Origin: Diplonema japonicum
Taxonomy: Eukaryota > Protista > Euglenozoa: Diplonemea
Length of the DNA: 64,000 bases
Assembly (NCBI GenBank): GCA_964019335.1
Contig: OZ025691.1
Span: forward strand, 62,001 to 126,000
Direction of reading: 5' to 3'
Shown here: positions 1-64,000 of the stretch, one piece after another
Layout: every line of letters starts with the position of its first letter
Position numbering within the stretch: the first letter of the stretch is position 1
Position numbers and translations under genes: made by a program
Notes under the pieces: model-generated
The model's database searches: none
The model's input: only the letters and a program-made list of their open reading frames with translations
What the model was told of the DNA's origin: nothing

Positions 1-1327
1 GCCTGCTGCACTTTTCTTCCATCGTCTCCCTGTACGCGCTCCTTGCCTCCCTCCCCCAAGAGTAGAGTACTCTTCTGGTCGGTTGGCTGACTCCCCCTCT
101 CAGACTGAAGAACATCGGAACGTGGTCTGAGCCCATTGCTGGCAACGTCCTCCAAGAAGATTTGTCGAACTCTGCGCCGCTCATTACCATGTCCGGAGAG
201 GTTGGGTTTCCTGACGGGTTCAGGATCGTGGCTTCGCTGCTCTTGTTCCATGTGCTGTAGCCCCATCGCAGCATCCAGCTGTGCAGTATTTCTCCCAGCT
301 TATTCGGTGTGCCCCTTTTGTCCCACATCGTGTGGTGGGCGTTCATGTCACCGGCGATGATGGTGTGACTGTCATGAGGCAGCTCTGCCGGGCGGAAATA
401 TTTCTCGGGGGGTGGTCTGTCGTCGCCGTCTCTACCCGTTGTCGGAGGCAGGTACAGGTTGACGAGTCTGTACGGCTTCCGGTTGGGCAGCGAGATCTCT
501 ACGTCGAGTCTTTCCGTCACGTCGCTGGGTTTCTGAATAACTTCGATCTGTTTCGACGGTATCGATTCTCTGACCAGTGTGACGAGACCCCCTCCGCTGA
601 TTTGCTTTCCTCTTTTCACCGGTCGTGTTCGGTCTCGGCGGTATGCCTTGAACCCAGTGAAGACTCCGGTTATATCTTTCGACGGCCTCAGGAAAGTCTC
701 TTGGAGTAGGAGCACGTCGATGTTGTGTGTCTCAATGCCCTTCAGCAGCTGCGCTGTGGTGCTCACCGTTAGGGATCTGACATTGAGAGACAGTACGTTG
801 ATGTTGTTGGGTGGTGGTGTTGTGTTGGAGTGTGCCTGTGAGAGAGAGGAAGTAGAGGGGACGGGAGGGAGAGAGTGTTCAACTCTTGTTGTCTTTTCGG
901 TGGTTGGACCGGGGTTCGCTTCTATGTCCCCGCAGCTCAGTAAGTGTTTTCCGTGCGGACCGCTGGCTGCGGGATTTCTGCGAATGTGAAGATTGCCTGT
1001 GTGGTCACCCCTAGGTCCAGGCCTTTGGATACTGGGTAATACTTCGTCACCGGTGACGGGAGTTTGTGAGTGCTTGTTTGGGGAGGAATTGTGCGTGGAG
1101 AGAGGGAAAGATGAGGGATGGTGATGTGGTGATGATGTGCTGCCTTTGCGGTCACCCCAGCTTCCAGGGCTTGAGAGGCTGGGTAGTACTTCATCTTCGT
1201 TTAGATGGGGTGTAGTGTTGGGGGTTTGGGAGTAGGGACAGGGAGTGAGAGACGGTGTGGGAAAGGGGGTGAAAGGGGTGTTGAATGAGATTGCACGGCC
1301 CTTAGTACTGGCCTTCAACCTTCCTTT
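1..1327 (-). CDS. Retrotransposon ORF2 N-terminus: 2A-like peptide followed by apurinic/apyrimidinic endonuclease (partial)
   Basis: Manual translation (absent from the ORF track): LLSCGDIEANPGP (905-943), then INVLSLNVRSL, IDVLLLQET, YRRDR..GGG, NLYLPP, GDMNAHH, SDH. Upstream in-frame stop at 1328-1330; no in-frame ATG before the APE domain. Confidence 0.9.
937..1194 (-). CDS. Short AUG-initiated ORF between ORF1 and ORF2; probable true start of ORF2 (frameshifted)
   Basis: Contains a duplicated peptide KYYPASQALEAGVTAKA / KYYPVSKGLDLGVTTQA with synonymous and conservative changes in this frame. Confidence 0.5.
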   Translation of the reverse strand: MKYYPASQALEAGVTAKAAHHHHITIPHLSLSPRTIPPQTSTHKLPSPVTKYYPVSKGLDLGVTTQAIFTFAEIPQPAVRTENTY

Positions 1328-2522
1328 TTACGGGAGGGTTCACCTTGTGCAGGGGCGTTGTCTGCGAGGGGGTGGTGTGTAGGGTTGTCTGCCTAGTTGT
1401 GGCAACTCCTACGAGCCTTTCGGCTGGTGGGGGGGTGTCGTAGCATAAAGGTGCTACGGTACCCTTTCTCTCCGGTGTCGCAGCGTGCCTGGGGCAGTCT
1501 GGGGTGTCAGTCCCCTCGTCAGCGCCATCGGTGGACGGCACGTGTCCCCTCTGTTCTGGGGACCCGTCTGCCTCCTCGGAGGTTCCTGGTGGGGGGGCTC
1601 CTGTAGTCAAGTGGATGAGTAATCTGTTCATCCCTTGCTTCAGCTCCTCCACCGACCGCTCCGTCCTCTCCGATGACGCCTTCAAGGAAGAAATCTCCCC
1701 CCTCAGGCCACCAAGCTCGCCCTCCACCAGGCCCACCCTCCTGTTCAGCTCCTCAGTCCTCTCGTCCGTACGCACCCCTCTCATCTCCACCTCTTCCACC
1801 TTCCTCTCGCACGCCTTCTCCCACAGCCCGGCCTGTTCCCTCGCCTGCTCCAACTCGGCAATCCGCCTGTCCATGGCTTCCCTCCAACCCCAGTCGTCCT
1901 CCATCCCGCCTCCCTCTTCCTTCTCGGCGCTCTCCAGCGCCTGGATCCTCGCCTCCAGCTTCTCCTCTCTTTCCCTGGCCTCGGCCTTCCTTTTTGCGGC
2001 TTTGGCCCCCTTCTCCTCTCTCGCCTTCTTCTTCCTCCCCTCCTTCTCGTCGGCCAGCTCCCACACCTGCGACCAGCTCGCCCCCCCGAACTCCCTGCGG
2101 AAGTCTATTTTGGTCCCTCTACGAGACCCACCCGGTAGTTTCCTTTTAAAGGATCCCTTCTGCTCCTCGAACACCACCTTATGGGTAGTGTCTCCGTCCC
2201 TCACTGAGTAGGACTGAAGAGGGGGAGTCCCTGTGGTTACGATGGTGCCTAGGACACCGTCGAACCTCATCGACTTCCCCAGTCCAGCCTGCGCAATGAA
2301 GGCCGCCCACGTGGGCTTGGGGGCAAGCGGGGCTACGACTGCGTCGTAGTGCTTCCGGGTGGGCTTCGTCTTGGGGGTCGTCTCGGGGGGGGTCTTTCTG
2401 ATCACCACCTCGGTGGTTTGCAGCACTAGCTGCGGCGGGTCTTGGTCGGGCTCGCTCCCGTCCGGTAGGGGCCCCTTGGAGGCGCCCGCCTTGCTCGGCT
2501 TCGTCATTTTGTCACTTGACAT
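1302..2522 (-). CDS. Retrotransposon ORF1 (coiled-coil, basic; ORF1p-like)
   Basis: 406-aa ORF with central heptad coiled coil, between the SL and the APE ORF. Confidence 0.75.
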   Translation of the reverse strand: MSSDKMTKPSKAGASKGPLPDGSEPDQDPPQLVLQTTEVVIRKTPPETTPKTKPTRKHYDAVVAPLAPKPTWAAFIAQAGLGKSMRFDGVLGTIVTTGTPPLQSYSVRDGDTTHKVVFEEQKGSFKRKLPGGSRRGTKIDFRREFGGASWSQVWELADEKEGRKKKAREEKGAKAAKRKAEAREREEKLEARIQALESAEKEEGGGMEDDWGWREAMDRRIAELEQAREQAGLWEKACERKVEEVEMRGVRTDERTEELNRRVGLVEGELGGLRGEISSLKASSERTERSVEELKQGMNRLLIHLTTGAPPPGTSEEADGSPEQRGHVPSTDGADEGTDTPDCPRHAATPERKGTVAPLCYDTPPPAERLVGVATTRQTTLHTTPSQTTPLHKVNPPVKRKVEGQY

Positions 2523-2556
2523 TTTTTTTTTTTTTTTAGCCTTCCCTACCCCCCCA

Positions 2557-2594
2557 CAATAAAGTACAGAAACTGTAGCTTTAGAATCGTTGGT
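2557..2594 (-). other. Spliced-leader exon copy (diplonemid type) at retroelement 5' end; partial SL duplicate at 2595-2609
   Basis: ACCAACGATTCTAAAGCTACAGTTTCTGTACTTTATTG carries the euglenozoan SL 3' core CAGTTTCTGTACTTTATTG; not followed by GT. Confidence 0.93.
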
Positions 2595-2626
2595 AGCTTT
2601 AGAATCGTTTTTTTAATAATAGTAAA

Positions 2627-3017
2627 TATTCCACTACCAGGCGGGAGGATCGAAGGGGAGTAGAGAAAACCATTCAAGGGAAAGGGAAAGGGAAAGGGAC
2701 ATCACTTCAAACCAAGAGAGGTGTTTGAAAGTGATTCGTGAAAAGCAGTCTCTGTTACTGAGCCATTGGTCGAGGGGTCCTGGTCCGCTGCTCCCTGTAG
2801 TAAATTACTTGGACCCCCTCACCACGCTCTTTTCATAATAAAATAAAACCGATCCCACCCACCAGGCAGCACCTGGGTCTCGAGGCATTAGCCGCCTCTA
2901 GTAACAAGAGACGACCTCCCAGATTTTAAGAACTTTGGAGGAGTTTCAATTGTGAAAAATTAACCAGCTGACTGTGAAACTCCACCGTCTGCTGGACTTG
3001 TTGGGCTTTCGGGAGCC
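2627..3017 (-). ncRNA. Structured RNA element copy A (pseudoknotted; function unknown)
   Basis: Homologous to 6065-6402, with conserved blocks and compensatory base pairs; G-U pairs favour the minus strand. Confidence 0.6.
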
Positions 3018-3438
3018 AATAAATTCGATTCAATTAAGTTTCGTTCTTCAGTTTTTTTCTTTTTTTTTTTCTTTTTTTTTTCTTCTTTTTTTTTTTTTTT
3101 TTTTTCTTTTTTTTTTTCTCAAAATAAAGGAATTCAAATCAAGCTCGATTGTGTACACCGAAGCTTGAATCATCTGTCCTTTTTTTTCTTTTTTTTTTTT
3201 TTTTCTTTTTTCTTTCTATATGAAAGGTGAGTGGAAAATTTGAATAACACTGGGGGCGGGGGACAGGGGCCTGGTAATGGAAAATAAGGGAAGACACTGG
3301 GGAGGGAGGTGAAAAGAAAGGATAGGAGTGAAGCCAGAGTCGAGAGATTGAGTTAGAAACAATTGCTGTCTGAAGTCGTTTAACAACTTCAGACCTCAAT
3401 GTTTGGAGAGTATAATATATTATAATTTATAAGTTTTT

Positions 3439-6048
3439 TCACAATGTTCCCTGCCGCTCCAAGAGCTGGGCGGTCTTACAGGCGTCGGTCGACAGGAGGA
3501 CTTTGAGGGAAGGAAGGGAGCTACCGAAGATCTGACTCCTTTGGTCGATCCTCTTTTCGTCTTGGCATTCCCGTAGGAGGTGGCTTAGAGTCTGAGGTTG
3601 CGAACATAGATGGCACGGGACCTCCTCGACTGGGGGTATGAGTAGGTATCCGCAAGTGAGTGGGCTCTTCCCCACCCTCAGCCTCATGATCGCCACTTCT
3701 TTCTTTCTGTCCAGCTCCTCGAACTTCTCGAAACTTCCGGCAAACAGCTCCCTGTACGTCTTTGTGACGCCAGTATCCTTCCATAGGCGGAGGTGGCTTC
3801 TGATGACATGCTTCCTCACCAGAGTTTTAACCACCTCAATGTCTGTCTCACGGGTGTGGGCCAGTCTTTCGCTCGCCTCTTTTGCCTTCTGGTCCGCCTT
3901 CTCGTTCCACTTGTACCCGCAGTGACTCGGGACGTATTGAACGATTAGCTTGTGGCCTCTGCCTGTCAAGCTCGCGACCTCCTGCCAGAGTTCGAAGTCA
4001 TCTTTGGAGGCTGCCGACATGTGTCCCTGGCACATCTTCCGTATCACCGACTGCGAATCTGTGCATATCAGAACCATCCCTTGGCTTGCAAGCTTCCTCT
4101 CTGAGAGTCTTGTCGCCAGTCGGATCCCTAGCCTCAGGGCCCTGAGTTCGCATTTGTAGGATGTCGAATACAGTCCACCGCTGATCCCGTAGGCAGCATC
4201 GGACCCGTTGTGCAGCAGGATGGCGGCCGAGCCTCCGTTTTTCCCATCCTTTACGGACCCGTCTGTGAACACCATGCAGAATGCCCGGCCGTGTTTCTCG
4301 CATAACCTGTTCAGGGTGTTCGTTGTTGCCTCTTTCCTGACCTCTTTTGGGTCCGTCCTTTTCACCTGCGTGTCTAGGAAGGGGGAGAGCACGAGTTGCC
4401 CCTCGAATCTTTGCCAGGGTGCAACCGCGAGTCTCCTCATGAAGACGGCGCCCGAGTGAGGTGTGCCCGTCCTCTCTGGGAGTTTGTAGGCTTTCGATGC
4501 CTCTCTCTGTTTGTCAGACCAAGTCCTCCTTGGTAGGAGCTTCTCGTACCTGGTCAGATCCTCCAGAGGCTGAGTCGCCTGGTATGCGGCGGTGTCCACT
4601 TTTCTCATCAGTGACTCGTAGAGCAACAGGCTGTCGTGTTCGATCAGCGCATCCAGGGTCCACAGCCCCGCTTCGTTCAGTGTCGCGAATGTCTCTGATG
4701 ACGCGATGCAGCCTGTGATCTTCACCGCTGCCCTGTATTGAAGCTTCTTGATGCCTTCGTGGGGCGTGTTCCTCCCGCTCGGGAGAAATGACCCGTACAC
4801 GCCCAAGCAGTATCTGAAGACTGGTTGCACATATGTGAGGTATAGAGCCCTCAACACCACCTTCTTGCAACCCCATCTCGTTCCCGCAAGGCAGCTCAGC
4901 AGCCTGACCCTGCTTTCACCTCTTTCCAAGACGTCTCTGGAGTGTTCGGAGAAAAGCATGTCCTCCTCGAAGGTGACTCCGAGCAGCTTTGTTTTTTCGA
5001 CCACCTCGAGTTCTTCGCCGGTCTTGAAAGTTGCTCTGATCTTCCCCTTCAGTGTTCTCTGCGGATAGGAGATGCCAGCAACGGGAAGGAACTCTGTCTT
5101 TCCCTTGGAGATCACCATCGAGTTTCTCGAGCACCAGCTCTCCACAACCCTCAGGATCTTCATCAGTTTCCCATTCAAGCTGTCCAGGTCTTTTTCGTGC
5201 AGCACCACCGCAATGTCGTCTGCGTACATCACGGCATCAATGCCCTCCTTTTCGAACGTCTCTGAGAGGTCGTCCATGTAGATCGAGAAGAGGGTTGGGG
5301 CAAGGATGGTTCCCTGTGGAACCCCACCCGTTATGTGTTCGTGCTTCCCTGTTTCGCCACTCACCTTGACGGCAGCGATCCTCTGGTCTAGGAAAGCGGC
5401 CACCCAGTCCGTAATTCTTTGCGGGTAGCCATTACTCCTCATTTTCGCATTTAGACCCTTGTGCCACACTGTGTCGAAGGCGCCTTTCAGGTCGAAGAGC
5501 AATAGTCCGCCGCAGAACTCATCGTCTCTGATGCGGTTCAGTTTCGTGGTCACTTGCAGGACGTTCTCTTCTGTGGAGCGCCCTTTCCTGAAACCGGACT
5601 GCATTTTGTGCACCCTCTTCACATCTCCCACGTCTTGGTGATAGTCGACCCTTATCTTTACTATCCTCTCCATTGTCTTTGAAATGTTGGAGGTTAGCGA
5701 TATCGGTCTGTACGATGCCGGATCACTTCTTGATTTGCCCTTTCCTTTGAAAAGTGGGATTATGTGTGTGAACCTCCAGTCTGATGGTACCACTCCCTTC
5801 TCCCATGACATATTGAACAGATGGAGTAATGTGTCCATGGCCGTCCCCCCCAGGTGTTTCAGCATCTCGTTGTAGACTCCGTCTGGGCCCGGGGATTTCC
5901 CCTTCTTCAACTGCCTCAGCGCGTGCTTCAGTTCCTCCGTGCTTATCCCTGGGCAAGTGACCCTGTCCCTCAAGTCCTTGATCACTTTGGACTTCCTGTT
6001 TTCACCGTCCAGCATCTTCTTTGTGTCCTTGTTAACCTCAAAAAACAA
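3439..6048 (-). mobile_element. 5'-truncated Ingi/I-group non-LTR retrotransposon: reverse transcriptase + RNase H + CCHC knuckle
   Basis: KSPGPDG, YRPISLTS, QSGFR, DLKGAFD, GVPQG, YADD; RNase H FTDGS/ELRAL/TDSQS/VPSHCG..NEKAD; C-terminal CHLC..H..C; ORF begins abruptly at an (ATT)n junction. Confidence 0.95.
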
Positions 6049-6064
6049 TAATAATAATAATAAT

Positions 6065-6402
6065 TATTCCACTACCAGGCGGGGGGGATGGGGGGCGGAG
6101 AAAGTTGAAACCATAAAAATTGGGAAGGGAAGGTTAAAAACAGTCTCTCTTACTGAGCCATATCGGGGGGGACCTCTTGCTCGTTTGCTCGACCTCTTGT
6201 ATATTTTCCTGGGGCCCCCGACATCCACCTTTCTTATTTTTTCCCCATTCCCCCGCCACGCAGCTCTTGGGCCTCGAAGGCTTCGGCTGTCACCAAATAA
6301 AGACAACCCCAAATATTAAAGGACGGCGATGAGATCCCTAATTTTGATTTATCCAGCCACAGGGACCCCACCATCTGCTGGTTTTGTTGGGCTGTGGGAG
6401 CC
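6065..6402 (-). ncRNA. Structured RNA element copy B, followed by (ATT)n tail (6047-6064)
   Basis: Diverged homolog of 2627-3017 with covarying stems. Confidence 0.6.
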
Positions 6403-7417
6403 TAAAATATAAATTTGAAAAGGAAATGTAAAAGGAAAAGTCAAGTTCAGAACTCAACTTCCACAAAGAAGGGAGGAATGCATAACTAGAAAAGGAGCCT
6501 GGTAGGGAAAATAAAAAGAAAGGGAACCCAATGGGGGAGGGGGAAAAAAGAATTACTGGTTACTATTTCTAAAAAAAAACCCCCCTTCTCAGCTGCGAAA
6601 GATGTTTTTCCAACGAGACTCCCTATCGCGTAATGACGCGGGCGCACCAGGTAGGCCGGCGAGTGCTGTGGAGTCAATCGTCAGCGGGGAGGAAGAGGTT
6701 GTGAGAGGCGAAGTAGAGGAGGGGGACACGTTGGCAGATAACCCACCGGCCTTGGGCTTTCCCCGTGTGCGACAGGTCACACAATGGTGTTCCTTACACC
6801 CCTATGCGGTTCTGCCTGCCTACCCACCAGAAGTCGGACCTTCACTGAGAGACTGTGTCACACAATGGACTTACATCCCTTGAGGTGGTCCACCGTACTT
6901 GACGCCTCCGCTCCGATTCTCTCTCCGCGGGAACCCAGCCTACTCTGGTGGCTGGAGGACCCACTTTGAAATCGAACCCCTCACGTAGAAAACACTGTTG
7001 CGCACTCTGGACATTTTGCATTAATCTTGTTTTCTGTCGGCAAACAGTGCTCCCCACGCTCAGGCCACTTCGCTCGGGCGTTCAGGTCAGCTTCCCCAGG
7101 AAAACCATCAAACGGCGTCTCCGGATCCGGTCCTCGTTCTGGCGTGCAGGAGGCTTCCCCAGGGGATGCCATCCAACACGGCGCTCCGGCTCCGGCCCTC
7201 GGCCGCCCAACGCAACACCGTTCCCCTGCTCCTCCTCTCGAGCTGCCTCTCAGCCGCGCAACCTTCACCACCTGCGCGTTGCCCAGGGACCACCACCGTG
7301 GAGGTGGGCAGCCACCACACACACCGCGTTCGTCTACATGTTCATGTGTGTGTGTAATCGGACCCCTAATCAAAAAATCCGTGACCATCTCTCGGGAGGC
7401 GTTCTTTGGCCCGTTTT

Positions 7418-7448
<31 letters not shown>

Positions 7449-7495
7449 GGGGGGAAGATAGGTAGGGAGTTTGGGAAAAGAAAAAGGGGGGGAAT

Positions 7496-7726
7496 CTATT
7501 TTGGGCTCATGTTCACCCTTGAGCAGCGTTGGTCGGGGGGAGGGTCCCACACTCGGACCATGTTAACGAGCCCGGAGGCCTCGATGAAGGCGCAGACCTC
7601 GGCGGAGTGCTTGGAAAGCAGCGCGCGGAGCGGCAGCCTGGTGTCGAAGAAGGTTCTCGCAGCGGGGGCCAGGGAAGACAGCTCATGAGCAGGTGATCGG
7701 CGTCTAGCGGAGAGTGAACGCCGCAT
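7496..7726 (-). pseudogene. Probable extreme 3' remnant of another Ingi-like ORF
   Basis: LRALLSKHSAEVCAFIEASGL resembles the terminal helix of the neighbouring element (LKVLLSTDACKTAQLLERQGTL); same strand. Confidence 0.35.
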
Positions 7727-8084
7727 GCGGGGCAGGTGAGGTGGTGATCCCTCGAAGCCCTAAGCTTTTCTCTTTAAGGTTCAAAATTTGAGTTGATCTT
7801 AGGCTGGTGCTTAGGTTTTTTTTTTCTCCTGTATCTTTCTAATTCTCATTCTTTTATGCACATTATTTACATACTTTGTTGTACGCACTTAATGTGGAAC
7901 GAAAAATATTTGGACCGCAACCCGTCTCCTGTTTTCCTTGTTTCGTATTCTTGAAGCACACCCCCAAACAAACGACGTCTGAATCCACCTTTTCCTGGAG
8001 AGGTTTTCCTAGACTGCCTAAATGCATGTTGCTGAAAAAAATAATATATTTGCGATACTTACCTAGAGTTGTTATTACATACAC

Positions 8085-11000
8085 ATGAATGACTCAGATT
8101 CAGACGAGGAACGACTTAGAGAGATACGTGAATTCAAGATCACGAGAGATGAAGATGATGTTGTTTTAGATAAGATATTGGATGAGCCTGCAGCTCCAGT
8201 GGCTGTGGTTGAGCAACGAGAAGCGCCGCAGCGGGAGGAGGCAGAGGTTCCCAATGTAACCTTGAGCGACGACGACGAAGATGATGACGAAAAATTTTTA
8301 GCTGACATATTAAATTATGACGAGAACTCTGTGAATGTCCCACTTCAAAAAAGCGTTAGTTCGGTGCCTCAGGGACCCGATCTTATTGAACAGTGCAAAA
8401 AAGAGAAGGAAGAGCCCAGCACCAACGTGGAACAGGCCACGCCCAACCCAGCTCCTATCAACAGTGAGATGTCTTCTGCATCCACTCCACCAACGATTGT
8501 TCTCCCTTCACCTCAAAGCACTCCCTCTCCTTCTCCTTCCCCTCCACCTAAGGAGAAAGGTAGCGGCGTTTTCAGCAATTTCAAGAAACGGTTTTCTTCC
8601 AATAAAAAAGAAACACCGTCACCATCCCCGTCTCTCCCTGCTGTGTCTCCCTCCCCTGCACCCTCCCCGAAGCCTCAGGGCAGGCTGAAAGGCCTTCTTT
8701 CAAAGTCTAAGTCACCTGAGCTTCAGTTGCTGCAGCCATCGCAACCACCTCCACCGCAGCTGTTGTCGCCAGAATCTCAACACGAAGAAACGTCAGAACC
8801 ACCGACTCCGCACAGCGCTGATGTGTTTGAACAGTCACAAGTCTCCGAGGCAGCTAGTAGTGCATATAGTGGGGACAATGTCAAAAGTCCCTTATATAAA
8901 AAAGAGGAAAGGGGGAAACAGGAAAAAGCCCCCGCGAAGAAGAGCAAAGACAAGAATAAGAAACGTGATAGTGTATGGGGCTTCGTCAGCGCAAAAGTAG
9001 CTGATGAGCAAGACTGCAACGACATCGCTAACGGTGCCAACCTGAGCTTTATGGACGAAAGGGAAATGCTGCAGAATATCATTGACAGCATCGCTGACGA
9101 AGCACCGTCAACTTCGGAAAGCGACGATGAGCTCAACGACACACTGACCAACGTGGAGAAAGCGCTGAAGCACGCAGAGCAGATTGCGCAGGACAAGGCT
9201 GAGAAGAAGGACGCTTCTGTGTACTCCAGCATGCAACAACATACAGGACTCGATCTCCTGAAACAGACCGTGTTCCAGGAGATATCTAATGAGCTCAGCC
9301 AACGCAACAATGAGATCGGATGGCCTGTATGCCTCGCAACAGCATCGAATGCAGAACGCCTGTATAAGGGCAACAAAGCAGTATCTTTTGCAGTGGGCAC
9401 TTCTGGGGGCTTCGTGTTGTTATTCACAGCAGCGGGCAAGCGGTGCGGAACCTTGGGGGGTTTGCATGATGACGAGCACAATGCATGCGGTGGGTGCTCT
9501 TGCATCGAGTTGTACCACACGGGCGAAGCACTTCTTGCAGGGTTCCAAACTGGACACCTTGTTTTCTTCGACACCGAGAATGCAGTGCCTTTGAAGATCG
9601 TAAAAGATGTGCGACATCCTTTGCATAGTGTGAAGTGGATCGGAAACGAGCCCAACAGAGCCGCCATGCTTGACATCATGGGCAACCTCAAAATCGTTGG
9701 CTTGAAAAAAGTACTCGGTCTCAAAACAAAGTTCATCACAAGCACGCAGCAGCTAGCAAGCCCCGATCAAGGAATTCTCGAGATCGATGCCACCCTCACG
9801 TACATGACCCACCACGCCATTCTTGTGGCTGCCTCTAGGACATCGGTTCATTTTTACCATTTGAAGACCGCTACGCTTCCAGCCGACTCGTTTTATATGT
9901 ACTCCGTACCGAAGTCTGTGAAGCCGAAACAACAAAATAAAGGGAGAGAGCGGAGTTTAAGCAGGTTTGAGAGAAAAAGGAAGAACACAATGAAAAGACA
10001 AGGGAAGCCAGAGAAAAAGAGCGCAGAGGCCTTGCCTGCAATGTCGTGGCTTAAGAACTGTAGGGGAGGGGGTGAACTTGTGGTTGTGTGGCATGACTAT
10101 CTGTGTGTGTTTAGAGTTGTGGAGTCGGATGGGTCGGACGACTTAAACATGGTGCGCATTGCAGAAGTTGTTCTGAAGCATGCTGTTGTCGCCTGCACGT
10201 TTCTAGCACACAGGGTGGTGGGGTTGATTGACCCCGCTGGGCGTGTTTTCGTAGCTGACCCCCATACAGAGGCTGGCCGCAACGCTATCATTGATGCAGG
10301 CACCACAACTGTCGACCCTGTCACTGTAACGGAAAACAATCTGAAGAGTTTCAGACAAGCTGTAAAAGGCTTCTCTAGGGACACCTCGGCGTCGTTCTTC
10401 ATCTTAAGCAAGAAGCCCATCAAGCTCCACAAAGTCGAGATCAAGACATGGCGGCAGCGCATCGATATCTTAAAACCACAGCGAGGCGCACTTGACTTAG
10501 CCAAGGAGATGAAGTATGACAAGGCGTCTGCTGTGGTTGGGCTGCCCCACCTTGTTTCTACAAGGAAAGCTACGCTCAATGAAGTTATCAAGAAACTGCT
10601 GCGCGAGTACATGGAAGACAGGGTTGCGGCACGCCCTCGTGGGATCGACGCTGAGGACTGGTGGGAGTCCCTCGCCGGCTACACTTTGAACTACTGTTGC
10701 AGTGTCGAGCAGCCGGAACTTATATTTTCGGTGCTGTACCCTTTCTTTGCGAAGGGGGAGTATGCCAACTTGTGGATGAAACTGCTGGAGCCTTGTATCG
10801 CGCTAAAAAAAGTCACTGGTATACCAAACCACTTCCTGTCACTTCTTGTGGAGTGGCTCACGAGGGGCGCCGTGTTGGCTTACCAGCAGCGTCAGGACGT
10901 CTTGCACTGCACAGGTACTACCTTCACAGAAGAGCCGTTTGACGAGATCATCAATCCGTACTCCTTCACGGTAGACCTGTGGGTGCGGGGCGCAGACGAA

Positions 11001-14000
11001 GACGGACAGTGTGCTGCTTCATCCATCAACACGCACGAGCATGCAGGCTGGGCGTTCATCACTGACTGCGGTTCGTGGAAGTTCCTTCTGGGTGATGGAG
11101 CGTCGTGGGTAGAGCTGACACCTGACCCAGCTATCCCGCACTCCACAACTCTTTGGACACGCCTCACTGCGGTGTACCACAGCGGCGAGCTTGTCTTCTA
11201 CATTAATGAAGAGAAGGTGGATTCTACTGAGACGTCTTATGAGCCAAATAGGGACAAAACTGTTCCCCTTATGATTGGTGGGCTGAAGGGTTACCAGGAT
11301 GATGAGATGGATTGGCCGGAAGGCTTCAAGGGATCGGTGAAGGGGCTGATGGTGTATTCCTCACCACACAACGCGTTCCAGCAGCCGATGATCAACGATA
11401 GCGAAAGTGACAACGACGATGATGAGAGTCAGGGTGTGACGACCGACAAGAGCTGGGCCGAGGGGGACAAAGAGAGCAAGGCGACCGCAGGTGACAGGAG
11501 CTGGTATGAGAAGGACAGGGACCACACATCGCTTGACGGTCTCACTCTTGCGGACGTGCAATCCGCAGTAAGCGAGGACGAGGGAGGCATTGGCGAGGTC
11601 AGCGACAACCTTGCTCGAATGGAGATCAGCACGCGTCTTGACAACATCCTTCTCAACATCGAACCCGACGCCATGCACACCGTGGGAGGAGAGTATGCAT
11701 ACGTCCTGAGCATGGCCAAGACTTGGCATTTGTACAAAGCGTTCGCGTCGTACCACAACAAAGAAGAAGGCGGGGTGCTAGGTTTTATCAACCCGCTGTC
11801 GCCGATGTTCATGCTGCTCAGCACACCGATGAAAGGGTCTTCTGTTGCGACAAAGAAAGACGAGACGTGCAACGGCATCGTGACCTCCATCGATGACACA
11901 ACGGCGACCGTAAAGTTCGAACAAGAATCCACAACGTGCTCCATTTCAGACCTGACGGTTCTAAGCAACTCAAAGCCCAACAACAAGGTGCGAAAAACGC
12001 TGTTGGCGTATCTGAAGAATCTGTTCATGGGGAAGAGTTTCCACGGGGTGATACCTCTTAACCAGCGGCTAGACGTCAAAGTGCAAGCTTTAGAGTTCCT
12101 GTTCATTGACGACGGCTCCGACAGCACAATCCCAGCTCATAAGAAAACTTATAGAGTTCTGGAGCAACTCTTACTTACCGACGCCAGCGGTTTGTTGGAC
12201 GCCATATCTATCTCTTTCAGCGACAAGGATGTCAGATCGCCGTGGAAACGGGGTGCGGACTCCAAGGCGACTAATATGCAGTCAAAATTCAGACTCAGCC
12301 GGGACAAAGTGACAGCAATACTAATGAATAAAATGAAGGCGAGCGAATTTGGCCCCTTGGAGGTGACCAGCACGTTCGGGAGAAAGTGGCCCAAGGCAAA
12401 CGATATGGTGCAACTATTCACACTGGTGGCAGACGCAATCTCATCCGAGCTGGTTCAGCCGAAGAGATTCAACAAAGACATGATCAAGCGCATAGTTGCG
12501 CACCTGGCGTACGACTGCACCATGAGAGAGAAAATACGAATGCAGAAACGCATCCAAAGCATGCTAATAGTTGCTTTTGACAAAGAAAAAGGATGCTGGC
12601 CAGAGGACATCACAGACGAAGAGACCATGCAGTTCCACAAGATGGCTCAGGCAGCGGGCTTCACCATGCTATCCATCTACCTCTACAAACGAGAAGCCAA
12701 CTACAGTGCCGTGCTCAGAACGTACCTGCAGGCTCATGAGGAAAACTCAAGCTCTGTGGAACAAGACGGGTTGTTCGTGTTCCTGGAAGAGTCCATGGAG
12801 AACATGGCCGGCGACGTGTCGATGTCGGATCACAGGAAAAAACTACAGAAAGCAATCTTAGAGCACCTGGAGTTCATCGTGAAGGTGGACTCTGCAAGAG
12901 CCGCAAACATCGTTGTAAAGTATCTGCAGTACAAACCGACGGACATCATGGGGACCCTCGACAATGACAAGAGGACGCAGTTCGCGTACCTGAAGGGGAT
13001 GATAGAGGCTTCCAACAACAACGACATCCCCGCCATCGTCTTGGACGCCCCCACTGTCGAAAAGTACATCCGCCTGCTGTGCATGTACGATGAATCAAAC
13101 ATCTTGAACTTCCTGCGCGACCATGAAAGCGTCATTGACATCACGAAGATTCTTCGTGTGCTCGAGAACACCAAAGGCGAGACGGAAGAAGGCTACGGAC
13201 GTGACAATGCCATCGCCTACCTATACTCGCGGATTGGAAAGTACAAGGAAGGCATCAACAGACATTTCAAGAGACTGCAGGTGCCTATGAAAGCCGTCCG
13301 CTCGAAACTTGTCGAGCAAGAGATGAAACGCCGTGACGGAACCAACACTAGCGGGCCTCCGACAACCCCTGCGCTCAGCTACGACACGTACTCTCCTACA
13401 ACGCCTGCATGCTCAAGGCAGAGCAGGCGGAAGAGCACCATGTCGAACTACTCTTTTTTCAGAATGGCGTCTGAGATGTCCGATGGGCGGATGGAGTACA
13501 TGGAAGTCTTGGAGTGCAAAGAGGGCAAGGCAGTGACAGAACTTGTCGAACTGTGCCTCGACATCTGTAAAGACTCCACTAAGGGTGGTGTCGAAGACAT
13601 CTCCGAGGTGTGGTTCACGCTGCTTGAAAAGCTCGTAGAACCGAAGAAAATCCTTTCGGACATCGAACACCAGTCGCGCACCCTGAGCAAGCTAGAGTAC
13701 GTCACCGCTGGTGTAGCATGCATAGCCGTCTGTGTCGTGCTTAGAAGCAACAGGAAATTCAGGTATGTAACGAGCGCATAATATATTTTCACGCAACAAA
13801 GGAACTTGGAACCCGAGAGAAGCATTGCAGACCACGACCAACAGGAAGATGCTTTCGACGAGCTTGCCGAAGTGCAGGTATGACTTTGAGTTGTCTAATA
13901 AAATACCACCCGTAGAAACAAGAGTCGAAGAAACCGCTCAGCTCAAGCTCGATCACTGTTAAGAAACAAACTAAAAAATTGGCGCACGCACTGTCACCTG

Positions 14001-15026
14001 TAATGTTTGCAGTCAATCAAAAGATGCAAGAGGTACGGGAGAGAGAAGAGAAAAAAAAAAAGAGAAAAAAAACTAGGTCTACACCCATTATATCACAATG
14101 GTACTGCTGAAGATGATGTCCTCGCACGACATATCAGTATGGCTTATGACACGAAACAGATGTTTAAAAACATTTTTTTGACACAGTTTACGGACGATCA
14201 GGATCAAACGGAGCTTGTGCAGTTTGTGAAGAAGTGCAAGGATGCCATGACGAGGGCGGTGGCAGACCCCAAGGCGGCGCAGGAGTTCAAGCAACTTAAG
14301 ACGACGCTCAGCAAAAAGACACAACGAGTGGAAACTGTGGTTCTGAAAAAGATCCTTGAGACTCACAAAGACAGCACTTTCATGGAGTACAAGCCCGTGT
14401 TGCTGGGGATGCTTGAAAATGCTCGGTTCGAAGCGAGTATGAAGAAGGCATTCAACGACTGTTTGGAGTCCGACACGGGTGAGCTCCATGTGCGTGACGT
14501 GCAAAAGCGGGCAATGGCAGCGCCTCAGAAAATGATAGGAGACCAACCTTGGCCACAACAATGCGTGACGTGTGGAGTGCTTCTTAGTGAGAAGGTGGAA
14601 TCGACACTGGCGTTTGCCTGTGGACACACTCACCACATGTCGTGTCTGTCAGGATCTGAGAAATGCACTGTGTGCTTTGGGAAATCTGAATGCTGCGAAA
14701 GCAAAGAAGTGAAAAAGGACACCTCGGCCCAACCCACGAAAAAACACAACGCCAAGTACAAAGCAGCCAGCATCAAAAAGCTCAACAACAGACTCGGCCA
14801 CTCGGAGATCAACATCGACCTTCTGCATGGCGACATCGACATTGCATACGGATCCTCCGCCCTCTCCCTTGCTCCAGCACCCCCTCTCTTAGAAAGTGAC
14901 GAAGAAGACGACGAAAGCGACCAGAATGACGACACCTCTGAAGAGTTCGAGGACGATGCGTCCATCGATGAGCTCATGCTGGACGCTGTCCCCTTCCACG
15001 AGAACGACTACTTCTTATTTCCTTGA
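8085..15026 (+). CDS. VPS8: CORVET subunit Vps8-like (beta-propeller, alpha-solenoid, C-terminal RING-H2) with LamG-like insert
   Basis: WD-like N-terminal region, solenoid, RING CVTC..FACGHTHHMSCL..CTVC. Inferred introns 13697-13744 (in-frame, uncertain), 13763-13801, 13878-13915, 14033-14076, 14137-14186 restore one frame. Confidence 0.75.
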
Positions 15027-15103
15027 CATCAACGTGACTCAGGAAAATTTCCTCAAAAATAGAAGTTAGAAAAAGTAACCTTTCGCTTTTAGCTTAAAAA
15101 AAG

Positions 15104-15175
15104 GGGCTCAGCAGGGAATCGAACCCTGGACCTCTCGCACCCAAAGCGAGAATCATGCCACTAGACCACTAAGCC
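15104..15175 (-). tRNA. tRNA-Pro(TGG)
   Basis: GGCTTAG/CTGAGCC acceptor stem, CTCGC-TTTGGGT-GCGAG anticodon arm, GGTTCGATTCC T-loop, T7 terminator at 15096-15102. Confidence 0.97.
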
Positions 15176-15527
15176 GGTTCCCTCAAAAAACCGGGGTTTA
15201 TTTTTCTCCTTAAGCCTCAAAACGGCAGACTAAAGAAAACCGTGTTTTGCTTTTTTCCTTGAGTTTCAGCGTCTGCTGTGGCTCCTTCTTGGCCCTCTTG
15301 TTAGGCTCCTTCTTGTTGCGGAATGACGGTCGCCACCCCTGGAGTCTGTCTTAGAACGACTGCTTTCTTGCCTTGCCCGGCGGAGGGTGTCACCGTCGTG
15401 ACTTCCTCCGAGTCTTCTCGTCCGCCATGGTCCACTGGGAGTACAATACACCACCCCTCATGTGTTGCGGCCTCTTGCCGTTCAATGGGCTTCAGACACT
15501 CATTTAAGTTTATATATTTTATATAAT

Positions 15528-16283
15528 ATGGGTCCAGTACATTCTTTAGCAGTGGACGCCGTGCTGTCGGTCTGGGTTGGATTTACGAAGAAGCAGGATG
15601 GATCGGTGTTATACGTGAAGAGAGACGGCAGCAGCAGAGTGGTGTCAAAAGAAGAAATGAAAAGCTTGAAACTACAAGCGGGGAAGAAGCGCATTGTGTG
15701 CATCTCTGACACACACGGGTATCACAAGAACCTAGATCTGCCGGGAGGTGATTTATTAGTTTTGGCTGGTGATGTATTGCTTATCAGCAGGTACCAGCCG
15801 GAGTCTGCTTGCCGGGGAAAGATCAGGGAACTTGGTGATTGGTTGCGAAAACAACCATGCAAAGATAAATTAATTGTTGGAGGCAATCACGACTTGCCGT
15901 TTGAGAGCTTCGGGAAAAAGAAGACGGCAGACCTCCTTGGTCCTGGAGTGACTTATGCTGACCACGAGAAGCTCACTATTCAGGGGCTGAACATTTTCGC
16001 GTCGCCCCGGTCTTTCGGAAAATCTAAAAACATCGCTTTCCAAGGCAGGAGAGACCCCTTCCACGACGTGCCCTCTGACATAGACATCCTTGTCACGCAT
16101 CATCCTGCCCGTGATGATTATATGGAGACCCTTCTCAAAAGAACTGCGCCTCGGCTCCACGTTGGAGGTCACTACCACTGGATGCACGGTGCAAGTACTT
16201 TTAAATCTACCTTGTCTGTTACCGCTAGCATTCTCAACGAGAAATACAAGCCCACACAGCTTCCTATTGTCGTTGATCTCTAA
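15528..16283 (+). CDS. Calcineurin-like metallophosphoesterase (MPPED/239FB-like)
   Basis: CISDTHG, LAGD, GGNHD, ILVTH, GHYH motifs. Confidence 0.9.
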   Translation: MGPVHSLAVDAVLSVWVGFTKKQDGSVLYVKRDGSSRVVSKEEMKSLKLQAGKKRIVCISDTHGYHKNLDLPGGDLLVLAGDVLLISRYQPESACRGKIRELGDWLRKQPCKDKLIVGGNHDLPFESFGKKKTADLLGPGVTYADHEKLTIQGLNIFASPRSFGKSKNIAFQGRRDPFHDVPSDIDILVTHHPARDDYMETLLKRTAPRLHVGGHYHWMHGASTFKSTLSVTASILNEKYKPTQLPIVVDL

Positions 16284-16485
16284 GCTGCTTCATCCCTCCC
16301 TTCAGCTTAGCCCTTTTCTTCTTCTTTTTTTTCTTTCTTTTTTTCTTCTTTCCTTCACTTCTCAGACTAGCCTCTTTGAGATGCATTACCTGCAATTTTG
16401 TATTCTATATCTATCCCCCCCCCCCCCATTGAGTAACGCACACAAGACACAGCAAAAAGAAAGAGAAAAGAAACACACATACAGC

Positions 16486-17477
16486 ATGCCGCGCCTTGAT
16501 GACCTGATCGTCGACTGGGTGAAGACGGCGTCAATCCCGAAGGACGACAAGCTAACACTGTTGAGCTTCAGTGAGGTTGGGGTGAACAACTTGGAAGTAG
16601 TGACAGAGAGGGACATGGAACCCACCAGGAACGAGATCAGGGGCCTTGTGTACAAACTGAGCAGCAAGGCAGGACCCAAGCCCATCAGGGATGACCCAAG
16701 CCACGTCATGCCGAGTGTAGGATCGGGGTCATTCGTAGGCGACATGGAGGTAAACAACTCGAGAGAACACGGTAAGGAAATTGTGCAGAATGCGATAAAG
16801 GCGGGTTTCAGAATGATCGACTGCGCGAGGTACTACGAGAACGAGGAGTGCATCGGGGAAGGCATTGCGGAGCTAATGGAGGAAGGTGTTGTAAGGAGGA
16901 GTGATTTGTTCATCACCACGAAGGTAGCGCACCCAAACAAAGGCGACTATTCGGAAAGCGGGTTTATGATGGATCCTGAAGAAGACGCCACAGAAGGCGT
17001 TATGGCACAGGTGAGAAGCAGTGTTAAAAACCTTGGTGTAGAGTGCATCGATTTAGTGCTGCTACACTGGCCGTCGGACTTTGACATGAAAAATGAAGAC
17101 ATCGCGGCTAAGAAACGTGCGGAGATGTGGCAGGGCCTTGAACTTGCAAAAGAAGAGGGCCTCTGCAGGTCCATTGGTCTTTCAAACTTCACCATCCCCC
17201 ACTACGAGGGGCTCATCCAGAGCGGGGTTGCGTACCTCCCTGCCGTGAACCAAATAGAAGTCCACCCGTACCTCCCGAACTCCGAGTTGGTTGAAGCCAG
17301 TCAGGCAAAGGGGATGACAGTGATGGGCTACTGCCCTCTTGGTTCCTCCGCCTGCCTGAAATCCCCCCAGATCATCAAACTGGCAGAAGAGTTTGATGTG
17401 ACCCCCGCACAAGTCATCCTCAGCTGGATTGCTCAAAGAGGCGTAGTTCCCATTCCAAGATCCACCAACCCCGAAGT

Positions 17478-17527
<50 letters not shown>

Positions 17528-17649
17528 TGGCCGAGAACCTTAAGGGCGCAAACATGATACTGGAATTCACCCAGGACCACCTAGACAGCATAGGGGAGCT
17601 GGAGGATGAGTCCAAGCGTATCTGCCCCAACCCTGATGATCTTGTTTAG
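16486..17649 (+). CDS. Aldo-keto reductase
   Basis: GFRMIDCARYYENE, LFITTKV, DLVLLHWP, SIGLSNF, VNQIEVHPY, IPRS; poly(A) intron 17476-17523. Confidence 0.93.
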
Positions 17650-18053
17650 GTAGATATGGGTAAGGTAGGGAATTCTTTTTTTTTTTTGTCCACGTACGAC
17701 TTTCTTCTTTTTTTTTCCCCCCCTTTCTCTCCCCCTCTTTGTGTCCCCCTCTCCCCCCCCTGGAGCTCCGTTAAAAAAAAAACAAGGAAAAAAAAAGTAT
17801 CCACCCCTTCGACGTTATTCATTCTTTTTTTTTTCTTTTTTCTGCTTTCCCCTTCCCTTTCTCCCCAGTTCCCTTGTGCCGGTTTCTTTTTTTTCTTTTC
17901 TTTTTTCTTTAAAAATTGTCAGTGTAGTGTGATTCTTCCCTTTTTTCTTCTTCTTCTTCTGTTCTTCACTTTTTTTTTTGCTCAAATTGAAGGGGAGAGG
18001 GAGGAAAAAGAAAAAAAAAAGAAGAGAGGGTATTTTAAAAACCGCAAGAAAAA

Positions 18054-19118
18054 ATGAGCAGGCGGCCAAGCAAGACGCCGGCGGGGAAGAAAGGAAAGAA
18101 GAGCAAAGAGGAAATAGAAAAGCAGATGAAGGAGGAAGACGAAAGACTTGCGATGGAGGAGCTAATGATACTCGAGAGGGAAGCAGAGGACAAGATGCGG
18201 ATGGAATGCGAGACACGAGACAAAATGGAAGCGATGGAGATGAAAAGGCGAAAAAAAGAACACGCCGCTATGATCCTTGCAGAAAAGGAGAAATGCATAC
18301 TGGTACTATCTGCACAAATGAACGATCAGGTGAAGTTATACGCACAGGCTAGATCGGAACTGGAAGATGAGTTAAACCACGTTACGTCTTTGAAAGAAGA
18401 ATTGGCGAATTCCCTGTCGTCGTTGGAAGCAGAGACGAAAATCACGATTGGGGAACTTGAAGACAGCAATCGAAATTTGATTTCTGAGAACAAATCCAGG
18501 ACATCGGAACTTTCTTCTATCACAGCTGAACGCGACACACTGGCCATTGAGCTCGAGACCCGCACCGCAACACTAAGAAGACAGATAACAGTCGTGGAGG
18601 AAAAACTCGAGCAGACACAAACGTACAAAGACGAACGGTGTACAGAGTACACGTCAAAAATCAAAAACCTGGAAAGGGAGCTGGAAAAGACGGTCGCCCT
18701 GAACCGAACCCTGCAGGAGGTCATAGACAACAGAGAAGCCGATGACAAGAAGAACATAATGCTGATGCAGCTTCTTAACAACCAGCTCGACGAAAATAAG
18801 AAGCGAGCCCACCAGTCCCTCGAAGCCGAGAAGGAAAAATGCAGGGAACTCCAATCGAGGCTCTCCCAGCTGGAACTGTCGCAGACGCAACTTGTCGATG
18901 AAACATCAGTGTTGAAAAGGGACAAGGAACACGTTCTGCGACAAGTCGAAAAAGACCTCTTAGAGTACAAGTCCAAGCTGGAACAAGTCAAATTCGACGC
19001 GAGATTCGTTCACCACGAGCTTAGCAAATACAAAACGAAACTGGAACACCAACAAAGTGATTTCAAAAAGGCTACCAAGGACAGCGGTGAGACCGCAGAC
19101 AGAATGAAGGTAAAAGCG

Positions 19119-19169
<51 letters not shown>

Positions 19170-19909
19170 AGACCGATTTAGAAGCTGCCCAGCAGAAAAT
19201 CGAGGATCTAGAAGCCGTGATGAGGAAGAAGGACAGGGACCATTTCGACAAGGTGACGTTCCTGAACGCGCAGATCAGCAACAACAGAACTATAATATCG
19301 CAGCTGCAGATGAAGTTCAAGAAGGAGAAGGAAGCGAGGCTGAACGAGGTGGCCGCGTTGAACAATGAACTCTCGAACAAGAACCAGAGACTGTCCGCAG
19401 CACAGAACGATTTGGACAAGAAGAAAGTGCAGGCGAACGACGTAGAGGGCAAGCTGCAGAGCGACGTTGCGATATTGAAGACAACAGTGTTCCAACTCCA
19501 GAGCGCGTTGGTCGAGAAGGAAAGGGAGATGGAAACACTGATCTCAGACAAGGAAGACGAGGTCAGAAGGCTCCGCAAGAAGCTCGACGAGAATTTCATC
19601 CCCCACCGCCGAGAGGTCGACGGTACCGAGTCGTCGACAAAACCCCTTGAGCAAGCTCTTTCCGAAAAGATCCAAACCCTGACAAGGGACCTTGAGATCA
19701 AGTCTCGTGCTTCTTTAGACACCGAAACCCGTTTGAACGCCCAAATTGCTTCCACGAACCAAGTAGTCGAGTCGCTTCAGCTTGAGCTCAAAGCCAAAGA
19801 GGACCAGTACGGTGAGACGGTCAAGACGCTCGCCACGGAGAACTCTCGGCTCAAATCCACCCTCGAAGAGACTTTCGTTCCGAACCCGGAACATGAAATG
19901 AACGAATGA
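18054..19909 (+). CDS. Long coiled-coil protein
   Basis: Two ORFs joined in frame by poly(A) intron 19110-19171 (RMK|TDLEAAQQK). Confidence 0.85.
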
Positions 19910-20140
19910 AAGAAAATATAAAAAAAAAAGAAAACAAAACAAACCCCCCCCCCCCCCCCAAGAAACCCCTTTCCCCTATGTTGATATTTACACATTAACT
20001 TTTAAATAACCTTTGTTCTATTCTTATTCAATGTTTTTTCTTCTTCTTTTTTCTTTCTTTCTTTGCAAAGCGGAAGGAAAAAAAGTGGGAATGAAAAAGA
20101 AAAAAAGGAGGGGAGGAGAGAGAAAAAAAAAAAAATAATA

Positions 20141-21364
20141 ATGGATATCGGGACATCGGACAAACGACTATCGCTAATGGAGATTGAGCAGATGGAGGTC
20201 GAACGGATAGAGGCCGACGAGAAGGAACAGGAAATACCTGCAGAAACCCAACACGCCGACCTCGACACGCCGCTGCTAAAAGTCCCCATCGTCCTCTTTG
20301 GGACACCACTGGGGCTACTGTCGCAAAGCTCACTATACAGCAATATACGAAAATGGAGAGACGACGGGTGGGTGGGCATGGCTGCCCAGATGGGAAACTG
20401 GGGTTTCTGGGGGCTCGGGCTAGCATCTCTGTTCATATTAGGATGCCTTTACCTCGCTAAAATAATACGTTACAACTGGGCAGTCCGACAGGAGTGGTAC
20501 GACCCCGTACGCAGCAATTTCATGTTTGCACCCATCATCGCGGTGCTGCTTGCGATACTAGGGACTCCAAAGGAGGTGGAAAACCTTATTGCCATGGAGG
20601 CTGCTTGGTGGACATGTGTTGTGGCATACTCCTCACTTGCACTCCCGTTGTACCAAAGCTGGCTTCGGAAGGAACACAGGACGCTGCAACATGGAAACCC
20701 GACACATCAAATCGCTGTGGTCTCGAATTTCCTCCTTGCCTTGGTTGGGTTCAATTTAGGGTACACCGATGTCCCCTTCGCATTCTTGTCCATTGGACTC
20801 GTGTTTCAAACGACCGTTTTTATAAGTTTATTCACAAGCACACGGCGTGGGCCGAAGGACGATGGACCTGATCTTGAGAACGCCGATGTGGAAGCTCCTG
20901 AGGTTTGTTTTCCGTGTATTTCGAAACCTTCGTCGGTTCGAATCATGCCAGATGACCAATTGAACCCTACAATGTTCCTGTTCGTGGCGCCCCCTAGTGT
21001 TTGTTCCCTGGCAGTTTCAGGGATGTTGGGTACTTTCGACAATTACTTGTCGCGTGGGGCCTTATCGTTGGCCCTGTTCTTGTATGCCATGCAGGTCATC
21101 TCCCCTCGTGTCTTTGCTTTTCTTGTTTTCACGCCTTCTTGGTGGGCGTACACCTTCCCTGTGACAGCCGCAGCGACTGCCTCTGTCGCTTTTGCACGGG
21201 CGCGTCCTTCTACTGATGTTCCTGATGTAATTGCCGTCACGCTTACTATTTTTTCCACCCTGTGTGTATTGGTCGTGTTTTTTAGAACTCTTTACTCTCT
21301 CGTCAGATGCGAATACCTCAAGTGTGATACTCTTTTAAAGGTCCCTCAACGAAACCCTTATTGA
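20141..21364 (+). CDS. SLAC1/SLAH-like anion channel (TDT family)
   Basis: About 10 TM helices; VRQEWYDPVRSNFMFAP, MFLFVAPPSV and WWAYTFP motifs. Confidence 0.9.
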   Translation: MDIGTSDKRLSLMEIEQMEVERIEADEKEQEIPAETQHADLDTPLLKVPIVLFGTPLGLLSQSSLYSNIRKWRDDGWVGMAAQMGNWGFWGLGLASLFILGCLYLAKIIRYNWAVRQEWYDPVRSNFMFAPIIAVLLAILGTPKEVENLIAMEAAWWTCVVAYSSLALPLYQSWLRKEHRTLQHGNPTHQIAVVSNFLLALVGFNLGYTDVPFAFLSIGLVFQTTVFISLFTSTRRGPKDDGPDLENADVEAPEVCFPCISKPSSVRIMPDDQLNPTMFLFVAPPSVCSLAVSGMLGTFDNYLSRGALSLALFLYAMQVISPRVFAFLVFTPSWWAYTFPVTAAATASVAFARARPSTDVPDVIAVTLTIFSTLCVLVVFFRTLYSLVRCEYLKCDTLLKVPQRNPY

Positions 21365-22051
21365 TGTAATGATGTCACACTGCCCTCCCTCCTTAAGAAA
21401 AAAAAAAAAAAAAAAAAGAGTGTAGGATTTTTTAGCCCTGTGTTGAACGTGGCCGTATATAATACGTGAAAAAAAAAAGAAAAAAAAAAAAAAAAGGTCT
21501 CAAGGTCATACAGGGCTAAAATTTGTACCTCTATTTTGAAGTATCCCCATATAGAAACTCTGCTGCCTTTTTAGGAGTCCCCATTCATGAAATGGGTAAC
21601 AAGTAATGAGAAGCAGCTGCAGAGCTCCGACTTAGCATTTGACAGTCTTTTAGAGAAACGAGGGCGCAAGTATCAAAGGGTAAGTTGTGCTTTAAAAAAA
21701 AACTCTACCTCAGGTCAGAATACGTCTCTTCCTTTTTTTTTGTTTTTTGTTTGTTCATAAATACACATCTACTGCCATGCTAAACGGTTTCGGTGGAGCC
21801 ACACCAGCGAGAGCAGGAAATATCAGTGGAACATAACCAAGTTTCGCTTTTTTTTTTTTTTTTTTTTGAATATTATTTCTGTTCGTTCATGTTTACTGAT
21901 TTAAGAGAAAAAAAAAGAAAAAAAAAAAAAAAAAAACATTCTTTTTTTTTTTTTATCTCATGATCTGGTTTTTCCTCTCTTTTTTTCCGCCCCCCCCTTT
22001 TTTTCCCTCTTCCCTCCAACTCTATTAAAAAAGCTCGCCTACCTTCCAGCT

Positions 22052-22084
<33 letters not shown>

Positions 22085-22151
22085 CTCGTTCACCCCGCGA
22101 TTCTTCCAGAAAGGAAAAAAAAAAAAAAAAGGAGGAAGGGACAAAAAAAAA

Positions 22152-24170
22152 ATGAAGAAATCATCGAACTTGGTGGTAGTGTTCCTATGTTTGTGTGTGT
22201 TTCTGTGTTACGAGTCTTTCATAAGACAAGAGAAAGTAAGAATTGTGTACAAGACACGGGTTGTGACAGAAGTTGTTAGCAACGAAGAAGCGATTGAAGT
22301 AAAACCAACACCACCACCACCACCACCACCACCACCAATCGACGATGGTGATGACAAACCAGATCTTCAACCAACGGCAATCGTGAACGGGAAGCTGAGA
22401 ATCCTTTCTGGTGCGAGTTATTGCGCTATCCCTGCACTAACAAGTGGACGATCCGCTCATGAAATAAACAAGAAAATACTCGCGGGAGGCTTCGTGAAGA
22501 GATGGAACCACCGCATGGTCCGAACAGGGAGAAATATCACTAAAAATCTGGAACACACGTGCAACGGGAAAACTACATGCCAATGGGCTACCGAAACGCA
22601 CGAATACCTCCCTTGCGCACCTTCCCTTCACATTGAATACGCATGCGATGCCACCGGGTTTGTAAACCACTTTAAAAAACGTTCAGGCGTACGCGATTTA
22701 ATCACTCTCACCTGCAACATGACAAGCCCTTTACCAAAGGACACTGCACTGGAACTGCATGGCTCTCGCCAAGTCGTGTATTTGATAGAAAAACAAAAGG
22801 TTGCTGTGTGGCCGATCTCCTTTGCAATCCCATTCCCAGCGTATGCATCTTCGATAAAATGGAAGGACACCGCATTCGCCTCGCTCATCCCTGCAAATAC
22901 CAACACGTACAAGTTCAAAGCCGCTGTCGATGAGTCCGAAGTCATGTACAACTTGGACTACAAACGTTCGTACTTCGCGGTGACCCGGAAAAAAATGGGA
23001 TGGGACTGTCTTAGACATTACGAAATTCTGTCTCAGGGAACGATTCCGTACTTCGTCGACATTCAGCAGATCCCGTACATGACGATGACCTGGTTTCCAA
23101 AGGACCTTGTGTACGAAGCGATGATGCTCCCGGGGGTGAAGTTCAACGACGCCACTGGCTCGTTTCTGTACCACGACTCCTTCTCCATCGATTTCGACGT
23201 CTTCAACAAAACAAGATACTTTGAACTTGCCAGAAAAATCCAACACCACGTAAGAAGATATCAAACCACCGACTTCATGGCATCGTTCATACTGGACGCA
23301 ATGGTCAAGTCAGCCAAGGCCGGCGGTGTCATTATGAAACGTCCGAAGAAAATTTTGTACATACAGCACTGCTACCTCGGGGCCTTGGGGAACATGGTTT
23401 GGTCTGGCTTCGCGGAGATGGAGGTCAGGGGCGACATCGATAAAATCATCGACATCATCCCACCTAAAGAAATGTGTATCGGCGGCCCATCGGGGTACTG
23501 GGCTGAACTTTACAAACACGGTCATTGCAAAAACGGGAGAAAACTGTCGATGACGGCATCAGAACGAACGTTGAACAAGAACGAGTACTACTCATGGATG
23601 TGGGGATGGGGTACGCACAGGTCCCATAACGAACCAGAAGAAACAATTCAAGTGCAAGATGTCCCTGATAAGATCAGATCCAGGTACTTTGATGCAATTG
23701 TCTACGGGACAGCAGTCAAGACATTAGCTTGGCTGGACATCGTTGAGGAACACTACAGCAAGCACGAGGTGGCCTTCGTCTTCGGAGGCGACCTTCCCCA
23801 CAGCTTCGAGGACTTCCAACGTGTTATGAACAAAGGTCAAATATTTACCCGAGAAAATTACGATATCCCCGGAGGGTACCAAAACCCAGAAGTGGATTTC
23901 ATCGCTCCAGGCATCGCTGAATTACAATACATCGACTGCTGTAGCATGAAGGATGCTGACAACAGGTTCATTTTCGAAGACTCACCCAAAGCAGGTGGTT
24001 ACGAGGAGTGCAAGGCCCCTTGCGCATGCACTACTAAGGTGCGGTATGGGAGCCGTGAAAAGAACAGGTGGGCGTCGGTGGTGGTCCCTCTAAATCAGAC
24101 CATGAGTTGTGAGAAGCTTCCCAGGCACTCGCCTCATGTGGATAATGTTTGTGAATGTGCAAAGCGTTAG
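22152..24170 (+). CDS. Type II membrane glycosyltransferase-like protein with possible SUEL-like lectin segment
   Basis: N-terminal TM anchor, Pro-rich stem, SYFAVTRKKMGWDCLRHYEILSQGTIPYF GT-B-like motif. Confidence 0.6.
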   Translation: MKKSSNLVVVFLCLCVFLCYESFIRQEKVRIVYKTRVVTEVVSNEEAIEVKPTPPPPPPPPPIDDGDDKPDLQPTAIVNGKLRILSGASYCAIPALTSGRSAHEINKKILAGGFVKRWNHRMVRTGRNITKNLEHTCNGKTTCQWATETHEYLPCAPSLHIEYACDATGFVNHFKKRSGVRDLITLTCNMTSPLPKDTALELHGSRQVVYLIEKQKVAVWPISFAIPFPAYASSIKWKDTAFASLIPANTNTYKFKAAVDESEVMYNLDYKRSYFAVTRKKMGWDCLRHYEILSQGTIPYFVDIQQIPYMTMTWFPKDLVYEAMMLPGVKFNDATGSFLYHDSFSIDFDVFNKTRYFELARKIQHHVRRYQTTDFMASFILDAMVKSAKAGGVIMKRPKKILYIQHCYLGALGNMVWSGFAEMEVRGDIDKIIDIIPPKEMCIGGPSGYWAELYKHGHCKNGRKLSMTASERTLNKNEYYSWMWGWGTHRSHNEPEETIQVQDVPDKIRSRYFDAIVYGTAVKTLAWLDIVEEHYSKHEVAFVFGGDLPHSFEDFQRVMNKGQIFTRENYDIPGGYQNPEVDFIAPGIAELQYIDCCSMKDADNRFIFEDSPKAGGYEECKAPCACTTKVRYGSREKNRWASVVVPLNQTMSCEKLPRHSPHVDNVCECAKR

Positions 24171-24308
24171 GTTAGGTTAGGAGTGTGAGAATAAAAGGGA
24201 GAGCCTACCTTGGCCAGTCCTCCCCCTCCCTCTTCAAGTACCGGCTTTGTGCTTTGATAATCTTGTGGGTGAAAAGTTAAAACTGTCATTTTTTTTTTCC
24301 CCCGAGAA

Positions 24309-24340
<32 letters not shown>

Positions 24341-24371
24341 AAAAAAAAAAAACAGGGGCAAAACCCATTCG

Positions 24372-24409
<38 letters not shown>

Positions 24410-25118
24410 AGCAATATAAGAAAAAAAGAAGAAACAGCTGCCACTGACGGATGCAGTTATTCTTAAAAAAAAAGACTTTTTTTTTTGTGGGCGGGGGTGG
24501 GATGTGAAGTGTAAAATATGTGTGAATTTTTTTTTTCTCCCTGGTTGTCTTTAGCGCTCGTGGCTAGAGGCTTGTGGCGCAGTTCAGGAAGGATCACAGT
24601 GGGGTCTGTGTTGTAAACATCAACCCGCTTTTTTTTTGCATCTCAGAGTGCAGAACACGGTGGATGGGTGGTACGGAGTCCCATTTTCTCAAACACACTT
24701 CAGCATGGTCTCACTGAACATATCGATTTAGATAATTTGTACTTTTGCTAAAAAGAGTAGTGGTAGCACAAACAAAAAAAAGGGAAAAACCTCTGCTAAG
24801 GTCGGCAACGAAAGTGTGGTTCGCTTTTATTTTATTTTATAGTATTTATTCACCATTGAATTCCCAAGGAAAATGTTGGATTTCGCTCTCTCTAGAATCT
24901 TCTTATTTTTTTACGCCTCACATCTCTTGAGGTTTAGAAGATTGTTTTTTTTTTTTTTTTGGGAGGGAACGGGGAGGGACAAACGAAACACGTAAGTTTC
25001 GCCAAAACCAGTCACAAAAAAAAAGGGTTTTTTTTTTTTTTTGTTTTCTTCTTATGTGTGAACCATTCCCCTCCTTCCCTATCGTGGAAAGATTACTGAA
25101 AGATTGGAGAAGGAAAAG

Positions 25119-25150
<32 letters not shown>

Positions 25151-26079
25151 ATTTTGAAGTTGATCACACGACCCTCTCAGCGCCTTCAGGCCTGCCCTAG
25201 ATGTTTTCCTTTTCCGCCGTCAGCAACCGCGGTGCTGGGCTCCTCTTTATAAGTAGGTGAAGGGGTTTTTTTTTCCCCTTAAAGTCCAAAATTCACTTAA
25301 TACCCAAAATGAGCTTAATAGCTATGAAAACACAAGGGAAACTTGAAGACAAACAACAACAAAACAAAAACCCTGGTTTGCGTTTTTATCCTCTTGCAGT
25401 TTTGATGCAAAGATATATGGGCAATCTAACGCTCAGAATTAAAAAAAAGTCGCGCAATAGGGCCCCTCTTTTTAAAGAGTACTAAAAATGCCTTGCAGAA
25501 TTAAAAAATAAGTTTTTTTTTAGACTGATAGATCAACTCCGGTCCTTTATGGGTAAGTGAATTGCTCCCTTTTTTCTTTTCTTCTTTTTTTTTTTTTACT
25601 GTTTGTTTCTCCTTCCCCCCGCTTTTTTTGAGAGTATATTACCTTTGCTGCGGAACTTACCGCCCCCCATCAGGGGGGGTTTTTCTTTTAAAAATACTTT
25701 TTTCGCCTTTTATTCCCACTTGCAATATCATTTCAGTCACCAGGGTTGTCATGGCTAAAAACTTTAAAAAAATTGTAAAACCGAAACGGTTTCCGTATCC
25801 GTTTCCTTATTTGGAAGAGAAACGCGTTTCCCTTGTTAAAGAAACAGCCCCCCCCAAAAAAAATAGGGAAACGTTTCCTTATTTTCAAAAAAAAGAAGAG
25901 AAAAAAAAAAAAAAAAAAAGCTTGGAAACGCGTTTCCTTACCAACATAGCTGGGGGACACGAAAAATGGTAAAATCAGAACCCGAGTCCCCCCCCCTTTT
26001 TTTTTCTTTCTTGTACTGAAAGCCGGGAGTGGTGCCAAGGCAGCAACAAAAAAAAAGGGGGGTGGAAGAACAATAAAAA

Positions 26080-26859
26080 ATGGACTGCGGATACTGCATG
26101 CCGCCGTCGCCGATCCCCGTGGCATCGCAACCGCAGGTGAGCCCGAGGGCGATGGTGGCGTATCAAGAGCCGCCCATTCAAATGTGCGGCACAGGTTGCG
26201 ACGACATGTGTTGTGGAGATGACTGCTACGACGATGCTTGCTGTGACTATGATGAGTGTGGAGAGTATGAGCGCAAAAGTGCGCTAGAGGGCAATGCTGC
26301 AAGAATCGCATATTTACGTCTCCAGCTAGGCCTGCCCGTTCAACCGGCAACGAGGGCGCAGTCCCAGCTTTCGAAAGCGAGTCCCGAGAATGCTTTGAAA
26401 ATCAAGGAGATCAGAGAAAGGCTTGGTGTACCTTACCTCAAAAGCATCAACGAGGAAAAGCGAGACAGAGAGGCTGTGTCACACCGTCGGCCTTACGTGC
26501 CACCACGGACCACCACCACCACCACCCTCCCTTCTCCTGAAGACCTTGGAGCAAGATCTTTCAACGATCTTGCCAACAGGCTGGGCAGCAACACTGCCGA
26601 CGCTATGACCACACCCTTCACAAGAAACGTTCACCAACAACAACCGACCTACCAGCCCCAGTACAATACCTCATACCGGCCTGCAACTACTGGGACAGGG
26701 CAAACTGGATACGTCTATAACCCCCCACGACACCTCACAGAGTGGGAGAAGTGGGACAAGAAAGAGGTCGAAAACCCGAATCTCATCAGCCCCGAGATGC
26801 TGGGGTATCAGGTCGGCAATATTTCTAATATAAACCGATCCGGGCGTCCCTTTGGATAG
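26080..26859 (+). CDS. Hypothetical protein with Cys/Asp-rich N-terminal segment
   Basis: 259-aa ORF with coding-like composition, A-rich leader. Confidence 0.7.
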   Translation: MDCGYCMPPSPIPVASQPQVSPRAMVAYQEPPIQMCGTGCDDMCCGDDCYDDACCDYDECGEYERKSALEGNAARIAYLRLQLGLPVQPATRAQSQLSKASPENALKIKEIRERLGVPYLKSINEEKRDREAVSHRRPYVPPRTTTTTTLPSPEDLGARSFNDLANRLGSNTADAMTTPFTRNVHQQQPTYQPQYNTSYRPATTGTGQTGYVYNPPRHLTEWEKWDKKEVENPNLISPEMLGYQVGNISNINRSGRPFG

Positions 26860-27085
26860 GGGAGAAAAAAAAGGAAAAAAAGAAGAGGGAAAAAAAAAAA
26901 AAAAAAAAAAAAAATGTCTTGTACCCCCATCTCCCTCCCACGCCATTCCCCATTATTGTACTGCCCCACACCCAAAAAGGGGGGGGGGGGGGGGGGGGGC
27001 TTTGTTGTTCTGATTTTACCTTTATGTTACGTGGTTTTTTTTTTTCTTTTCTTTTTCTTTTTTTTTTTTTACCATTTGTGTTTCT

Positions 27086-27119
<34 letters not shown>

Positions 27120-27200
27120 TGCAAAAAGAAATGACTTTTTTTTTTATTTACTACAGGGAAAGGGAGGGAGGGAGGACTCCTTGGCGGTCGGTGGTGTAGA

Positions 27201-29601
27201 ATGGAGGGCGGGTTACTTGAGAGCTTTTGCCATGTAGTGGGGTTTGCCATTGATGAGGCAAAGACGAGCACTGTGGTTCGGGGCGAAGAAGGGACCAGCG
27301 AGGTGGTTGAGCTAGGCGGCTACGAGGATTGCAGCTGCGTGAAGGTTGTGGTGGACCTAGGGCTGGGGACCTTCGACATGACGTGGTCAACAGTACTCAG
27401 CCCAGGGGAGGTGAAACAGATCTCCAGAGGGTTCCATGGAATGCAGGTCAGCACTAAGTACGCAACGTTTGGAGAAGCCCTGGGCATGATCTCTGAGAAG
27501 GTAATCGTGGACGCAGAGAGCAAAGCAACCTTCATCAAGCAGACAGGGACATCTAACTTCGTCAAGAATTCACTCCACCTCACGCACAGCGTGGTGTCGT
27601 GCCATCTGAAGGACAGCGCCAAGAAGCTACTCACACGGAAATCGCTTCAAAGAACGATGACGAACCTGCGCCATCCTAGCATCTCTCTATCCCTTGATGT
27701 ACGCCACAGTGTCCATTGCTGTGGTGGAGTCATCCGCCGCCGTCCGGGACACCAAAACGGAATGCTGCTCAGCAACGGTCCAGGGCTCCTCCCTGGCACC
27801 CCCGATCCTTTCCACAAACTGCAACAAGTTGCGTCGCCGAAGGACAACTCCTCCTGCACCGACAACCCAGCATCTCCCGAGTACATCGGTGCCGCCATGG
27901 GCATGCAGTGGCGTCTCGGTACTCGGAAAACAACAAAAACAGCGCTGGCCAAGAAGCGGCTGGATGACGACGTCCTCCTCGCGAAGTCCCTCCAGCAGCA
28001 GTTCGACGAGGAGGTCGGCGAGACGCTTCCCGAGACAGACCCTCGGTGCTCCCTCTGTCAGACGACCATCCCCTTCGACGGCAGCATAGCATCCATCCCC
28101 TCCTGCGACATCTGCACACTGTACTGCTGCGTCAGGTGTTTCACGGGCCACCTTCAAGCCGAGGCTGTCAAGGCTACCAACGGAGGGAAGCCTTCCAGCA
28201 CCATACCATGCTTCAACCCAAGATGCCGTGCAACGGTTTGCCAGGCGGACCTGCGGCGGTACTTGACAGACGGGCAGCTCTCGACGCTCGACACGAACGA
28301 CTTGACAGCAGCGATCAAAACAGGGAAGAACGAGTACGTGAAGTGCCCGAAGTGTCTTCTGCTCATCGAATGCGACCCGTCAAACCAGAAGATGGAACTG
28401 CAGAACATGAAGCGGAGGGCGCAGAACGGGGCGGTGGAGCTGGACGGGGTGGAGATGTGCCTTGTGAAGGCGAACCACTACGTGAAGTACAGGATGAGGT
28501 GTCTGGGGTGCAGCAGCGTGTTCTGCACGTCGTGCTTCAAGACCCCGTACCATCTGGGGCAGACCTGCGAGGAGGCCTCGAACCCCTTGCACTGCAGGTT
28601 CTGCGACTCAGCACTAGCGAAGGCACCGCAGGTCGCATCATGGTGGAGACGGAAGAAGAAGCCTCACATGATGCTGGAAATATGCGGAGACAACGAATGC
28701 CAAGAGAAGGCAAGCGAGACATGTTTGAAGCAGCATTCCTGTGGGCATGCTTGCAACGGCATTTTAGATGAACGAACCTGCCCACCGTGCCTCCACGAGG
28801 ACTGCCATGCCGAGGGGCCGAGTGGTGACGAGTTCTGTTCCATCTGCTGGACAGAACCTCTCTCTGGTGCACCGATGATACAGCTCGCCTGCGGACACCT
28901 CGTCCACCATGCGTGCACCATCAGAAAGCTTGAAGCAGGGTGGCCAACCTCTCGCATCACCTTTTCATTCATGACATGTCCCTTGTGCAGTACCGACATC
29001 GAGCACCCAAGTCCGGCCGTGCAAAAGCTCCTCACCCCTCTTAAAAAACTCAAAAAAGACCTGCAAAAACGATGGATGGACAGACTTCGAATCGAAGGCC
29101 TTCTCGGCTCCGCAAGGCTGACCCAGAAGGGGGAACGCTTTTACCAGAAACCAATGGACTTCGCCCAGCATGTGTTGTGTTACTACAAATGCATCAAATG
29201 CTCGAAACCATATTTCGGTGGCGTGCAGCAATGCAATGTAGAGGAAGAGGCCAACCGGCAGTTCAAAAGGGAGGAGTTGATATGTGGTGCATGCGTGGAC
29301 AAAACTTCCTGTGCTGTGCATGGGACAGAGTACATACAATTCAAGTGTAGATATTGCTGCAAACCCGCCGTTTGGTTTTGCTGGGGTATGCTAGACAAGG
29401 GGAGGGGGAAAAAAAAATCTAGGTACAACTCACTTCTGTGATAAGTGCCACCGCGTGCTCCCTCGGCCTATACCACAGTGCAAGGGTGCTGATACCTGCC
29501 CTTCAGGAGTGGACCATCCTCCCAATGGGCAAGAATATGCGCTAGGATGTGTGGCCTGTATAGCGATAAAAAGGGGGGAGCCCCCTATAACTGCCCCTTA
29601 G
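27201..29601 (+). CDS. E3 ubiquitin ligase: RING/IBR-like fingers + MYCBP2-type RING-tandem-cysteine (RCR) module
   Basis: CSICWTEPL..CGHLVH..WPTSRITF..CPLC, YFGG..C, FKCRYCC..WFCWG|TTHFC..HPPNGQEYALGC after removing intron 29386-29422. Confidence 0.88.
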
Positions 29602-31568
29602 GCTTTTTTTTTTCTTTTTCTTTTTTTTTTGTAATATCTTCTCTCCCCCCCCCCCCCCCCCTCCCCTTTCCCGTACTTATATTTTTATTGTTATTCTGTA
29701 GATCGTAAAGTTCTCCCCCCCCCTTTTTTTCTCTTTGCTCCCCCCCCCTTTTTTTAAAGAATTCTGAAGGAGTACAAAAGGGAGGGGGGACAAGGCAAAA
29801 CAACATTGTGTATTTTTTTTCTCTCTTTCTTTTGTTCTTGTTACAATGTCGGTGCTAAGAAGTAAGAACTATTTATTGGGACACCACGGACCACGGCTAT
29901 AAGGCAGCCCTCCTCGCAGACTACAGGAGAGGGGTTTTCTTTTTTTTGGGGGGGGGGAGAAAGAGAAGGGAAATAAAGTATTTCTTGTGATAGCTCTCTC
30001 TCCCAGGGGGGTGGAAGAAAAAAAAAAAGAAGAAGAAGAAGAAGAAGAACCCCATTCTCGTTTTAACAAACTTGAGCCCAATAAAAAAAAAAAAAAAAAA
30101 AAAATGGGCGAGGAGGGGAAAGGGGTGAAAATACAAAATTAAATAATAAGAAACCAAATCCGTTGCTTTTTTTTTTTTTTTTTCTTTTCTTTTTTTTTTT
30201 CGGGTTTTTTAGGGTGGTCCTCAAGTGGGATTTGCCCTTAAACATCGCCTTTTTCTCTCCTGTTCTCTCTGTCTGTCTCCCCCATTATTCTGTGGTGTAG
30301 TCGGAAGCTCAGGTGCTGCAGGGTGAAGCACAACGAAGGAACCTTCATTTCTTATTTCCTTGTGAAGAACCAAAGCAAGCCCTCATTAGCAGGGGCTCAC
30401 CAGTCTTCGCACTTTTTTTCTTCTTCTTTCTTTGAGCCATTGCTTACATTTTTCTTCAATGCAGATGCCAAGCAAAGAAACTTCTTTTTAAAAAAAATTC
30501 TTTTTTTTTTCTTTTTTTTTTTCTTCTCCGGTAAGTCGTTTGCTAACACTTTCTTTCAGTGGTTTTTTTTTTTTTTTCTCGTCACCTAATCCCCCCCCCC
30601 CCCCCCCCCTGTTCTGAAAAAAATAAAGGTCTTGCCTGTACCCTTCCCCTTCCCGTATTAGAAAAAAAAAAAAAAAAAAGAAGGAAAAGGAACCCTGCAC
30701 GGGCTGTTCCCTCCAAATTTTGTAAACACATTTTCCTTTTGTTAAAACTTTCTCATTTATTTTTGTGTACCTCGTACTATGAAGAGGCTGGAAGAAGAAG
30801 AAAACAAAAGATGGCAAATCATATCTTCTCGTAGCAAGGTAACTTTTTTTTGGGGGGGGAGGGGGCACCTAGTTTTTCTTCTTTTGCACAACCGCCTGGA
30901 ACTTGCTGCACATTTGGCACTTCTGAGTGCAAAAGTTCCAACAAAAAAAAAAAAAAAAAAAAAAAAAGAAAAAGAAAACGGGTACGGGGCTTTTCTTTCT
31001 TCGAAAGGAATTGCAGGGGTGCAAGGTGTACTTTTTTTTTTCTTGAGAAATTAGGTTACTTAAGGATCCCACCAACTTTTTATTTTCTTTTTTTTTTAAA
31101 TACCCTTGGCCATCGTTCGAAATCTTGTGTTAACGACACCTTATTATGCCATCTCACAACTAAAAAAGAAAAGAAAAAGAAGAATTTAAAATAAAATAAA
31201 AAAAAGGGAAGTTTTGCAGTATTTCCATTTCTTTTTTTTTTTCTTTGGTTTGTACGTGCTCCCTCCCTGTGCCTTTAGAAAGGGGAAGGGAGAACCGAAG
31301 GATAAAAAGAAGAATTAACATTTAAAAAAAGAATTTTGAAGGGGGGGGAAAAAGATTTGAAAAGACGCACACATACAGGATGAGTCTCCCCCCTTACTTT
31401 TTTGTGCCTTTCACTTCTTCCCCCCCCCCCCCCCCCGTTCCCTTATGCTTTCTCTTCGGCACCATTGATTCCAATTGTATCTCTTGCCTCCGGGTAGTCT
31501 CAGTTGTTCCCTCCCACCCCCCTCACTCCCCTTATTGTTTATTAAAGAGAGACCTCATCTCACTTTCC

Positions 31569-31599
<31 letters not shown>

Positions 31600-32049
31600 A
31601 TGCGAACACATTGCCAACTCAACAACTCGCCAGTTGGTTTCACGCCCAAACTGCTGAATAGATACCACGACGGGCCTAAGGCACTACCACGACAGAAGGG
31701 ATCAAACACTAGATGAGTTGACTGTCGTTAAGCGATCCTGTCACATACTGCAGGTTCCCTTCAAAGACACCTTTTTTTTTTTTTCCCCTCTAGAAACGAG
31801 TATATGGTCGAGTGCTGCTTAAACGCAGTCTTGAGTCGTCTTTTCGCCTCTAAAATTATTTTGGTCAAAAGGAGATGCAGCATCCTGTTTAGTAGAAAGA
31901 AAGGCTTTTTTTTTTTTTTTTTTTTTTTTTTTTCCCGTGGCTGAGGCAATTAGAACAAAGAACACAGCACCATAATCTGGTGACTCGTGTTCGTGAAGTG
32001 CCAATTGCGACTTTGAGCGTGTTTGGAGACCCAAGGGGGGGGAAAAAAA

Positions 32050-32152
32050 ACTTCTTTTTTTTGTTTCTGACAGGTACCAAACTTTTTTCTTTTTATATTT
32101 CATTTACACAGAAAAGAAAAAAAAGAAAAGAGGGGAATAATATAAAAAAAAA
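32050..32152 (+). promoter_or_regulatory. Representative putative trans-splice acceptor (polypyrimidine tract, AG at 32111, purine-rich leader); similar at 22109, 40519, 41402, 48049, 60482
   Basis: Recurrent polyY-AG-(A/G)n-ATG architecture upstream of genes. Confidence 0.6.
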
Positions 32153-33444
32153 ATGGAAGGATACACCAAAGTGCGACAAATCGGCAAGGGAAACATGGGT
32201 GTGTGCCATCTGGCGAAAGGGCCCGGTGGTGAGCTGGCGGTCTTGAAACAAGTAAACCTCTCCAAGATGGGGAGGAAGGAGAAGACACAAGCGGTCGGCG
32301 AGGCAAAACTTCTAAAATCCGTCAACCACCCGAACATCGTCAGGTTCCTCAACAGCTGCACGACAAAAAACGACAATCTTCTCATCGCCATGGAGTACGT
32401 CACCAAGGGCGACCTATGTCAGAAAATCGAAAAATCCAAAGGCAGGGGTCTATGGAAAGAAGGACAAGTACTTGACTGGTTCATACAAATAGCTCTCGCT
32501 GTCCAGTACACCGGAAAGAAACACATTCTTCACAGAGATTTAAAAACCCAAAACATCCTCATCACGGAGGACAATGTTCTAAAACTCGCGGATTTCGGAA
32601 TTTCCCGATCGCTGGTAAACACATGGGACCAAGCGCACACGTTTGTCGGCACCCCTTACTACCTGGCTCCTGAACTAGTCCTGCAAAGGCCCTACAACAT
32701 CCAGGTAGACGCTTGGGCCCTTGGTGTCGTCCTGTGCGAGATGCTGACATTATCCCACCCTTTCACTGGGTACGACATGAAATCCCTCACCTCTAACATT
32801 GTAAAGGGAGTCTACACCAAACCTTCTACCCAGTACTCCGCAGAAATAAGAGACCTTGTAACAGGGCTCCTTCAAAAGGACCCTGCGAAACGTACAACTG
32901 TGAAAGCTGCCCTGAACACCGCCATTGTCCAACGCCGCTTAAAGAAATGGCTCACCGAGGACAAGGTCGTTCCGAAGAGCTATGTCTGCCAGCTGATCAG
33001 GGAAGGGTGTCTTGATGGCTTGATCCCTAGTTCGCTTATCACCGGTTATAAGCTGGAGGATGAAAGCGGTGTCAAGGTGCCCCACCCGCCTGGTAAATCT
33101 ACTGACGCTGTTCTTCAGGATTTGGAGAGGCAGAGGAAGGATGAAAAGGCAAAGATTAGAGCTGAGTTTTCCAGTATTGAGGCAGGGAACTTAAAGATTC
33201 ATGATCCCTCTCCTAAGTCGCACCAGGAGAGGGGGAAGAAAGACTTGCCTCCTATTTCGGGTGGTGGTGCTGGTGCTGGTGCTGGTGGGGCGTACCCGGG
33301 ACACTGTCCCCCTGCTCACCCACGCGAGCTTCTTGCGGAGAAGCGCCGTCTCCTCGCACTGCTTGAACAGCAACAGATGCAGCAGCAACAGAAGCAGCGC
33401 CACCCTGTTGCTGGGGCACGGCGGTTCAGGAATTTGAATTACTA

Positions 33445-33445
<1 letters not shown>
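32153..33445 (+). CDS. NIMA-related (NEK) Ser/Thr kinase
   Basis: HPNIV, WFIQIALAV, HRDLKTQNI, DFGISR, FVGTPYYLAPE. Confidence 0.93.
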
Positions 33446-33489
<44 letters not shown>

Positions 33490-33583
33490 ACACATTTTGG
33501 GACTGCTGTCTTTTTTTTTTTTTTTTTTTTTTTTGCCCCTTCCACGCTTTGTTTTCACTACTCGTCTCAATAAAATATGAACG

Positions 33584-33618
<35 letters not shown>

Positions 33619-33732
33619 ACCTCAGCCCCTCTGTGTGTCGGGGCAGAAAAAAAGGTTCATGGAATATAAATAAAAGAGGAGAAGGGAAAAAAAAATAGAG
33701 AACTTTTTTATTGTTATTATTATTTTTTGTTT

Positions 33733-34160
33733 TTTTATTCCACTCATCAGTCATTTTCTTCACTCACTAGGGGCCTCATAATTTAACGCGAAACGTTCCA
33801 TAATTTAACTAGTGAAAATATGGGTCTTGTCGTGGGGAAAAAATGTACCCAACCTTAAAAAACTTGCAAACTTGCCATCTGAGACCATTCCGGCCACGGC
33901 GAAATAGCTACCCTGTATTACCTTAGGAAAATCCATTAAAATGCTGACCTGCGTGAAAAAAAACAGCAGTGAAAGCAGAAAAGTGAGTGACTCAAATGGC
34001 GAAGAGTGAAATAAAACGACTTACTTGCCGCCAAATGAGCCATTATTTAACAATCGTTACCGTTTTTTTTTTTTTTTTTTTTTTTTTTTCTTGCAAAGAT
34101 TTCGGGAACCCGAGTTAAATAATGACTCATAATTTGTTGGCAATAAATAGCTATTTTTTT
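33733..34160. mobile_element. MITE-like repeat copy 1 (imperfect ~35-bp TIRs at ~33733-33768 and ~33982-34016)
   Basis: Internal inverted termini; reverse-complement homolog at 36392-36712. Confidence 0.65.
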
Positions 34161-34385
34161 TTTTTATTATTATTTTTTCTTCCCTCTCCTCTAGTCCCTG
34201 CTTGATTTCCCACTTTCAGTTAGGAAAACCCAAGCCCCCTATTGTAGGGAAGGGACAGGATCAAAGATATGGGATGAAGACAAGTGGCTAACAAGAAAAT
34301 AAAAGGGGAAAGAAAAAAAAAAAAGAAGAGAAAAAATTCTCTTTTTTTTTCTTCTTTTAATTTCTTACTGTCTTCTTTCACCTTC

Positions 34386-34432
<47 letters not shown>

Positions 34433-34634
34433 CATATTTTTCTTTCCGAAAATGGCGCATTCTTCTTCTTCTTTTTTTTATGGAGGAGTGGTCAAAACAC
34501 CTGGCATTTTTAGCTGGAAAAAAAAAAGAAGAAAAAAAAAGAAAAAAAAAAGAAGAACGCGCAAGATTTTATTTAAAAGTAAACCTAGTGGGATGCTGTC
34601 CCTTTTTCTTTTTCTTTTCCCTTTTTTTTTTTAA

Positions 34635-34949
34635 GGTGGGGATAACATGGAAATATAAGAAGTACATCAGATGTGTTGTTCGCTGTTGACCTCCTCGTCG
34701 GTCATCACCGGTAGCGCCCGAGTGGAAGAACGTAACGCAGATGCTCAGGGTGACGAACAGGCAGCAAACTGCACGAGCGCAGAATCTTGGTTACCTGGGG
34801 CTAGGGTTGAGCACACCGCATGCATTAAGGACACGACGCGGAACGCAGAAGAAGCTACTGCTCGGCCGAGGAGCGCCCCCTGTAATCAAGTAGGTAGTTC
34901 GTGCTTCGTTGCACGCTTAACGCCACCTAGTGTTGCAATTAAAGCCCCA
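34635..34949 (+). repeat. 315-bp non-coding dispersed repeat, copy 1 (follows polyT-AAG)
   Basis: Identical to 37150-37472 apart from one small indel region. Confidence 0.95.
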
Positions 34950-35326
34950 TTTTTTTTTTTCTTTTACAGTTCTAGTTGATAATTTCCTTTTTATTTTATT
35001 TTTCTTACTGCTTTTTTTTTTTTTTTTTTTTTTTTTTCTGCCTATTTTTTTTCTTTTTTTTTTATAAATTTAAACAAACCTTCTCTTCCCTCCCTACACA
35101 CCCCCCCCCCCCCCCATCACTCCCTTCCCCTCGCTCCTCCCATTCTCCCTCTCTCTCTTCAGTTCAATGCTCTTTTTTTATTGACTGTGTTTTTGACTTC
35201 TATCCTTTGTGGGTTTCCCCCCCCCCCCCTCCCCCTTTTTTCTTGTCCTTTCCCCCCCCCTTTTTCTTTTGGATTTGAACAATAATTTAAAAAAAAAAAA
35301 AAAAAAAAAACCGCAACAGGGAAAAG

Positions 35327-35589
35327 ATGGAGGCAATCCAAGCACCACAGGTCCCAGTCAAATCAAAGAGAAGACGAGCTCCTGCAATGTCCCTTACATC
35401 GCTGCACCTTGAAGGGGACCTGCCACCGTTTTTCACATTCGTGGTAGAGATGAAACTAGCAGCGTGCGGGGAATTCGATCCTGACAAAATAGGCGAACAA
35501 CTGGTCAACTTGTCCAAGCGGCAGGTGGGGGGGGTCATTTCGCTGACGGAAAAGTGCGTGCAAGCAGAAATATTCGAACAGAGGTTTTT

Positions 35590-35629
<40 letters not shown>

Positions 35630-35953
35630 CACAGCTCGATCAAGCTCCTGCACCTTCCTACAGAAGACCTGACACCCCCCTCTCTTAACGATCTGATCAG
35701 AGGCGTAAATTTTATAAAAGAGGTCAACGATACCTCTAAAGCTGTTGTCGTGCACTGCGCCAAGGGCATCGGGAGGACCGGCACCATGCTGGGGGCGTAC
35801 TTTATCGTGCAAGACCGAATGCCTGCCTTCAAAGCAATCGAATGTGTTAGAGAGAGACGGCCTGGTTCCATTCACAAAAAGGCACAAGAAGCGATGCTGT
35901 ACGAGCTGGAAGCAGAAGTTCTTGGTCAGAGTTCAAAACCAGCTGAATTCTGA
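35327..35953 (+). CDS. Dual-specificity protein phosphatase
   Basis: VVHCAKGIGRTG CX5R motif, RRPGSI; poly(A) intron 35584-35634. Confidence 0.92.
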
Positions 35954-36044
35954 TTTTTTTTTTCTTTCTCTTTCTTTTTTTTAGATTTTGAGAGATCCCC
36001 TCCCCCTCGCTTGCACTGAAGGTCTCGGCAAGTTAGGAGGTCAC

Positions 36045-36085
<41 letters not shown>

Positions 36086-36391
36086 TTTTTTTGTGCGAAG
36101 AAGAAAAGAAAGAAAAAAGGAGGGGGAGGGAGAACGAAAAAAAGAAAAAAAAGAAAAAAAAAAGGAAAGTATAGTTGTAAATATTTGCTGTTTTTGCTGT
36201 AAAACGAAAGATTTTTTTTTTTTTTTTTTTCGTCATAAGAAAAGAAAAAAAGAAGGAAAAAAAGTTTTTCGTCTTTTTCTTCCCCCCCCCTTTTTTTGAG
36301 AAGCAAACTAAGAAAGTCTCCTGAGGGCATATCTGCCAAAAGGCCAAAGGCCGTACTCATGCTGCATGGATAAAAAAAAAATGGAAAAAAG

Positions 36392-36712
36392 AAAAAAAAA
36401 TAACTATTTGTTGCCAACAAATTATGAGTCATTGTATTTGAGTCACTCACTCTTCACAGCTTTCACACTGCTGTTTTTTTCACGCAGGTCAGCTTTTTTG
36501 TGGATCTTCCCAAGGTAATACAGGGTAGCTATTTCGCCGTGGTATTTTAAGGGGAAGTAAGGCACTTATTCCCACTTTTAAGGGCCGGAATGGCCTCAGA
36601 TGGCCAAAATACCCCATCCCCCAAAAAAAAAACTTTTCAAGGGGTTAGATACCGCGCTAAATAATGAGGCCCCTAGTGAGTGAAGAAAATGACGAAGAGT
36701 GAAATAAAAAAA
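36392..36712. mobile_element. MITE-like repeat copy 2, inverted relative to copy 1
   Basis: Shared blocks, e.g. GTCATTTTCTTCACTCACTAGGGGCCTCA and CACGGCGAAATAGCTACCCTGTATTACCTT. Confidence 0.65.
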
Positions 36713-36876
36713 GAAAAACCAACAGTCTGCTGACATCGAGGTGGGGGCCCGCAACCTGTGCCGTGGCTTTAAAAAGTTATGAGAAGCAATGAGGCGCCCT
36801 TCCCAGTGGCGATCTGAGCTTCAGCACGAGCTGTGGTGAGGAAGCAAGAGGAAAGGGTGTTTTTTTTCTTTCTTTT

Positions 36877-36909
<33 letters not shown>

Positions 36910-37108
36910 CCCCTTTACAGTACCTTTTTTTTTCCCAGGGGGGGGAGAAAAAAAAACACCCTCCACCCGGGTGGCAATGGAAGGCTTTTCTCGTGTTTTT
37001 TTTTTCCCCCCTGTGCTTTTTTCTTGTAATGAACAAAAAAAAAAAAAAAAAAGAAAGAAAAAAAAAGTAGTAACCGTTATGCAAAGAATAACACTATTCT
37101 TTTTTTTT

Positions 37109-37146
37109 ACCAACGATTCTAAAGCTACAGTTTCTGTACTTTATTG
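37109..37146 (+). other. Spliced-leader exon copy fused to repeat copy 2
   Basis: Same 38-mer as 2557-2594; followed by GGTG rather than an SL intron. Confidence 0.93.
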
Positions 37147-37149
37147 GGT

Positions 37150-37472
37150 GGTGGGGATAACATGGAAATATAAGAAGTACATCAGATGTGTTGTTCGCTG
37201 TTGACCTCCTCGTCGGTCATCACCGGTAGCGCCCGAGTGGAAGAACGTAACGCAGATGCTCAGGGTGACGAACAGGCAGCAAACTGCACGAGCGCAGAAT
37301 CTTGGTTACCCGGGACGCCCCGGCTAGGGTTGAGCACACCGCATGCATTAAGGACACGACGCGGAACGCAGAAGAAGCTACTGCTCGGCCGAGGAGCGCC
37401 CCCTGTAATCAAGTAGGTAGTTCGTGCTTCGTTGCACGCTTAACGCCACCTAGTGTTGCAATTAAAGCCCCA
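37150..37472 (+). repeat. 323-bp dispersed repeat, copy 2 (SL-headed retrocopy)
   Basis: Matches 34635-34949. Confidence 0.95.
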
Positions 37473-39109
37473 TTTTTTTTTTTTCTTTTTTGCGAAAATT
37501 GGGGGGGGTTTTTTTTCTCCTTTTTTTTTTAAAAAGCGTGCAGTGTGATCCTTTGAGACCAAACCCTCTTCAGCCTTGCACATCACAAGATCAGGAAGAT
37601 GGGGGGGATGGCACGCTGCACGCTAAAGTCTCGCAAATTCTATCGAAGTACTTGCTACTTAAACTTTCTCTCAGGAAAAAAAAAGGGGGGGGAGAGGGTA
37701 AAAAGAACCCCCTTCCCCCTTACCCCTCTCCCCCCTTAGCATTTACACATTTGCACATCCATGCCATGCCACCCGTTTTTGAGGGAAAGGGAAATAAGAA
37801 CCCCCTCCCCCCAAAGAAAAGGTACACCGTCTCTTTTTTTTTTTTTTTTTTTTCTCTCTCCTTTTCATGTTCCCTTCTTCCCCCTCTCTGTGCATTGAGA
37901 AGGGGGAGGCAGGTGAAATCATACGGAGAGGGGGGAGAAAAAATACAAAACACCCCCCCCCTTTTTTCTATTTATTGCCAACAGAATTTACTCGCCATAC
38001 CTTAGAACCGATAAAAAGGAGAGATGAAGAGATTTCCACTATTTTATATATCCGCGATTGAGGGGAGGGGGACTTCACTTTTTTTTTAGGTGGAGAGACA
38101 AGAATGGGTGACACTTTTATGCTGCTGGAACAAATACCCATCTTGTTCAACTATTCCCACTTGCACTTTTTTTTTTTTTTTTTTTTTTTTTTCTTTTTTT
38201 TTTTTCCTGCCACATGTCTGTGAGAGTTATTTGGTAAGGTCAATTGCTTCCTTTATTCAAGCAGCGCTTTACCGTCCCTCAAGCGGACTTTATATGTGGC
38301 CTGGAAAAAACTTTTTTATTGTCCCCCCATATTTCCACTTTTTTTTTTTTTCGTGATACCAAAAAAACGGAAAATTTATGGGAAACTTCTCAGTTGGTGA
38401 CTAAGCGCAAATCAAGCTCAAAAAAAAAAAAGAGAAAAAAAATGAAGACCGAGCATCAAAAAAAGGGGGAGGGGAGAGACACGCTGGACACTTGACTAAC
38501 TTAAAAAAAAAAGAAAATTTTTCTTTTTGTTTCGCCACACGTGGGCCCTGAAAGTTGAGATGACAGCACCTTTTCTGTCTTTGAGATGTTAAAAGCGGGG
38601 TTTTTTTTCTTTTTTTTTTTTCTTCTTTTTTTTCTTCCTTCCAATATTGCAAAAAAAAAAAAGAAAGAAAAACTAGTTTGGCGCTTCATTTGTTTGTGCG
38701 CACGAGCGGGATTTTACCTAATAAAGTAGCTCATTACGCTGTCACCAACTAGTTTTAGTTTCGGCAATATTTTTTATTTGCCAAAACAAATACTGCGCTC
38801 AGATATCAGATAGGCCGCAAGAAGAAAACAGAAAAAGAAAAAAAGGAAAAAAGAAAAAAAAGGGGGAGAAACCCCCCCCCCCCCCCCCCCCCCCGGCTGT
38901 CTAGAGTGCCTCCGTGTCGGATTCTGTGGCTTATGCGCTCGGTGTGGAATGCCGTAACCATGGGGGCAAAATTGAAAGGAGAAAAAAATAAAAATGGGGA
39001 GGGGAACTAACAAAAGATTTTTTTTTTTTTTTTCCCCTCTCACAATTCATGCAAAAAAAAGAAGAAAAATAATAATTAAAATAATAACCTTACAACATTG
39101 CCTCCCTCT

Positions 39110-39151
<42 letters not shown>

Positions 39152-40577
39152 TCTTTTGTATTCAAAGGAGAAAGAAAGGAAAAACGAGAAAAAGAAGAAA
39201 AGTAACAAAAGAACAGGAAAAACAAAAAAAAAATACCCCCTCTCCACCAACTACAGGACATAGTTAACAAGAAAAAAAGGGGGGGAAACTCCAATCCCAA
39301 CTGTTGCGTGTCCTCTCCCCCACCTTCTCGGGGTAGGGATGGGTCGGTGTGCCTGATAATTTGGTCCAGAATTTGCTATTTGATCTGCAAAATATTTTTT
39401 TTCCCCCTCTCCCCCCCTTTTTTAGACCTTCAGACAATGTGAAATGAAGCAAAACTGAAGGGGAAAATAAAAAGGAAGAAAATCACAGGATGCGAGGGTT
39501 TCAAGTTTTCCTCTAAGAGAAAAAAAAAAAAAAAAAAAAAAGAGGGAAAAAAAAGGGGGTAAAAAAAGATTTCCTTTCCTTCCTTTTCCATTTACACTAA
39601 CCTTAAGTTTAATGCCCCCCTGTCAAAGTTTGAGATGTGTACCACAAGTTGGATGGGGGGGGGGGGGGGGGGGGAGCAGACAAATCCGGGTCTCAGATTT
39701 TAACTGTAACTACGCAGCCCAGAAGATATGATGGTCGATAACTAAAAAAGGCATTTGGGTTGCATTCGTTCTCAGGGGGCTTTTTTTTTTGTAAAGGAAC
39801 CCCGAAAAGTATACTTGGATTTTCTTTTTTTTTTTCTTCTTTTTTTTTCTTTTTTTTTCGTTCTTTCCCTTCCTTTTATTGCGCAACATCCCCCTCCCCC
39901 CTCCCCGCCCTCATTACCCAGTACGAACTTACAGCAAAAAAAAAAAAGAATAAAAAGACGGGTAAAAGCAAAACCGAGGGAAGGCTCTGCATCCAAATCC
40001 CCCCCTCCAAAAAAAAGGAGTTTGTTCCTGACCGGGAGAAACAAAAGCAGCAGCATCAAAAAAAAAAAAAAAAAGAGAGAGAGAGAGAGGGAGGGAGGGA
40101 GGGGAAGAAAAAATACCCCCATTGGCAAAAGTAAACAATAGGTCATCGCGATTTCTTTTTTTTTTTCTTTTCCTTCTTTCGGTGTGCTTATTCTGTCTTT
40201 ATTTGTTAGTTTTCGGCGCTAAGAAAAAAAAGGGGGGGGGGGGGTGAACTATTAGTTAGCCACGCAGTTTGCACAGAAAACCCCCCCGATGACAGCAAAA
40301 CAGGGGGGGGGGGGGGGGTCATAATAGTTTCTCTTTTCTTTATTTTCGTCCCCCCCCCACCTTTCCCTTGCCCCAGTATATTTCTCTTCTTTTTTTTTTC
40401 TTTACTGTATTTTTTATATTCCTTTCTTTTCTTTTTTTTTTTTTCCCCCACTTGTCTGTCCTTTCTCCCCCCCCCCCCCCCTTTTTCCCCTCTTCCCACC
40501 CTGCCTTCATTTCTTTCAGACGAGGAAAGAAACAAGGGAAACAAAAAAAAAAAGAGGAGGGAGAAGGGGAGAGAAAG

Positions 40578-41351
40578 ATGGAGCAAGTGCAGCATAAGGG
40601 CGACGCGCATGTTGCGAAAAAAGGGAGGACAACAGAAATGCTACGGCGGGCGATGATTGCAGGGGCAGTAGCAGCACAAGGGGCTGCGTGTGTACTTGCT
40701 GTCGCGGCGACACATGCAATGGATTCACAATTGAGGGCGGTATTGCAACGAAGGGAGAGGGAAAAAAGATCACGGGAAAAGGAAACCGAACGAGACAAGG
40801 AACGCAAGCGCAGAAAACAACAACAACAAGCCCACAAAAGACTCCCGGAAAGCCCCATCGCAACAAATTCCATTTCCGTTGTCTCAGCGTCAGACATGCC
40901 ATCACCCTCTCCAGCAACACCTTCTCCAAGCTACCCAGATCCCATAGAACTGGGCCGTGACTGGTTGGATCAAACCTCATCAACTACAAGTTTTTCCGAG
41001 TGTACCTTTCTGATTTCACCTGTATTTCGAGTAGGGCAGGTGAGGCCGTACAAAGAAATCCAACGCAGCCATTCATGGGTTGACCCTATATCGATCAACC
41101 TTCCAAAGGATGAATCGCACTTCCATGCAGACCTCTCTGCCGGGCTGGTTGCGCTCCGCACGCAAGCTCTTCTCACAAATCTTCAAAACGCCACGAGGGA
41201 AGCTTCCGAAGGAAACAGCGAAGCTTCCAAATCGTTCATCACCGCCTCTGCCACCATACTGGACGCGCTCAAGACGTCATCCGACAAGGCAGCATTCCAA
41301 CACGCGCAAAAAGCCTATTCCGAAACTTGTGAAACGCTGCGCAAACGATAA
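40578..41351 (+). CDS. Hypothetical protein
   Basis: ORF after polyY-AG (40519) and purine-rich leader. Confidence 0.65.
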   Translation: MEQVQHKGDAHVAKKGRTTEMLRRAMIAGAVAAQGAACVLAVAATHAMDSQLRAVLQRREREKRSREKETERDKERKRRKQQQQAHKRLPESPIATNSISVVSASDMPSPSPATPSPSYPDPIELGRDWLDQTSSTTSFSECTFLISPVFRVGQVRPYKEIQRSHSWVDPISINLPKDESHFHADLSAGLVALRTQALLTNLQNATREASEGNSEASKSFITASATILDALKTSSDKAAFQHAQKAYSETCETLRKR

Positions 41352-41411
41352 TTTTTTTAAAAAAAAGATTTTTTTTTTTTTGCTTTAACCACCCCACCGC
41401 AGGACGCATGA

Positions 41412-44400
41412 ATGCCTGACCCCAGGCCCTACCATGACATTGGGGTCATCTCGGGAATCGATGACTTCACCGCTGCAGAGGGCATCATAGAATGCGTTGC
41501 CGTGGGGTACGGCATCGTCGTGTTGGGACTGAGCACCGGCGATATTCAAGTTGTAGCCGGGCCTACAAGAGAGACGGTTTTCATGATCACGTGCATTTCA
41601 GGAGGGCGTGTGGACCGGTTACAAGTGTTGGAAAAAAAAGAGGCCATCCTGTCGGTGGAGTCCAGCAAGGACCACGGCGGGAGGACCTGTGCTGTTCTGT
41701 ACCAGTTCACCGAACGCGCTTTTAAAGGAAACCTGGTGACACACACCATTCCAGTGACAGGGGGCAACATCACATCTGTGGCTGCATGCAAGTACACCGA
41801 CTCTATGGTAGTTTCAACCCAGCATATTGCAACGCTTTACCATCTACAGGCAGACCCTGAAGGTGGTGATTTTGTTGTTCCTGTTGCGGAGATTCACACC
41901 CCTGTGATGTTGGTGCATGTTGTGGTGTTGGGCAATGTTGTTGGGTACGCTTCAGCGGACGTTCTGTGGTGTGTGCGGGTGGAGAGCGGAGAGGGCGAGA
42001 ACGGGGGGGAGACGCGTCATGATGATATCGAGCGGTGTCCCCTTGCCAGCGGGGGGACCCAAGCCGTTATCGACGATGCTTATCTTGAGGTCAAGTTTTA
42101 TAAGCGGAACAACGGCAGCCCTTCGTCATCTACCGAGTCATACTCACCCTCTGAAGCTGCATCCTCGTCTCGAAAGTTCATTGGAATGCTGATGAGCGCG
42201 CAAGGGTCCGTCACTTCATGTGTCAATCCTCAGCCTATCTCCCCAAGAAGGTACGCCTTCTCCAAAAAGCGCACCACCCACATTACCTTGATACATGCAG
42301 ACGGGACGGAGAATGAAGTTACGAACTGGGACACGCACCGTACCCTCGAGGTCACCGGGGGGTTCAACCACACGGACCATCCTGTTTTCTTTCTTGCTCC
42401 CACATCTGGATCCTGCAAGCTGCTTTATAAAAAGCGTGTTTCTCACGAAGGGGATTTCAAGCACATCAGCCTAACACCGTGCAACACTGGTACCACGCTT
42501 ACTGTCGGCACCGCGTCTGTTGACATCCGCCTGCTCACCATCACATCGAACAGGGGACACGTCATGGACCTGCGTGGTGAAGGGATCTGTGACTACACGT
42601 TCGGCTCGCCGTGCAGGATATGTTGCAGCAACGACATGTTCGTGTTCGTCTTCACGCAAAGCGGTGCGCTTGAAACATACCCACTGCGGGGCAGGACACC
42701 TCAGGAAGGGCTGCGCACTGCAAACGGTGTCCCGTGGATGAGCCCGTTTGTGAAGATGGCCTCACACTTGCAAACGAAGATACCTTTTTCACCTGTGCTG
42801 CAAATGGCGTGCAGCGATGAAACCCTTTTCATGCTGCACGAACCGCACGCCATCTCCCACCCTTACGAAGACTCCGAACCACGCGGGTCATGGAACACCA
42901 ACGTCGGAAGCGGTTCAGGCGGCGGGAGCCCCCACCTCAAAGCAGGCAGGATGCGTGCAGCGTCTGCAGCCTCTTCTGTGTCGTCCGCACCTGGCATCAT
43001 CGTGACAAACGCCGCACGCGAGAACCACTTCGGAACCGGGTGCTGCAACGGGTCCTCAGGCAGGCTAGCATCACCCGCCGAGCTTCTCCAAGAAGTTCTC
43101 AAGGAACACAAGCGGCGTGCTTTCATCAATGAAGCGCTTTCAATCCCAGTCATCCACGAGGGATACCTTGCATTGCAGTCTAAAATAAGTAGCTTAAAGG
43201 TCGCAGCTGCAACACTTGGCCAGACTGTGAACGTGTCCTCACTCACAGTCCAAATGGAGCTCAACAACACAATCACACTGGGAGAATCGCTGGCGTCGAT
43301 ACTTGGCGACATTTACCTCAAGATGGAACAGGCGGCCAAGAAGCAGAAGCTGCAAGACTCGCCCAAGTCCCCTGAAGCCACAGGTTCTTCCAAGAGTGGG
43401 TGGAGCCAGTCCATTGGGGATGGACTGTCAGAACGTGACACCAACTCGGTGACTGGTAGCTGTGCTGACCCTCCCCTGACGGGGACATGGGACGAAGCAC
43501 TTAACCTGTCGCTCAACCGTGACCCGCGCAGTTCCATGCACAGCACAAGCACGCCTACCGACTCCATCAAGCGCAGCTGGGCGTTCTATGCTTTCTGCGA
43601 CAGGACATTCAGGCAAGTTGTGCACTTGCTCCGCAAGGACCAGTGGTCTCTGATGTCCTATCTTGAACAAACACTGTTCTCCGATCAACGCCCGAAGATG
43701 TTGTCATCAACCCCCTCGAAGCCCTTCGTGCCGGAGGAACTGGGGAACTCGTTGCTGGCTGTGTATGCGAAGACGATGCCGCACAAGCTGTGCTCAGTGG
43801 TCTGGGACAGCTGGCTTGGAAGAGCAAAAGGCGGGATGGCGTGTTTTAGTGCGGGGCAGGCTGGAAGGTTGTTGCTTGAGGGGATCAAGCGGGGACCCGG
43901 GATGCTGTCAGGGCAACAGTGTATGGAGACAGAGCTGTCAACACGCACAATGTCGTTCAAGTCAGATGTCGATGATGTGGTGCGTATCGAGGGACTTGCT
44001 AGTTCATGGGGGTATGTAAACCCCAAGGAGCAATTCGTGTTGGGACTTCTCTTGCTAGAGGACGGTGACATCCGTGGGTGTGTGGACGCGCTGTCCACCG
44101 TGGACGGGTCAGCACTTATTGAGTTGGCATCCTCTTCGCGGCACCTGTGGGAACCAGATGTGCACGACACGGACATCGATGATGAAATGCTACACCTCAC
44201 CCTCCCCACTGCCTCTCTAGCTGCACTCGCCGAAGCTGTTCAGCACCCATCCCCACACCCCTCGTCTCTTACAATGGGTTCTTTGATCGCACTCTACTTC
44301 CCTTGGTTCCTCCTGCCTGTCCTCGTTGCCGCAAGAGACAAATTCCTGCTTCCAATCTCTTCAGCCGCGCGCCTCTTCAACATGGCATCACACCAGCCCG

Positions 44401-45510
44401 GTCTTCTCCTCTCTAAATTCCTTGTGCACTGTATCACTAGCCATGGCCCGGTCTGTACATCAATTGGGACACCAAAACGGCGAAAACCCAGAGCACACAA
44501 TAACGAAGTTGCACTTCAAACGTACACAGCTTGCCACTTGCTTAAAGAAATTGTATGTGAGGAATATCTTAAAATCGTGAAACACATGATTTCCGGGCGA
44601 AAATCTCTCAGCAGCAGACGTACCCAAGTGGTTACGGGGCTCGCCTGCTAAGCGAGTGTGCTCTGCATGCGCAGGTTCAAACCCTGCCGTCTGCGACTTT
44701 TTTTATTGGGGGAATTTTTCAATTACACGACAGGTCGAGTGTGGTCAGAAATGCCAGGCCAGAGATATCATGTTGGAAATAAGCAGCTCGCAAGGTATAC
44801 ATTATTTTCCTCTTCTTGTACACTATTGTACAGGCACCCCGCCACAAGAAGTTTGGATACGAGGCCTGAACATTGGTGACAACATACCGAAGCTGCCGAG
44901 ACTGAGCGAATTCATTAAAATGATGGAGACAGAGAGGGAACTGGGGAAGGTTTCTTGCTTCGAAGGAAGGCCTTGTTGGATGGAAGGGCTCACTGCTGAA
45001 CAAGAAGGAGAGATCAGCGGAACAGCAGAAGAGGAACTTGCGTATTCGTACCAAGCATTGAGAAGCTTGCTGTGGGCCAATGAAGTGGACGAACAAGTAT
45101 CGAAAGGGATCTTAGGTTCGCTGTCCGACGGATCAGATTTGTGCAGCAGTACGAATTACATCAATTTGGCTGTGGTTGTGCTTGTGAAGGCTGCGAGGAT
45201 TCCCGAGGCGATGACGCTGCTAGAGCCGCATCTTTCGCCTTCTCGAATGCTCGCCTTTGCGTTGACTCACTGCAACACGGATCCTTCACACTGGAAACCC
45301 CTTGTGACGCACTTAATCACCACTAACAACAAGTCCCTTCTTACGTTGCTGCTCAATAAACTTGCTACACACCTCTCCCTTCAGGGCTTCATCGACCTCC
45401 TCCCCGCCGACGGCAACACCAGATTCTTCTTGCCATTCATAACAGTAGCATTCGACGCGCACAAGACTACCCTCCTTCAAGACCCCACAGCGGACGACGC
45501 CCTCGCGTGA
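41412..45510 (+). CDS. HPS3: HPS3-like (BLOC-2 subunit)
   Basis: LETYPLR and C-terminal FIDLLPADGNTRFFLPFI resemble HPS3 from memory; introns 44553-44611, 44675-44733, 44795-44833 give a continuous frame. Confidence 0.6.
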
Positions 45511-45596
45511 TGATCCTTTTGTCTTCTTTCCAATCGATCTCTTTTTTTTCATCCCCCTTTTCTAAATCGGAATTCACAGAATGATGGCAGTCTGAC

Positions 45597-47693
45597 ATGT
45601 CGTACAGGTTGCTCTTACAAAAAGTAAGAGGGTCTTTCCAAGAGGAGCAGGATGCCGAGACGCAGAGCCACTTGGTGCTCTTGAAGAGAAAGCTTCTTGG
45701 TAAAGATGCTGCATCCAAACTGAACATGATGCATTCAAGGGTGAGGCACGAACTAGCAGTGCATGCAAACTGCAGTAGTCAAGACGACATCAGACAGTTT
45801 ATTGAAGGGATGTGGCGGATCGGAGTGAAGAACATCACAAAAAGGTGTCTGGAGGGGTGCGAAACATTACGACGGGAGGGCATTAATCACGAGGAAACAC
45901 ACGCTTTCATGAGGAGGACCCTCGCGGCAGCTGGAGAACGACGAAGCGTGGTGTTGCAGGTTGCACCCCCTGAAGATATCCCTTCTGTGCAATGCGACCC
46001 GTTAATGACCCCACGAGCCAAGAGTGAGAGCGGCGAAGAAGATTACCCTAACCAGCATTTGAGCCCATATGCAGCAAGTCCCATGTCAGATACACGAACC
46101 GAGCCCACATCTTTCCCAAGAGAATCAACCCCGGAACTTCTAAAGACCATCCCACAGCGAGCAACACAGCAAGAGGTGGTACAGATGCAGAAGAAGGGGA
46201 ACGAGAAGATAAAAGCGCAACAGAAGGAAAAACAGAAAAGGAAAGAATCAGAACGCGAGCAGAGCGTTGAAAGCAACGCAGAAAAAGAAAGAGAAGCGCA
46301 AAAGGAAGCAGAAAAACAGCAGAAAGAAATTGAAAAAGAAAGAAAAGAAGAACAAGAAATCGAGCGGTTTAAGGAAAAAGAACGGGAAAGGGCAAGGGAA
46401 AAAGAAGCAGAACGAAAGAAAAGGATAGAAGAAAGGGAAAGGGAAGTAGAACAGAACCAAAGGAAAGAAAGAAAACTGAGAGAAAAGGAAAAGACAATGG
46501 AGAAAGAAGCAGAAAGAAGAAAGAAAATCGAGGAAAAGGAGCGGAGAGAATTCGAAAAGGAAGTGGAGAAAGAAGCAAGAGAAACGGAAAAAGAGATCAC
46601 GAGGCTCAGGGAAAAGGAAAGAGAAGCGGAAAAAAGAAAAAAAGAAGAAGAAAAAGAACGGGAACTGAGAGAAAAGGAAGAAGAGATCAAAAGACTTAAA
46701 GAAAGGGAAAGGGAGAAGGAGCTCAAAGCGAGGGAAAAGGAGAAGGAGATAGAGAGACTCAAGGAGAAGGAGAAAGAAAGGGAAAAGGAAATCGAACAAC
46801 TGAAAAAAAACATTCCTAAAAAAAGAACGCCACCACCACAAGCACCACCTCCCAGAGAGAAAAAAACAGAAGAGGAAAGAATACAGGGTTTGAAGGAAGC
46901 CGTGTCAAGGCTGGAAGCTGCACAAAAAGAGTTTGAAATGATGAAAAAATCAACTGATACACCGGAAGACACGAAATCGAAAAAGAGGAGAAAACCTCGG
47001 AAGCCTTCAACCCCACCGCCAGAGAATACATCACAACTTGAAAGGCTGCGTCAGGTTGGGAAAACCAGCGAAAACGTCGACGAACCTGAACTCGTACCGC
47101 CGCCACCAAAGCTTCCAGTTGAGGATATTACCAAACAAGAGTTAAGAGCAAGGCGAAAGCTGAAGAAGTCTGAACAACACATATGGCGTGTGGTCCTGAT
47201 TCTCGACACGGAAGAAAAGGAAAAGTGTGGCAGACGTAAAATCGAAAAGCAGTGGACGGAAGCCTTGGAAGCAATATCAGGCACGATGACACGCTCTGTC
47301 CTAAAGCCCCCTGCGCTGCCGCAGATCCACACTGCCCTGCACATTAAAGGCCTTAAAGGTAGGCCAGAGTACAATAACAAAATAGGATGGGTGGTGAGGT
47401 ACTATGAAGGGCAGGTCTGTGTCCATATAGATGGTATGGGTTCGCAGGAATTTGTCTTGAAGCCTTCGAATTACGTGGTGTTGAGGAAGCCGCAACAGAG
47501 GGCAGCAAGCTTGGTCAACGGTGGGGAGAGAGGAAGAGCCCTCGCTCAACAGCGACGAGCGACCATGGGGTGTCCCCCCTTGCCGGCCCCAAGCCTCCCT
47601 CACGAGAAAACACAGCCTCAACAGCGGCATCAAGACCCTGTCCCATTGCCGCATCTTCCTGTCCTTCCTTGTGCAGTGGCTGCCTCGCATTAA
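45597..47693 (+). CDS. Hypothetical protein with long E/K/R-rich helix and small C-terminal beta domain
   Basis: 698-aa ORF; IKGLKGRPEYNNKIGWV..LKPSN motif. Confidence 0.8.
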   Translation: MSYRLLLQKVRGSFQEEQDAETQSHLVLLKRKLLGKDAASKLNMMHSRVRHELAVHANCSSQDDIRQFIEGMWRIGVKNITKRCLEGCETLRREGINHEETHAFMRRTLAAAGERRSVVLQVAPPEDIPSVQCDPLMTPRAKSESGEEDYPNQHLSPYAASPMSDTRTEPTSFPRESTPELLKTIPQRATQQEVVQMQKKGNEKIKAQQKEKQKRKESEREQSVESNAEKEREAQKEAEKQQKEIEKERKEEQEIERFKEKERERAREKEAERKKRIEEREREVEQNQRKERKLREKEKTMEKEAERRKKIEEKERREFEKEVEKEARETEKEITRLREKEREAEKRKKEEEKERELREKEEEIKRLKEREREKELKAREKEKEIERLKEKEKEREKEIEQLKKNIPKKRTPPPQAPPPREKKTEEERIQGLKEAVSRLEAAQKEFEMMKKSTDTPEDTKSKKRRKPRKPSTPPPENTSQLERLRQVGKTSENVDEPELVPPPPKLPVEDITKQELRARRKLKKSEQHIWRVVLILDTEEKEKCGRRKIEKQWTEALEAISGTMTRSVLKPPALPQIHTALHIKGLKGRPEYNNKIGWVVRYYEGQVCVHIDGMGSQEFVLKPSNYVVLRKPQQRAASLVNGGERGRALAQQRRATMGCPPLPAPSLPHEKTQPQQRHQDPVPLPHLPVLPCAVAASH

Positions 47694-48089
47694 AAATAAA
47701 GATCAGTTCTTTCCAGATCTGACAAACCATTTCAGAGAAGGGGGTTTTTTATTTTCTCCTTTTACCCTCGTTCTCTTCAAACGGCATACATTTCCTTTCC
47801 TATTTCTCCCCCCCTTCCTGCCCCTCTTTTTTTTTTTTTTTTTTTTTTTTCCTTTTTTTTTTCGATTTTTTTTTGTTTTGTTTTTTTTTTTTGTTTTCCT
47901 TTTCTTCTTTCTCTTTCTTTATCAAAAAGAGCCCGTCCATTCGCTGCATCCATTCTTTTCTTTTTTTTTTATACACCGCCCTTCCTCCCCTTTTTTTTTC
48001 TTCCATGGCTGTTTTTCTCTTTCCTTTTCTTTTTTTTTACACATCCCAGGAAAGGAGGGAGGGAGGGGGGTGGGGCGGGAAGGAGTAAA

Positions 48090-51000
48090 ATGGCAAAAGT
48101 CCTTGCAGTTGATACGAGAGTCTTTTACCGGCACAGTGAAAGGAGTTGGGAGTCGGGAATCGTGATCGGGTGTGAAGAAACGGCAAAGGGTTTGAAATAT
48201 TCCGTGAAAGCAGCCCCACCATTCGAAGAAATCCAAGACGGCGTGCCTCAGTACGATGTGCACAGGCAGCTCGACGGTGTTCTCGACGCGAAACCAGACG
48301 ACCTGCTACAACTGAGCGAGCTCCACGTCTCCGTCCTGCTTTCCGTCCTGAGAAACCGCTTCAAAGAAGACAACATCTACACAAACATCGGGAGCTTGAT
48401 CATCGCAGTCAACCCTTTCAAATGGTCCATCCCATGGTACAAGCCCGAGAAGGGCGTTGAGTACATCGACGAAGGTTGGAAAGGCGCTCCCTTGAATCGA
48501 TCAGGCCTCCGTCCCCACTCATGGGCAGTTGCGAACAAGTCATACTGGGACATGATAACACAAGGAAATCAAAGCATCCTCATCAGCGGTGAAAGCGGAG
48601 CCGGGAAAACAGAAGGCGCGAAGATCATTTTGAGATATCTAGGCGACCTGTGTGTTCGTCTCCTCGAAAAGGACAACGGTTCCGAGGCGGAGAAGAAGGC
48701 CGTGCACGACGTCAACGAGAAGCTGCAGACGGCCTCGCCCATCTTAGAGTCCTTCGGGAACGCCAAGACAACACGGAACGACAACTCCTCCCGGTTCGGA
48801 AAGTTCATGAAAATGCAGTTCAACTCAAAAGGCATCCTCGTTGGAATGGATGTCACGCCGTACCTGCTCGAAAAAAGCAGAGTCGTCAAGGCAGGTCCCG
48901 AAGAACGACTGTACCACTCTTTCTACCAGCTTGTCTTTGGAGCCACTCCGGAACAAAAAGAGAAATACCTCCTTGAAGACGCAAAGACATACAAATCTTT
49001 GAAAGCAGGCGGGTGCTTGACCATCCCAAAGGTAAACGACGCGGAGGATTACCAAGAGGTTCTGCGTGCAATGGATACCGTTGGGTTCAGTTCCGAGGAG
49101 GTCGACGCTTGCTGGAGGGTTGTCGCAGCGTGTTTACATTTATCATGCGTGGAGTTCACGGAGAATGAGAACGCACATTCGAAGGTTGAGGACGCAGTGC
49201 CAGTTCAAAAGGCAGCTGCAATGCTGCAGGTCAACGCAGAGGAGTTACAAAAAGGGCTCGTCACAAAAACATTGCGCTCGAGCAGGGACGTGAACATCAT
49301 CCCGTTGAACAAGAGCCAGGCGAGCGACACACGGAACTCGCTGTGCATGTTCATCTATGAGAAGAATTTTTTGAGATTGGTCGACAAGATCAACGATGTT
49401 GTCAGCAAGCCTGAGCAAGAGGACCGTTGGATCGGCCTCCTCGACATCTTCGGGTTCGAAAACTTCGAGACCAACTCTTTCGAGCAGCTGTGCATCAACC
49501 TCGCCAACGAACGCCTTCAAAAACACTACAACACGTACGTCTATGACAAGGACCTTCAAGAGTGCCGCGAAGAGGGCATCAAGAACGCCACGGAAGGCGT
49601 CGTTGTCAACGACAACAAACCCTGCCTCGACCTCATCATGGGTGCAAAAGACAGCATTCTTTCGATCTTAGATGATCGGTGCAAGTCCACTCAAAAGGGT
49701 GACCTCAAAGATGATCAAAAATTCCTCGATATCATGATAGAAACCTTTGGAGGGGAGAAACGAGATAAGGGCACGAAACGGAATGCGGAAGGACAGGTCA
49801 TTGTGAAGCGGGAGAACCCCGCCGACTTCTTCGAGTACGACCCAAGGAAGCCGACAGAGTTCGCAGTCCACCACTACGCGGGAAAGGTTCGGTACGACTA
49901 CGCGGGTTTCGTGAACAAAAACATCGACCTCCTCTCGGACCAGATCAAGCAAGTTATCAGGGAATCCGAAAGCGAGCTCATAGCAACCCTCATGCCCTCC
50001 GCACCGAAACCAGGCGAACGGACAACCCGTGTCACCGTCAGCGGTACCTTCAGGAGATCGTTGACGGAACTCATCGACACAATCCAATCAACGAAACCGA
50101 ACTGGGTCCGATGCATTCGCCCTAACCCACAGAAGGTCTCGGATCGCTTCCACACTGCGTCAGTTCTCGACCAGCTCACCTGCAGCGGTGTCGTCGAAAC
50201 AGTTAAAACAAGGCAGCAAGGATTCTGGTATCACAAAAAAAAAAAAAAAAAAAAAAAGGAGAAGAAAAAAAAAAAAAAACTCCACAGTTATCGCATGCCA
50301 TTCGAAGAATTCTCCTACCGCTACTCGGTTTGCGGAGACAAAACAGTCGTAGGGAACAGGCAACGTTGTTCCACCATCCTTATGGCTCTTAAGGTATATA
50401 TTGGGAAAAGAAGAGGGAAAAGGAAATCAAAATACACGAAGATCGACAAATCAGAGGGTCAAGTTGGAAAGACTAAAGTGTTCCTGAAGGTGAAAGCCCA
50501 CCAACACATAGAAGAGTCTCGAGAAGACAAGCTAAAGACGCACGTTGTGACGATGCAGACGCTGATCCGTTGGAGAGCTAGCAGGGTGGTCGTGATGGAC
50601 AGGAAGTACAGCGTCATGGGTCGCAGGGTACAGAAGTGGGTGAAGTTCGTTATGGCACGTGATGAGATGGTCAAGGAGCATTTCAGGAAGGTGTTGGGAC
50701 AGCTGTTGGTACAGCACAAGAAGGAACGAGAGGAGATGGTTAAGAAAGAGTTGACCAGCCGGCAAGAAACGACAAAAGAAGAAACCAGCGCACGGCTCGG
50801 TTTCAGCGCGGATCACAAAGAAGGTTTGCGCCCATTATGGGCAGCCGTACTAATACGCTGCCAGGGTGTCGAGGAAAAAGCCCGCGAAGATTTGTTTCTC
50901 GAAGAAGATGAAGAATTTGCATTGTTCAGCCCCGCGGCTAAAGAAGACCGGTCTATGTGCAAATCAAGACAAGACGAGCGCAAACGGCGAGAGAAACAAG

Positions 51001-51833
51001 CCAGGAAAGAACAACGCCTTGCTATTGAGATGAGAGAAACCGCTGTTCGTGAGATAATCACCGAAGAAGAGATCATAGACCGGGAAGCGATCCGGGACGA
51101 ATGGATTCCGGTGAACAGGAAGATGCAGGTTCTAATCCAAAGAATCCACAAACTCAACGCGGCGAGGGAGAAGAAGATGAAACAACTACAACTCGAGATG
51201 GAGATCGAGATCAAACGCAAGATTCGCGACGACAGGAAAACCTACAAAGAAGAGCGCTACCTGTGGCAGCGACACAGCGAACTGAACGCATCTTTACACA
51301 CAAGCACAAGTACGACATCAGCTTCATATCAAAGCAGTGAGCTTCCAAGTGAGGCCCCCAGTACAGGTGCGTGGTACGAAGCCACCAACGAGCCCGAAGA
51401 AGACAATGATGACTGGCTGGTACACGAGGAAGATCGTCAGAATCACATGCCCACTGTGACCCCACCAGTGCCGCGTGAAGTTCCAACTTTCACACCACCG
51501 TTTCATTCACAGCCCCCCATGGAGGAACAGAGCGCCACCCTTCACCATCAAGACTCGTCCTTCCTCTCTCTCAATCAATCCACAGCGTTAGGGCCCATCG
51601 AGGCTATCAGACAAGAGCAGAGGTTTTACTCTGCCGGTGCCCCTTCGACTATTATATCTGGAGACCCTGCTATGGCTGGGATCAGTTCTTATGCCGGGTA
51701 CTCGGAATACTGGAAAGAAGCATACTCTTCCCAGCAGGGCTTGCGTCGAGCCAACCAGACTTATCGACAGCAGCTCAAAGCTTACAAAGCTGTCCGAAGA
51801 CGCTGTGCCCATGTCAATGACACAACATTGTAG
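48090..51833 (+). CDS. Myosin heavy chain (motor domain, IQ-like, coiled tail)
   Basis: GESGAGKT, FGNAKTTRNDNSSRFGK, LLDIFGFE, VRCIRPN, GKTKVF; in-frame introns 50228-50287 and 50394-50441. Confidence 0.96.
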   Translation: MAKVLAVDTRVFYRHSERSWESGIVIGCEETAKGLKYSVKAAPPFEEIQDGVPQYDVHRQLDGVLDAKPDDLLQLSELHVSVLLSVLRNRFKEDNIYTNIGSLIIAVNPFKWSIPWYKPEKGVEYIDEGWKGAPLNRSGLRPHSWAVANKSYWDMITQGNQSILISGESGAGKTEGAKIILRYLGDLCVRLLEKDNGSEAEKKAVHDVNEKLQTASPILESFGNAKTTRNDNSSRFGKFMKMQFNSKGILVGMDVTPYLLEKSRVVKAGPEERLYHSFYQLVFGATPEQKEKYLLEDAKTYKSLKAGGCLTIPKVNDAEDYQEVLRAMDTVGFSSEEVDACWRVVAACLHLSCVEFTENENAHSKVEDAVPVQKAAAMLQVNAEELQKGLVTKTLRSSRDVNIIPLNKSQASDTRNSLCMFIYEKNFLRLVDKINDVVSKPEQEDRWIGLLDIFGFENFETNSFEQLCINLANERLQKHYNTYVYDKDLQECREEGIKNATEGVVVNDNKPCLDLIMGAKDSILSILDDRCKSTQKGDLKDDQKFLDIMIETFGGEKRDKGTKRNAEGQVIVKRENPADFFEYDPRKPTEFAVHHYAGKVRYDYAGFVNKNIDLLSDQIKQVIRESESELIATLMPSAPKPGERTTRVTVSGTFRRSLTELIDTIQSTKPNWVRCIRPNPQKVSDRFHTASVLDQLTCSGVVETVKTRQQGFWYHKKKKKKKKEKKKKKKLHSYRMPFEEFSYRYSVCGDKTVVGNRQRCSTILMALKVYIGKRRGKRKSKYTKIDKSEGQVGKTKVFLKVKAHQHIEESREDKLKTHVVTMQTLIRWRASRVVVMDRKYSVMGRRVQKWVKFVMARDEMVKEHFRKVLGQLLVQHKKEREEMVKKELTSRQETTKEETSARLGFSADHKEGLRPLWAAVLIRCQGVEEKAREDLFLEEDEEFALFSPAAKEDRSMCKSRQDERKRREKQARKEQRLAIEMRETAVREIITEEEIIDREAIRDEWIPVNRKMQVLIQRIHKLNAAREKKMKQLQLEMEIEIKRKIRDDRKTYKEERYLWQRHSELNASLHTSTSTTSASYQSSELPSEAPSTGAWYEATNEPEEDNDDWLVHEEDRQNHMPTVTPPVPREVPTFTPPFHSQPPMEEQSATLHHQDSSFLSLNQSTALGPIEAIRQEQRFYSAGAPSTIISGDPAMAGISSYAGYSEYWKEAYSSQQGLRRANQTYRQQLKAYKAVRRRCAHVNDTTL

Positions 51834-52063
51834 AGGGGAAGACAGGAAAAAAAAAAGAGGAAATTTTTTTAGTTTTTTTTTTTTTTTTTGTCTTATAGAT
51901 ACTCTGTGTTATTTTGTTTTTTTTTCCACCCTCTTCCTAGCCCTTGTGTACATCCTTTTTTTTTTTTTTTTTTCTTCCCTATCTTCACCCCCCTTTTTGT
52001 GTTAAAAAAAGAAAAACTCAAAACACAGGGCTGTAGGGGGTGGCGGAAAGAGACATACATTTT

Positions 52064-53339
52064 ATGTCGGGACAGGACACCGATGGGGGGGAGCATCCAT
52101 GCCGCTGCAAGCGGTATATGGTGCAATTTAACAGACCGGGTTTCAGGGACCTGTATATTCAAGAGGTAATGGCAACAAATATACCCCCCTCCCCCTCCCC
52201 CCCTCCCCCCTTAACCTACACAACTTTTACAGTGTTTTGAAGTCCCTTCACGATACGAAATCGACGAAAAAGAAGCAGGGCTCGGTGTGGGTGCCTATGG
52301 TGCGGTGGTGAAAGCCTATGACACGGTCACAGGAAAGCACGTGGCGATAAAAAAATGGAAGGAGGTTTGTTTTTTTTTCTTTTCTTTTCTTCTCACCCCT
52401 CCCCTCACATTCTTTTCCAGCTCTTCGATCCTGGCCAGCCCCTGCGTACGAAGTCGAGTCTTCGGGAATTGAAGCTCCTCAGACACTTCTCGTCTTCCAC
52501 CCATCCACACCCTAATATCCTGCAAGCCCACGAGATCTTTATCCCCCTTGGCAACCCTGACGATAGCACCAAGTCGTACTTGGAACGGAGAAAAGAGTTC
52601 AACTCCGTCTACGTGGTACTCGACCTGTACTCCTTCAGTTTGAAACAGCTTTTGACAACCGCTGACCTTCAAAACCCGTTGGGGGAAGAATACCGGGGGT
52701 ACTTTATGTTCCAGCTCCTTCATGGGTTGAAGGCAATGTTTCGCGCGTCATGTGTGCACCGTGACCTGAAGCCGGAAAACATTCTCATAAACATTGAAGA
52801 TTCGAGTCTTTGTATCTGTGATCTCGGATCGGCTCGGGGATATGAAGCGGATATTGACACTGGCATCACCAACCTCTACTTCACCACCACGCAGTGGTAC
52901 AGCCCACCTGAATCGTTTTTAGAGTGTCTTCAAAACAAACCGGATCTGGAGACGCAGGTGATAATGCCCAACCCGCAGTCCGTCGACATCTGGGCGTGCG
53001 GGGTTATCCTTGCGGAGCTTATGCTCGGGGAACCGTTGCTTCCTGGGAAGGGCGAGGACCACATTGGGCAGCTCACCCTGATTTTCACCAAGGTGGCCCC
53101 TATCACAGAGGAAGACATCAACAAGCTGAATTTTAGGTCGAAAGAGGTACAGGAAAAGAAAAAAAAAAAAAATCACGACAAATACGACTCTTCTCCCCTC
53201 CCCCTCCCCTCTCCATAGTTGAAAAGGATAATGCTGGACATAAGCCGTGCAGGCCGAAGCGCCAACGTCAGAAAGTTGTTTGACGGAAAGCTTGACAAAG
53301 CGGGGAAGCCGTACTCGTCAAGGGAGTTGGGTATGGCAG

Positions 53340-53380
<41 letters not shown>

Positions 53381-53624
53381 AGATATGCTCGAGGCGATGC
53401 TCCAAATCGACCCTTGCAAACGTGTGACGATTGATGAGGCTTTGGAATTTCCTTATTTCGAGGACTTCCCGCCCCCTGAAGAGGAGGAGGAGCAGGACCC
53501 GGCAAAGTTTGAATTTCGGTTCGACGCCGACAGGGACGCACGGGAAGATATCTGGGAGGAATATGAGAAGGATAACAAAGAAGTCAAAGAATTTTTCGAC
53601 CGGCTCATCTTAAATAACAAGTAA
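52064..53624 (+). CDS. MAPK-like CMGC kinase
   Basis: GVGAYG, VAIKK, HRDLKPENIL, DLGSAR, QWYSPPE, DIWACG; introns 52166-52232, 52365-52420, 53147-53218, 53331-53382. Confidence 0.9.
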
Positions 53625-54130
53625 GGGGTTGGGTCGAATTGGGTTTGGGGGGTTGGGGGGGGAGGGGGGGAAGAAAGTGTAGAATCACCTCTCTCCATTA
53701 TACTTGCCTTTTTTTTTTCCCCCCTTTTTTTTTTTTTTTTTTTTTTTCCGTTTCTGGGGTGAATGGAGGGGAGTGTTTTGAGGAGAAAAATTTATTAAAA
53801 AAAAAAAAGAAAGAATTAAAGAGAACGGGGGAAAAAAAAAAATCAGGTGTAATCCATTCGCTCCACTTCGCTTCCCAACACCCACACGTGCACCTTCATT
53901 TCTCTACCCCTGCTCACACATACACCAAAAAGGTTTCTACTGTTTTGTATTAAGAAGAAAATAAAATAAAAATAAAAAGAATGTAACCCCTTTTATTTTA
54001 CCCGTTGCCCCCCCCCTTTTTTTTTAAATCCCATGTTATCCCCCTCTTAAATCTCTTTTTTGGTTTAGGTTTGTAGTTTTTAATTTTTTATTTTAGGCGT
54101 CCTGCCACGTACAGGTACTCCTAAATGCCG

Positions 54131-54164
<34 letters not shown>

Positions 54165-54621
54165 TACACCCTCATATCCCTATAGCACGTCAAGACCTCC
54201 CCTGTTATAATGACTCAAAATTTAATCTACTTGAAAACAAATGGCGGGGAGGGTACTCAGATGGATTCCGTTTCAATCCTTGCTATTCAATATCGAAAAA
54301 AAAAAGTATTTTTATTTTATTTTTTTATATTTGAGTTTTTTTTTTTTCTTCTTCTTCTTTTTTATTCAGGCTCTCCGGTAAGGTGGGGATAGACCGGCGA
54401 TCTTTTAGTATTAGTTGAAAGCCACGATGTGCTTCTTCCATCAAACATAGTTCCGGACAACAACCTGGTTAGCGAGACAGGTACCCGGGATGGCAAGGGG
54501 ACGAGGACGCCCTGCGCTCTCAGTTGGCCTTAGGGGCTCGATTTTGGGTTTCACAATGGCCCACCTATGAACCTCTCTCAATGCGAAGAGAGTCCTGAGG
54601 TCACTGTGGAGCTGCATCTAC

Positions 54622-54830
54622 ATGCAGCTCCACAGCAAGCTGCGCCTCGTGTTCACAAGACTCAGGACATCAATTAAACCTGAGAAACTGAACCGTCTAT
54701 TGGTGATAAGCACGGAGGGGGCAGATGTTCCGAGTGAAGACTTCATCAGTTGCGTCATAAGACGGTTTCATGATATGCCGACAAGCAGACGGCATGTGAA
54801 CCTTACTGAGGCTGAGTTTCTGGAGGAGTG
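54622..54830 (+). pseudogene. hAT transposase C-terminal dimerisation domain remnant
   Basis: LRLVFTRLRTSIKPEKLNRLLVISTEG..VIRRF..RR resembles the hATC pattern. Confidence 0.5.
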
Positions 54831-55200
54831 GCACAAACGTTCAGGGAGTGTTCACGTGTGGCGGGGAGCCCAATTAACGTTCACCCCCTATTTTTATTTT
54901 TATTTTGAAAAAAAAGGGTCAAAAAATCGGCCAAAAAAGTAACCCATTTTGAACCGGGGGCCCTGTTTTTATATATATTTTTTAAAGAGAAAAATAAAAG
55001 AAGAAGACAAACATGTTTCCGTGATCTTTTATATAATCCCCCCCCCCCCCCCCCCCGCATCCAGCCTTTCTTTTTTTTTATTTTTTATTTTTTTTTTTTT
55101 TTTTACCTTTTTGCTTGAGTGTGTGGTGCGTTATTTTTTCAAATAACCCTGCCCCCCCCCCATTTTTTTCTCAGACAAAAAAAAAGTAAATAGAAGCAAA

Positions 55201-55830
55201 ATGGCCCGGGTGTTGGGGAAAAGGGACCGGAATTTGTACCGCAAGAAGCAAGGGCGCTCCGAGTTAGAATTATTTACAAAGCTGTTGGATGGCAGCCTGG
55301 TGGCCAAACAAGAGAGAAGGCAGCTGTGTGACGTGGCAGGGGCAATGAACAGGCTCCCCGTGAAGAGACCCCCAAAGAAGGTACCAGAAGTACCCTTGGA
55401 ACCAATAGTACCAACTGTCTATAAGCCGGGCCAAGCACTGGTTCTTATGAGCAGGTCAAAATATGCAATTGATGAAGCACTCAGCAAGTACACCTTCACA
55501 CAAAAGCCGCCCAGGGCGAAAGGGACCATTTCCTACCATTTCCCTTCTTATAAAACATTGCCACACCAATCTTTTACAAGCAATAAGGACCGGATTCTCT
55601 GTGTGTTGAACGATCAACAGCAGCTGCCGCACAAAGAGTTTGACTCTCCTGTAAGCAGTGACAGTGAGGAAGACGAGGAGAGTGATGACGCAGGTTTCTC
55701 GCCTCTCTCCGGGTCCCGGAGAAAAACGAAGTCGACGAAGCGGAACACGTTTCTCGAGATTGCCGATTTTGTAGAAGCTGCTCACGAAGAACTCCTGTGT
55801 CTTGTGTCCCCAAAAAAACGGGAGGCCTGA
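55201..55830 (+). CDS. Hypothetical protein
   Basis: 209-aa ORF after polyY-AG and A-rich leader. Confidence 0.65.
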   Translation: MARVLGKRDRNLYRKKQGRSELELFTKLLDGSLVAKQERRQLCDVAGAMNRLPVKRPPKKVPEVPLEPIVPTVYKPGQALVLMSRSKYAIDEALSKYTFTQKPPRAKGTISYHFPSYKTLPHQSFTSNKDRILCVLNDQQQLPHKEFDSPVSSDSEEDEESDDAGFSPLSGSRRKTKSTKRNTFLEIADFVEAAHEELLCLVSPKKREA

Positions 55831-56336
55831 AAGAAAAAATCTTTTCTTAAAACAAACTGCTCTCCTTTTTAAAAAAAGAACCCCCCCCCCCCCGATACCG
55901 TCCTCTGCATGTCCTTTTTCCTTGTTACAAAAAAAAATGATTTTATTACTGTATGAAAGTTGTTGCCGAGCAAAAGAAAAAAAAAAAAAAAAAAAAAAAA
56001 AAAGAGAGAACAACAAAGACATATAGTCATGAATAATCTTTTTTTTTTATATATTTATTTTTAAAAAATTTACACGTACGTGCAAAGTGACAAAAGCCAC
56101 AGGTGTTTAAGGTGGTTCAAAAAAAAAAGAGGAAACTATAGTTTAAAGATATCCTCCTCCCCCCCTCCCCCCCTTCCTCCTCTTATAAATTGGTACGAGT
56201 AAATCGTTTAGTTGTATGCTTACTTTCTTCTTCCGACGACCTTTCTCCCCCCCCCCCCCCATTTTTGAAGCATCATTTCTTTGAATACTGGTAAATACAA
56301 CAGGCGGAGGTGGAGAGGGGGACGGTCCCCTGAAAA

Positions 56337-58378
56337 ATGCCGGAAAGCTTAAAGGAAACCATCACAAAACTCACCGCAAACCGAGAGGAACAAGGGGAAG
56401 ATGTACGGTTCAACAAAGAGACAGTTTTGGCGAAGCTGTCGAAGGAACAGAGAGAAGAAGGCTTGGTGAAGCTCAAAGGCATCGAGATCAGCATGGGAGG
56501 AAAAGGCCTAGTAGGAGACGGGCTAGAAACATGCACAGCACTCCGCTCAATAGACCTATCAGGGAATAGGTTGGAAGGTTTTCGAGACACGACAAAACTA
56601 AAGGGTGTAAAAGAATTCATCCTGGACAAAAACGCAATAAAGGACTTGAAAGGGGTCGCTCAATACACCCAGTTGCAGCATCTGAGCTTAGCAGACAACC
56701 TCTTAACGGTGCTCCCAAAGGAGCTGAACTATCTAACCAGCTTGAAGTCTTTAAACGTGGAGGGAAACCAGATCGAAAAAATCACAGTGAAACTTATCTT
56801 GCCCCAGCTAACCGTCTTCAACGCTTCGAGAAACAGGTTGGAACAAATTGGAGCCGAAGTAGCTTTCCCGAAGCTCACCGAGTTGAAGCTGTCCCACAAC
56901 AATATAAACACATTTTCCGGGGTTCAAAAATTCACGTCTCTAGAAGAGCTGGACCTGGCTTACAATAATTTATCTGAGAGCTCATCAGACGCTTACGCGA
57001 ACAGGAGGGCGGCGGTGGCAATGGCTCCATTGAGAATGTGTCAAAACCTGGTTTCGCTGAATGTTCGGTGTAATAAGTTGACAAGTTTGTCGTTCTTACC
57101 CACGCTTCCGCATTTGACAGACTTGCTGTTGGGGGAGAACAATCTTGGAAAGGCTGAACTTGAACTTAAGCAGCTTGAAATCGAAAGTACAGAATCGCAT
57201 TCCATCTTCACAGACATCGACGAATCTTGCTATGGATCCGAAGATGAAGGCATCCCTGTAAAGCCCACCGTCTTTGTGAAACGGAAGAGTTCTGTTGCCA
57301 GCACCGTTGTGTCTAAGGCGTCCAGTACAGCGAGGCGGAACGCCGCAAAAACCATCTCCGACCACTGCCCTGCCTTGGAGGTTCTTGACGTGTCTTCTAA
57401 CCCTTTCCTTTTCCCGACGTACGCCCACCTCGCTCCCTTGCAGCGGTGCAAAACCCTTGCTGATCTCCGCTGCACCGGTTCCTTCCACTCGCAAACCGAC
57501 GCTACTCACAAGAACGGTGTGTACGCGGCTCTCCCTTCTCTTGAGGTCATCGACGGTTATTCTGTGGTCAAGGTCAACAGGATTGAGATCGAGGACCTTG
57601 AAACAGATCAAGACGGGGAGAAGAAGATCACGGAGGTTGCTTTTAAGAAGGAATCGGTGTGTTTGGAGAAAAAAAAAAAAAAAAAAAAAAAAAACAGTCA
57701 TTCGGCATCCCCACTGCTGGGGCATGGTCTGCACCAGGCCTGCGGCCCTCCACAGCTTGCTCAGACCGGCCCACGACGTCTTCTGGTAAAAAAAAAAAAA
57801 ATAAATAAATAAAATAAAATAAAATAAAAAAAACAAAACAGGCCGGCCTTTAATGCGGCCGATCAGTTCCTGCAGCAGCATGTGGTCTGGTGTGTCGTGG
57901 GTGGGGTCTGAAGCTCGGGACGAGGTGACGGACACAATGGCCCGCCTCAAGGAGATGAAGGAGAAGGCGTCGCAGCGGGTTGCGACCCTGAAGGAGGCCC
58001 TCGAGATGCTGCCCGACAAGGTTGCTGACATCAAGTCTGCAGCAGAGAACATTGAGGACCTCCTGGAGGGCGGGGGGCAGATGAGCAGAAGCTCATCCCC
58101 GCGGCCACCTTCAACACCCACACCGCCTGCCGGGCAGATCAGGTACAGGAAGGGGTCCACCGACAGTGTGACCACGACACCTCTTTCCAGCAAACCGTTG
58201 AAATCTACACCGACAGGGAAACCGAGGACGAAGTACTACCATCTGCAGAAAAGGAACAATTTTCAAGGAAAAGCGGGGCTTAGCTTTGCCGAAGAGGCAA
58301 AGCTCGCGAAGACCCGGGCCACGGTGGAGGAGGAGTTGGACAAACGCCTGCTCCACCACCATGTGCAGATGATGCAAG

Positions 58379-58458
<80 letters not shown>

Positions 58459-59021
58459 CGCTCGAAGAAGAAGCGGCCTTCTGGAGAATCGATCGGGACC
58501 CAAGCAGGAGGGGGCACAGCGCCCCCCGCCGTCACGGTGCCTCCTCTGCGCAAGCTTCCCACGAAGGAAACTGCGTCCACAGCTTGCTCGCCTATAAAAA
58601 CCGCAGATGGCGGAATGGAACCACTGGAGCTGTCGACGGTGGGGAACGCTGCAGCACCTACATATTCTTCATCTTCTGATGAGGACTCTGGAGACATGCC
58701 TATGACACCCCCGCCACCGCAAGATTTTTCGACAACAGTCGTTTCGGGGCTGGACACGAGGACTGCCGTGTCGTCATTCAATGTTTTTACGGCTACCGAC
58801 ACTCCTGCTGCAGTTGCGCGGACGAAGTTTAAGAGCCCTCCAAAAACCCGTGTTCCTGGAGACATGAAACCTGTGCTGAGGACTCCTAAAGCTTCTCCTG
58901 TTGACTTGTCGGAGACACTGCGCTCAAACGCCTCCTCTTCTTCGTCTTCGGCAACTTCGAAACAGGTTGCCGTTGGTTTAAAACGAAATTTGCAAAGGTT
59001 TGTGTTTGGAAGGGGAGAGAA

Positions 59022-59062
<41 letters not shown>

Positions 59063-59112
59063 GATCCGGGAACAGATCGTTGAATGCAAAAATGGTTTCA
59101 AGAAGACAATAA
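56337..59112 (+). CDS. Leucine-rich-repeat protein with low-complexity polyQ tail
   Basis: Multiple LxxLxLxxN repeats, LRR cap (LPSLEVIDG); A-rich introns 57657-57697, 57786-57841, 58998-59063 join the ORFs. Confidence 0.88.
58381..58458 (+). repeat. (CAA)26 coding microsatellite (polyQ)
   Basis: Perfect trinucleotide run. Confidence 0.97.
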
Positions 59113-59507
59113 GATAGAAAAAAAAAAAAGTCATGTTTGACAAAAAAAAGTTTTTTTTTGAGAAAAAAAAAAAAAAAGAAGAAGAATGGCCCTCGTTCTT
59201 TCCCCCTTTATGTTGATTCCCCCCCATTTTTTGATTGTTTTATGATTTCTGTTGATTACTTCCTTTTTTTTATCTCTCTTTTTCTCTCTCGTTCTCTTTT
59301 TTTTCTTTCTTCTTCTTTTTTTTTTTCTCTTCCTGTTTTCTTCCCTTTCATTCACTCCGTTTCTTATTCTTTATATGTTTGTTTATTTATTTATTTTTTT
59401 TTAAATTTTTTTTGGAAAACCATTTCACTGGTGCTGCCCAAAGGAAGGCCATCAAAAAAAAAGCCCAACAGACACGACAGAACAAAAAAAAAAAAAAAAA
59501 AAAAAAA

Positions 59508-60332
59508 ATGGATGAAATAGTGATTTTTAAAAACAAAACCCCTGCGCTTCTTGAATGTGTAGAAGCATTGTGCCGAATGTCAGGGGAGAGACTGAGTGGT
59601 TTCTGTTGCAGGGTACTGGAATTCATGGTGGAAGGGTATATATATATATATTTTTTTTTTCTTTTTTTTTTTTTTCTCGAAACATAAAAAAAAAGGCAAA
59701 AAAACATCAAACCCCTATTTTCCGAATCGGAAGAGAAATCCCTAGCAAAAAAATTAAAGAAGGAGAATGTTCAGGTAAATAACAAAAAAAAATAAAAGAA
59801 AAAAAAAGAAATAAAAAAAAAATAAAAGAGTGTCGTGGATGTAGTTGAATACATTTTCGAGCAATTCGCGTACCACTCGGTAACCAAGGACAGCATGGAA
59901 GCAGCCCTGAAGGACATAGGAGTGACAGAGGAGGGCGTCCAAAGTTTTATTGAAGCATGGGCAGCGGGTGGTATGCGGCAACACTGCGAAAAAAAAAAAG
60001 TACAAATAAAAAAAAAAAAAAAAAGGAAAATCATACCTGAATAAAGTCCGGAACCACACCCTCGGTGGCCCGCAGGTTCTGACAAACATCTCTTATGACA
60101 GCCAACTGGGAGTCTCGGACACAACAGGTTTGGGAAAAAAAGAGAAAAAAAAAAAAATAAATAAAGGCCCCAAACACGAACCGAACTCCGTGCTGCAACT
60201 GCACCTCGCGGAGGTTGAAGGGGGCGAGACCCTGGCTGAGGACACGGTATCGCTCCGGTTCACGCACGAGCAACTCTACGACTTTTTCAAGCAGATCGAC
60301 ACCATTCAAGGCCAGATCGACGGGATTGCAAA

Positions 60333-60336
<4 letters not shown>
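59508..60336 (+). CDS. COMMD10: COMM domain protein 10
   Basis: Five exons (introns 59636-59695, 59775-59828, 59971-60025, 60128-60166) give FSESEE..YIFEQFAYH..F..AW..VLQL..RFTHEQLYDFFKQIDTIQGQID. Confidence 0.88.
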
Positions 60337-60381
<45 letters not shown>

Positions 60382-60487
60382 CTTGTTTCTTTCTTTCCCG
60401 CGTTTCGTGTACCGAGTGTTTAATGAGATTTTTTTTTTTTTTTTCTTCCATACATCTCTCTTTACCATCTTAAACAAAACAGGAAAG

Positions 60488-63322
60488 ATGGAAGTATGGG
60501 TGTCGCAGGACCCTGAACACCCCGACTCTGCCATCAAGCTCAGCGCTACTGAGAACTGGTATGTCAGCGACGCAGTGAAGGAGTGCTCGAAACTCTTCGT
60601 GTTTGACGGTGACCTTGTGCCTGCTGGCGAGCTCGTGCTCTGTTTGAAGGACGAGAAGCTAAACAACAGAACAAAGCTGTCGACAGCATGCAGCGCCAAT
60701 GAGGTCTTTATCGTGGAGAAGAGAGCGCCCCCCACCGCGAAGACACCTGTGAAGGGCAAGAAACGAACCACAAGGAAAGTCACTTCGCCCCCCGCAATCA
60801 TTTCCAGTACGCCGCCCAACAAGCCAACAAGAAGCCGTGGAGAATGGATACACATGGTGAACGACTTCTACGCCAGGCACTCGCACAACACCCTGTGCAT
60901 CGTACCTTACGTGCTGTCAAAATACGAAGGTGACGAGAACCGTCTCTGGGAAGCCTTGCTCCTCCGGCATAACGTCACCGATGCCACATGGGACTCGAAG
61001 CCCCGTGTGGACGTTGTGCATATTGCTCTCGCCTCCTCCCTCTCGCTTCTCACCACCCTCTCCCCCACACCTGTGTCACCGCTTCAGGCCTCACCCTCGT
61101 CTGGTGGTATTACGTGCAGCGACTCGTTCGAGGCACGACGCTTCCTCAGCGAAGTGTCCAAATCAACAGCCAAAAACGGCAGTTCGTCAATGCGAAGAGC
61201 ACCCAACAGCGTCCCCGGCCACGTCAGCATGGCCAGCATCGACAGCACCGTGCACGCCCTGAACGACACCAAGCTGTCCTGCATGGAGTACGTCGACTCG
61301 GTGGGCGAAGACGACGAGGGTGACGGTGAGGGCGACACCGAGAGACACGCGAAGGCGACGTCCGAAGACACCAACGACATCGAGCAGCACCACGACCTGC
61401 TGAACTCAATGAGGAAGCTGCTGGAGGCCTCGGGCACGGTGCCTCCTGAAAACGTGGAGCTGAGGAATGTGGAGATGGAAATCGAGGATGAAGACCCGAA
61501 CAACTCAACGCTGAACAGGACCACGGAGATCAAGAGAAGGCTTTCGGAGGCTGCGAACTCAGATGCAAGATCGACAGAGAGCTTCAAAAGGCTACTGGAG
61601 TCGGTTGGCACGAGGCCAGTGAGCTCGGGGACACCCGGATCTCCTGAAAAGGACCTGGGCCTATCACGCACGTTAGAAGATGTGATGATGCTCGAAACGA
61701 TAGGCGAGGACGACGGGACGCTGCATCCCTGTGCAGTGGGGACACAGAAGACCTCCAAAAGCATGGACTCCGCAACGCAGCCTATGTCCGAGTACTCCGG
61801 TTCGCGCACGACATCTCCTGAGCCCGACGACCCTTTGATGGGTGCCCTCAACACGGCGATGGAGGCGGTCGCTGCTTTTGACGACCTCGACACTGACAGC
61901 GAAGAGCTCCCGGAAGCGATGAGCACCTTCGACCAGAAGCAGCACTTCCACAAGCTGATCGACTCCGACGTGAAGGGCCTCACCGACGTGCGGGGGCTGC
62001 TCACAGGGATATCCTGCGTACCCATGACAGACCCTACCTACGGGAAGCTGTCGCCAAGGATTGAGCTGGGGCTACGACCGCTGACACCAAGAGAAAAAGC
62101 ACATGAGAGGGCTCAGAGAAAGAGACAGTCTATCACACTGAAATCGCTAACTGGAGTGGAAGTTGATGAAGACGAGGAGGGGAGGGAGCTGGAGGCGAGG
62201 CGGAAACTATCATCTCTAGCAACAAGCGACGTCAAGTCAACAGCGTCGATGCGGAGGCTGCTGAACAGCATGGGGACCCTGGCCATGACAGACGAGGACG
62301 GTACACAACTGACGCCGCGACTAGCAGAAGGGAGAGAAACACCTAGGGGGATATGGGACGACTCTGTCAAGGAGAGAACAGGGAGAGGGGAGAGGGAGAA
62401 ATCCGTGGAGAAGAAAAAGGAGATCGCAACGGAAGACGGGACTGTCTTCAACATCGAGGTCATCTCGTGCTCCACCAAGTCCGAAGCAGGAGAGGATGCA
62501 GGCGACGCAGAAGAGGAACAGACAGTAGAACCGGAGATCAGCGCAGGAATGATCAGCACCCCTGTGGCGGTCGTGCTGAAAGTAGACGAGAAGCAAGACA
62601 AGGACAACACCGAGAAAGATTCATCTTCTTCATCAACATCAGTCTCGTCTGTGCACTCCCTTAGCCCAGAGGCAATGGCGGTGCCTGTTGTCATTGTTGA
62701 CAGGACCCTGGGCCTATCCCTCCCTGCCTTGGAAGAGCCCATTGAGTATCCCAACGACAGGCTCGAACCAAAGTCGAGCAATTTATCATCAAAGGTGAGC
62801 TCACGTGCTTCCACACCGAAAATCCCACCATTAAACCTCGGAGGGCTGTCCCCTGTGTCGCCAATGCTTAAAATCCAACCGGGAAGCGACGACGTTCCTC
62901 TGATAATAGAACCGGTTCCTGACCCGGAGGAGAAGGAGCGGAAGAAGAAAGCAAACAGTGACGCGGTTCGTAAAATGCTGGAAGGGGTTGGGACAATGCA
63001 GTCGATGGTGGAAAGCCCGAAGGAAAAAGAGAAGGAAAAGGAGAAGGAGAAGCATGATGAGGAAGCTCCTACAGACGAGGAAGGCCCGAGCCTAGACGAG
63101 ATAAAGCGTGTCATTCCACAGGAAGTCATCAACGTGCTGAATCTGAGCGGTGCCATGGGCACTACAAGGTGCTCCGTCCGAAAGATGTACACCCCGAAGG
63201 ACATCGCTGCCTCTTCACTGTGCATAAGGGGTTCGAACCCCTTTGGTTTGAAACCCGACGATATCAAGCCGGGCATTACAATGCGAGACGTTCTGGCAAC
63301 AGCTACTTCTATGAACAGTTAG
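60488..63322 (+). CDS. Hypothetical acidic low-complexity protein with internal helical repeats
   Basis: Long ORF after polyY-AG (60482). Confidence 0.8.
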   Translation: MEVWVSQDPEHPDSAIKLSATENWYVSDAVKECSKLFVFDGDLVPAGELVLCLKDEKLNNRTKLSTACSANEVFIVEKRAPPTAKTPVKGKKRTTRKVTSPPAIISSTPPNKPTRSRGEWIHMVNDFYARHSHNTLCIVPYVLSKYEGDENRLWEALLLRHNVTDATWDSKPRVDVVHIALASSLSLLTTLSPTPVSPLQASPSSGGITCSDSFEARRFLSEVSKSTAKNGSSSMRRAPNSVPGHVSMASIDSTVHALNDTKLSCMEYVDSVGEDDEGDGEGDTERHAKATSEDTNDIEQHHDLLNSMRKLLEASGTVPPENVELRNVEMEIEDEDPNNSTLNRTTEIKRRLSEAANSDARSTESFKRLLESVGTRPVSSGTPGSPEKDLGLSRTLEDVMMLETIGEDDGTLHPCAVGTQKTSKSMDSATQPMSEYSGSRTTSPEPDDPLMGALNTAMEAVAAFDDLDTDSEELPEAMSTFDQKQHFHKLIDSDVKGLTDVRGLLTGISCVPMTDPTYGKLSPRIELGLRPLTPREKAHERAQRKRQSITLKSLTGVEVDEDEEGRELEARRKLSSLATSDVKSTASMRRLLNSMGTLAMTDEDGTQLTPRLAEGRETPRGIWDDSVKERTGRGEREKSVEKKKEIATEDGTVFNIEVISCSTKSEAGEDAGDAEEEQTVEPEISAGMISTPVAVVLKVDEKQDKDNTEKDSSSSSTSVSSVHSLSPEAMAVPVVIVDRTLGLSLPALEEPIEYPNDRLEPKSSNLSSKVSSRASTPKIPPLNLGGLSPVSPMLKIQPGSDDVPLIIEPVPDPEEKERKKKANSDAVRKMLEGVGTMQSMVESPKEKEKEKEKEKHDEEAPTDEEGPSLDEIKRVIPQEVINVLNLSGAMGTTRCSVRKMYTPKDIAASSLCIRGSNPFGLKPDDIKPGITMRDVLATATSMNS

Positions 63323-64000
63323 ACCCTGGTTGGAGGGGGGTTTTTTTTTTCTTTTCTTTTCTTTTTTTTCTTTTTTTTTTCCACAGACACTAGTTCCCTT
63401 CGTTTGGGAAATGGGAGTTTTCTTTTTTTTTTTTTTTTTAGAAAGAAAAAAAAAAAAAAAAAAAAAAGTAACAGGTCAAAAGACTGCGGTGAACCGGCTC
63501 TCTTTCATCTGCTCCCATTTTCCCCTTTCCCCTTTCCCCTTCGCTTTCATCCTTCTCTTTCAGCTCTCTTCCCATACTTGGTTCCAGGGAGAAAAAAAAT
63601 GAAGGATATTTTCGTTCTAAGAATGGATGGAGTTTACGGAAGGACGAAAGGTTTTTTTTTTTTTTTTTTTTCCTTTGCTCTTCTTGTGTGAAGAATTTAA
63701 TATGAAACGCTTCCCTTTAACTCCCCCCCCCCCCCCTCCTTTATTTTGTATTCCTGTCTTTAGGAAAACCTACGGTTCTATTTTGTTTATTTTTTGTTTG
63801 TCTGCCCCCACCCCAAAAAAAAAGATTTTTTGAACTATTCTTTTTCACATTCCACATTTCTTATTCTTTCCCCCTTTTTTTTTTAAAGCAGTTTTTAAGC
63901 AAGTTTCTTCATCACCAAGAATTGGATTCCCCCCCCCCCCCCCCCCCTATTCTCCTTGCTTTTTTCTTCTTCTTTTTTTCTGCGGTAACTTTAACTTTTC

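What the first reader, a model, noticed from the sequence alone, without database searches (positions are those of the whole stretch)
2627..6402. Unrecognised ~340-390 nt pseudoknotted RNA with covariation at both retroelement junctions
Copies A (2627-3017) and B (6065-6402) are diverged yet keep the same pairings on the minus strand. (1) 5' hairpin GGCT/AGCC. (2) Stem CCAGC/GCTGG whose loop pairs downstream as a pseudoknot (A GGAGTTTCA/TGAAACTCC; B GGGGTCCCT/AGGGATCTC). (3) CTGGG/CCCAG versus TTGGG/CCCAA, enclosing a hairpin (GTCGTCTCT/AGAGGCGGC versus GGTTGTC/GACAGCC). (4) GGTGAGGGG/CCCCTCGACC versus ATGTCGGGGG/CCCCCGATAT. (5) A long closing stem ending CCCGCCTGGTAGT. Near-invariant blocks are ATGGCTCAGTAA.AGAGACTG and CCTGGTAGTGGAATA, followed by an ATT-type tail. 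I cannot match it to a known family. Candidates are an RT-recognition 3' element, a new ribozyme or a SINE.
Basis: partly seen in the sequence, partly recalled or inferred. Interest (0 to 1): 0.85.

Follow-up and report, generated by a model that had tools for sequence, protein, structure and literature searches.

The report
Structured 3' tail of tRNA-targeting LINEs
The two "unknown RNAs" are the folded, pseudoknot-containing 3' end modules of a LINE retrotransposon and of a non-coding hitch-hiker element in a euglenozoan protist, most likely the handle by which the LINE's reverse transcriptase picks its template; this is a known kind of element, here unusually large and well supported by compensatory base changes.

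Summary
Copies A (2627-3017) and B (6065-6402) exist on the minus strand, end in ATT repeats, and match no Rfam family.

They are not free-standing RNA genes.
- A is the last ~390 nt of the 3' UTR of an APE/RT/RNase H LINE (families F1/F2).
- B is the last ~340 nt of a ~1.32-kb non-coding element with a discrete 5' end, a non-autonomous partner.

I found four more diverged tail types in the same genome: C on LINE F4, G2 on LINE F3, G on a sister non-autonomous element, and C2. With these:
- The hairpin stem (CCAGC/GCTGG = CCGGC/GCCGG = CUGGC/GCCAG) is kept by compensatory changes.
- So are its loop-to-downstream pseudoknot helix, stem 4, and a long-range closing helix (GCUG.../...CAGU just before the invariant GG[A/U][A/U]).
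- The 5' hairpin (1) is unsupported.

G·U pairs outnumber A·C 27 to 2, which fixes the strand. Tails track their RT lineage, and non-autonomous elements carry the tail of a partner LINE.

Best reading (about 0.78): an RT-recognition 3' module of a stringent-type LINE. SINE is partly right, for B only. A ribozyme in the tail is not supported.

Side findings:
- These elements pile up head-to-tail just upstream of tRNA genes.
- The B element begins with an HDV-like ribozyme candidate.

The scan had not reported this tail on other DNA.

The parts
2627..3017 (-). Tail module A: 3'-terminal ~390 nt of the 3' UTR of the F1 LINE copy
   Evidence: All A copies continue upstream into the F1/F2 3' UTR.
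2937..2995 (-). Pseudoknot domain of A. S1 is 2991-2995 with 2964-2968. S2 is 2975-2986 (in the S1 loop) with 2937-2948.
2633..2870 (-). Domain of A enclosed by the long-range closing helix. The 5' strand is 2858-2870 (GCUGCCUGGUGGG) and the 3' strand is 2633-2645 (CCCGCCUGGUAGU). Invariant GGAAUA follows at 2627-2632.
   Evidence: 55/63 cells paired against 15-42 when slid. The second tier GGGAUCG/CGAUCCU is shown.
2608..2626 (-). ATT-type repeat (2615-2626) plus short A run (2608-2614) ending the F1 copy
   Evidence: The repeat number varies from 2 to 9 between copies.
3018..3438 (-). Upstream part of the F1 3' UTR, with a variable A-rich tract (about 3050-3220)
3439..6036 (-). 5'-truncated ORF2 of the F1 LINE (RVT_1 and RNase_H). 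The full-length relative P0001 (1327 aa) also has an APE endonuclease domain.
6065..6402 (-). Tail module B: 3'-terminal ~340 nt of the non-autonomous element
6328..6381 (-). Pseudoknot domain of B. S1 is 6377-6381 with 6353-6357. S2 is 6361-6372 with 6328-6339.
   Evidence: The loop/downstream duplex has -22.9 kcal/mol, z about -4.7 against shuffles.
6071..6264 (-). Domain of B enclosed by the closing helix. The 5' strand is 6252-6264 and the 3' strand is 6071-6083. GGAAUA lies at 6065-6070.
6047..6064 (-). (ATT)6 tail of the B-carrying element
6047..7369 (-). Whole ~1.32-kb non-coding, non-autonomous element that carries tail B. It is flanked by the target-site duplication TTTTTTGA (7370-7377 and 6038-6045).
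   Evidence: At least 13 of about 25 copies share the 5' end at 7366-7370. About 14 full copies exist in the genome. There is no ATG-led ORF of note. The duplication was read.
7242..7366 (-). HDV-like ribozyme candidate at the 5' end of the B-carrying element (outside the finding)
7377..7764 (-). Fragment of the 3' end of another LINE family (F10b type, 'D' tail), cut off where the B element begins
2557..2607 (-). Spliced-leader sequence (with a partial 5' duplication) that heads the next, full-length LINE (family F3)
   Evidence: The same head is seen in L082 and L097.
1..2556 (-). 5' part of the full-length F3 LINE (ORF1 at 1302-2522). It runs off the window and ends in tail type G2, 12 nt before tRNA-Pro.

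Best explanation
Copies A and B are cis-acting 3'-terminal RNA modules of non-LTR (LINE) retrotransposons. A belongs to an autonomous APE-RT-RNase H LINE (families F1/F2). B belongs to a 1.3-kb non-coding element that presumably borrows that LINE's proteins.

In the element's sense RNA (window minus strand) the module folds into four parts:
1. A 5' pseudoknot: a 5-bp hairpin whose loop pairs with a stretch 10-30 nt downstream.
2. A variable hairpin.
3. A large domain closed by a long-range helix whose 3' strand ends just before an invariant GG(A/U)(A/U).
4. An (AUU)n repeat, usually followed by a short A run.

The inferred mechanism is as follows. The element's ORF2 protein recognises this fold, as in stringent-type LINEs. 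It starts target-primed reverse transcription at or in the AUU/A tail, and slippage there gives the variable repeat number. Integration happens a few bases upstream of tRNA genes, so successive insertions stack head to tail.

Shown here: position, copy structure, conservation, covariation, strand, and the link between tail type and RT lineage or partner. Inferred: binding by the RT and any requirement for retrotransposition.
For: 1. Position. The module is the last part of the 3' UTR of four LINE families and ends in (ATT)n. A/A2 follow F1/F2 ORF2. C follows F4 ORF2 in four loci. G2 follows F3 ORF2 in 13 or more loci.

2. Covariation.
- S1: 35/35 cells paired, and 2 of 5 positions carry double changes.
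- S2: A against B has 4 of 12 positions double-changed and still paired. In C/C2/G/G2, 98.3% of cells are paired against 38-53% when slid. There, 5 of 15 pairs changed on both sides against 0-1 when slid, and 0 of 500 shuffles reach the score. The cognate loop/partner assignment is the most stable of 120 permutations.
- Closing helix: 55/63 cells paired against 15-42 when slid, with double changes at 3 positions.
- Stem 4 has 3 double changes and stem 3 has 1 between A and B.
- RNAalifold on G against G2 alone recovers S1 and the closing helix.

3. Strand. There are 27 G·U pairs against 2 A·C.

4. Partner logic. The B and G tails sit on two non-autonomous elements whose bodies are 76% identical. 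Their tails belong to different tail clades, B near A (F1/F2) and G near G2 (F3).

5. Independent insertions. Target-site duplications show separate insertion events.

6. Precedent. Stringent LINEs recognise their cognate 3' tail stem-loop through ORF2 (PMC4176376).
Against: - There is no direct evidence of protein binding or of any requirement for transposition.
- Only about six independent tail lineages are available, all from one genome, so no R-scape-type statistic could be run.
- Several alignments across types had to be anchored by hand, because MAFFT and a single-sequence covariance model failed to put the helices in register.
- Minimum free energies are not better than shuffles.
- The two near-invariant blocks of A and B are not explained by the fold.
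- Pseudoknot stem S2 (9-12 bp) with short connecting loops may be sterically strained, so S1 and S2 could be alternative rather than simultaneous pairings.
- No raw RNA reads were available.
Confidence: 0.78

Rival explanations
1. The module serves the element's RNA in some way other than RT recognition: 3'-end formation or polyadenylation, RNA stability, export, or control of translation. Its structure is conserved for that reason.
For: The structure is conserved, but nothing here shows what binds it. Most copies carry a short A run after the ATT repeat, so the RNA may be polyadenylated downstream of the module.
Against: Non-autonomous, non-coding elements carry the tail type of a specific LINE partner, and related bodies carry different tails. 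This is what template selection by a partner's RT predicts. A generic stability or processing role does not predict it.
Confidence: 0.1
2. The ~350-390-nt module is itself a SINE-like retroposon that moves alone and merely lands next to other elements.
For: One B copy starts at the module boundary (L040). Short tail-only fragments are common.
Against: All A copies that reach the module start continue into the F1/F2 3' UTR. The 5' ends of shorter copies are scattered, as in ordinary 5' truncation. Thirteen or more of about 25 B copies start about 960 nt upstream of the module at one point. There is no tRNA, 5S or 7SL-like head.
Confidence: 0.05
3. The tail, or its pseudoknot, is a self-cleaving ribozyme.
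For: It is pseudoknotted, conserved and sits in a retroelement. HDV-like ribozymes are known in LINEs.
Against: No ribozyme family matches at E<=10. Retro-copies do not begin or end at the pseudoknot. The module is retained intact in copies, so it is not removed from the template.
Confidence: 0.03
4. There is no functional RNA structure. The shared pairings are leftovers of common descent plus chance complementarity in G+C-rich sequence.
For: Folding energies are not better than shuffles. There are few lineages. Parts of the alignment were anchored by hand.
Against: Slid controls fall to 38-53% paired against 98%, and to 15-42 of 63 against 55 of 63. Several positions carry three or four different standard pairs. 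Cognate partners beat all 119 other assignments. G·U greatly exceeds A·C.
Confidence: 0.04

Closest known systems
3' tails of stringent-type LINEs shared with partner SINEs (eel UnaL2/UnaSINE1, zebrafish ZfL2; PMC4176376)
   Same: A conserved structured element lies at the extreme 3' end, followed by a short tandem repeat. It is shared between an autonomous LINE and non-autonomous partners. Tail type is specific to the LINE lineage.
   Different: Those tails are a single stem-loop of some tens of nt. This module is 340-620 nt with a pseudoknot, a variable hairpin and a long-range closing helix. The partner elements are 1.3 kb with no Pol III-type head. The host is a euglenozoan, and binding was not tested.
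R2 retrotransposon 3' UTR RNA (Rfam R2_retro_el)
   Same: A large (about 250 nt) folded 3' UTR that the element's own RT recognises to start target-primed reverse transcription. Its structure is better conserved than its sequence (my knowledge of the R2 literature).
   Different: There is no sequence or model match. R2 has a restriction-like endonuclease and targets 28S rDNA. These elements have an APE endonuclease and RNase H and sit upstream of tRNA genes.
ingi/RIME and L1Tc/NARTc pairs of trypanosomatids
   Same: These are Euglenozoan APE-RT-RNase H LINEs with short non-coding partners that share element ends. The 5' 'Pr77' end of L1Tc/NARTc is an HDV-like ribozyme (my knowledge). Here the non-autonomous elements also start with an HDV-like candidate.
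   Different: Those elements end in poly(A) and are not known for a structured 3' module. Here the autonomous LINEs start with a spliced leader instead of the ribozyme module. No homology was shown.
tRNA-gene-targeted non-LTR retrotransposons of dictyostelids (TRE5, NLTR-A; PMC5006619)
   Same: Insertion occurs upstream of tRNA genes in a fixed orientation. NLTR-A inserts about 4 bp upstream and carries an RNase H domain.
   Different: The host supergroup is unrelated, and I found no report for Euglenozoa in that paper. The relation of the RTs was not tested.

Membership tests
Stringent-type LINE 3' tail (RT-recognition element) | Lies at the extreme 3' end of an autonomous LINE, directly before a simple-repeat tail | tested here: met
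   A/A2 follow F1/F2, C follows F4, and G2 follows F3 ORF2. All end in AGTGG[AT][AT]..(ATT)n.
Stringent-type LINE 3' tail (RT-recognition element) | Shared with non-autonomous partner elements | tested here: met
   B (near A) and G (85% to G2) sit on 1.3-kb non-coding elements.
Stringent-type LINE 3' tail (RT-recognition element) | Conserved secondary structure maintained by compensatory change | tested here: met
Stringent-type LINE 3' tail (RT-recognition element) | Bound by the cognate ORF2 protein and required for retrotransposition | not testable with these tools
   Needs binding and transposition assays.
R2 3' UTR element (Rfam R2_retro_el) | Match to the family model; R2-type element (RLE endonuclease, 28S target) | tested here: not met
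   No Rfam hit at E<=10. The ORF2 relative has an APE-type endonuclease.
SINE | Head derived from tRNA, 5S or 7SL with an internal Pol III promoter | tested here: not met
   No such Rfam match in 2400-7800 at E<=10.
SINE | Short non-coding retroposon with a discrete 5' end and a LINE-derived tail | tested here: inconclusive
   The B-carrying element has a discrete 5' end, is non-coding and has a LINE-like tail. At 1.32 kb it is longer than usual SINEs. Tail A is not a separate element.
Self-cleaving ribozyme (for the tail) | Match to a known ribozyme fold, or copy ends at a cleavage site | tested here: not met
HDV-like ribozyme (for 7242-7366, side finding) | Nested double pseudoknot P1/P1.1/P2/P3/P4 with a G1·U closing pair, C-rich L3, GGGCAAC, and a C in J4/2 | tested here: met
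   In alignment A11, 234/234 cells are paired against 28-57% when slid. P2 and P4 each carry one double change. The core motifs align to RF02682 and RF00094.
HDV-like ribozyme (for 7242-7366, side finding) | Rfam gathering score | tested here: not met
   Scores are 20.8-28.2 bits against a gathering score of 44. The model cannot span the ~50-nt J1/2 insertion, so it pairs a wrong P1 strand.
HDV-like ribozyme (for 7242-7366, side finding) | Self-cleavage 5' of G1 | not testable with these tools
   One copy (L133) starts exactly at G1, next to its target-site duplication. Others carry 3-5 extra bases (TTA, TTTA or TTTAA) before G1.
tRNA-gene-targeted non-LTR retrotransposon | Insertions at a fixed short distance upstream of tRNA genes, in the same orientation | tested here: met
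   Of 91 distinct tail ends, 24 have a same-strand tRNA starting 18-37 nt (one at 3 nt) after the last conserved base. The chain in this window ends 12 nt before tRNA-Pro.

The most novel reading that the evidence does not exclude
The tails form a modular specificity code. Each RT lineage (F1/F2, F3, F4) has its own version of one pseudoknotted fold, and non-coding parasites switch LINE partner by swapping tails. The two classes of element define their 5' ends by different RNA-processing routes: spliced-leader trans-splicing for the autonomous LINEs and an HDV-like ribozyme for the parasites. All of them home to a site 5-13 bp upstream of tRNA genes. This would be the first such system described in Euglenozoa.
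Probability: 0.35. Interest if true: 0.7.

Novelty: new member of a known kind. Interest (0 to 1): 0.5.

Why it matters
Structured 3' tails are how most LINEs choose their own RNA and how SINE-like parasites hijack them. Few tails have a fold supported by covariation, and none that I know of comes from diplonemid-like euglenozoans. The one published diplonemid genome paper states that transposable elements still await rigorous analysis (PMC10161547).

This genome holds several co-resident RT lineages, each with a diverged version of one fold, together with matched parasites. That makes a natural swap experiment for RT-template specificity.

The surrounding biology may interest transposon specialists more than the tail itself:
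- tRNA-upstream homing;
- spliced-leader-headed LINE copies;
- a ribozyme-headed parasite.

Tried and rejected
- MAFFT alignments of all seven tail types, of the pseudoknot domain or of the full length, were not in register across types. They could not be used for pair counting, so only the C/C2/G/G2 core (A9) went to the pair-count tool.
- A covariance model built from tail A alone (R1) found A, B and weak C2, G, C and G2 hits. It treated their S2 helix as an insertion, so its alignment was useless for covariation.
- Folding energies against shuffles were not significant on either strand.
- A metagenome scan with the generalised terminal motif gave 23 hits. All were A+T-rich chance matches without the C-rich upstream region or the pseudoknot motif.
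- The public runs were available only as contigs, with none on record as RNA. Expression, RNA ends and processing could therefore not be read.
- I first assigned tail B to LINE family F3 and an 'E' tail to F3. Both were wrong, because the reference locus was a chain of elements. This was corrected.
- The 'D' tails (families F6 and F10b) share only the AGTGG..ATTATT end and not the pseudoknot, so I left them out.
- Decayed A copies (85-95% identity) were not used as evidence, because their changes arose after insertion.
Full report
**What is in the window**

All of this is read on the minus strand, in order:
- A fragment of a LINE 3' end (7764-7377).
- A 1.32-kb non-coding element (7369-6047) that ends in copy B plus (ATT)6.
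- A 5'-truncated LINE (6036-2608). It comprises ORF2 with RVT_1 (E = 5.5e-36) and RNase_H, a 420-nt upstream 3' UTR with a variable A-rich tract, copy A, an ATT-type repeat and a short A run.
- A spliced-leader sequence (2607-2557) heading a full-length LINE of another family, with ORF1 at 2522-1302.

The leader's last 19 bases are the kinetoplastid/diplonemid type. The whole leader differs at two positions from the 'Euglenozoa 14' leader listed in PMC3795323, which I recall as Diplonema's. The genome (62.5 Mb) is therefore a euglenozoan, probably a diplonemid relative.

A transcriptome in EukProt holds the full-length ORF2 of the first LINE. This is P0001, 1327 aa, 99% identical, with an APE endonuclease domain. 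It also holds part of the second LINE (P0004).

**Check of the observation**

- A and B align at 73% identity, with the two stated near-invariant blocks. Those blocks are far over-represented in the genome.
- Within each type the copies are 95-100% identical. They are recent, and within-type variation says nothing about structure.
- Rfam gives nothing for either copy.
- Folding energies are no better than shuffles.
- Everything therefore depends on finding independent diverged lineages.

**What the copies belong to**

The genome holds at least ten non-LTR families, judged by ORF2 identity.
- Tail A follows F1. A 95-99% identical A2 follows F2, although the two ORF2s are only 75% identical in protein.
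- Every A copy that reaches the module's start continues upstream into the F1/F2 3' UTR. Shorter copies have scattered 5' ends. A is therefore part of the LINE, not a separate element.
- For B, 13 or more of about 25 copies begin at one point, 7366-7370. None extends further.
- That 1.32-kb unit has no meaningful ORF. It is flanked in the window by the duplication TTTTTTGA (7370-7377 and 6038-6045). B is therefore the tail of a non-autonomous element.

**More lineages**

The 3' ends of other families and the flanks of the fetched loci gave four further tail types:
- C, after F4 ORF2 in four loci.
- C2.
- G2, which follows F3 ORF2 at 13 or more loci, including the F3 element that starts in this window.
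- G.

G sits on a sister of the B-carrying element. The two bodies are 76% identical, while the tail is 93% identical to G and unrelated to B beyond the shared motifs.

All types share four features:
- a CCCAAC motif before the hairpin;
- a U(C/U)CUU(A/U)A-like motif after the pseudoknot;
- a G(N)GCUG motif;
- the ending AGUGG(A/U)(A/U), 1-5 nt, then (AUU)n.

**Covariation**

- S1 reads CCAGC/GCUGG in A, B and C2; CCGGC/GCCGG in C and G; and CUGGC/GCCAG in G2. All 35 cells pair, and two positions carry double changes.
- S2 is the pairing of the S1 loop with a downstream stretch, which makes the pseudoknot. Its sequence differs completely between types yet always pairs.
  - A has GGUGGAGUUUCA/UGAAACUCCUCC.
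  - B has GGUGGGGUCCCU/AGGGAUCUCAUC.
  - C has GGGGaCGGCUC/GAGUCGCCCC.
  - G and G2 have GGGGaUGCCUC/GAGGUACCCC.
- Between A and B, four of the 12 S2 positions changed on both sides and stayed paired.
- On the tool-made alignment of C, C2, G and G2, S1 plus S2 give 98.3% paired cells against 38-53% when the partner is slid. Five of 15 pairs changed on both sides against 0-1 when slid. No shuffle of 500 reaches the covariation score.
- In an alignment-free test, the cognate pairing of loops with downstream stretches is the most stable of all 120 assignments.
- The closing helix starts with an invariant G·U, C-G, U-A. Its 3' strand ends at the AGU of AGUGG. It has 55 of 63 cells paired against 15-42 when slid, and double changes at three positions.
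- RNAalifold on G against G2 alone predicts the closing helix, its second tier and S1.
- Stem 4 has three double changes between A and B, and a positional counterpart in G and G2. Stem 3 has one double change. By eye in the sequences, every type has some hairpin between the same two conserved motifs; I did not count pairs for these.
- The 5' hairpin GGCU/AGCC never varies where present and is missing in C and C2, so it is unsupported.
- Over all helices there are 27 G·U pairs and 2 A·C pairs. The fold therefore belongs to the sense RNA.

**Limits**

- There are about six lineages, all from one genome.
- Helices across types were anchored by hand on conserved motifs.
- With short connecting loops, S1 and S2 may alternate rather than coexist.

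**Function**

The module is the last thing before the repeat at which reverse transcription must start. Its type follows the RT lineage. Non-coding elements carry a partner's tail type, and two related non-coding bodies carry tails of different LINE partners. This is the pattern of stringent LINEs, whose ORF2 protein binds the cognate 3' tail structure (PMC4176376).

I therefore read the module as the RT-recognition element. The variable ATT number (2-9) is the product of slippage at initiation. Binding itself is inferred, not shown.

**Why it sits 'at both junctions'**

- Of 91 distinct tail ends in the loci fetched, 24 are followed by a same-strand tRNA gene. Its start lies 18-37 nt (one at 3 nt) after the last conserved tail base. 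Chance would give far fewer than one.
- The chain in this window ends with the F3 element's G2 tail, (ATT)4, an A run and GGGAA, then tRNA-Pro.
- An unoccupied tRNA-Pro gene in the window (15104-15175) has TTTTTTGAGGGAA before it. That is the very sequence duplicated around the B element.
- B, then F1, then F3 therefore inserted one after another 5-13 bp upstream of one tRNA gene, each pushing the earlier ones upstream.
- Other duplications (CAGCCCAAAAT in L040, AACTTTGA in L133) confirm separate insertion events.
- tRNA-upstream homing of non-LTR elements is known from dictyostelids (PMC5006619). That paper does not mention Euglenozoa.

**Side finding: a ribozyme candidate**

- The first 125 nt of the B-carrying element (7366-7242) match HDV ribozyme models below threshold, as do related elements. 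Scores are 20.8-28.2 bits against a gathering score of 44.
- The model mis-assigns P1. If the element's first bases GGGG(U/C)C pair with GG(U)CCCU, a complete HDV-like double pseudoknot results.
- That fold has a ~50-nt hairpin in J1/2, a C-rich L3, the motifs GGGCAAC and GGCU(A/G)AGA, and a 6-bp P2.
- On eight sequences, all 234 cells pair, against 28-57% when slid. There is one double change each in P2 and P4.
- The predicted cleavage site is the element's 5' end. One copy starts exactly there beside its duplication. Most others carry 3-5 extra bases (TTA, TTTA or TTTAA), which remains unexplained.

**Comparison and verdict**

This is a new member of a known kind: a LINE 3' recognition module shared with non-autonomous partners. 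It is much larger and more elaborate than the single stem-loops of L2-type LINEs. It is functionally comparable to the R2 3' UTR without being related to it. It is not a new class of RNA, not a stand-alone SINE, and not a ribozyme.

Noticed in passing
window 7242-7366 (minus); also L124-L130, L133: HDV-like ribozyme candidate at the 5' end of the non-autonomous elements, with a ~50-nt J1/2 hairpin. Rfam scores are 20.8-28.2 bits, below the gathering score of 44. All 234 cells of the proposed double pseudoknot pair, with double changes in P2 and P4. Most genomic copies carry 3-5 extra bases (TTA, TTTA or TTTAA) before the predicted G1; one copy starts exactly at G1.
   Followed up: partly
L002-L053, L123; window chain ends at G000:C44:58308-58379: LINE and partner tails lie just upstream of tRNA genes in the same orientation. 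This holds for 24 of 91 distinct tail ends, with tRNA starts mostly 18-37 nt after the last conserved base. Repeated insertion builds head-to-tail chains. Unoccupied tRNA genes also exist (window 15104-15175 and 44614-44695).
   Followed up: partly
window 2557-2607 (minus); L082 2298-2334, L097 2270-2325 (sense): Full-length LINE copies begin with the spliced-leader sequence, sometimes with a partial duplication of it. The retrotransposed template was therefore a trans-spliced RNA.
   Followed up: partly
window 3050-3220 (minus); L080 1620-1830; L123 1330-1360 (sense): The 3' UTRs of F1, F4 and F3 each contain internal A-rich tracts of variable length upstream of the tail module. In F1 the stretch before the tract resembles the end of a 'D'-type tail (CCCCCAGTGTTATTC). 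This suggests that tail modules were appended to older poly(A)-ended elements.
   Followed up: no
L085 1920-2200, L097 1995-2250, L095 2380-2680 (sense): Other LINE families have different tails. The 'D' type ends in CCCCCCAGTGGTTATTATTGC(A)n. The 'E' type ends in ...TGGTATTTTG(A)n. F7, F8 and F10 end in plain poly(A). Several of these also abut tRNA genes.
   Followed up: no
window 2700-2745 (minus): Tail A carries a perfect 12-bp hairpin (AUCACUUUCAAAC/GUUUGAAGUGAU) in a 43-nt stretch absent from tail B. It is a lineage-specific expansion inside the closed domain.
   Followed up: no
window 8085-13781 (plus): An intron-less 1898-aa ORF with Vps8 beta-propeller, Laminin_G_3 and Vps8 TPR matches lies next to the retroelement chain.
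   Followed up: no

What the first reader, a model, noticed from the sequence alone, without database searches (positions are those of the whole stretch)
14033..60166. Short cis-spliced introns carry poly(A)/purine tracts instead of a polypyrimidine tract
Seen: at least 14 of ~25 inferred introns are GT-(A-tract or purine tract)-AG with no pyrimidine tract: 14033-14076, 17476-17523, 19110-19171, 29386-29422, 35584-35634, 50228-50287, 50394-50441, 53331-53382, 57657-57697, 57786-57841, 58998-59063, 59775-59828, 59971-60025, 60128-60166. Removing them restores conserved protein sequence (MAPK EL|DMLEAML, RCR FCWG|TTHFC, myosin GF|CYR, COMMD10). Established: U2AF65 normally reads a U-rich tract. 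Inference: this organism has an intron class recognised without a polyY tract, e.g. by short-intron definition, a poly(A)-binding factor or a divergent U2AF.
Basis: partly seen in the sequence, partly recalled or inferred. Interest (0 to 1): 0.9.

Follow-up and report, generated by a model that had tools for sequence, protein, structure and literature searches.

The report
Poly(A)-filled tiny introns of a diplonemid
These are real, very short GT-AG introns of a diplonemid protist whose inside is mostly a run of A's instead of the usual pyrimidine tract; the oddity is genuine, but it was already reported for Diplonema japonicum in 2025 and only its mechanism is still open.

Summary
All 14 segments are GT...AG, 37-66 nt, with an A- or purine-rich body and 0-25% pyrimidine in the last 20 nt. 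Assembled contigs of public runs, which behave as mRNA, skip five of them exactly and stop at the 5' site of a sixth. Five more are supported by reading frame or homology. Three are unverified (14033, 35584, 50394), and frame logic argues against 14033.

The genome is a 62.5-Mb spliced-leader euglenozoan with many cis introns, so a diplonemid. In 24 introns found without regard to composition, three figures match published Diplonema japonicum values: median length 42 nt, A 57% in the last 20 nt, and YTRAY in 3 of 24. Thakur et al. [quoted passage not shown]

The constant feature is a G-poor, A/C-rich 3' region. Poly(A) is its extreme: runs of 10 or more occur in 11 of 24. Poly(T)-filled and ordinary pyrimidine-tract introns coexist, even within one gene. 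U2 snRNA is canonical and a U2AF65 homologue is present.

My best reading is ordinary U2-type splicing of short introns that need only an AG-free spacer with a branch A.

The scan noted the same class on two other pieces of this genome.

The parts
14033..14076 (+). Claimed A-tract intron (44 nt). Intron status doubtful.
   Evidence: GT..AG and A-rich. No upstream frame with an ATG joins the long downstream ORF. Possibly a 5'UTR intron or an A-tract before a spliced-leader (SL) acceptor.
17476..17523 (+). A37 intron (48 nt, in frame) in the aldo-keto reductase gene.
   Evidence: The Pfam Aldo_ket_red match 14-265/291 ends at the last residue before it. No RNA evidence.
19110..19171 (+). A50 intron (62 nt).
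   Evidence: Removal joins open frames of 357 and 245 codons. The unspliced frame stops after 23 codons.
29386..29422 (+). Purine/A9 intron (37 nt) in the RING-finger gene.
   Evidence: Removal joins open frames of 750 and 58 codons. The unspliced frame stops after 18 codons.
35584..35634 (+). Claimed A36 intron (51 nt, in frame). Unverified.
   Evidence: GT..AG. It is in frame and stop-free, and has no homology or RNA support.
50228..50287 (+). A23+A15 intron (60 nt, in frame) in the myosin motor.
   Evidence: The alignment of exon 1 to solved myosins runs to its last residue (..QQGF). The Pfam myosin head match ends there.
50394..50441 (+). Claimed purine-rich intron (48 nt, in frame). Unverified.
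   Evidence: GT..AG. No independent support.
52365..52420 (+). Ordinary pyrimidine-tract intron (56 nt) in the kinase gene.
   Evidence: Pkinase profile positions 3-33 lie in the exon before it and 43-214 in the exon after it. Sequence. Pyrimidines make up 90% of the last 20 nt.
53147..53218 (+). Mixed intron (72 nt) in the kinase gene: A14 followed by a C/T tract.
   Evidence: Sequence. It joins a 275-codon frame to the next exon. Pyrimidines make up 95% of the last 20 nt.
53331..53382 (+). A39 intron (52 nt) in the kinase gene.
   Evidence: Frameshift rescued. The downstream exon reads as kinase subdomain XI.
57657..57697 (+). A26 intron (41 nt) in the LRR gene.
   Evidence: X7 and X8 contigs lack 97 nt between 57655 and 57847, equal to 41 + 56. 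A single ORF results after removal.
57786..57841 (+). A/T-A repeat intron (56 nt) in the LRR gene.
   Evidence: Same contig arithmetic and same single ORF.
58998..59063 (+). A38 intron (66 nt) in the LRR gene.
   Evidence: The ORF runs on to the stop at 59110 after removal.
59636..59695 (+). Extra intron (60 nt) in the COMMD gene: T10 and T14 runs, then A9 directly before the AG.
   Evidence: Needed to account for the 114 nt missing from the X1, X7 and X8 contigs between 59630 and 59834. Keeps a single ORF.
59775..59828 (+). A-rich intron (54 nt) in the COMMD gene.
   Evidence: Contig arithmetic. Single ORF. The COMM_HN profile continues in the next exon.
59971..60025 (+). A11+A17 intron (55 nt) in the COMMD gene.
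   Evidence: X1 record 5 has 10 letters where the genome has 65. X8 lacks 94 nt, equal to 55 + 39.
60128..60166 (+). A-rich intron (39 nt) in the COMMD gene.
   Evidence: Explicit GT..AG joint in X1, X7 and X8 (table 5). The COMM_domain match lies in the next exon.
55173..55174 (+). Inferred spliced-leader acceptor AG, with a T/C tract upstream.
56302..56303 (+). Inferred spliced-leader acceptor AG of the LRR gene.
   Evidence: The last 100 nt upstream are 68% pyrimidine.
59519..59520 (+). Inferred spliced-leader acceptor AG of the COMMD gene, preceded by an A25 run instead of a pyrimidine tract.
   Evidence: The last 100 nt upstream are 29% pyrimidine, and A25 ends 12 nt upstream.
60481..60482 (+). 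Inferred spliced-leader acceptor AG of the next gene.
   Evidence: A T16/CT tract lies upstream.

Best explanation
These are ordinary U2-type GT-AG spliceosomal introns of a diplonemid, probably Diplonema japonicum or a close relative. They are very short, with a median near 42 nt.

Inferred mechanism: in such short introns the two ends are recognised together (intron definition). The interior only has to be a short, unstructured stretch that is poor in G, and so free of AG, and that offers a branch adenosine. The first AG after this stretch is then used as the 3' splice site. A U-rich tract read by U2AF65 is not required.

Homopolymer runs, mostly A on the sense strand and less often T, are slippage-prone filler that meets these conditions. 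An A run can abut the AG because it supplies the branch A itself. A T run needs a short tail containing A in front of the AG.

Shown: the segments are removed from RNA; the composition figures; canonical U2 snRNA; a U2AF65 homologue is present.

Inferred: branch use inside the A run, independence from U2AF65, and growth of the runs by slippage.
For: - Splicing: contigs that behave as mRNA (run kinds are not on record) skip the segments at GT..AG, and single ORFs result.
- Unbiased sample: 24 introns were found through RNA contigs or through breaks in myosin and kinesin domains. Their median length is 42 nt. The last 20 nt are A57 C21 T17 G6, against 24% G in the window as a whole. G is absent from that stretch in 13 of 24. 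A runs of 10 or more occur in 11 of 24 and T runs of 10 or more in 3 of 24. YTRAY occurs in 3 of 24.
- In the claimed introns that carry an A run (all but 50394), the 3' AG is the first AG after the final A run, 0-8 nt away; earlier AGs lie upstream of or between the runs.
- In 20 genome-wide GTATG+T20 sites, 9-11 are short frame-compatible introns. In most of those (8 of the 11) the T run ends 11-25 nt before the AG and is followed by a tail containing A. In the A20 sites the run mostly abuts the AG.
- Genome-wide forward-strand counts: GTATG followed within 8 nt by A20 gives 245 sites and by T20 gives 122, against backwards controls of 50 and 45.
- Sense-strand bias: in the window, runs of 12 or more number A 12 to T 1 inside introns, but A 30 to T 47 outside them.
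- Slippage: paralogous introns at one position carry A9 in one copy and A4 in the other.
- Machinery: U2 snRNA is canonical, including GUAGUA. The U2AF65 homologue has the RRM1 motifs RLYVGN and FAFVE conserved.
- Coexistence: pyrimidine-tract and A-tract introns occur in one gene.
- Literature: Thakur et al. 2025 report the same A-rich 'PPT' and find U2AF1/2 in D. japonicum.
Against: - No branch point was mapped and no factor was tested.
- G-poverty of the last 20 nt partly follows from the way a 3' AG is chosen.
- The A-over-T bias (2:1 to 7:1) is not explained by a pure spacer model. It needs an added assumption, such as selection against U tracts that attract spliced-leader addition. One apparent SL acceptor (59520) itself sits behind an A25 run, which weakens that assumption and hints that A tracts may act positively.
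- RRM2 of U2AF65 has lost its RNP aromatic residues, so altered RNA specificity is possible.
- The share of A-run introns differs strongly between samples (0 of 8 in myosin paralogues, 5 of 7 in the two RNA-verified genes), and this is unexplained.
Confidence: 0.55

Rival explanations
1. The A tract is an active signal. A nuclear poly(A)-binding protein, or a U2AF65 with a remodelled RRM2, reads it in place of the pyrimidine tract and recruits U2 snRNP, at cis introns and perhaps also at some spliced-leader acceptors.
For: - Strong sense-strand A bias in introns (245 against 122).
- The runs abut the AG, where a pyrimidine tract would normally sit.
- The apparent SL acceptor at 59520 has A25 12 nt upstream and only 29% pyrimidine.
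- RNP1 and RNP2 of U2AF65 RRM2 lack the aromatic residues (KLVMSGF and KACCVFEF, against human KLFIGGL and KGYAFCEY).
Against: - Roughly half or more of an unbiased intron sample has no A run: 13 of 24 lack a run of 10 or more and 17 of 24 lack one of 12 or more. CA-rich, C-rich and T-run introns coexist, even within one gene.
- RRM1 of U2AF65 is conserved.
- Three of four SL acceptors have ordinary pyrimidine tracts.
- No binding factor has been identified.
Confidence: 0.2
2. The tracts are a DNA-level feature of all non-coding DNA of this genome, namely poly(dA:dT) runs made by replication slippage or kept to exclude nucleosomes. They sit in introns only because introns are non-coding, and they have no role in splicing.
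For: Ninety runs of 12 or more A or T lie in 64 kb, and 77 of them are outside the 17 introns. Both orientations occur in introns genome-wide. Run length differs between paralogous introns.
Against: A purely DNA-level process predicts equal A and T on the sense strand. Introns instead show 7:1 (unbiased sample), 12:1 (window) or 2:1, while intergenic DNA shows 30:47. The position of the run relative to the AG also differs between the A and T types.
Confidence: 0.15
3. The introns descend from insertions: poly(A)-tailed retrocopies made by the genome's non-LTR retrotransposons, or introner-like elements. On this view the A run is an old poly(A) tail.
For: The layout (a short unique 5' part, then an A run, then AG) resembles a retrocopy tail. 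A reverse-transcriptase/RNase H element with an A-rich 3' end lies in the window. Earlier notes of this scan report Ingi-like and SL-derived retroelements.
Against: There is no target-site duplication or flanking repeat: the mean longest shared word is 4.2 against 4.4 in mismatched controls. The introns share no sequence family beyond GTATG. T-run introns would need antisense insertion that still happens to have GT..AG ends.
Confidence: 0.07
4. Some of the in-frame segments (17476, 35584, 50228, 50394) are not introns but encode lysine-rich insertions, or the tracts are assembly artefacts.
For: AAA encodes Lys in every frame, so these four read through without a stop. The six-frame Pfam scan reads the myosin straight through. 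Homopolymer lengths from long-read assemblies are unreliable.
Against: Every A-tract segment covered by RNA contigs is removed, including the in-frame ones of 39, 54 and 66 nt. Myosin and aldo-keto reductase homology stops exactly at the junctions. Exact GT..AG ends.
Confidence: 0.05

Closest known systems
A-rich 'polypyrimidine tract' region of Diplonema japonicum introns (Thakur et al., RNA 2025, PMC12621601)
   Same: [quoted passage not shown] YTRAY is found in 13.9% of introns there and in 3 of 24 here. 5' site (G)/GTATG. U2AF1/2 and the snRNAs are present.
   Different: The paper gives logos only.
- exact anatomy, with the run abutting the AG;
- the G-poor continuum;
- poly(T)-filled siblings whose run lies upstream of a tail containing A;
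- coexistence with pyrimidine-tract introns in one gene;
- an A-tract in front of an apparent SL acceptor.
The species of this window was not identified directly.
Human short introns with truncated pyrimidine tracts spliced with SPF45/RBM17 instead of U2AF (Fukumura et al. 2021, PMC8363638)
   Same: Short introns (about 56 nt in the model substrate) that lack a usable pyrimidine tract are spliced by the major spliceosome without U2AF binding to a U tract.
   Different: The human introns are G-rich or have shortened tracts, not poly(A). Dependence on an SPF45-like factor was not tested here, and no homologue was sought.
Non-conventional introns of euglenids and hemistasiid diplonemids (PMC12621601, PMC12501133)
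   Same: The same phylum. Both depart from standard intron signals.
   Different: Those introns lack GT-AG and have base-paired ends. These keep GT-AG and a GTATG 5' site, and an A run cannot pair with the other end.
Homopolymer dA:dT-rich introns and intergenic DNA of AT-rich protists such as Plasmodium and Dictyostelium (own knowledge, not checked here)
   Same: Long A or T runs fill non-coding DNA, introns included.
   Different: This genome is about 48% G+C with sharply delimited runs. In its introns the runs show a sense-strand A bias and sit directly against the 3' AG.
Small Drosophila and fission-yeast introns with pyrimidine tracts between the 5' site and the branch point (own knowledge, e.g. 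Kennedy and Berget 1997; not checked here)
   Same: This resembles the poly(T)-filled introns seen here, where the T run lies upstream of the likely branch region rather than between branch and AG.
   Different: It is no precedent for poly(A) in that position.

Membership tests
U2-type GT-AG spliceosomal introns | GT at the 5' end and AG at the 3' end | tested here: met
   All 14 claimed segments, the 3 added ones and 24 of 24 in the unbiased sample.
U2-type GT-AG spliceosomal introns | Precise removal from mature RNA | tested here: met
   An explicit joint and contig arithmetic cover five of the claimed introns plus the added 59636-59695, and the 5' boundary of a further claimed intron (58998-59063) is also seen. 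There is no RNA evidence for the other 8 claimed.
U2-type GT-AG spliceosomal introns | Extended 5' site that fits U1/U6 (GTATG-like) | tested here: met
   The 24 unbiased introns start with GTATG-like pentamers (GTATG the commonest, then GTATA, GTGTG, GTTTG, GTAAA, whose tally used one start later corrected, and sequences).
U2-type GT-AG spliceosomal introns | Branch-site consensus (YTRAY / UACUAAC) | tested here: not met
   YTRAY occurs in only 3 of 24. The A-tract introns have none. Degenerate branch sites are normal in many eukaryotes, so this does not exclude membership.
U2-type GT-AG spliceosomal introns | Pyrimidine tract before the 3' AG | tested here: not met
   Pyrimidines make up 0-25% of the last 20 nt in the 14 claimed introns. 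Only 6 of 24 unbiased introns reach 60%.
U2-type GT-AG spliceosomal introns | Major-spliceosome machinery encoded in the genome | tested here: met
   At least 7 full-length canonical U2 snRNA copies. A U2AF65 homologue with RRM1, RRM2 and UHM. Other components are taken from the literature only.
U2-type GT-AG spliceosomal introns | Lariat formed at a branch adenosine | not testable with these tools
   The reads tool was used once and returned contigs, not raw reads.
Diplonema japonicum-type A-rich introns (Thakur et al. 2025) | A is the commonest base in the 20 nt before the 3' site; median length about 41 nt; few YTRAY; about 98% GT-AG | tested here: met
   A 57%, median 42 nt, YTRAY in 3 of 24, GT-AG in 24 of 24, set.
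Euglenid/hemistasiid non-conventional introns | No GT-AG ends; intron ends base-pair with each other | tested here: not met
   GT-AG is present throughout. Bodies of A cannot pair with the G-rich 5' parts. No folding was run.
Introner / transposon-derived introns | Target-site duplications, terminal repeats, and a sequence family shared between copies | tested here: not met
   No excess of repeats across the intron ends: 4.2 against 4.4 in controls. Nothing is shared beyond the splice-site motifs.
SPF45-dependent short introns | Splicing depends on SPF45 and not on the U2AF heterodimer | not testable with these tools
   Only the shortness and the missing tract are seen. Factor dependence needs experiments (for the precedent).

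The most novel reading that the evidence does not exclude
The sense-strand poly(A) tract is a true 3'-splice-site element. On this reading it is a purine-tract code, read by a dedicated factor or by a U2AF65 whose RRM2 has changed, which replaces the pyrimidine tract at cis introns and at some spliced-leader acceptors such as 59520. It would give this lineage two parallel ways of marking an AG.
Probability: 0.15. Interest if true: 0.8.

Novelty: already known. Interest (0 to 1): 0.4.

Why it matters
Text-book 3' splice-site recognition rests on U2AF65 reading a U-rich tract. A free-living eukaryote with a canonical U2 snRNA that removes thousands of 35-65-nt introns whose 3' half is poly(A) shows how dispensable that tract can be.

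It also offers a natural system for asking what defines a short intron. The same cell uses pyrimidine tracts for spliced-leader addition, so cis and trans 3' sites can be compared side by side.

The observation itself is published. What remains open is the mechanism: branch choice, the factor involved, and the cause of the A-over-T bias.

Tried and rejected
- Codon-usage segmentation of the window: the coding signal was too weak to call exons.
- Exhaustive search for ORF-joining GT..AG pairs: swamped by spurious ORFs, so no complete intron census of the window was possible.
- Naive pairing of the longest upstream and downstream frames: misleading where exons are short. It was replaced by walking whole gene models.
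- Pkinase scan as an unbiased source of introns: it returned only uninterrupted domains. Breaks in myosin and kinesin domains worked instead.
- Test for target-site duplication or tandem duplication at intron ends: negative.
- C12 and G12 runs after GTATG: near background. 'Homopolymers of any base' therefore means mainly A and T.
- SF1-HH Pfam scan of the genome: no hit, but the control genomes were silent too, so it is uninformative.
- Pfam and PDB searches with exons of 33-41 residues: mostly blank because the queries are too short.
- Naming the species from papers: no direct identification.
It was redone from coordinates and short anchors. An earlier script had run with such letters.
Exons were searched apart by reference, and the joined search step is left out.

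Full report
**What is in the sequence.** All fourteen segments begin with GT and end with AG. They are 37-66 nt long and consist mostly of A or purines on the + strand, with runs of up to 50 A. In positions -3 to -22 they hold 0-25% pyrimidine and 50-100% A. In the thirteen that carry an A run (all but 50394), the 3' AG is the first AG after the last A run, 0-8 nt away. Earlier AGs lie upstream of or between the runs.

**Are they spliced?** One reads call was available, and I laid four public runs on window:55000-60900. The data are assembled contigs, and the runs' kinds are not on record.
- Contigs of X7 and X8 match the window exactly. Contigs of X1 are 95-99% identical and come from another organism.
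- These contigs behave as mRNA. They begin at an AG, preceded by 17-33 letters that do not lie on the window, and they skip internal segments.
- Table 5 gives an explicit 39-nt GT..AG joint, equal to 60128-60166, in X1, X7 and X8.
- From the record coordinates in table 8, 55 nt are missing at 59971-60025.
- 97 nt are missing between 57655 and 57847, which is 41 + 56.
- 114 nt are missing between 59630 and 59834. That is the claimed 54-nt intron plus a further 60-nt intron, which I place at 59636-59695.
- X1 stops exactly at 58997.

With these segments removed, the LRR gene (ATG 56337 to the stop at 59110) and the COMMD gene (59520 to the stop at 60334) each become a single open frame. The COMM_HN and COMM_domain profiles fall in successive exons.

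**The eight segments without RNA evidence.**
- 19110, 29386 and 53331 rescue frameshifts between long open frames.
- 17476 and 50228 sit exactly where the aldo-keto reductase and myosin alignments stop.
- 35584 and 50394 are in frame and unverified.
- 14033 is not supported. No upstream frame with a start codon joins the long ORF.

Exons were searched apart.

**What organism.**
- An unlaid end in X1 carries the 3' part of a euglenozoan spliced leader. That text, followed by GT, occurs 160 times in the genome.
- The assembly is 62.5 Mb in 132 contigs. That excludes Paradiplonema papillatum, whose genome is 280 Mb.
- A euglenozoan that uses a spliced leader and has many cis introns is a diplonemid.
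- The intron statistics below match those published for Diplonema japonicum. The species name is an inference.

**Literature.** Thakur et al. (RNA 2025, PMC12621601) report several things for D. japonicum:
- a median intron length of 41 nt and 98% GT-AG;
- a (G)/GTATG 5' site;
- YTRAY in 13.9% of introns;
- U2AF1/2 present.

They give no mechanism. Two other first-stage notes of this scan describe the same introns on other pieces of this genome.

**How general, and is it a class?** I collected introns without regard to their composition: 7 from the RNA-covered genes, 8 from breaks in myosin-domain matches and 9 from breaks in kinesin-domain matches elsewhere in the genome. For these 24:
- the median length is 42 nt (range 32-67);
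- the last 20 nt are A57 C21 T17 G6, against about 24% G in the window;
- G is absent from that stretch in 13 of 24;
- A runs of 10 or more occur in 11, and of 12 or more in 7;
- T runs of 10 or more occur in 3;
- there are no C or G runs of 9 or more;
- YTRAY occurs in 3.

Many introns simply end in a CA-rich stretch. The constant property is therefore a G-poor, A/C-rich 3' region, and poly(A) is its extreme.

Ordinary pyrimidine-tract introns also exist. The kinase gene of this window has 52365-52420 (T/C tract) and 53147-53218 (A14 followed by a C/T tract) next to the A39 intron 53331-53382.

Genome-wide, GTATG followed within 8 nt by A20 occurs at 245 forward-strand sites, and by T20 at 122. 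The backwards controls give 50 and 45. C12 and G12 are near background.

I examined the first 20 sites of each kind. Of the A sites, 6-8 are short GT..AG units flanked by compatible open frames of at least 50 codons. Of the T sites, 9-11 are. In most of the T type (8 of the 11) the run ends 11-25 nt before the AG and is followed by a tail containing A. In the A type the run mostly abuts the AG.

**Strand bias.** The window holds 42 A runs and 48 T runs of 12 or more. Inside the 17 introns the ratio is 12:1. Outside them it is 30:47. The unbiased sample gives 7:1. A purely DNA-level origin does not explain this.

**Machinery.**
- U2 snRNA is canonical over its whole 5' half, including the GUAGUA branch-binding box. 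There is thus no U2 adaptation to poly(A).
- A U2AF65 homologue lies at C19:431190-434139, with RRM1, RRM2 and UHM. Its best solved relatives are human U2AF65 RRM2 and UHM.
- RRM1 keeps RLYVGN and FAFVE. RRM2 has lost the RNP aromatic residues.
- This gene itself contains A-rich introns.
- A scan for the SF1 helix-hairpin domain was uninformative.

**Trans-splicing for comparison.** Four contig starts coincide with AG (55174, 56303, 59520, 60482). Three have 68-78% pyrimidine in the 100 nt upstream. The fourth, 59520, has an A25 run ending 12 nt upstream and only 29% pyrimidine.

**Origin.** I found no target-site duplication or tandem duplication at the intron ends. Two tandem myosin paralogues carry A9 and A4 in the intron at the same position, which points to change in run length by slippage.

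**Reading.**
- The best-supported explanation (0.55) is ordinary U2-type splicing by intron definition. The interior need only be a short, AG-free, unstructured spacer that offers a branch A, and homopolymers are slippage-grown filler.
- The A-over-T bias and the A-tract acceptor keep alive the more novel reading (0.15-0.2) that the A tract is itself read by a factor.
- Branch points, factor dependence and exact run lengths were not testable here.

**Verdict.** The feature is real and striking, but it is already described. The value added here is the anatomy and the continuum. Interest 0.4.

Noticed in passing
window 60333-60379: The COMMD gene's TAA stop codon runs directly into a genomic A45 tract, so the 3'UTR would be almost nothing but encoded A's. 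Other genes in the window also have A runs shortly after their stops (55977-56003, 59118-59129).
   Followed up: no
The pyrimidine-rich DNA lies 100-290 nt further upstream.
   Followed up: partly
window 3439-6048 (- strand) and 3047-3225: An ORF with reverse-transcriptase and RNase H domains (non-LTR retrotransposon type) lies on the minus strand. Long T runs on the + strand lie just beyond its 3' end, which means an A-rich tail on its own strand.
   Followed up: no
window 58377-58459: A perfect (CAA)n repeat of about 83 nt lies inside the LRR gene's open frame and would encode poly-Gln. All run contigs break here.
   Followed up: no
window 24200-27100, 29500-32100, 33450-40400: These long stretches have low G+C (38-45%) and are packed with alternating A and T runs of 12-45 nt. 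They contain no convincing ORFs and separate the gene-dense blocks.
   Followed up: no
L002 1501-1693 and 2468-2772 (G000:C12): A U2 snRNA gene lies about 800 nt upstream of an SRP RNA gene. Near-identical U2 copies occur on at least 7 contigs.
   Followed up: no
L079 1483-1521 (G000:C1) and 160 sites genome-wide: The spliced-leader text followed by GT occurs 160 times, often near contig ends. The copy inspected continues GTGGTGGGG and then into what looks like unrelated sequence, so many copies may be SL-bearing retrocopies rather than SL RNA genes.
   Followed up: partly
L094 (reverse complement) 641-688 (G000:C83): A 48-nt kinesin intron is made almost wholly of consecutive homopolymers: A10, G6, A11, T11, then AAAG.
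   Followed up: no
L004 1516-2667 and L008 (G000:C19:431190-434139): In the U2AF65 homologue, the RNP1 and RNP2 motifs of RRM2 lack the usual aromatic residues, while RRM1 is conserved. The gene itself has an A-run intron before the RRM2 exon and an A/C-rich intron inside RRM1.
   Followed up: partly
window 8085-13781: A 1898-residue single-exon ORF has a Vps8 beta-propeller and TPR, with a concanavalin-like (Laminin_G_3) domain inserted between them.
   Followed up: no
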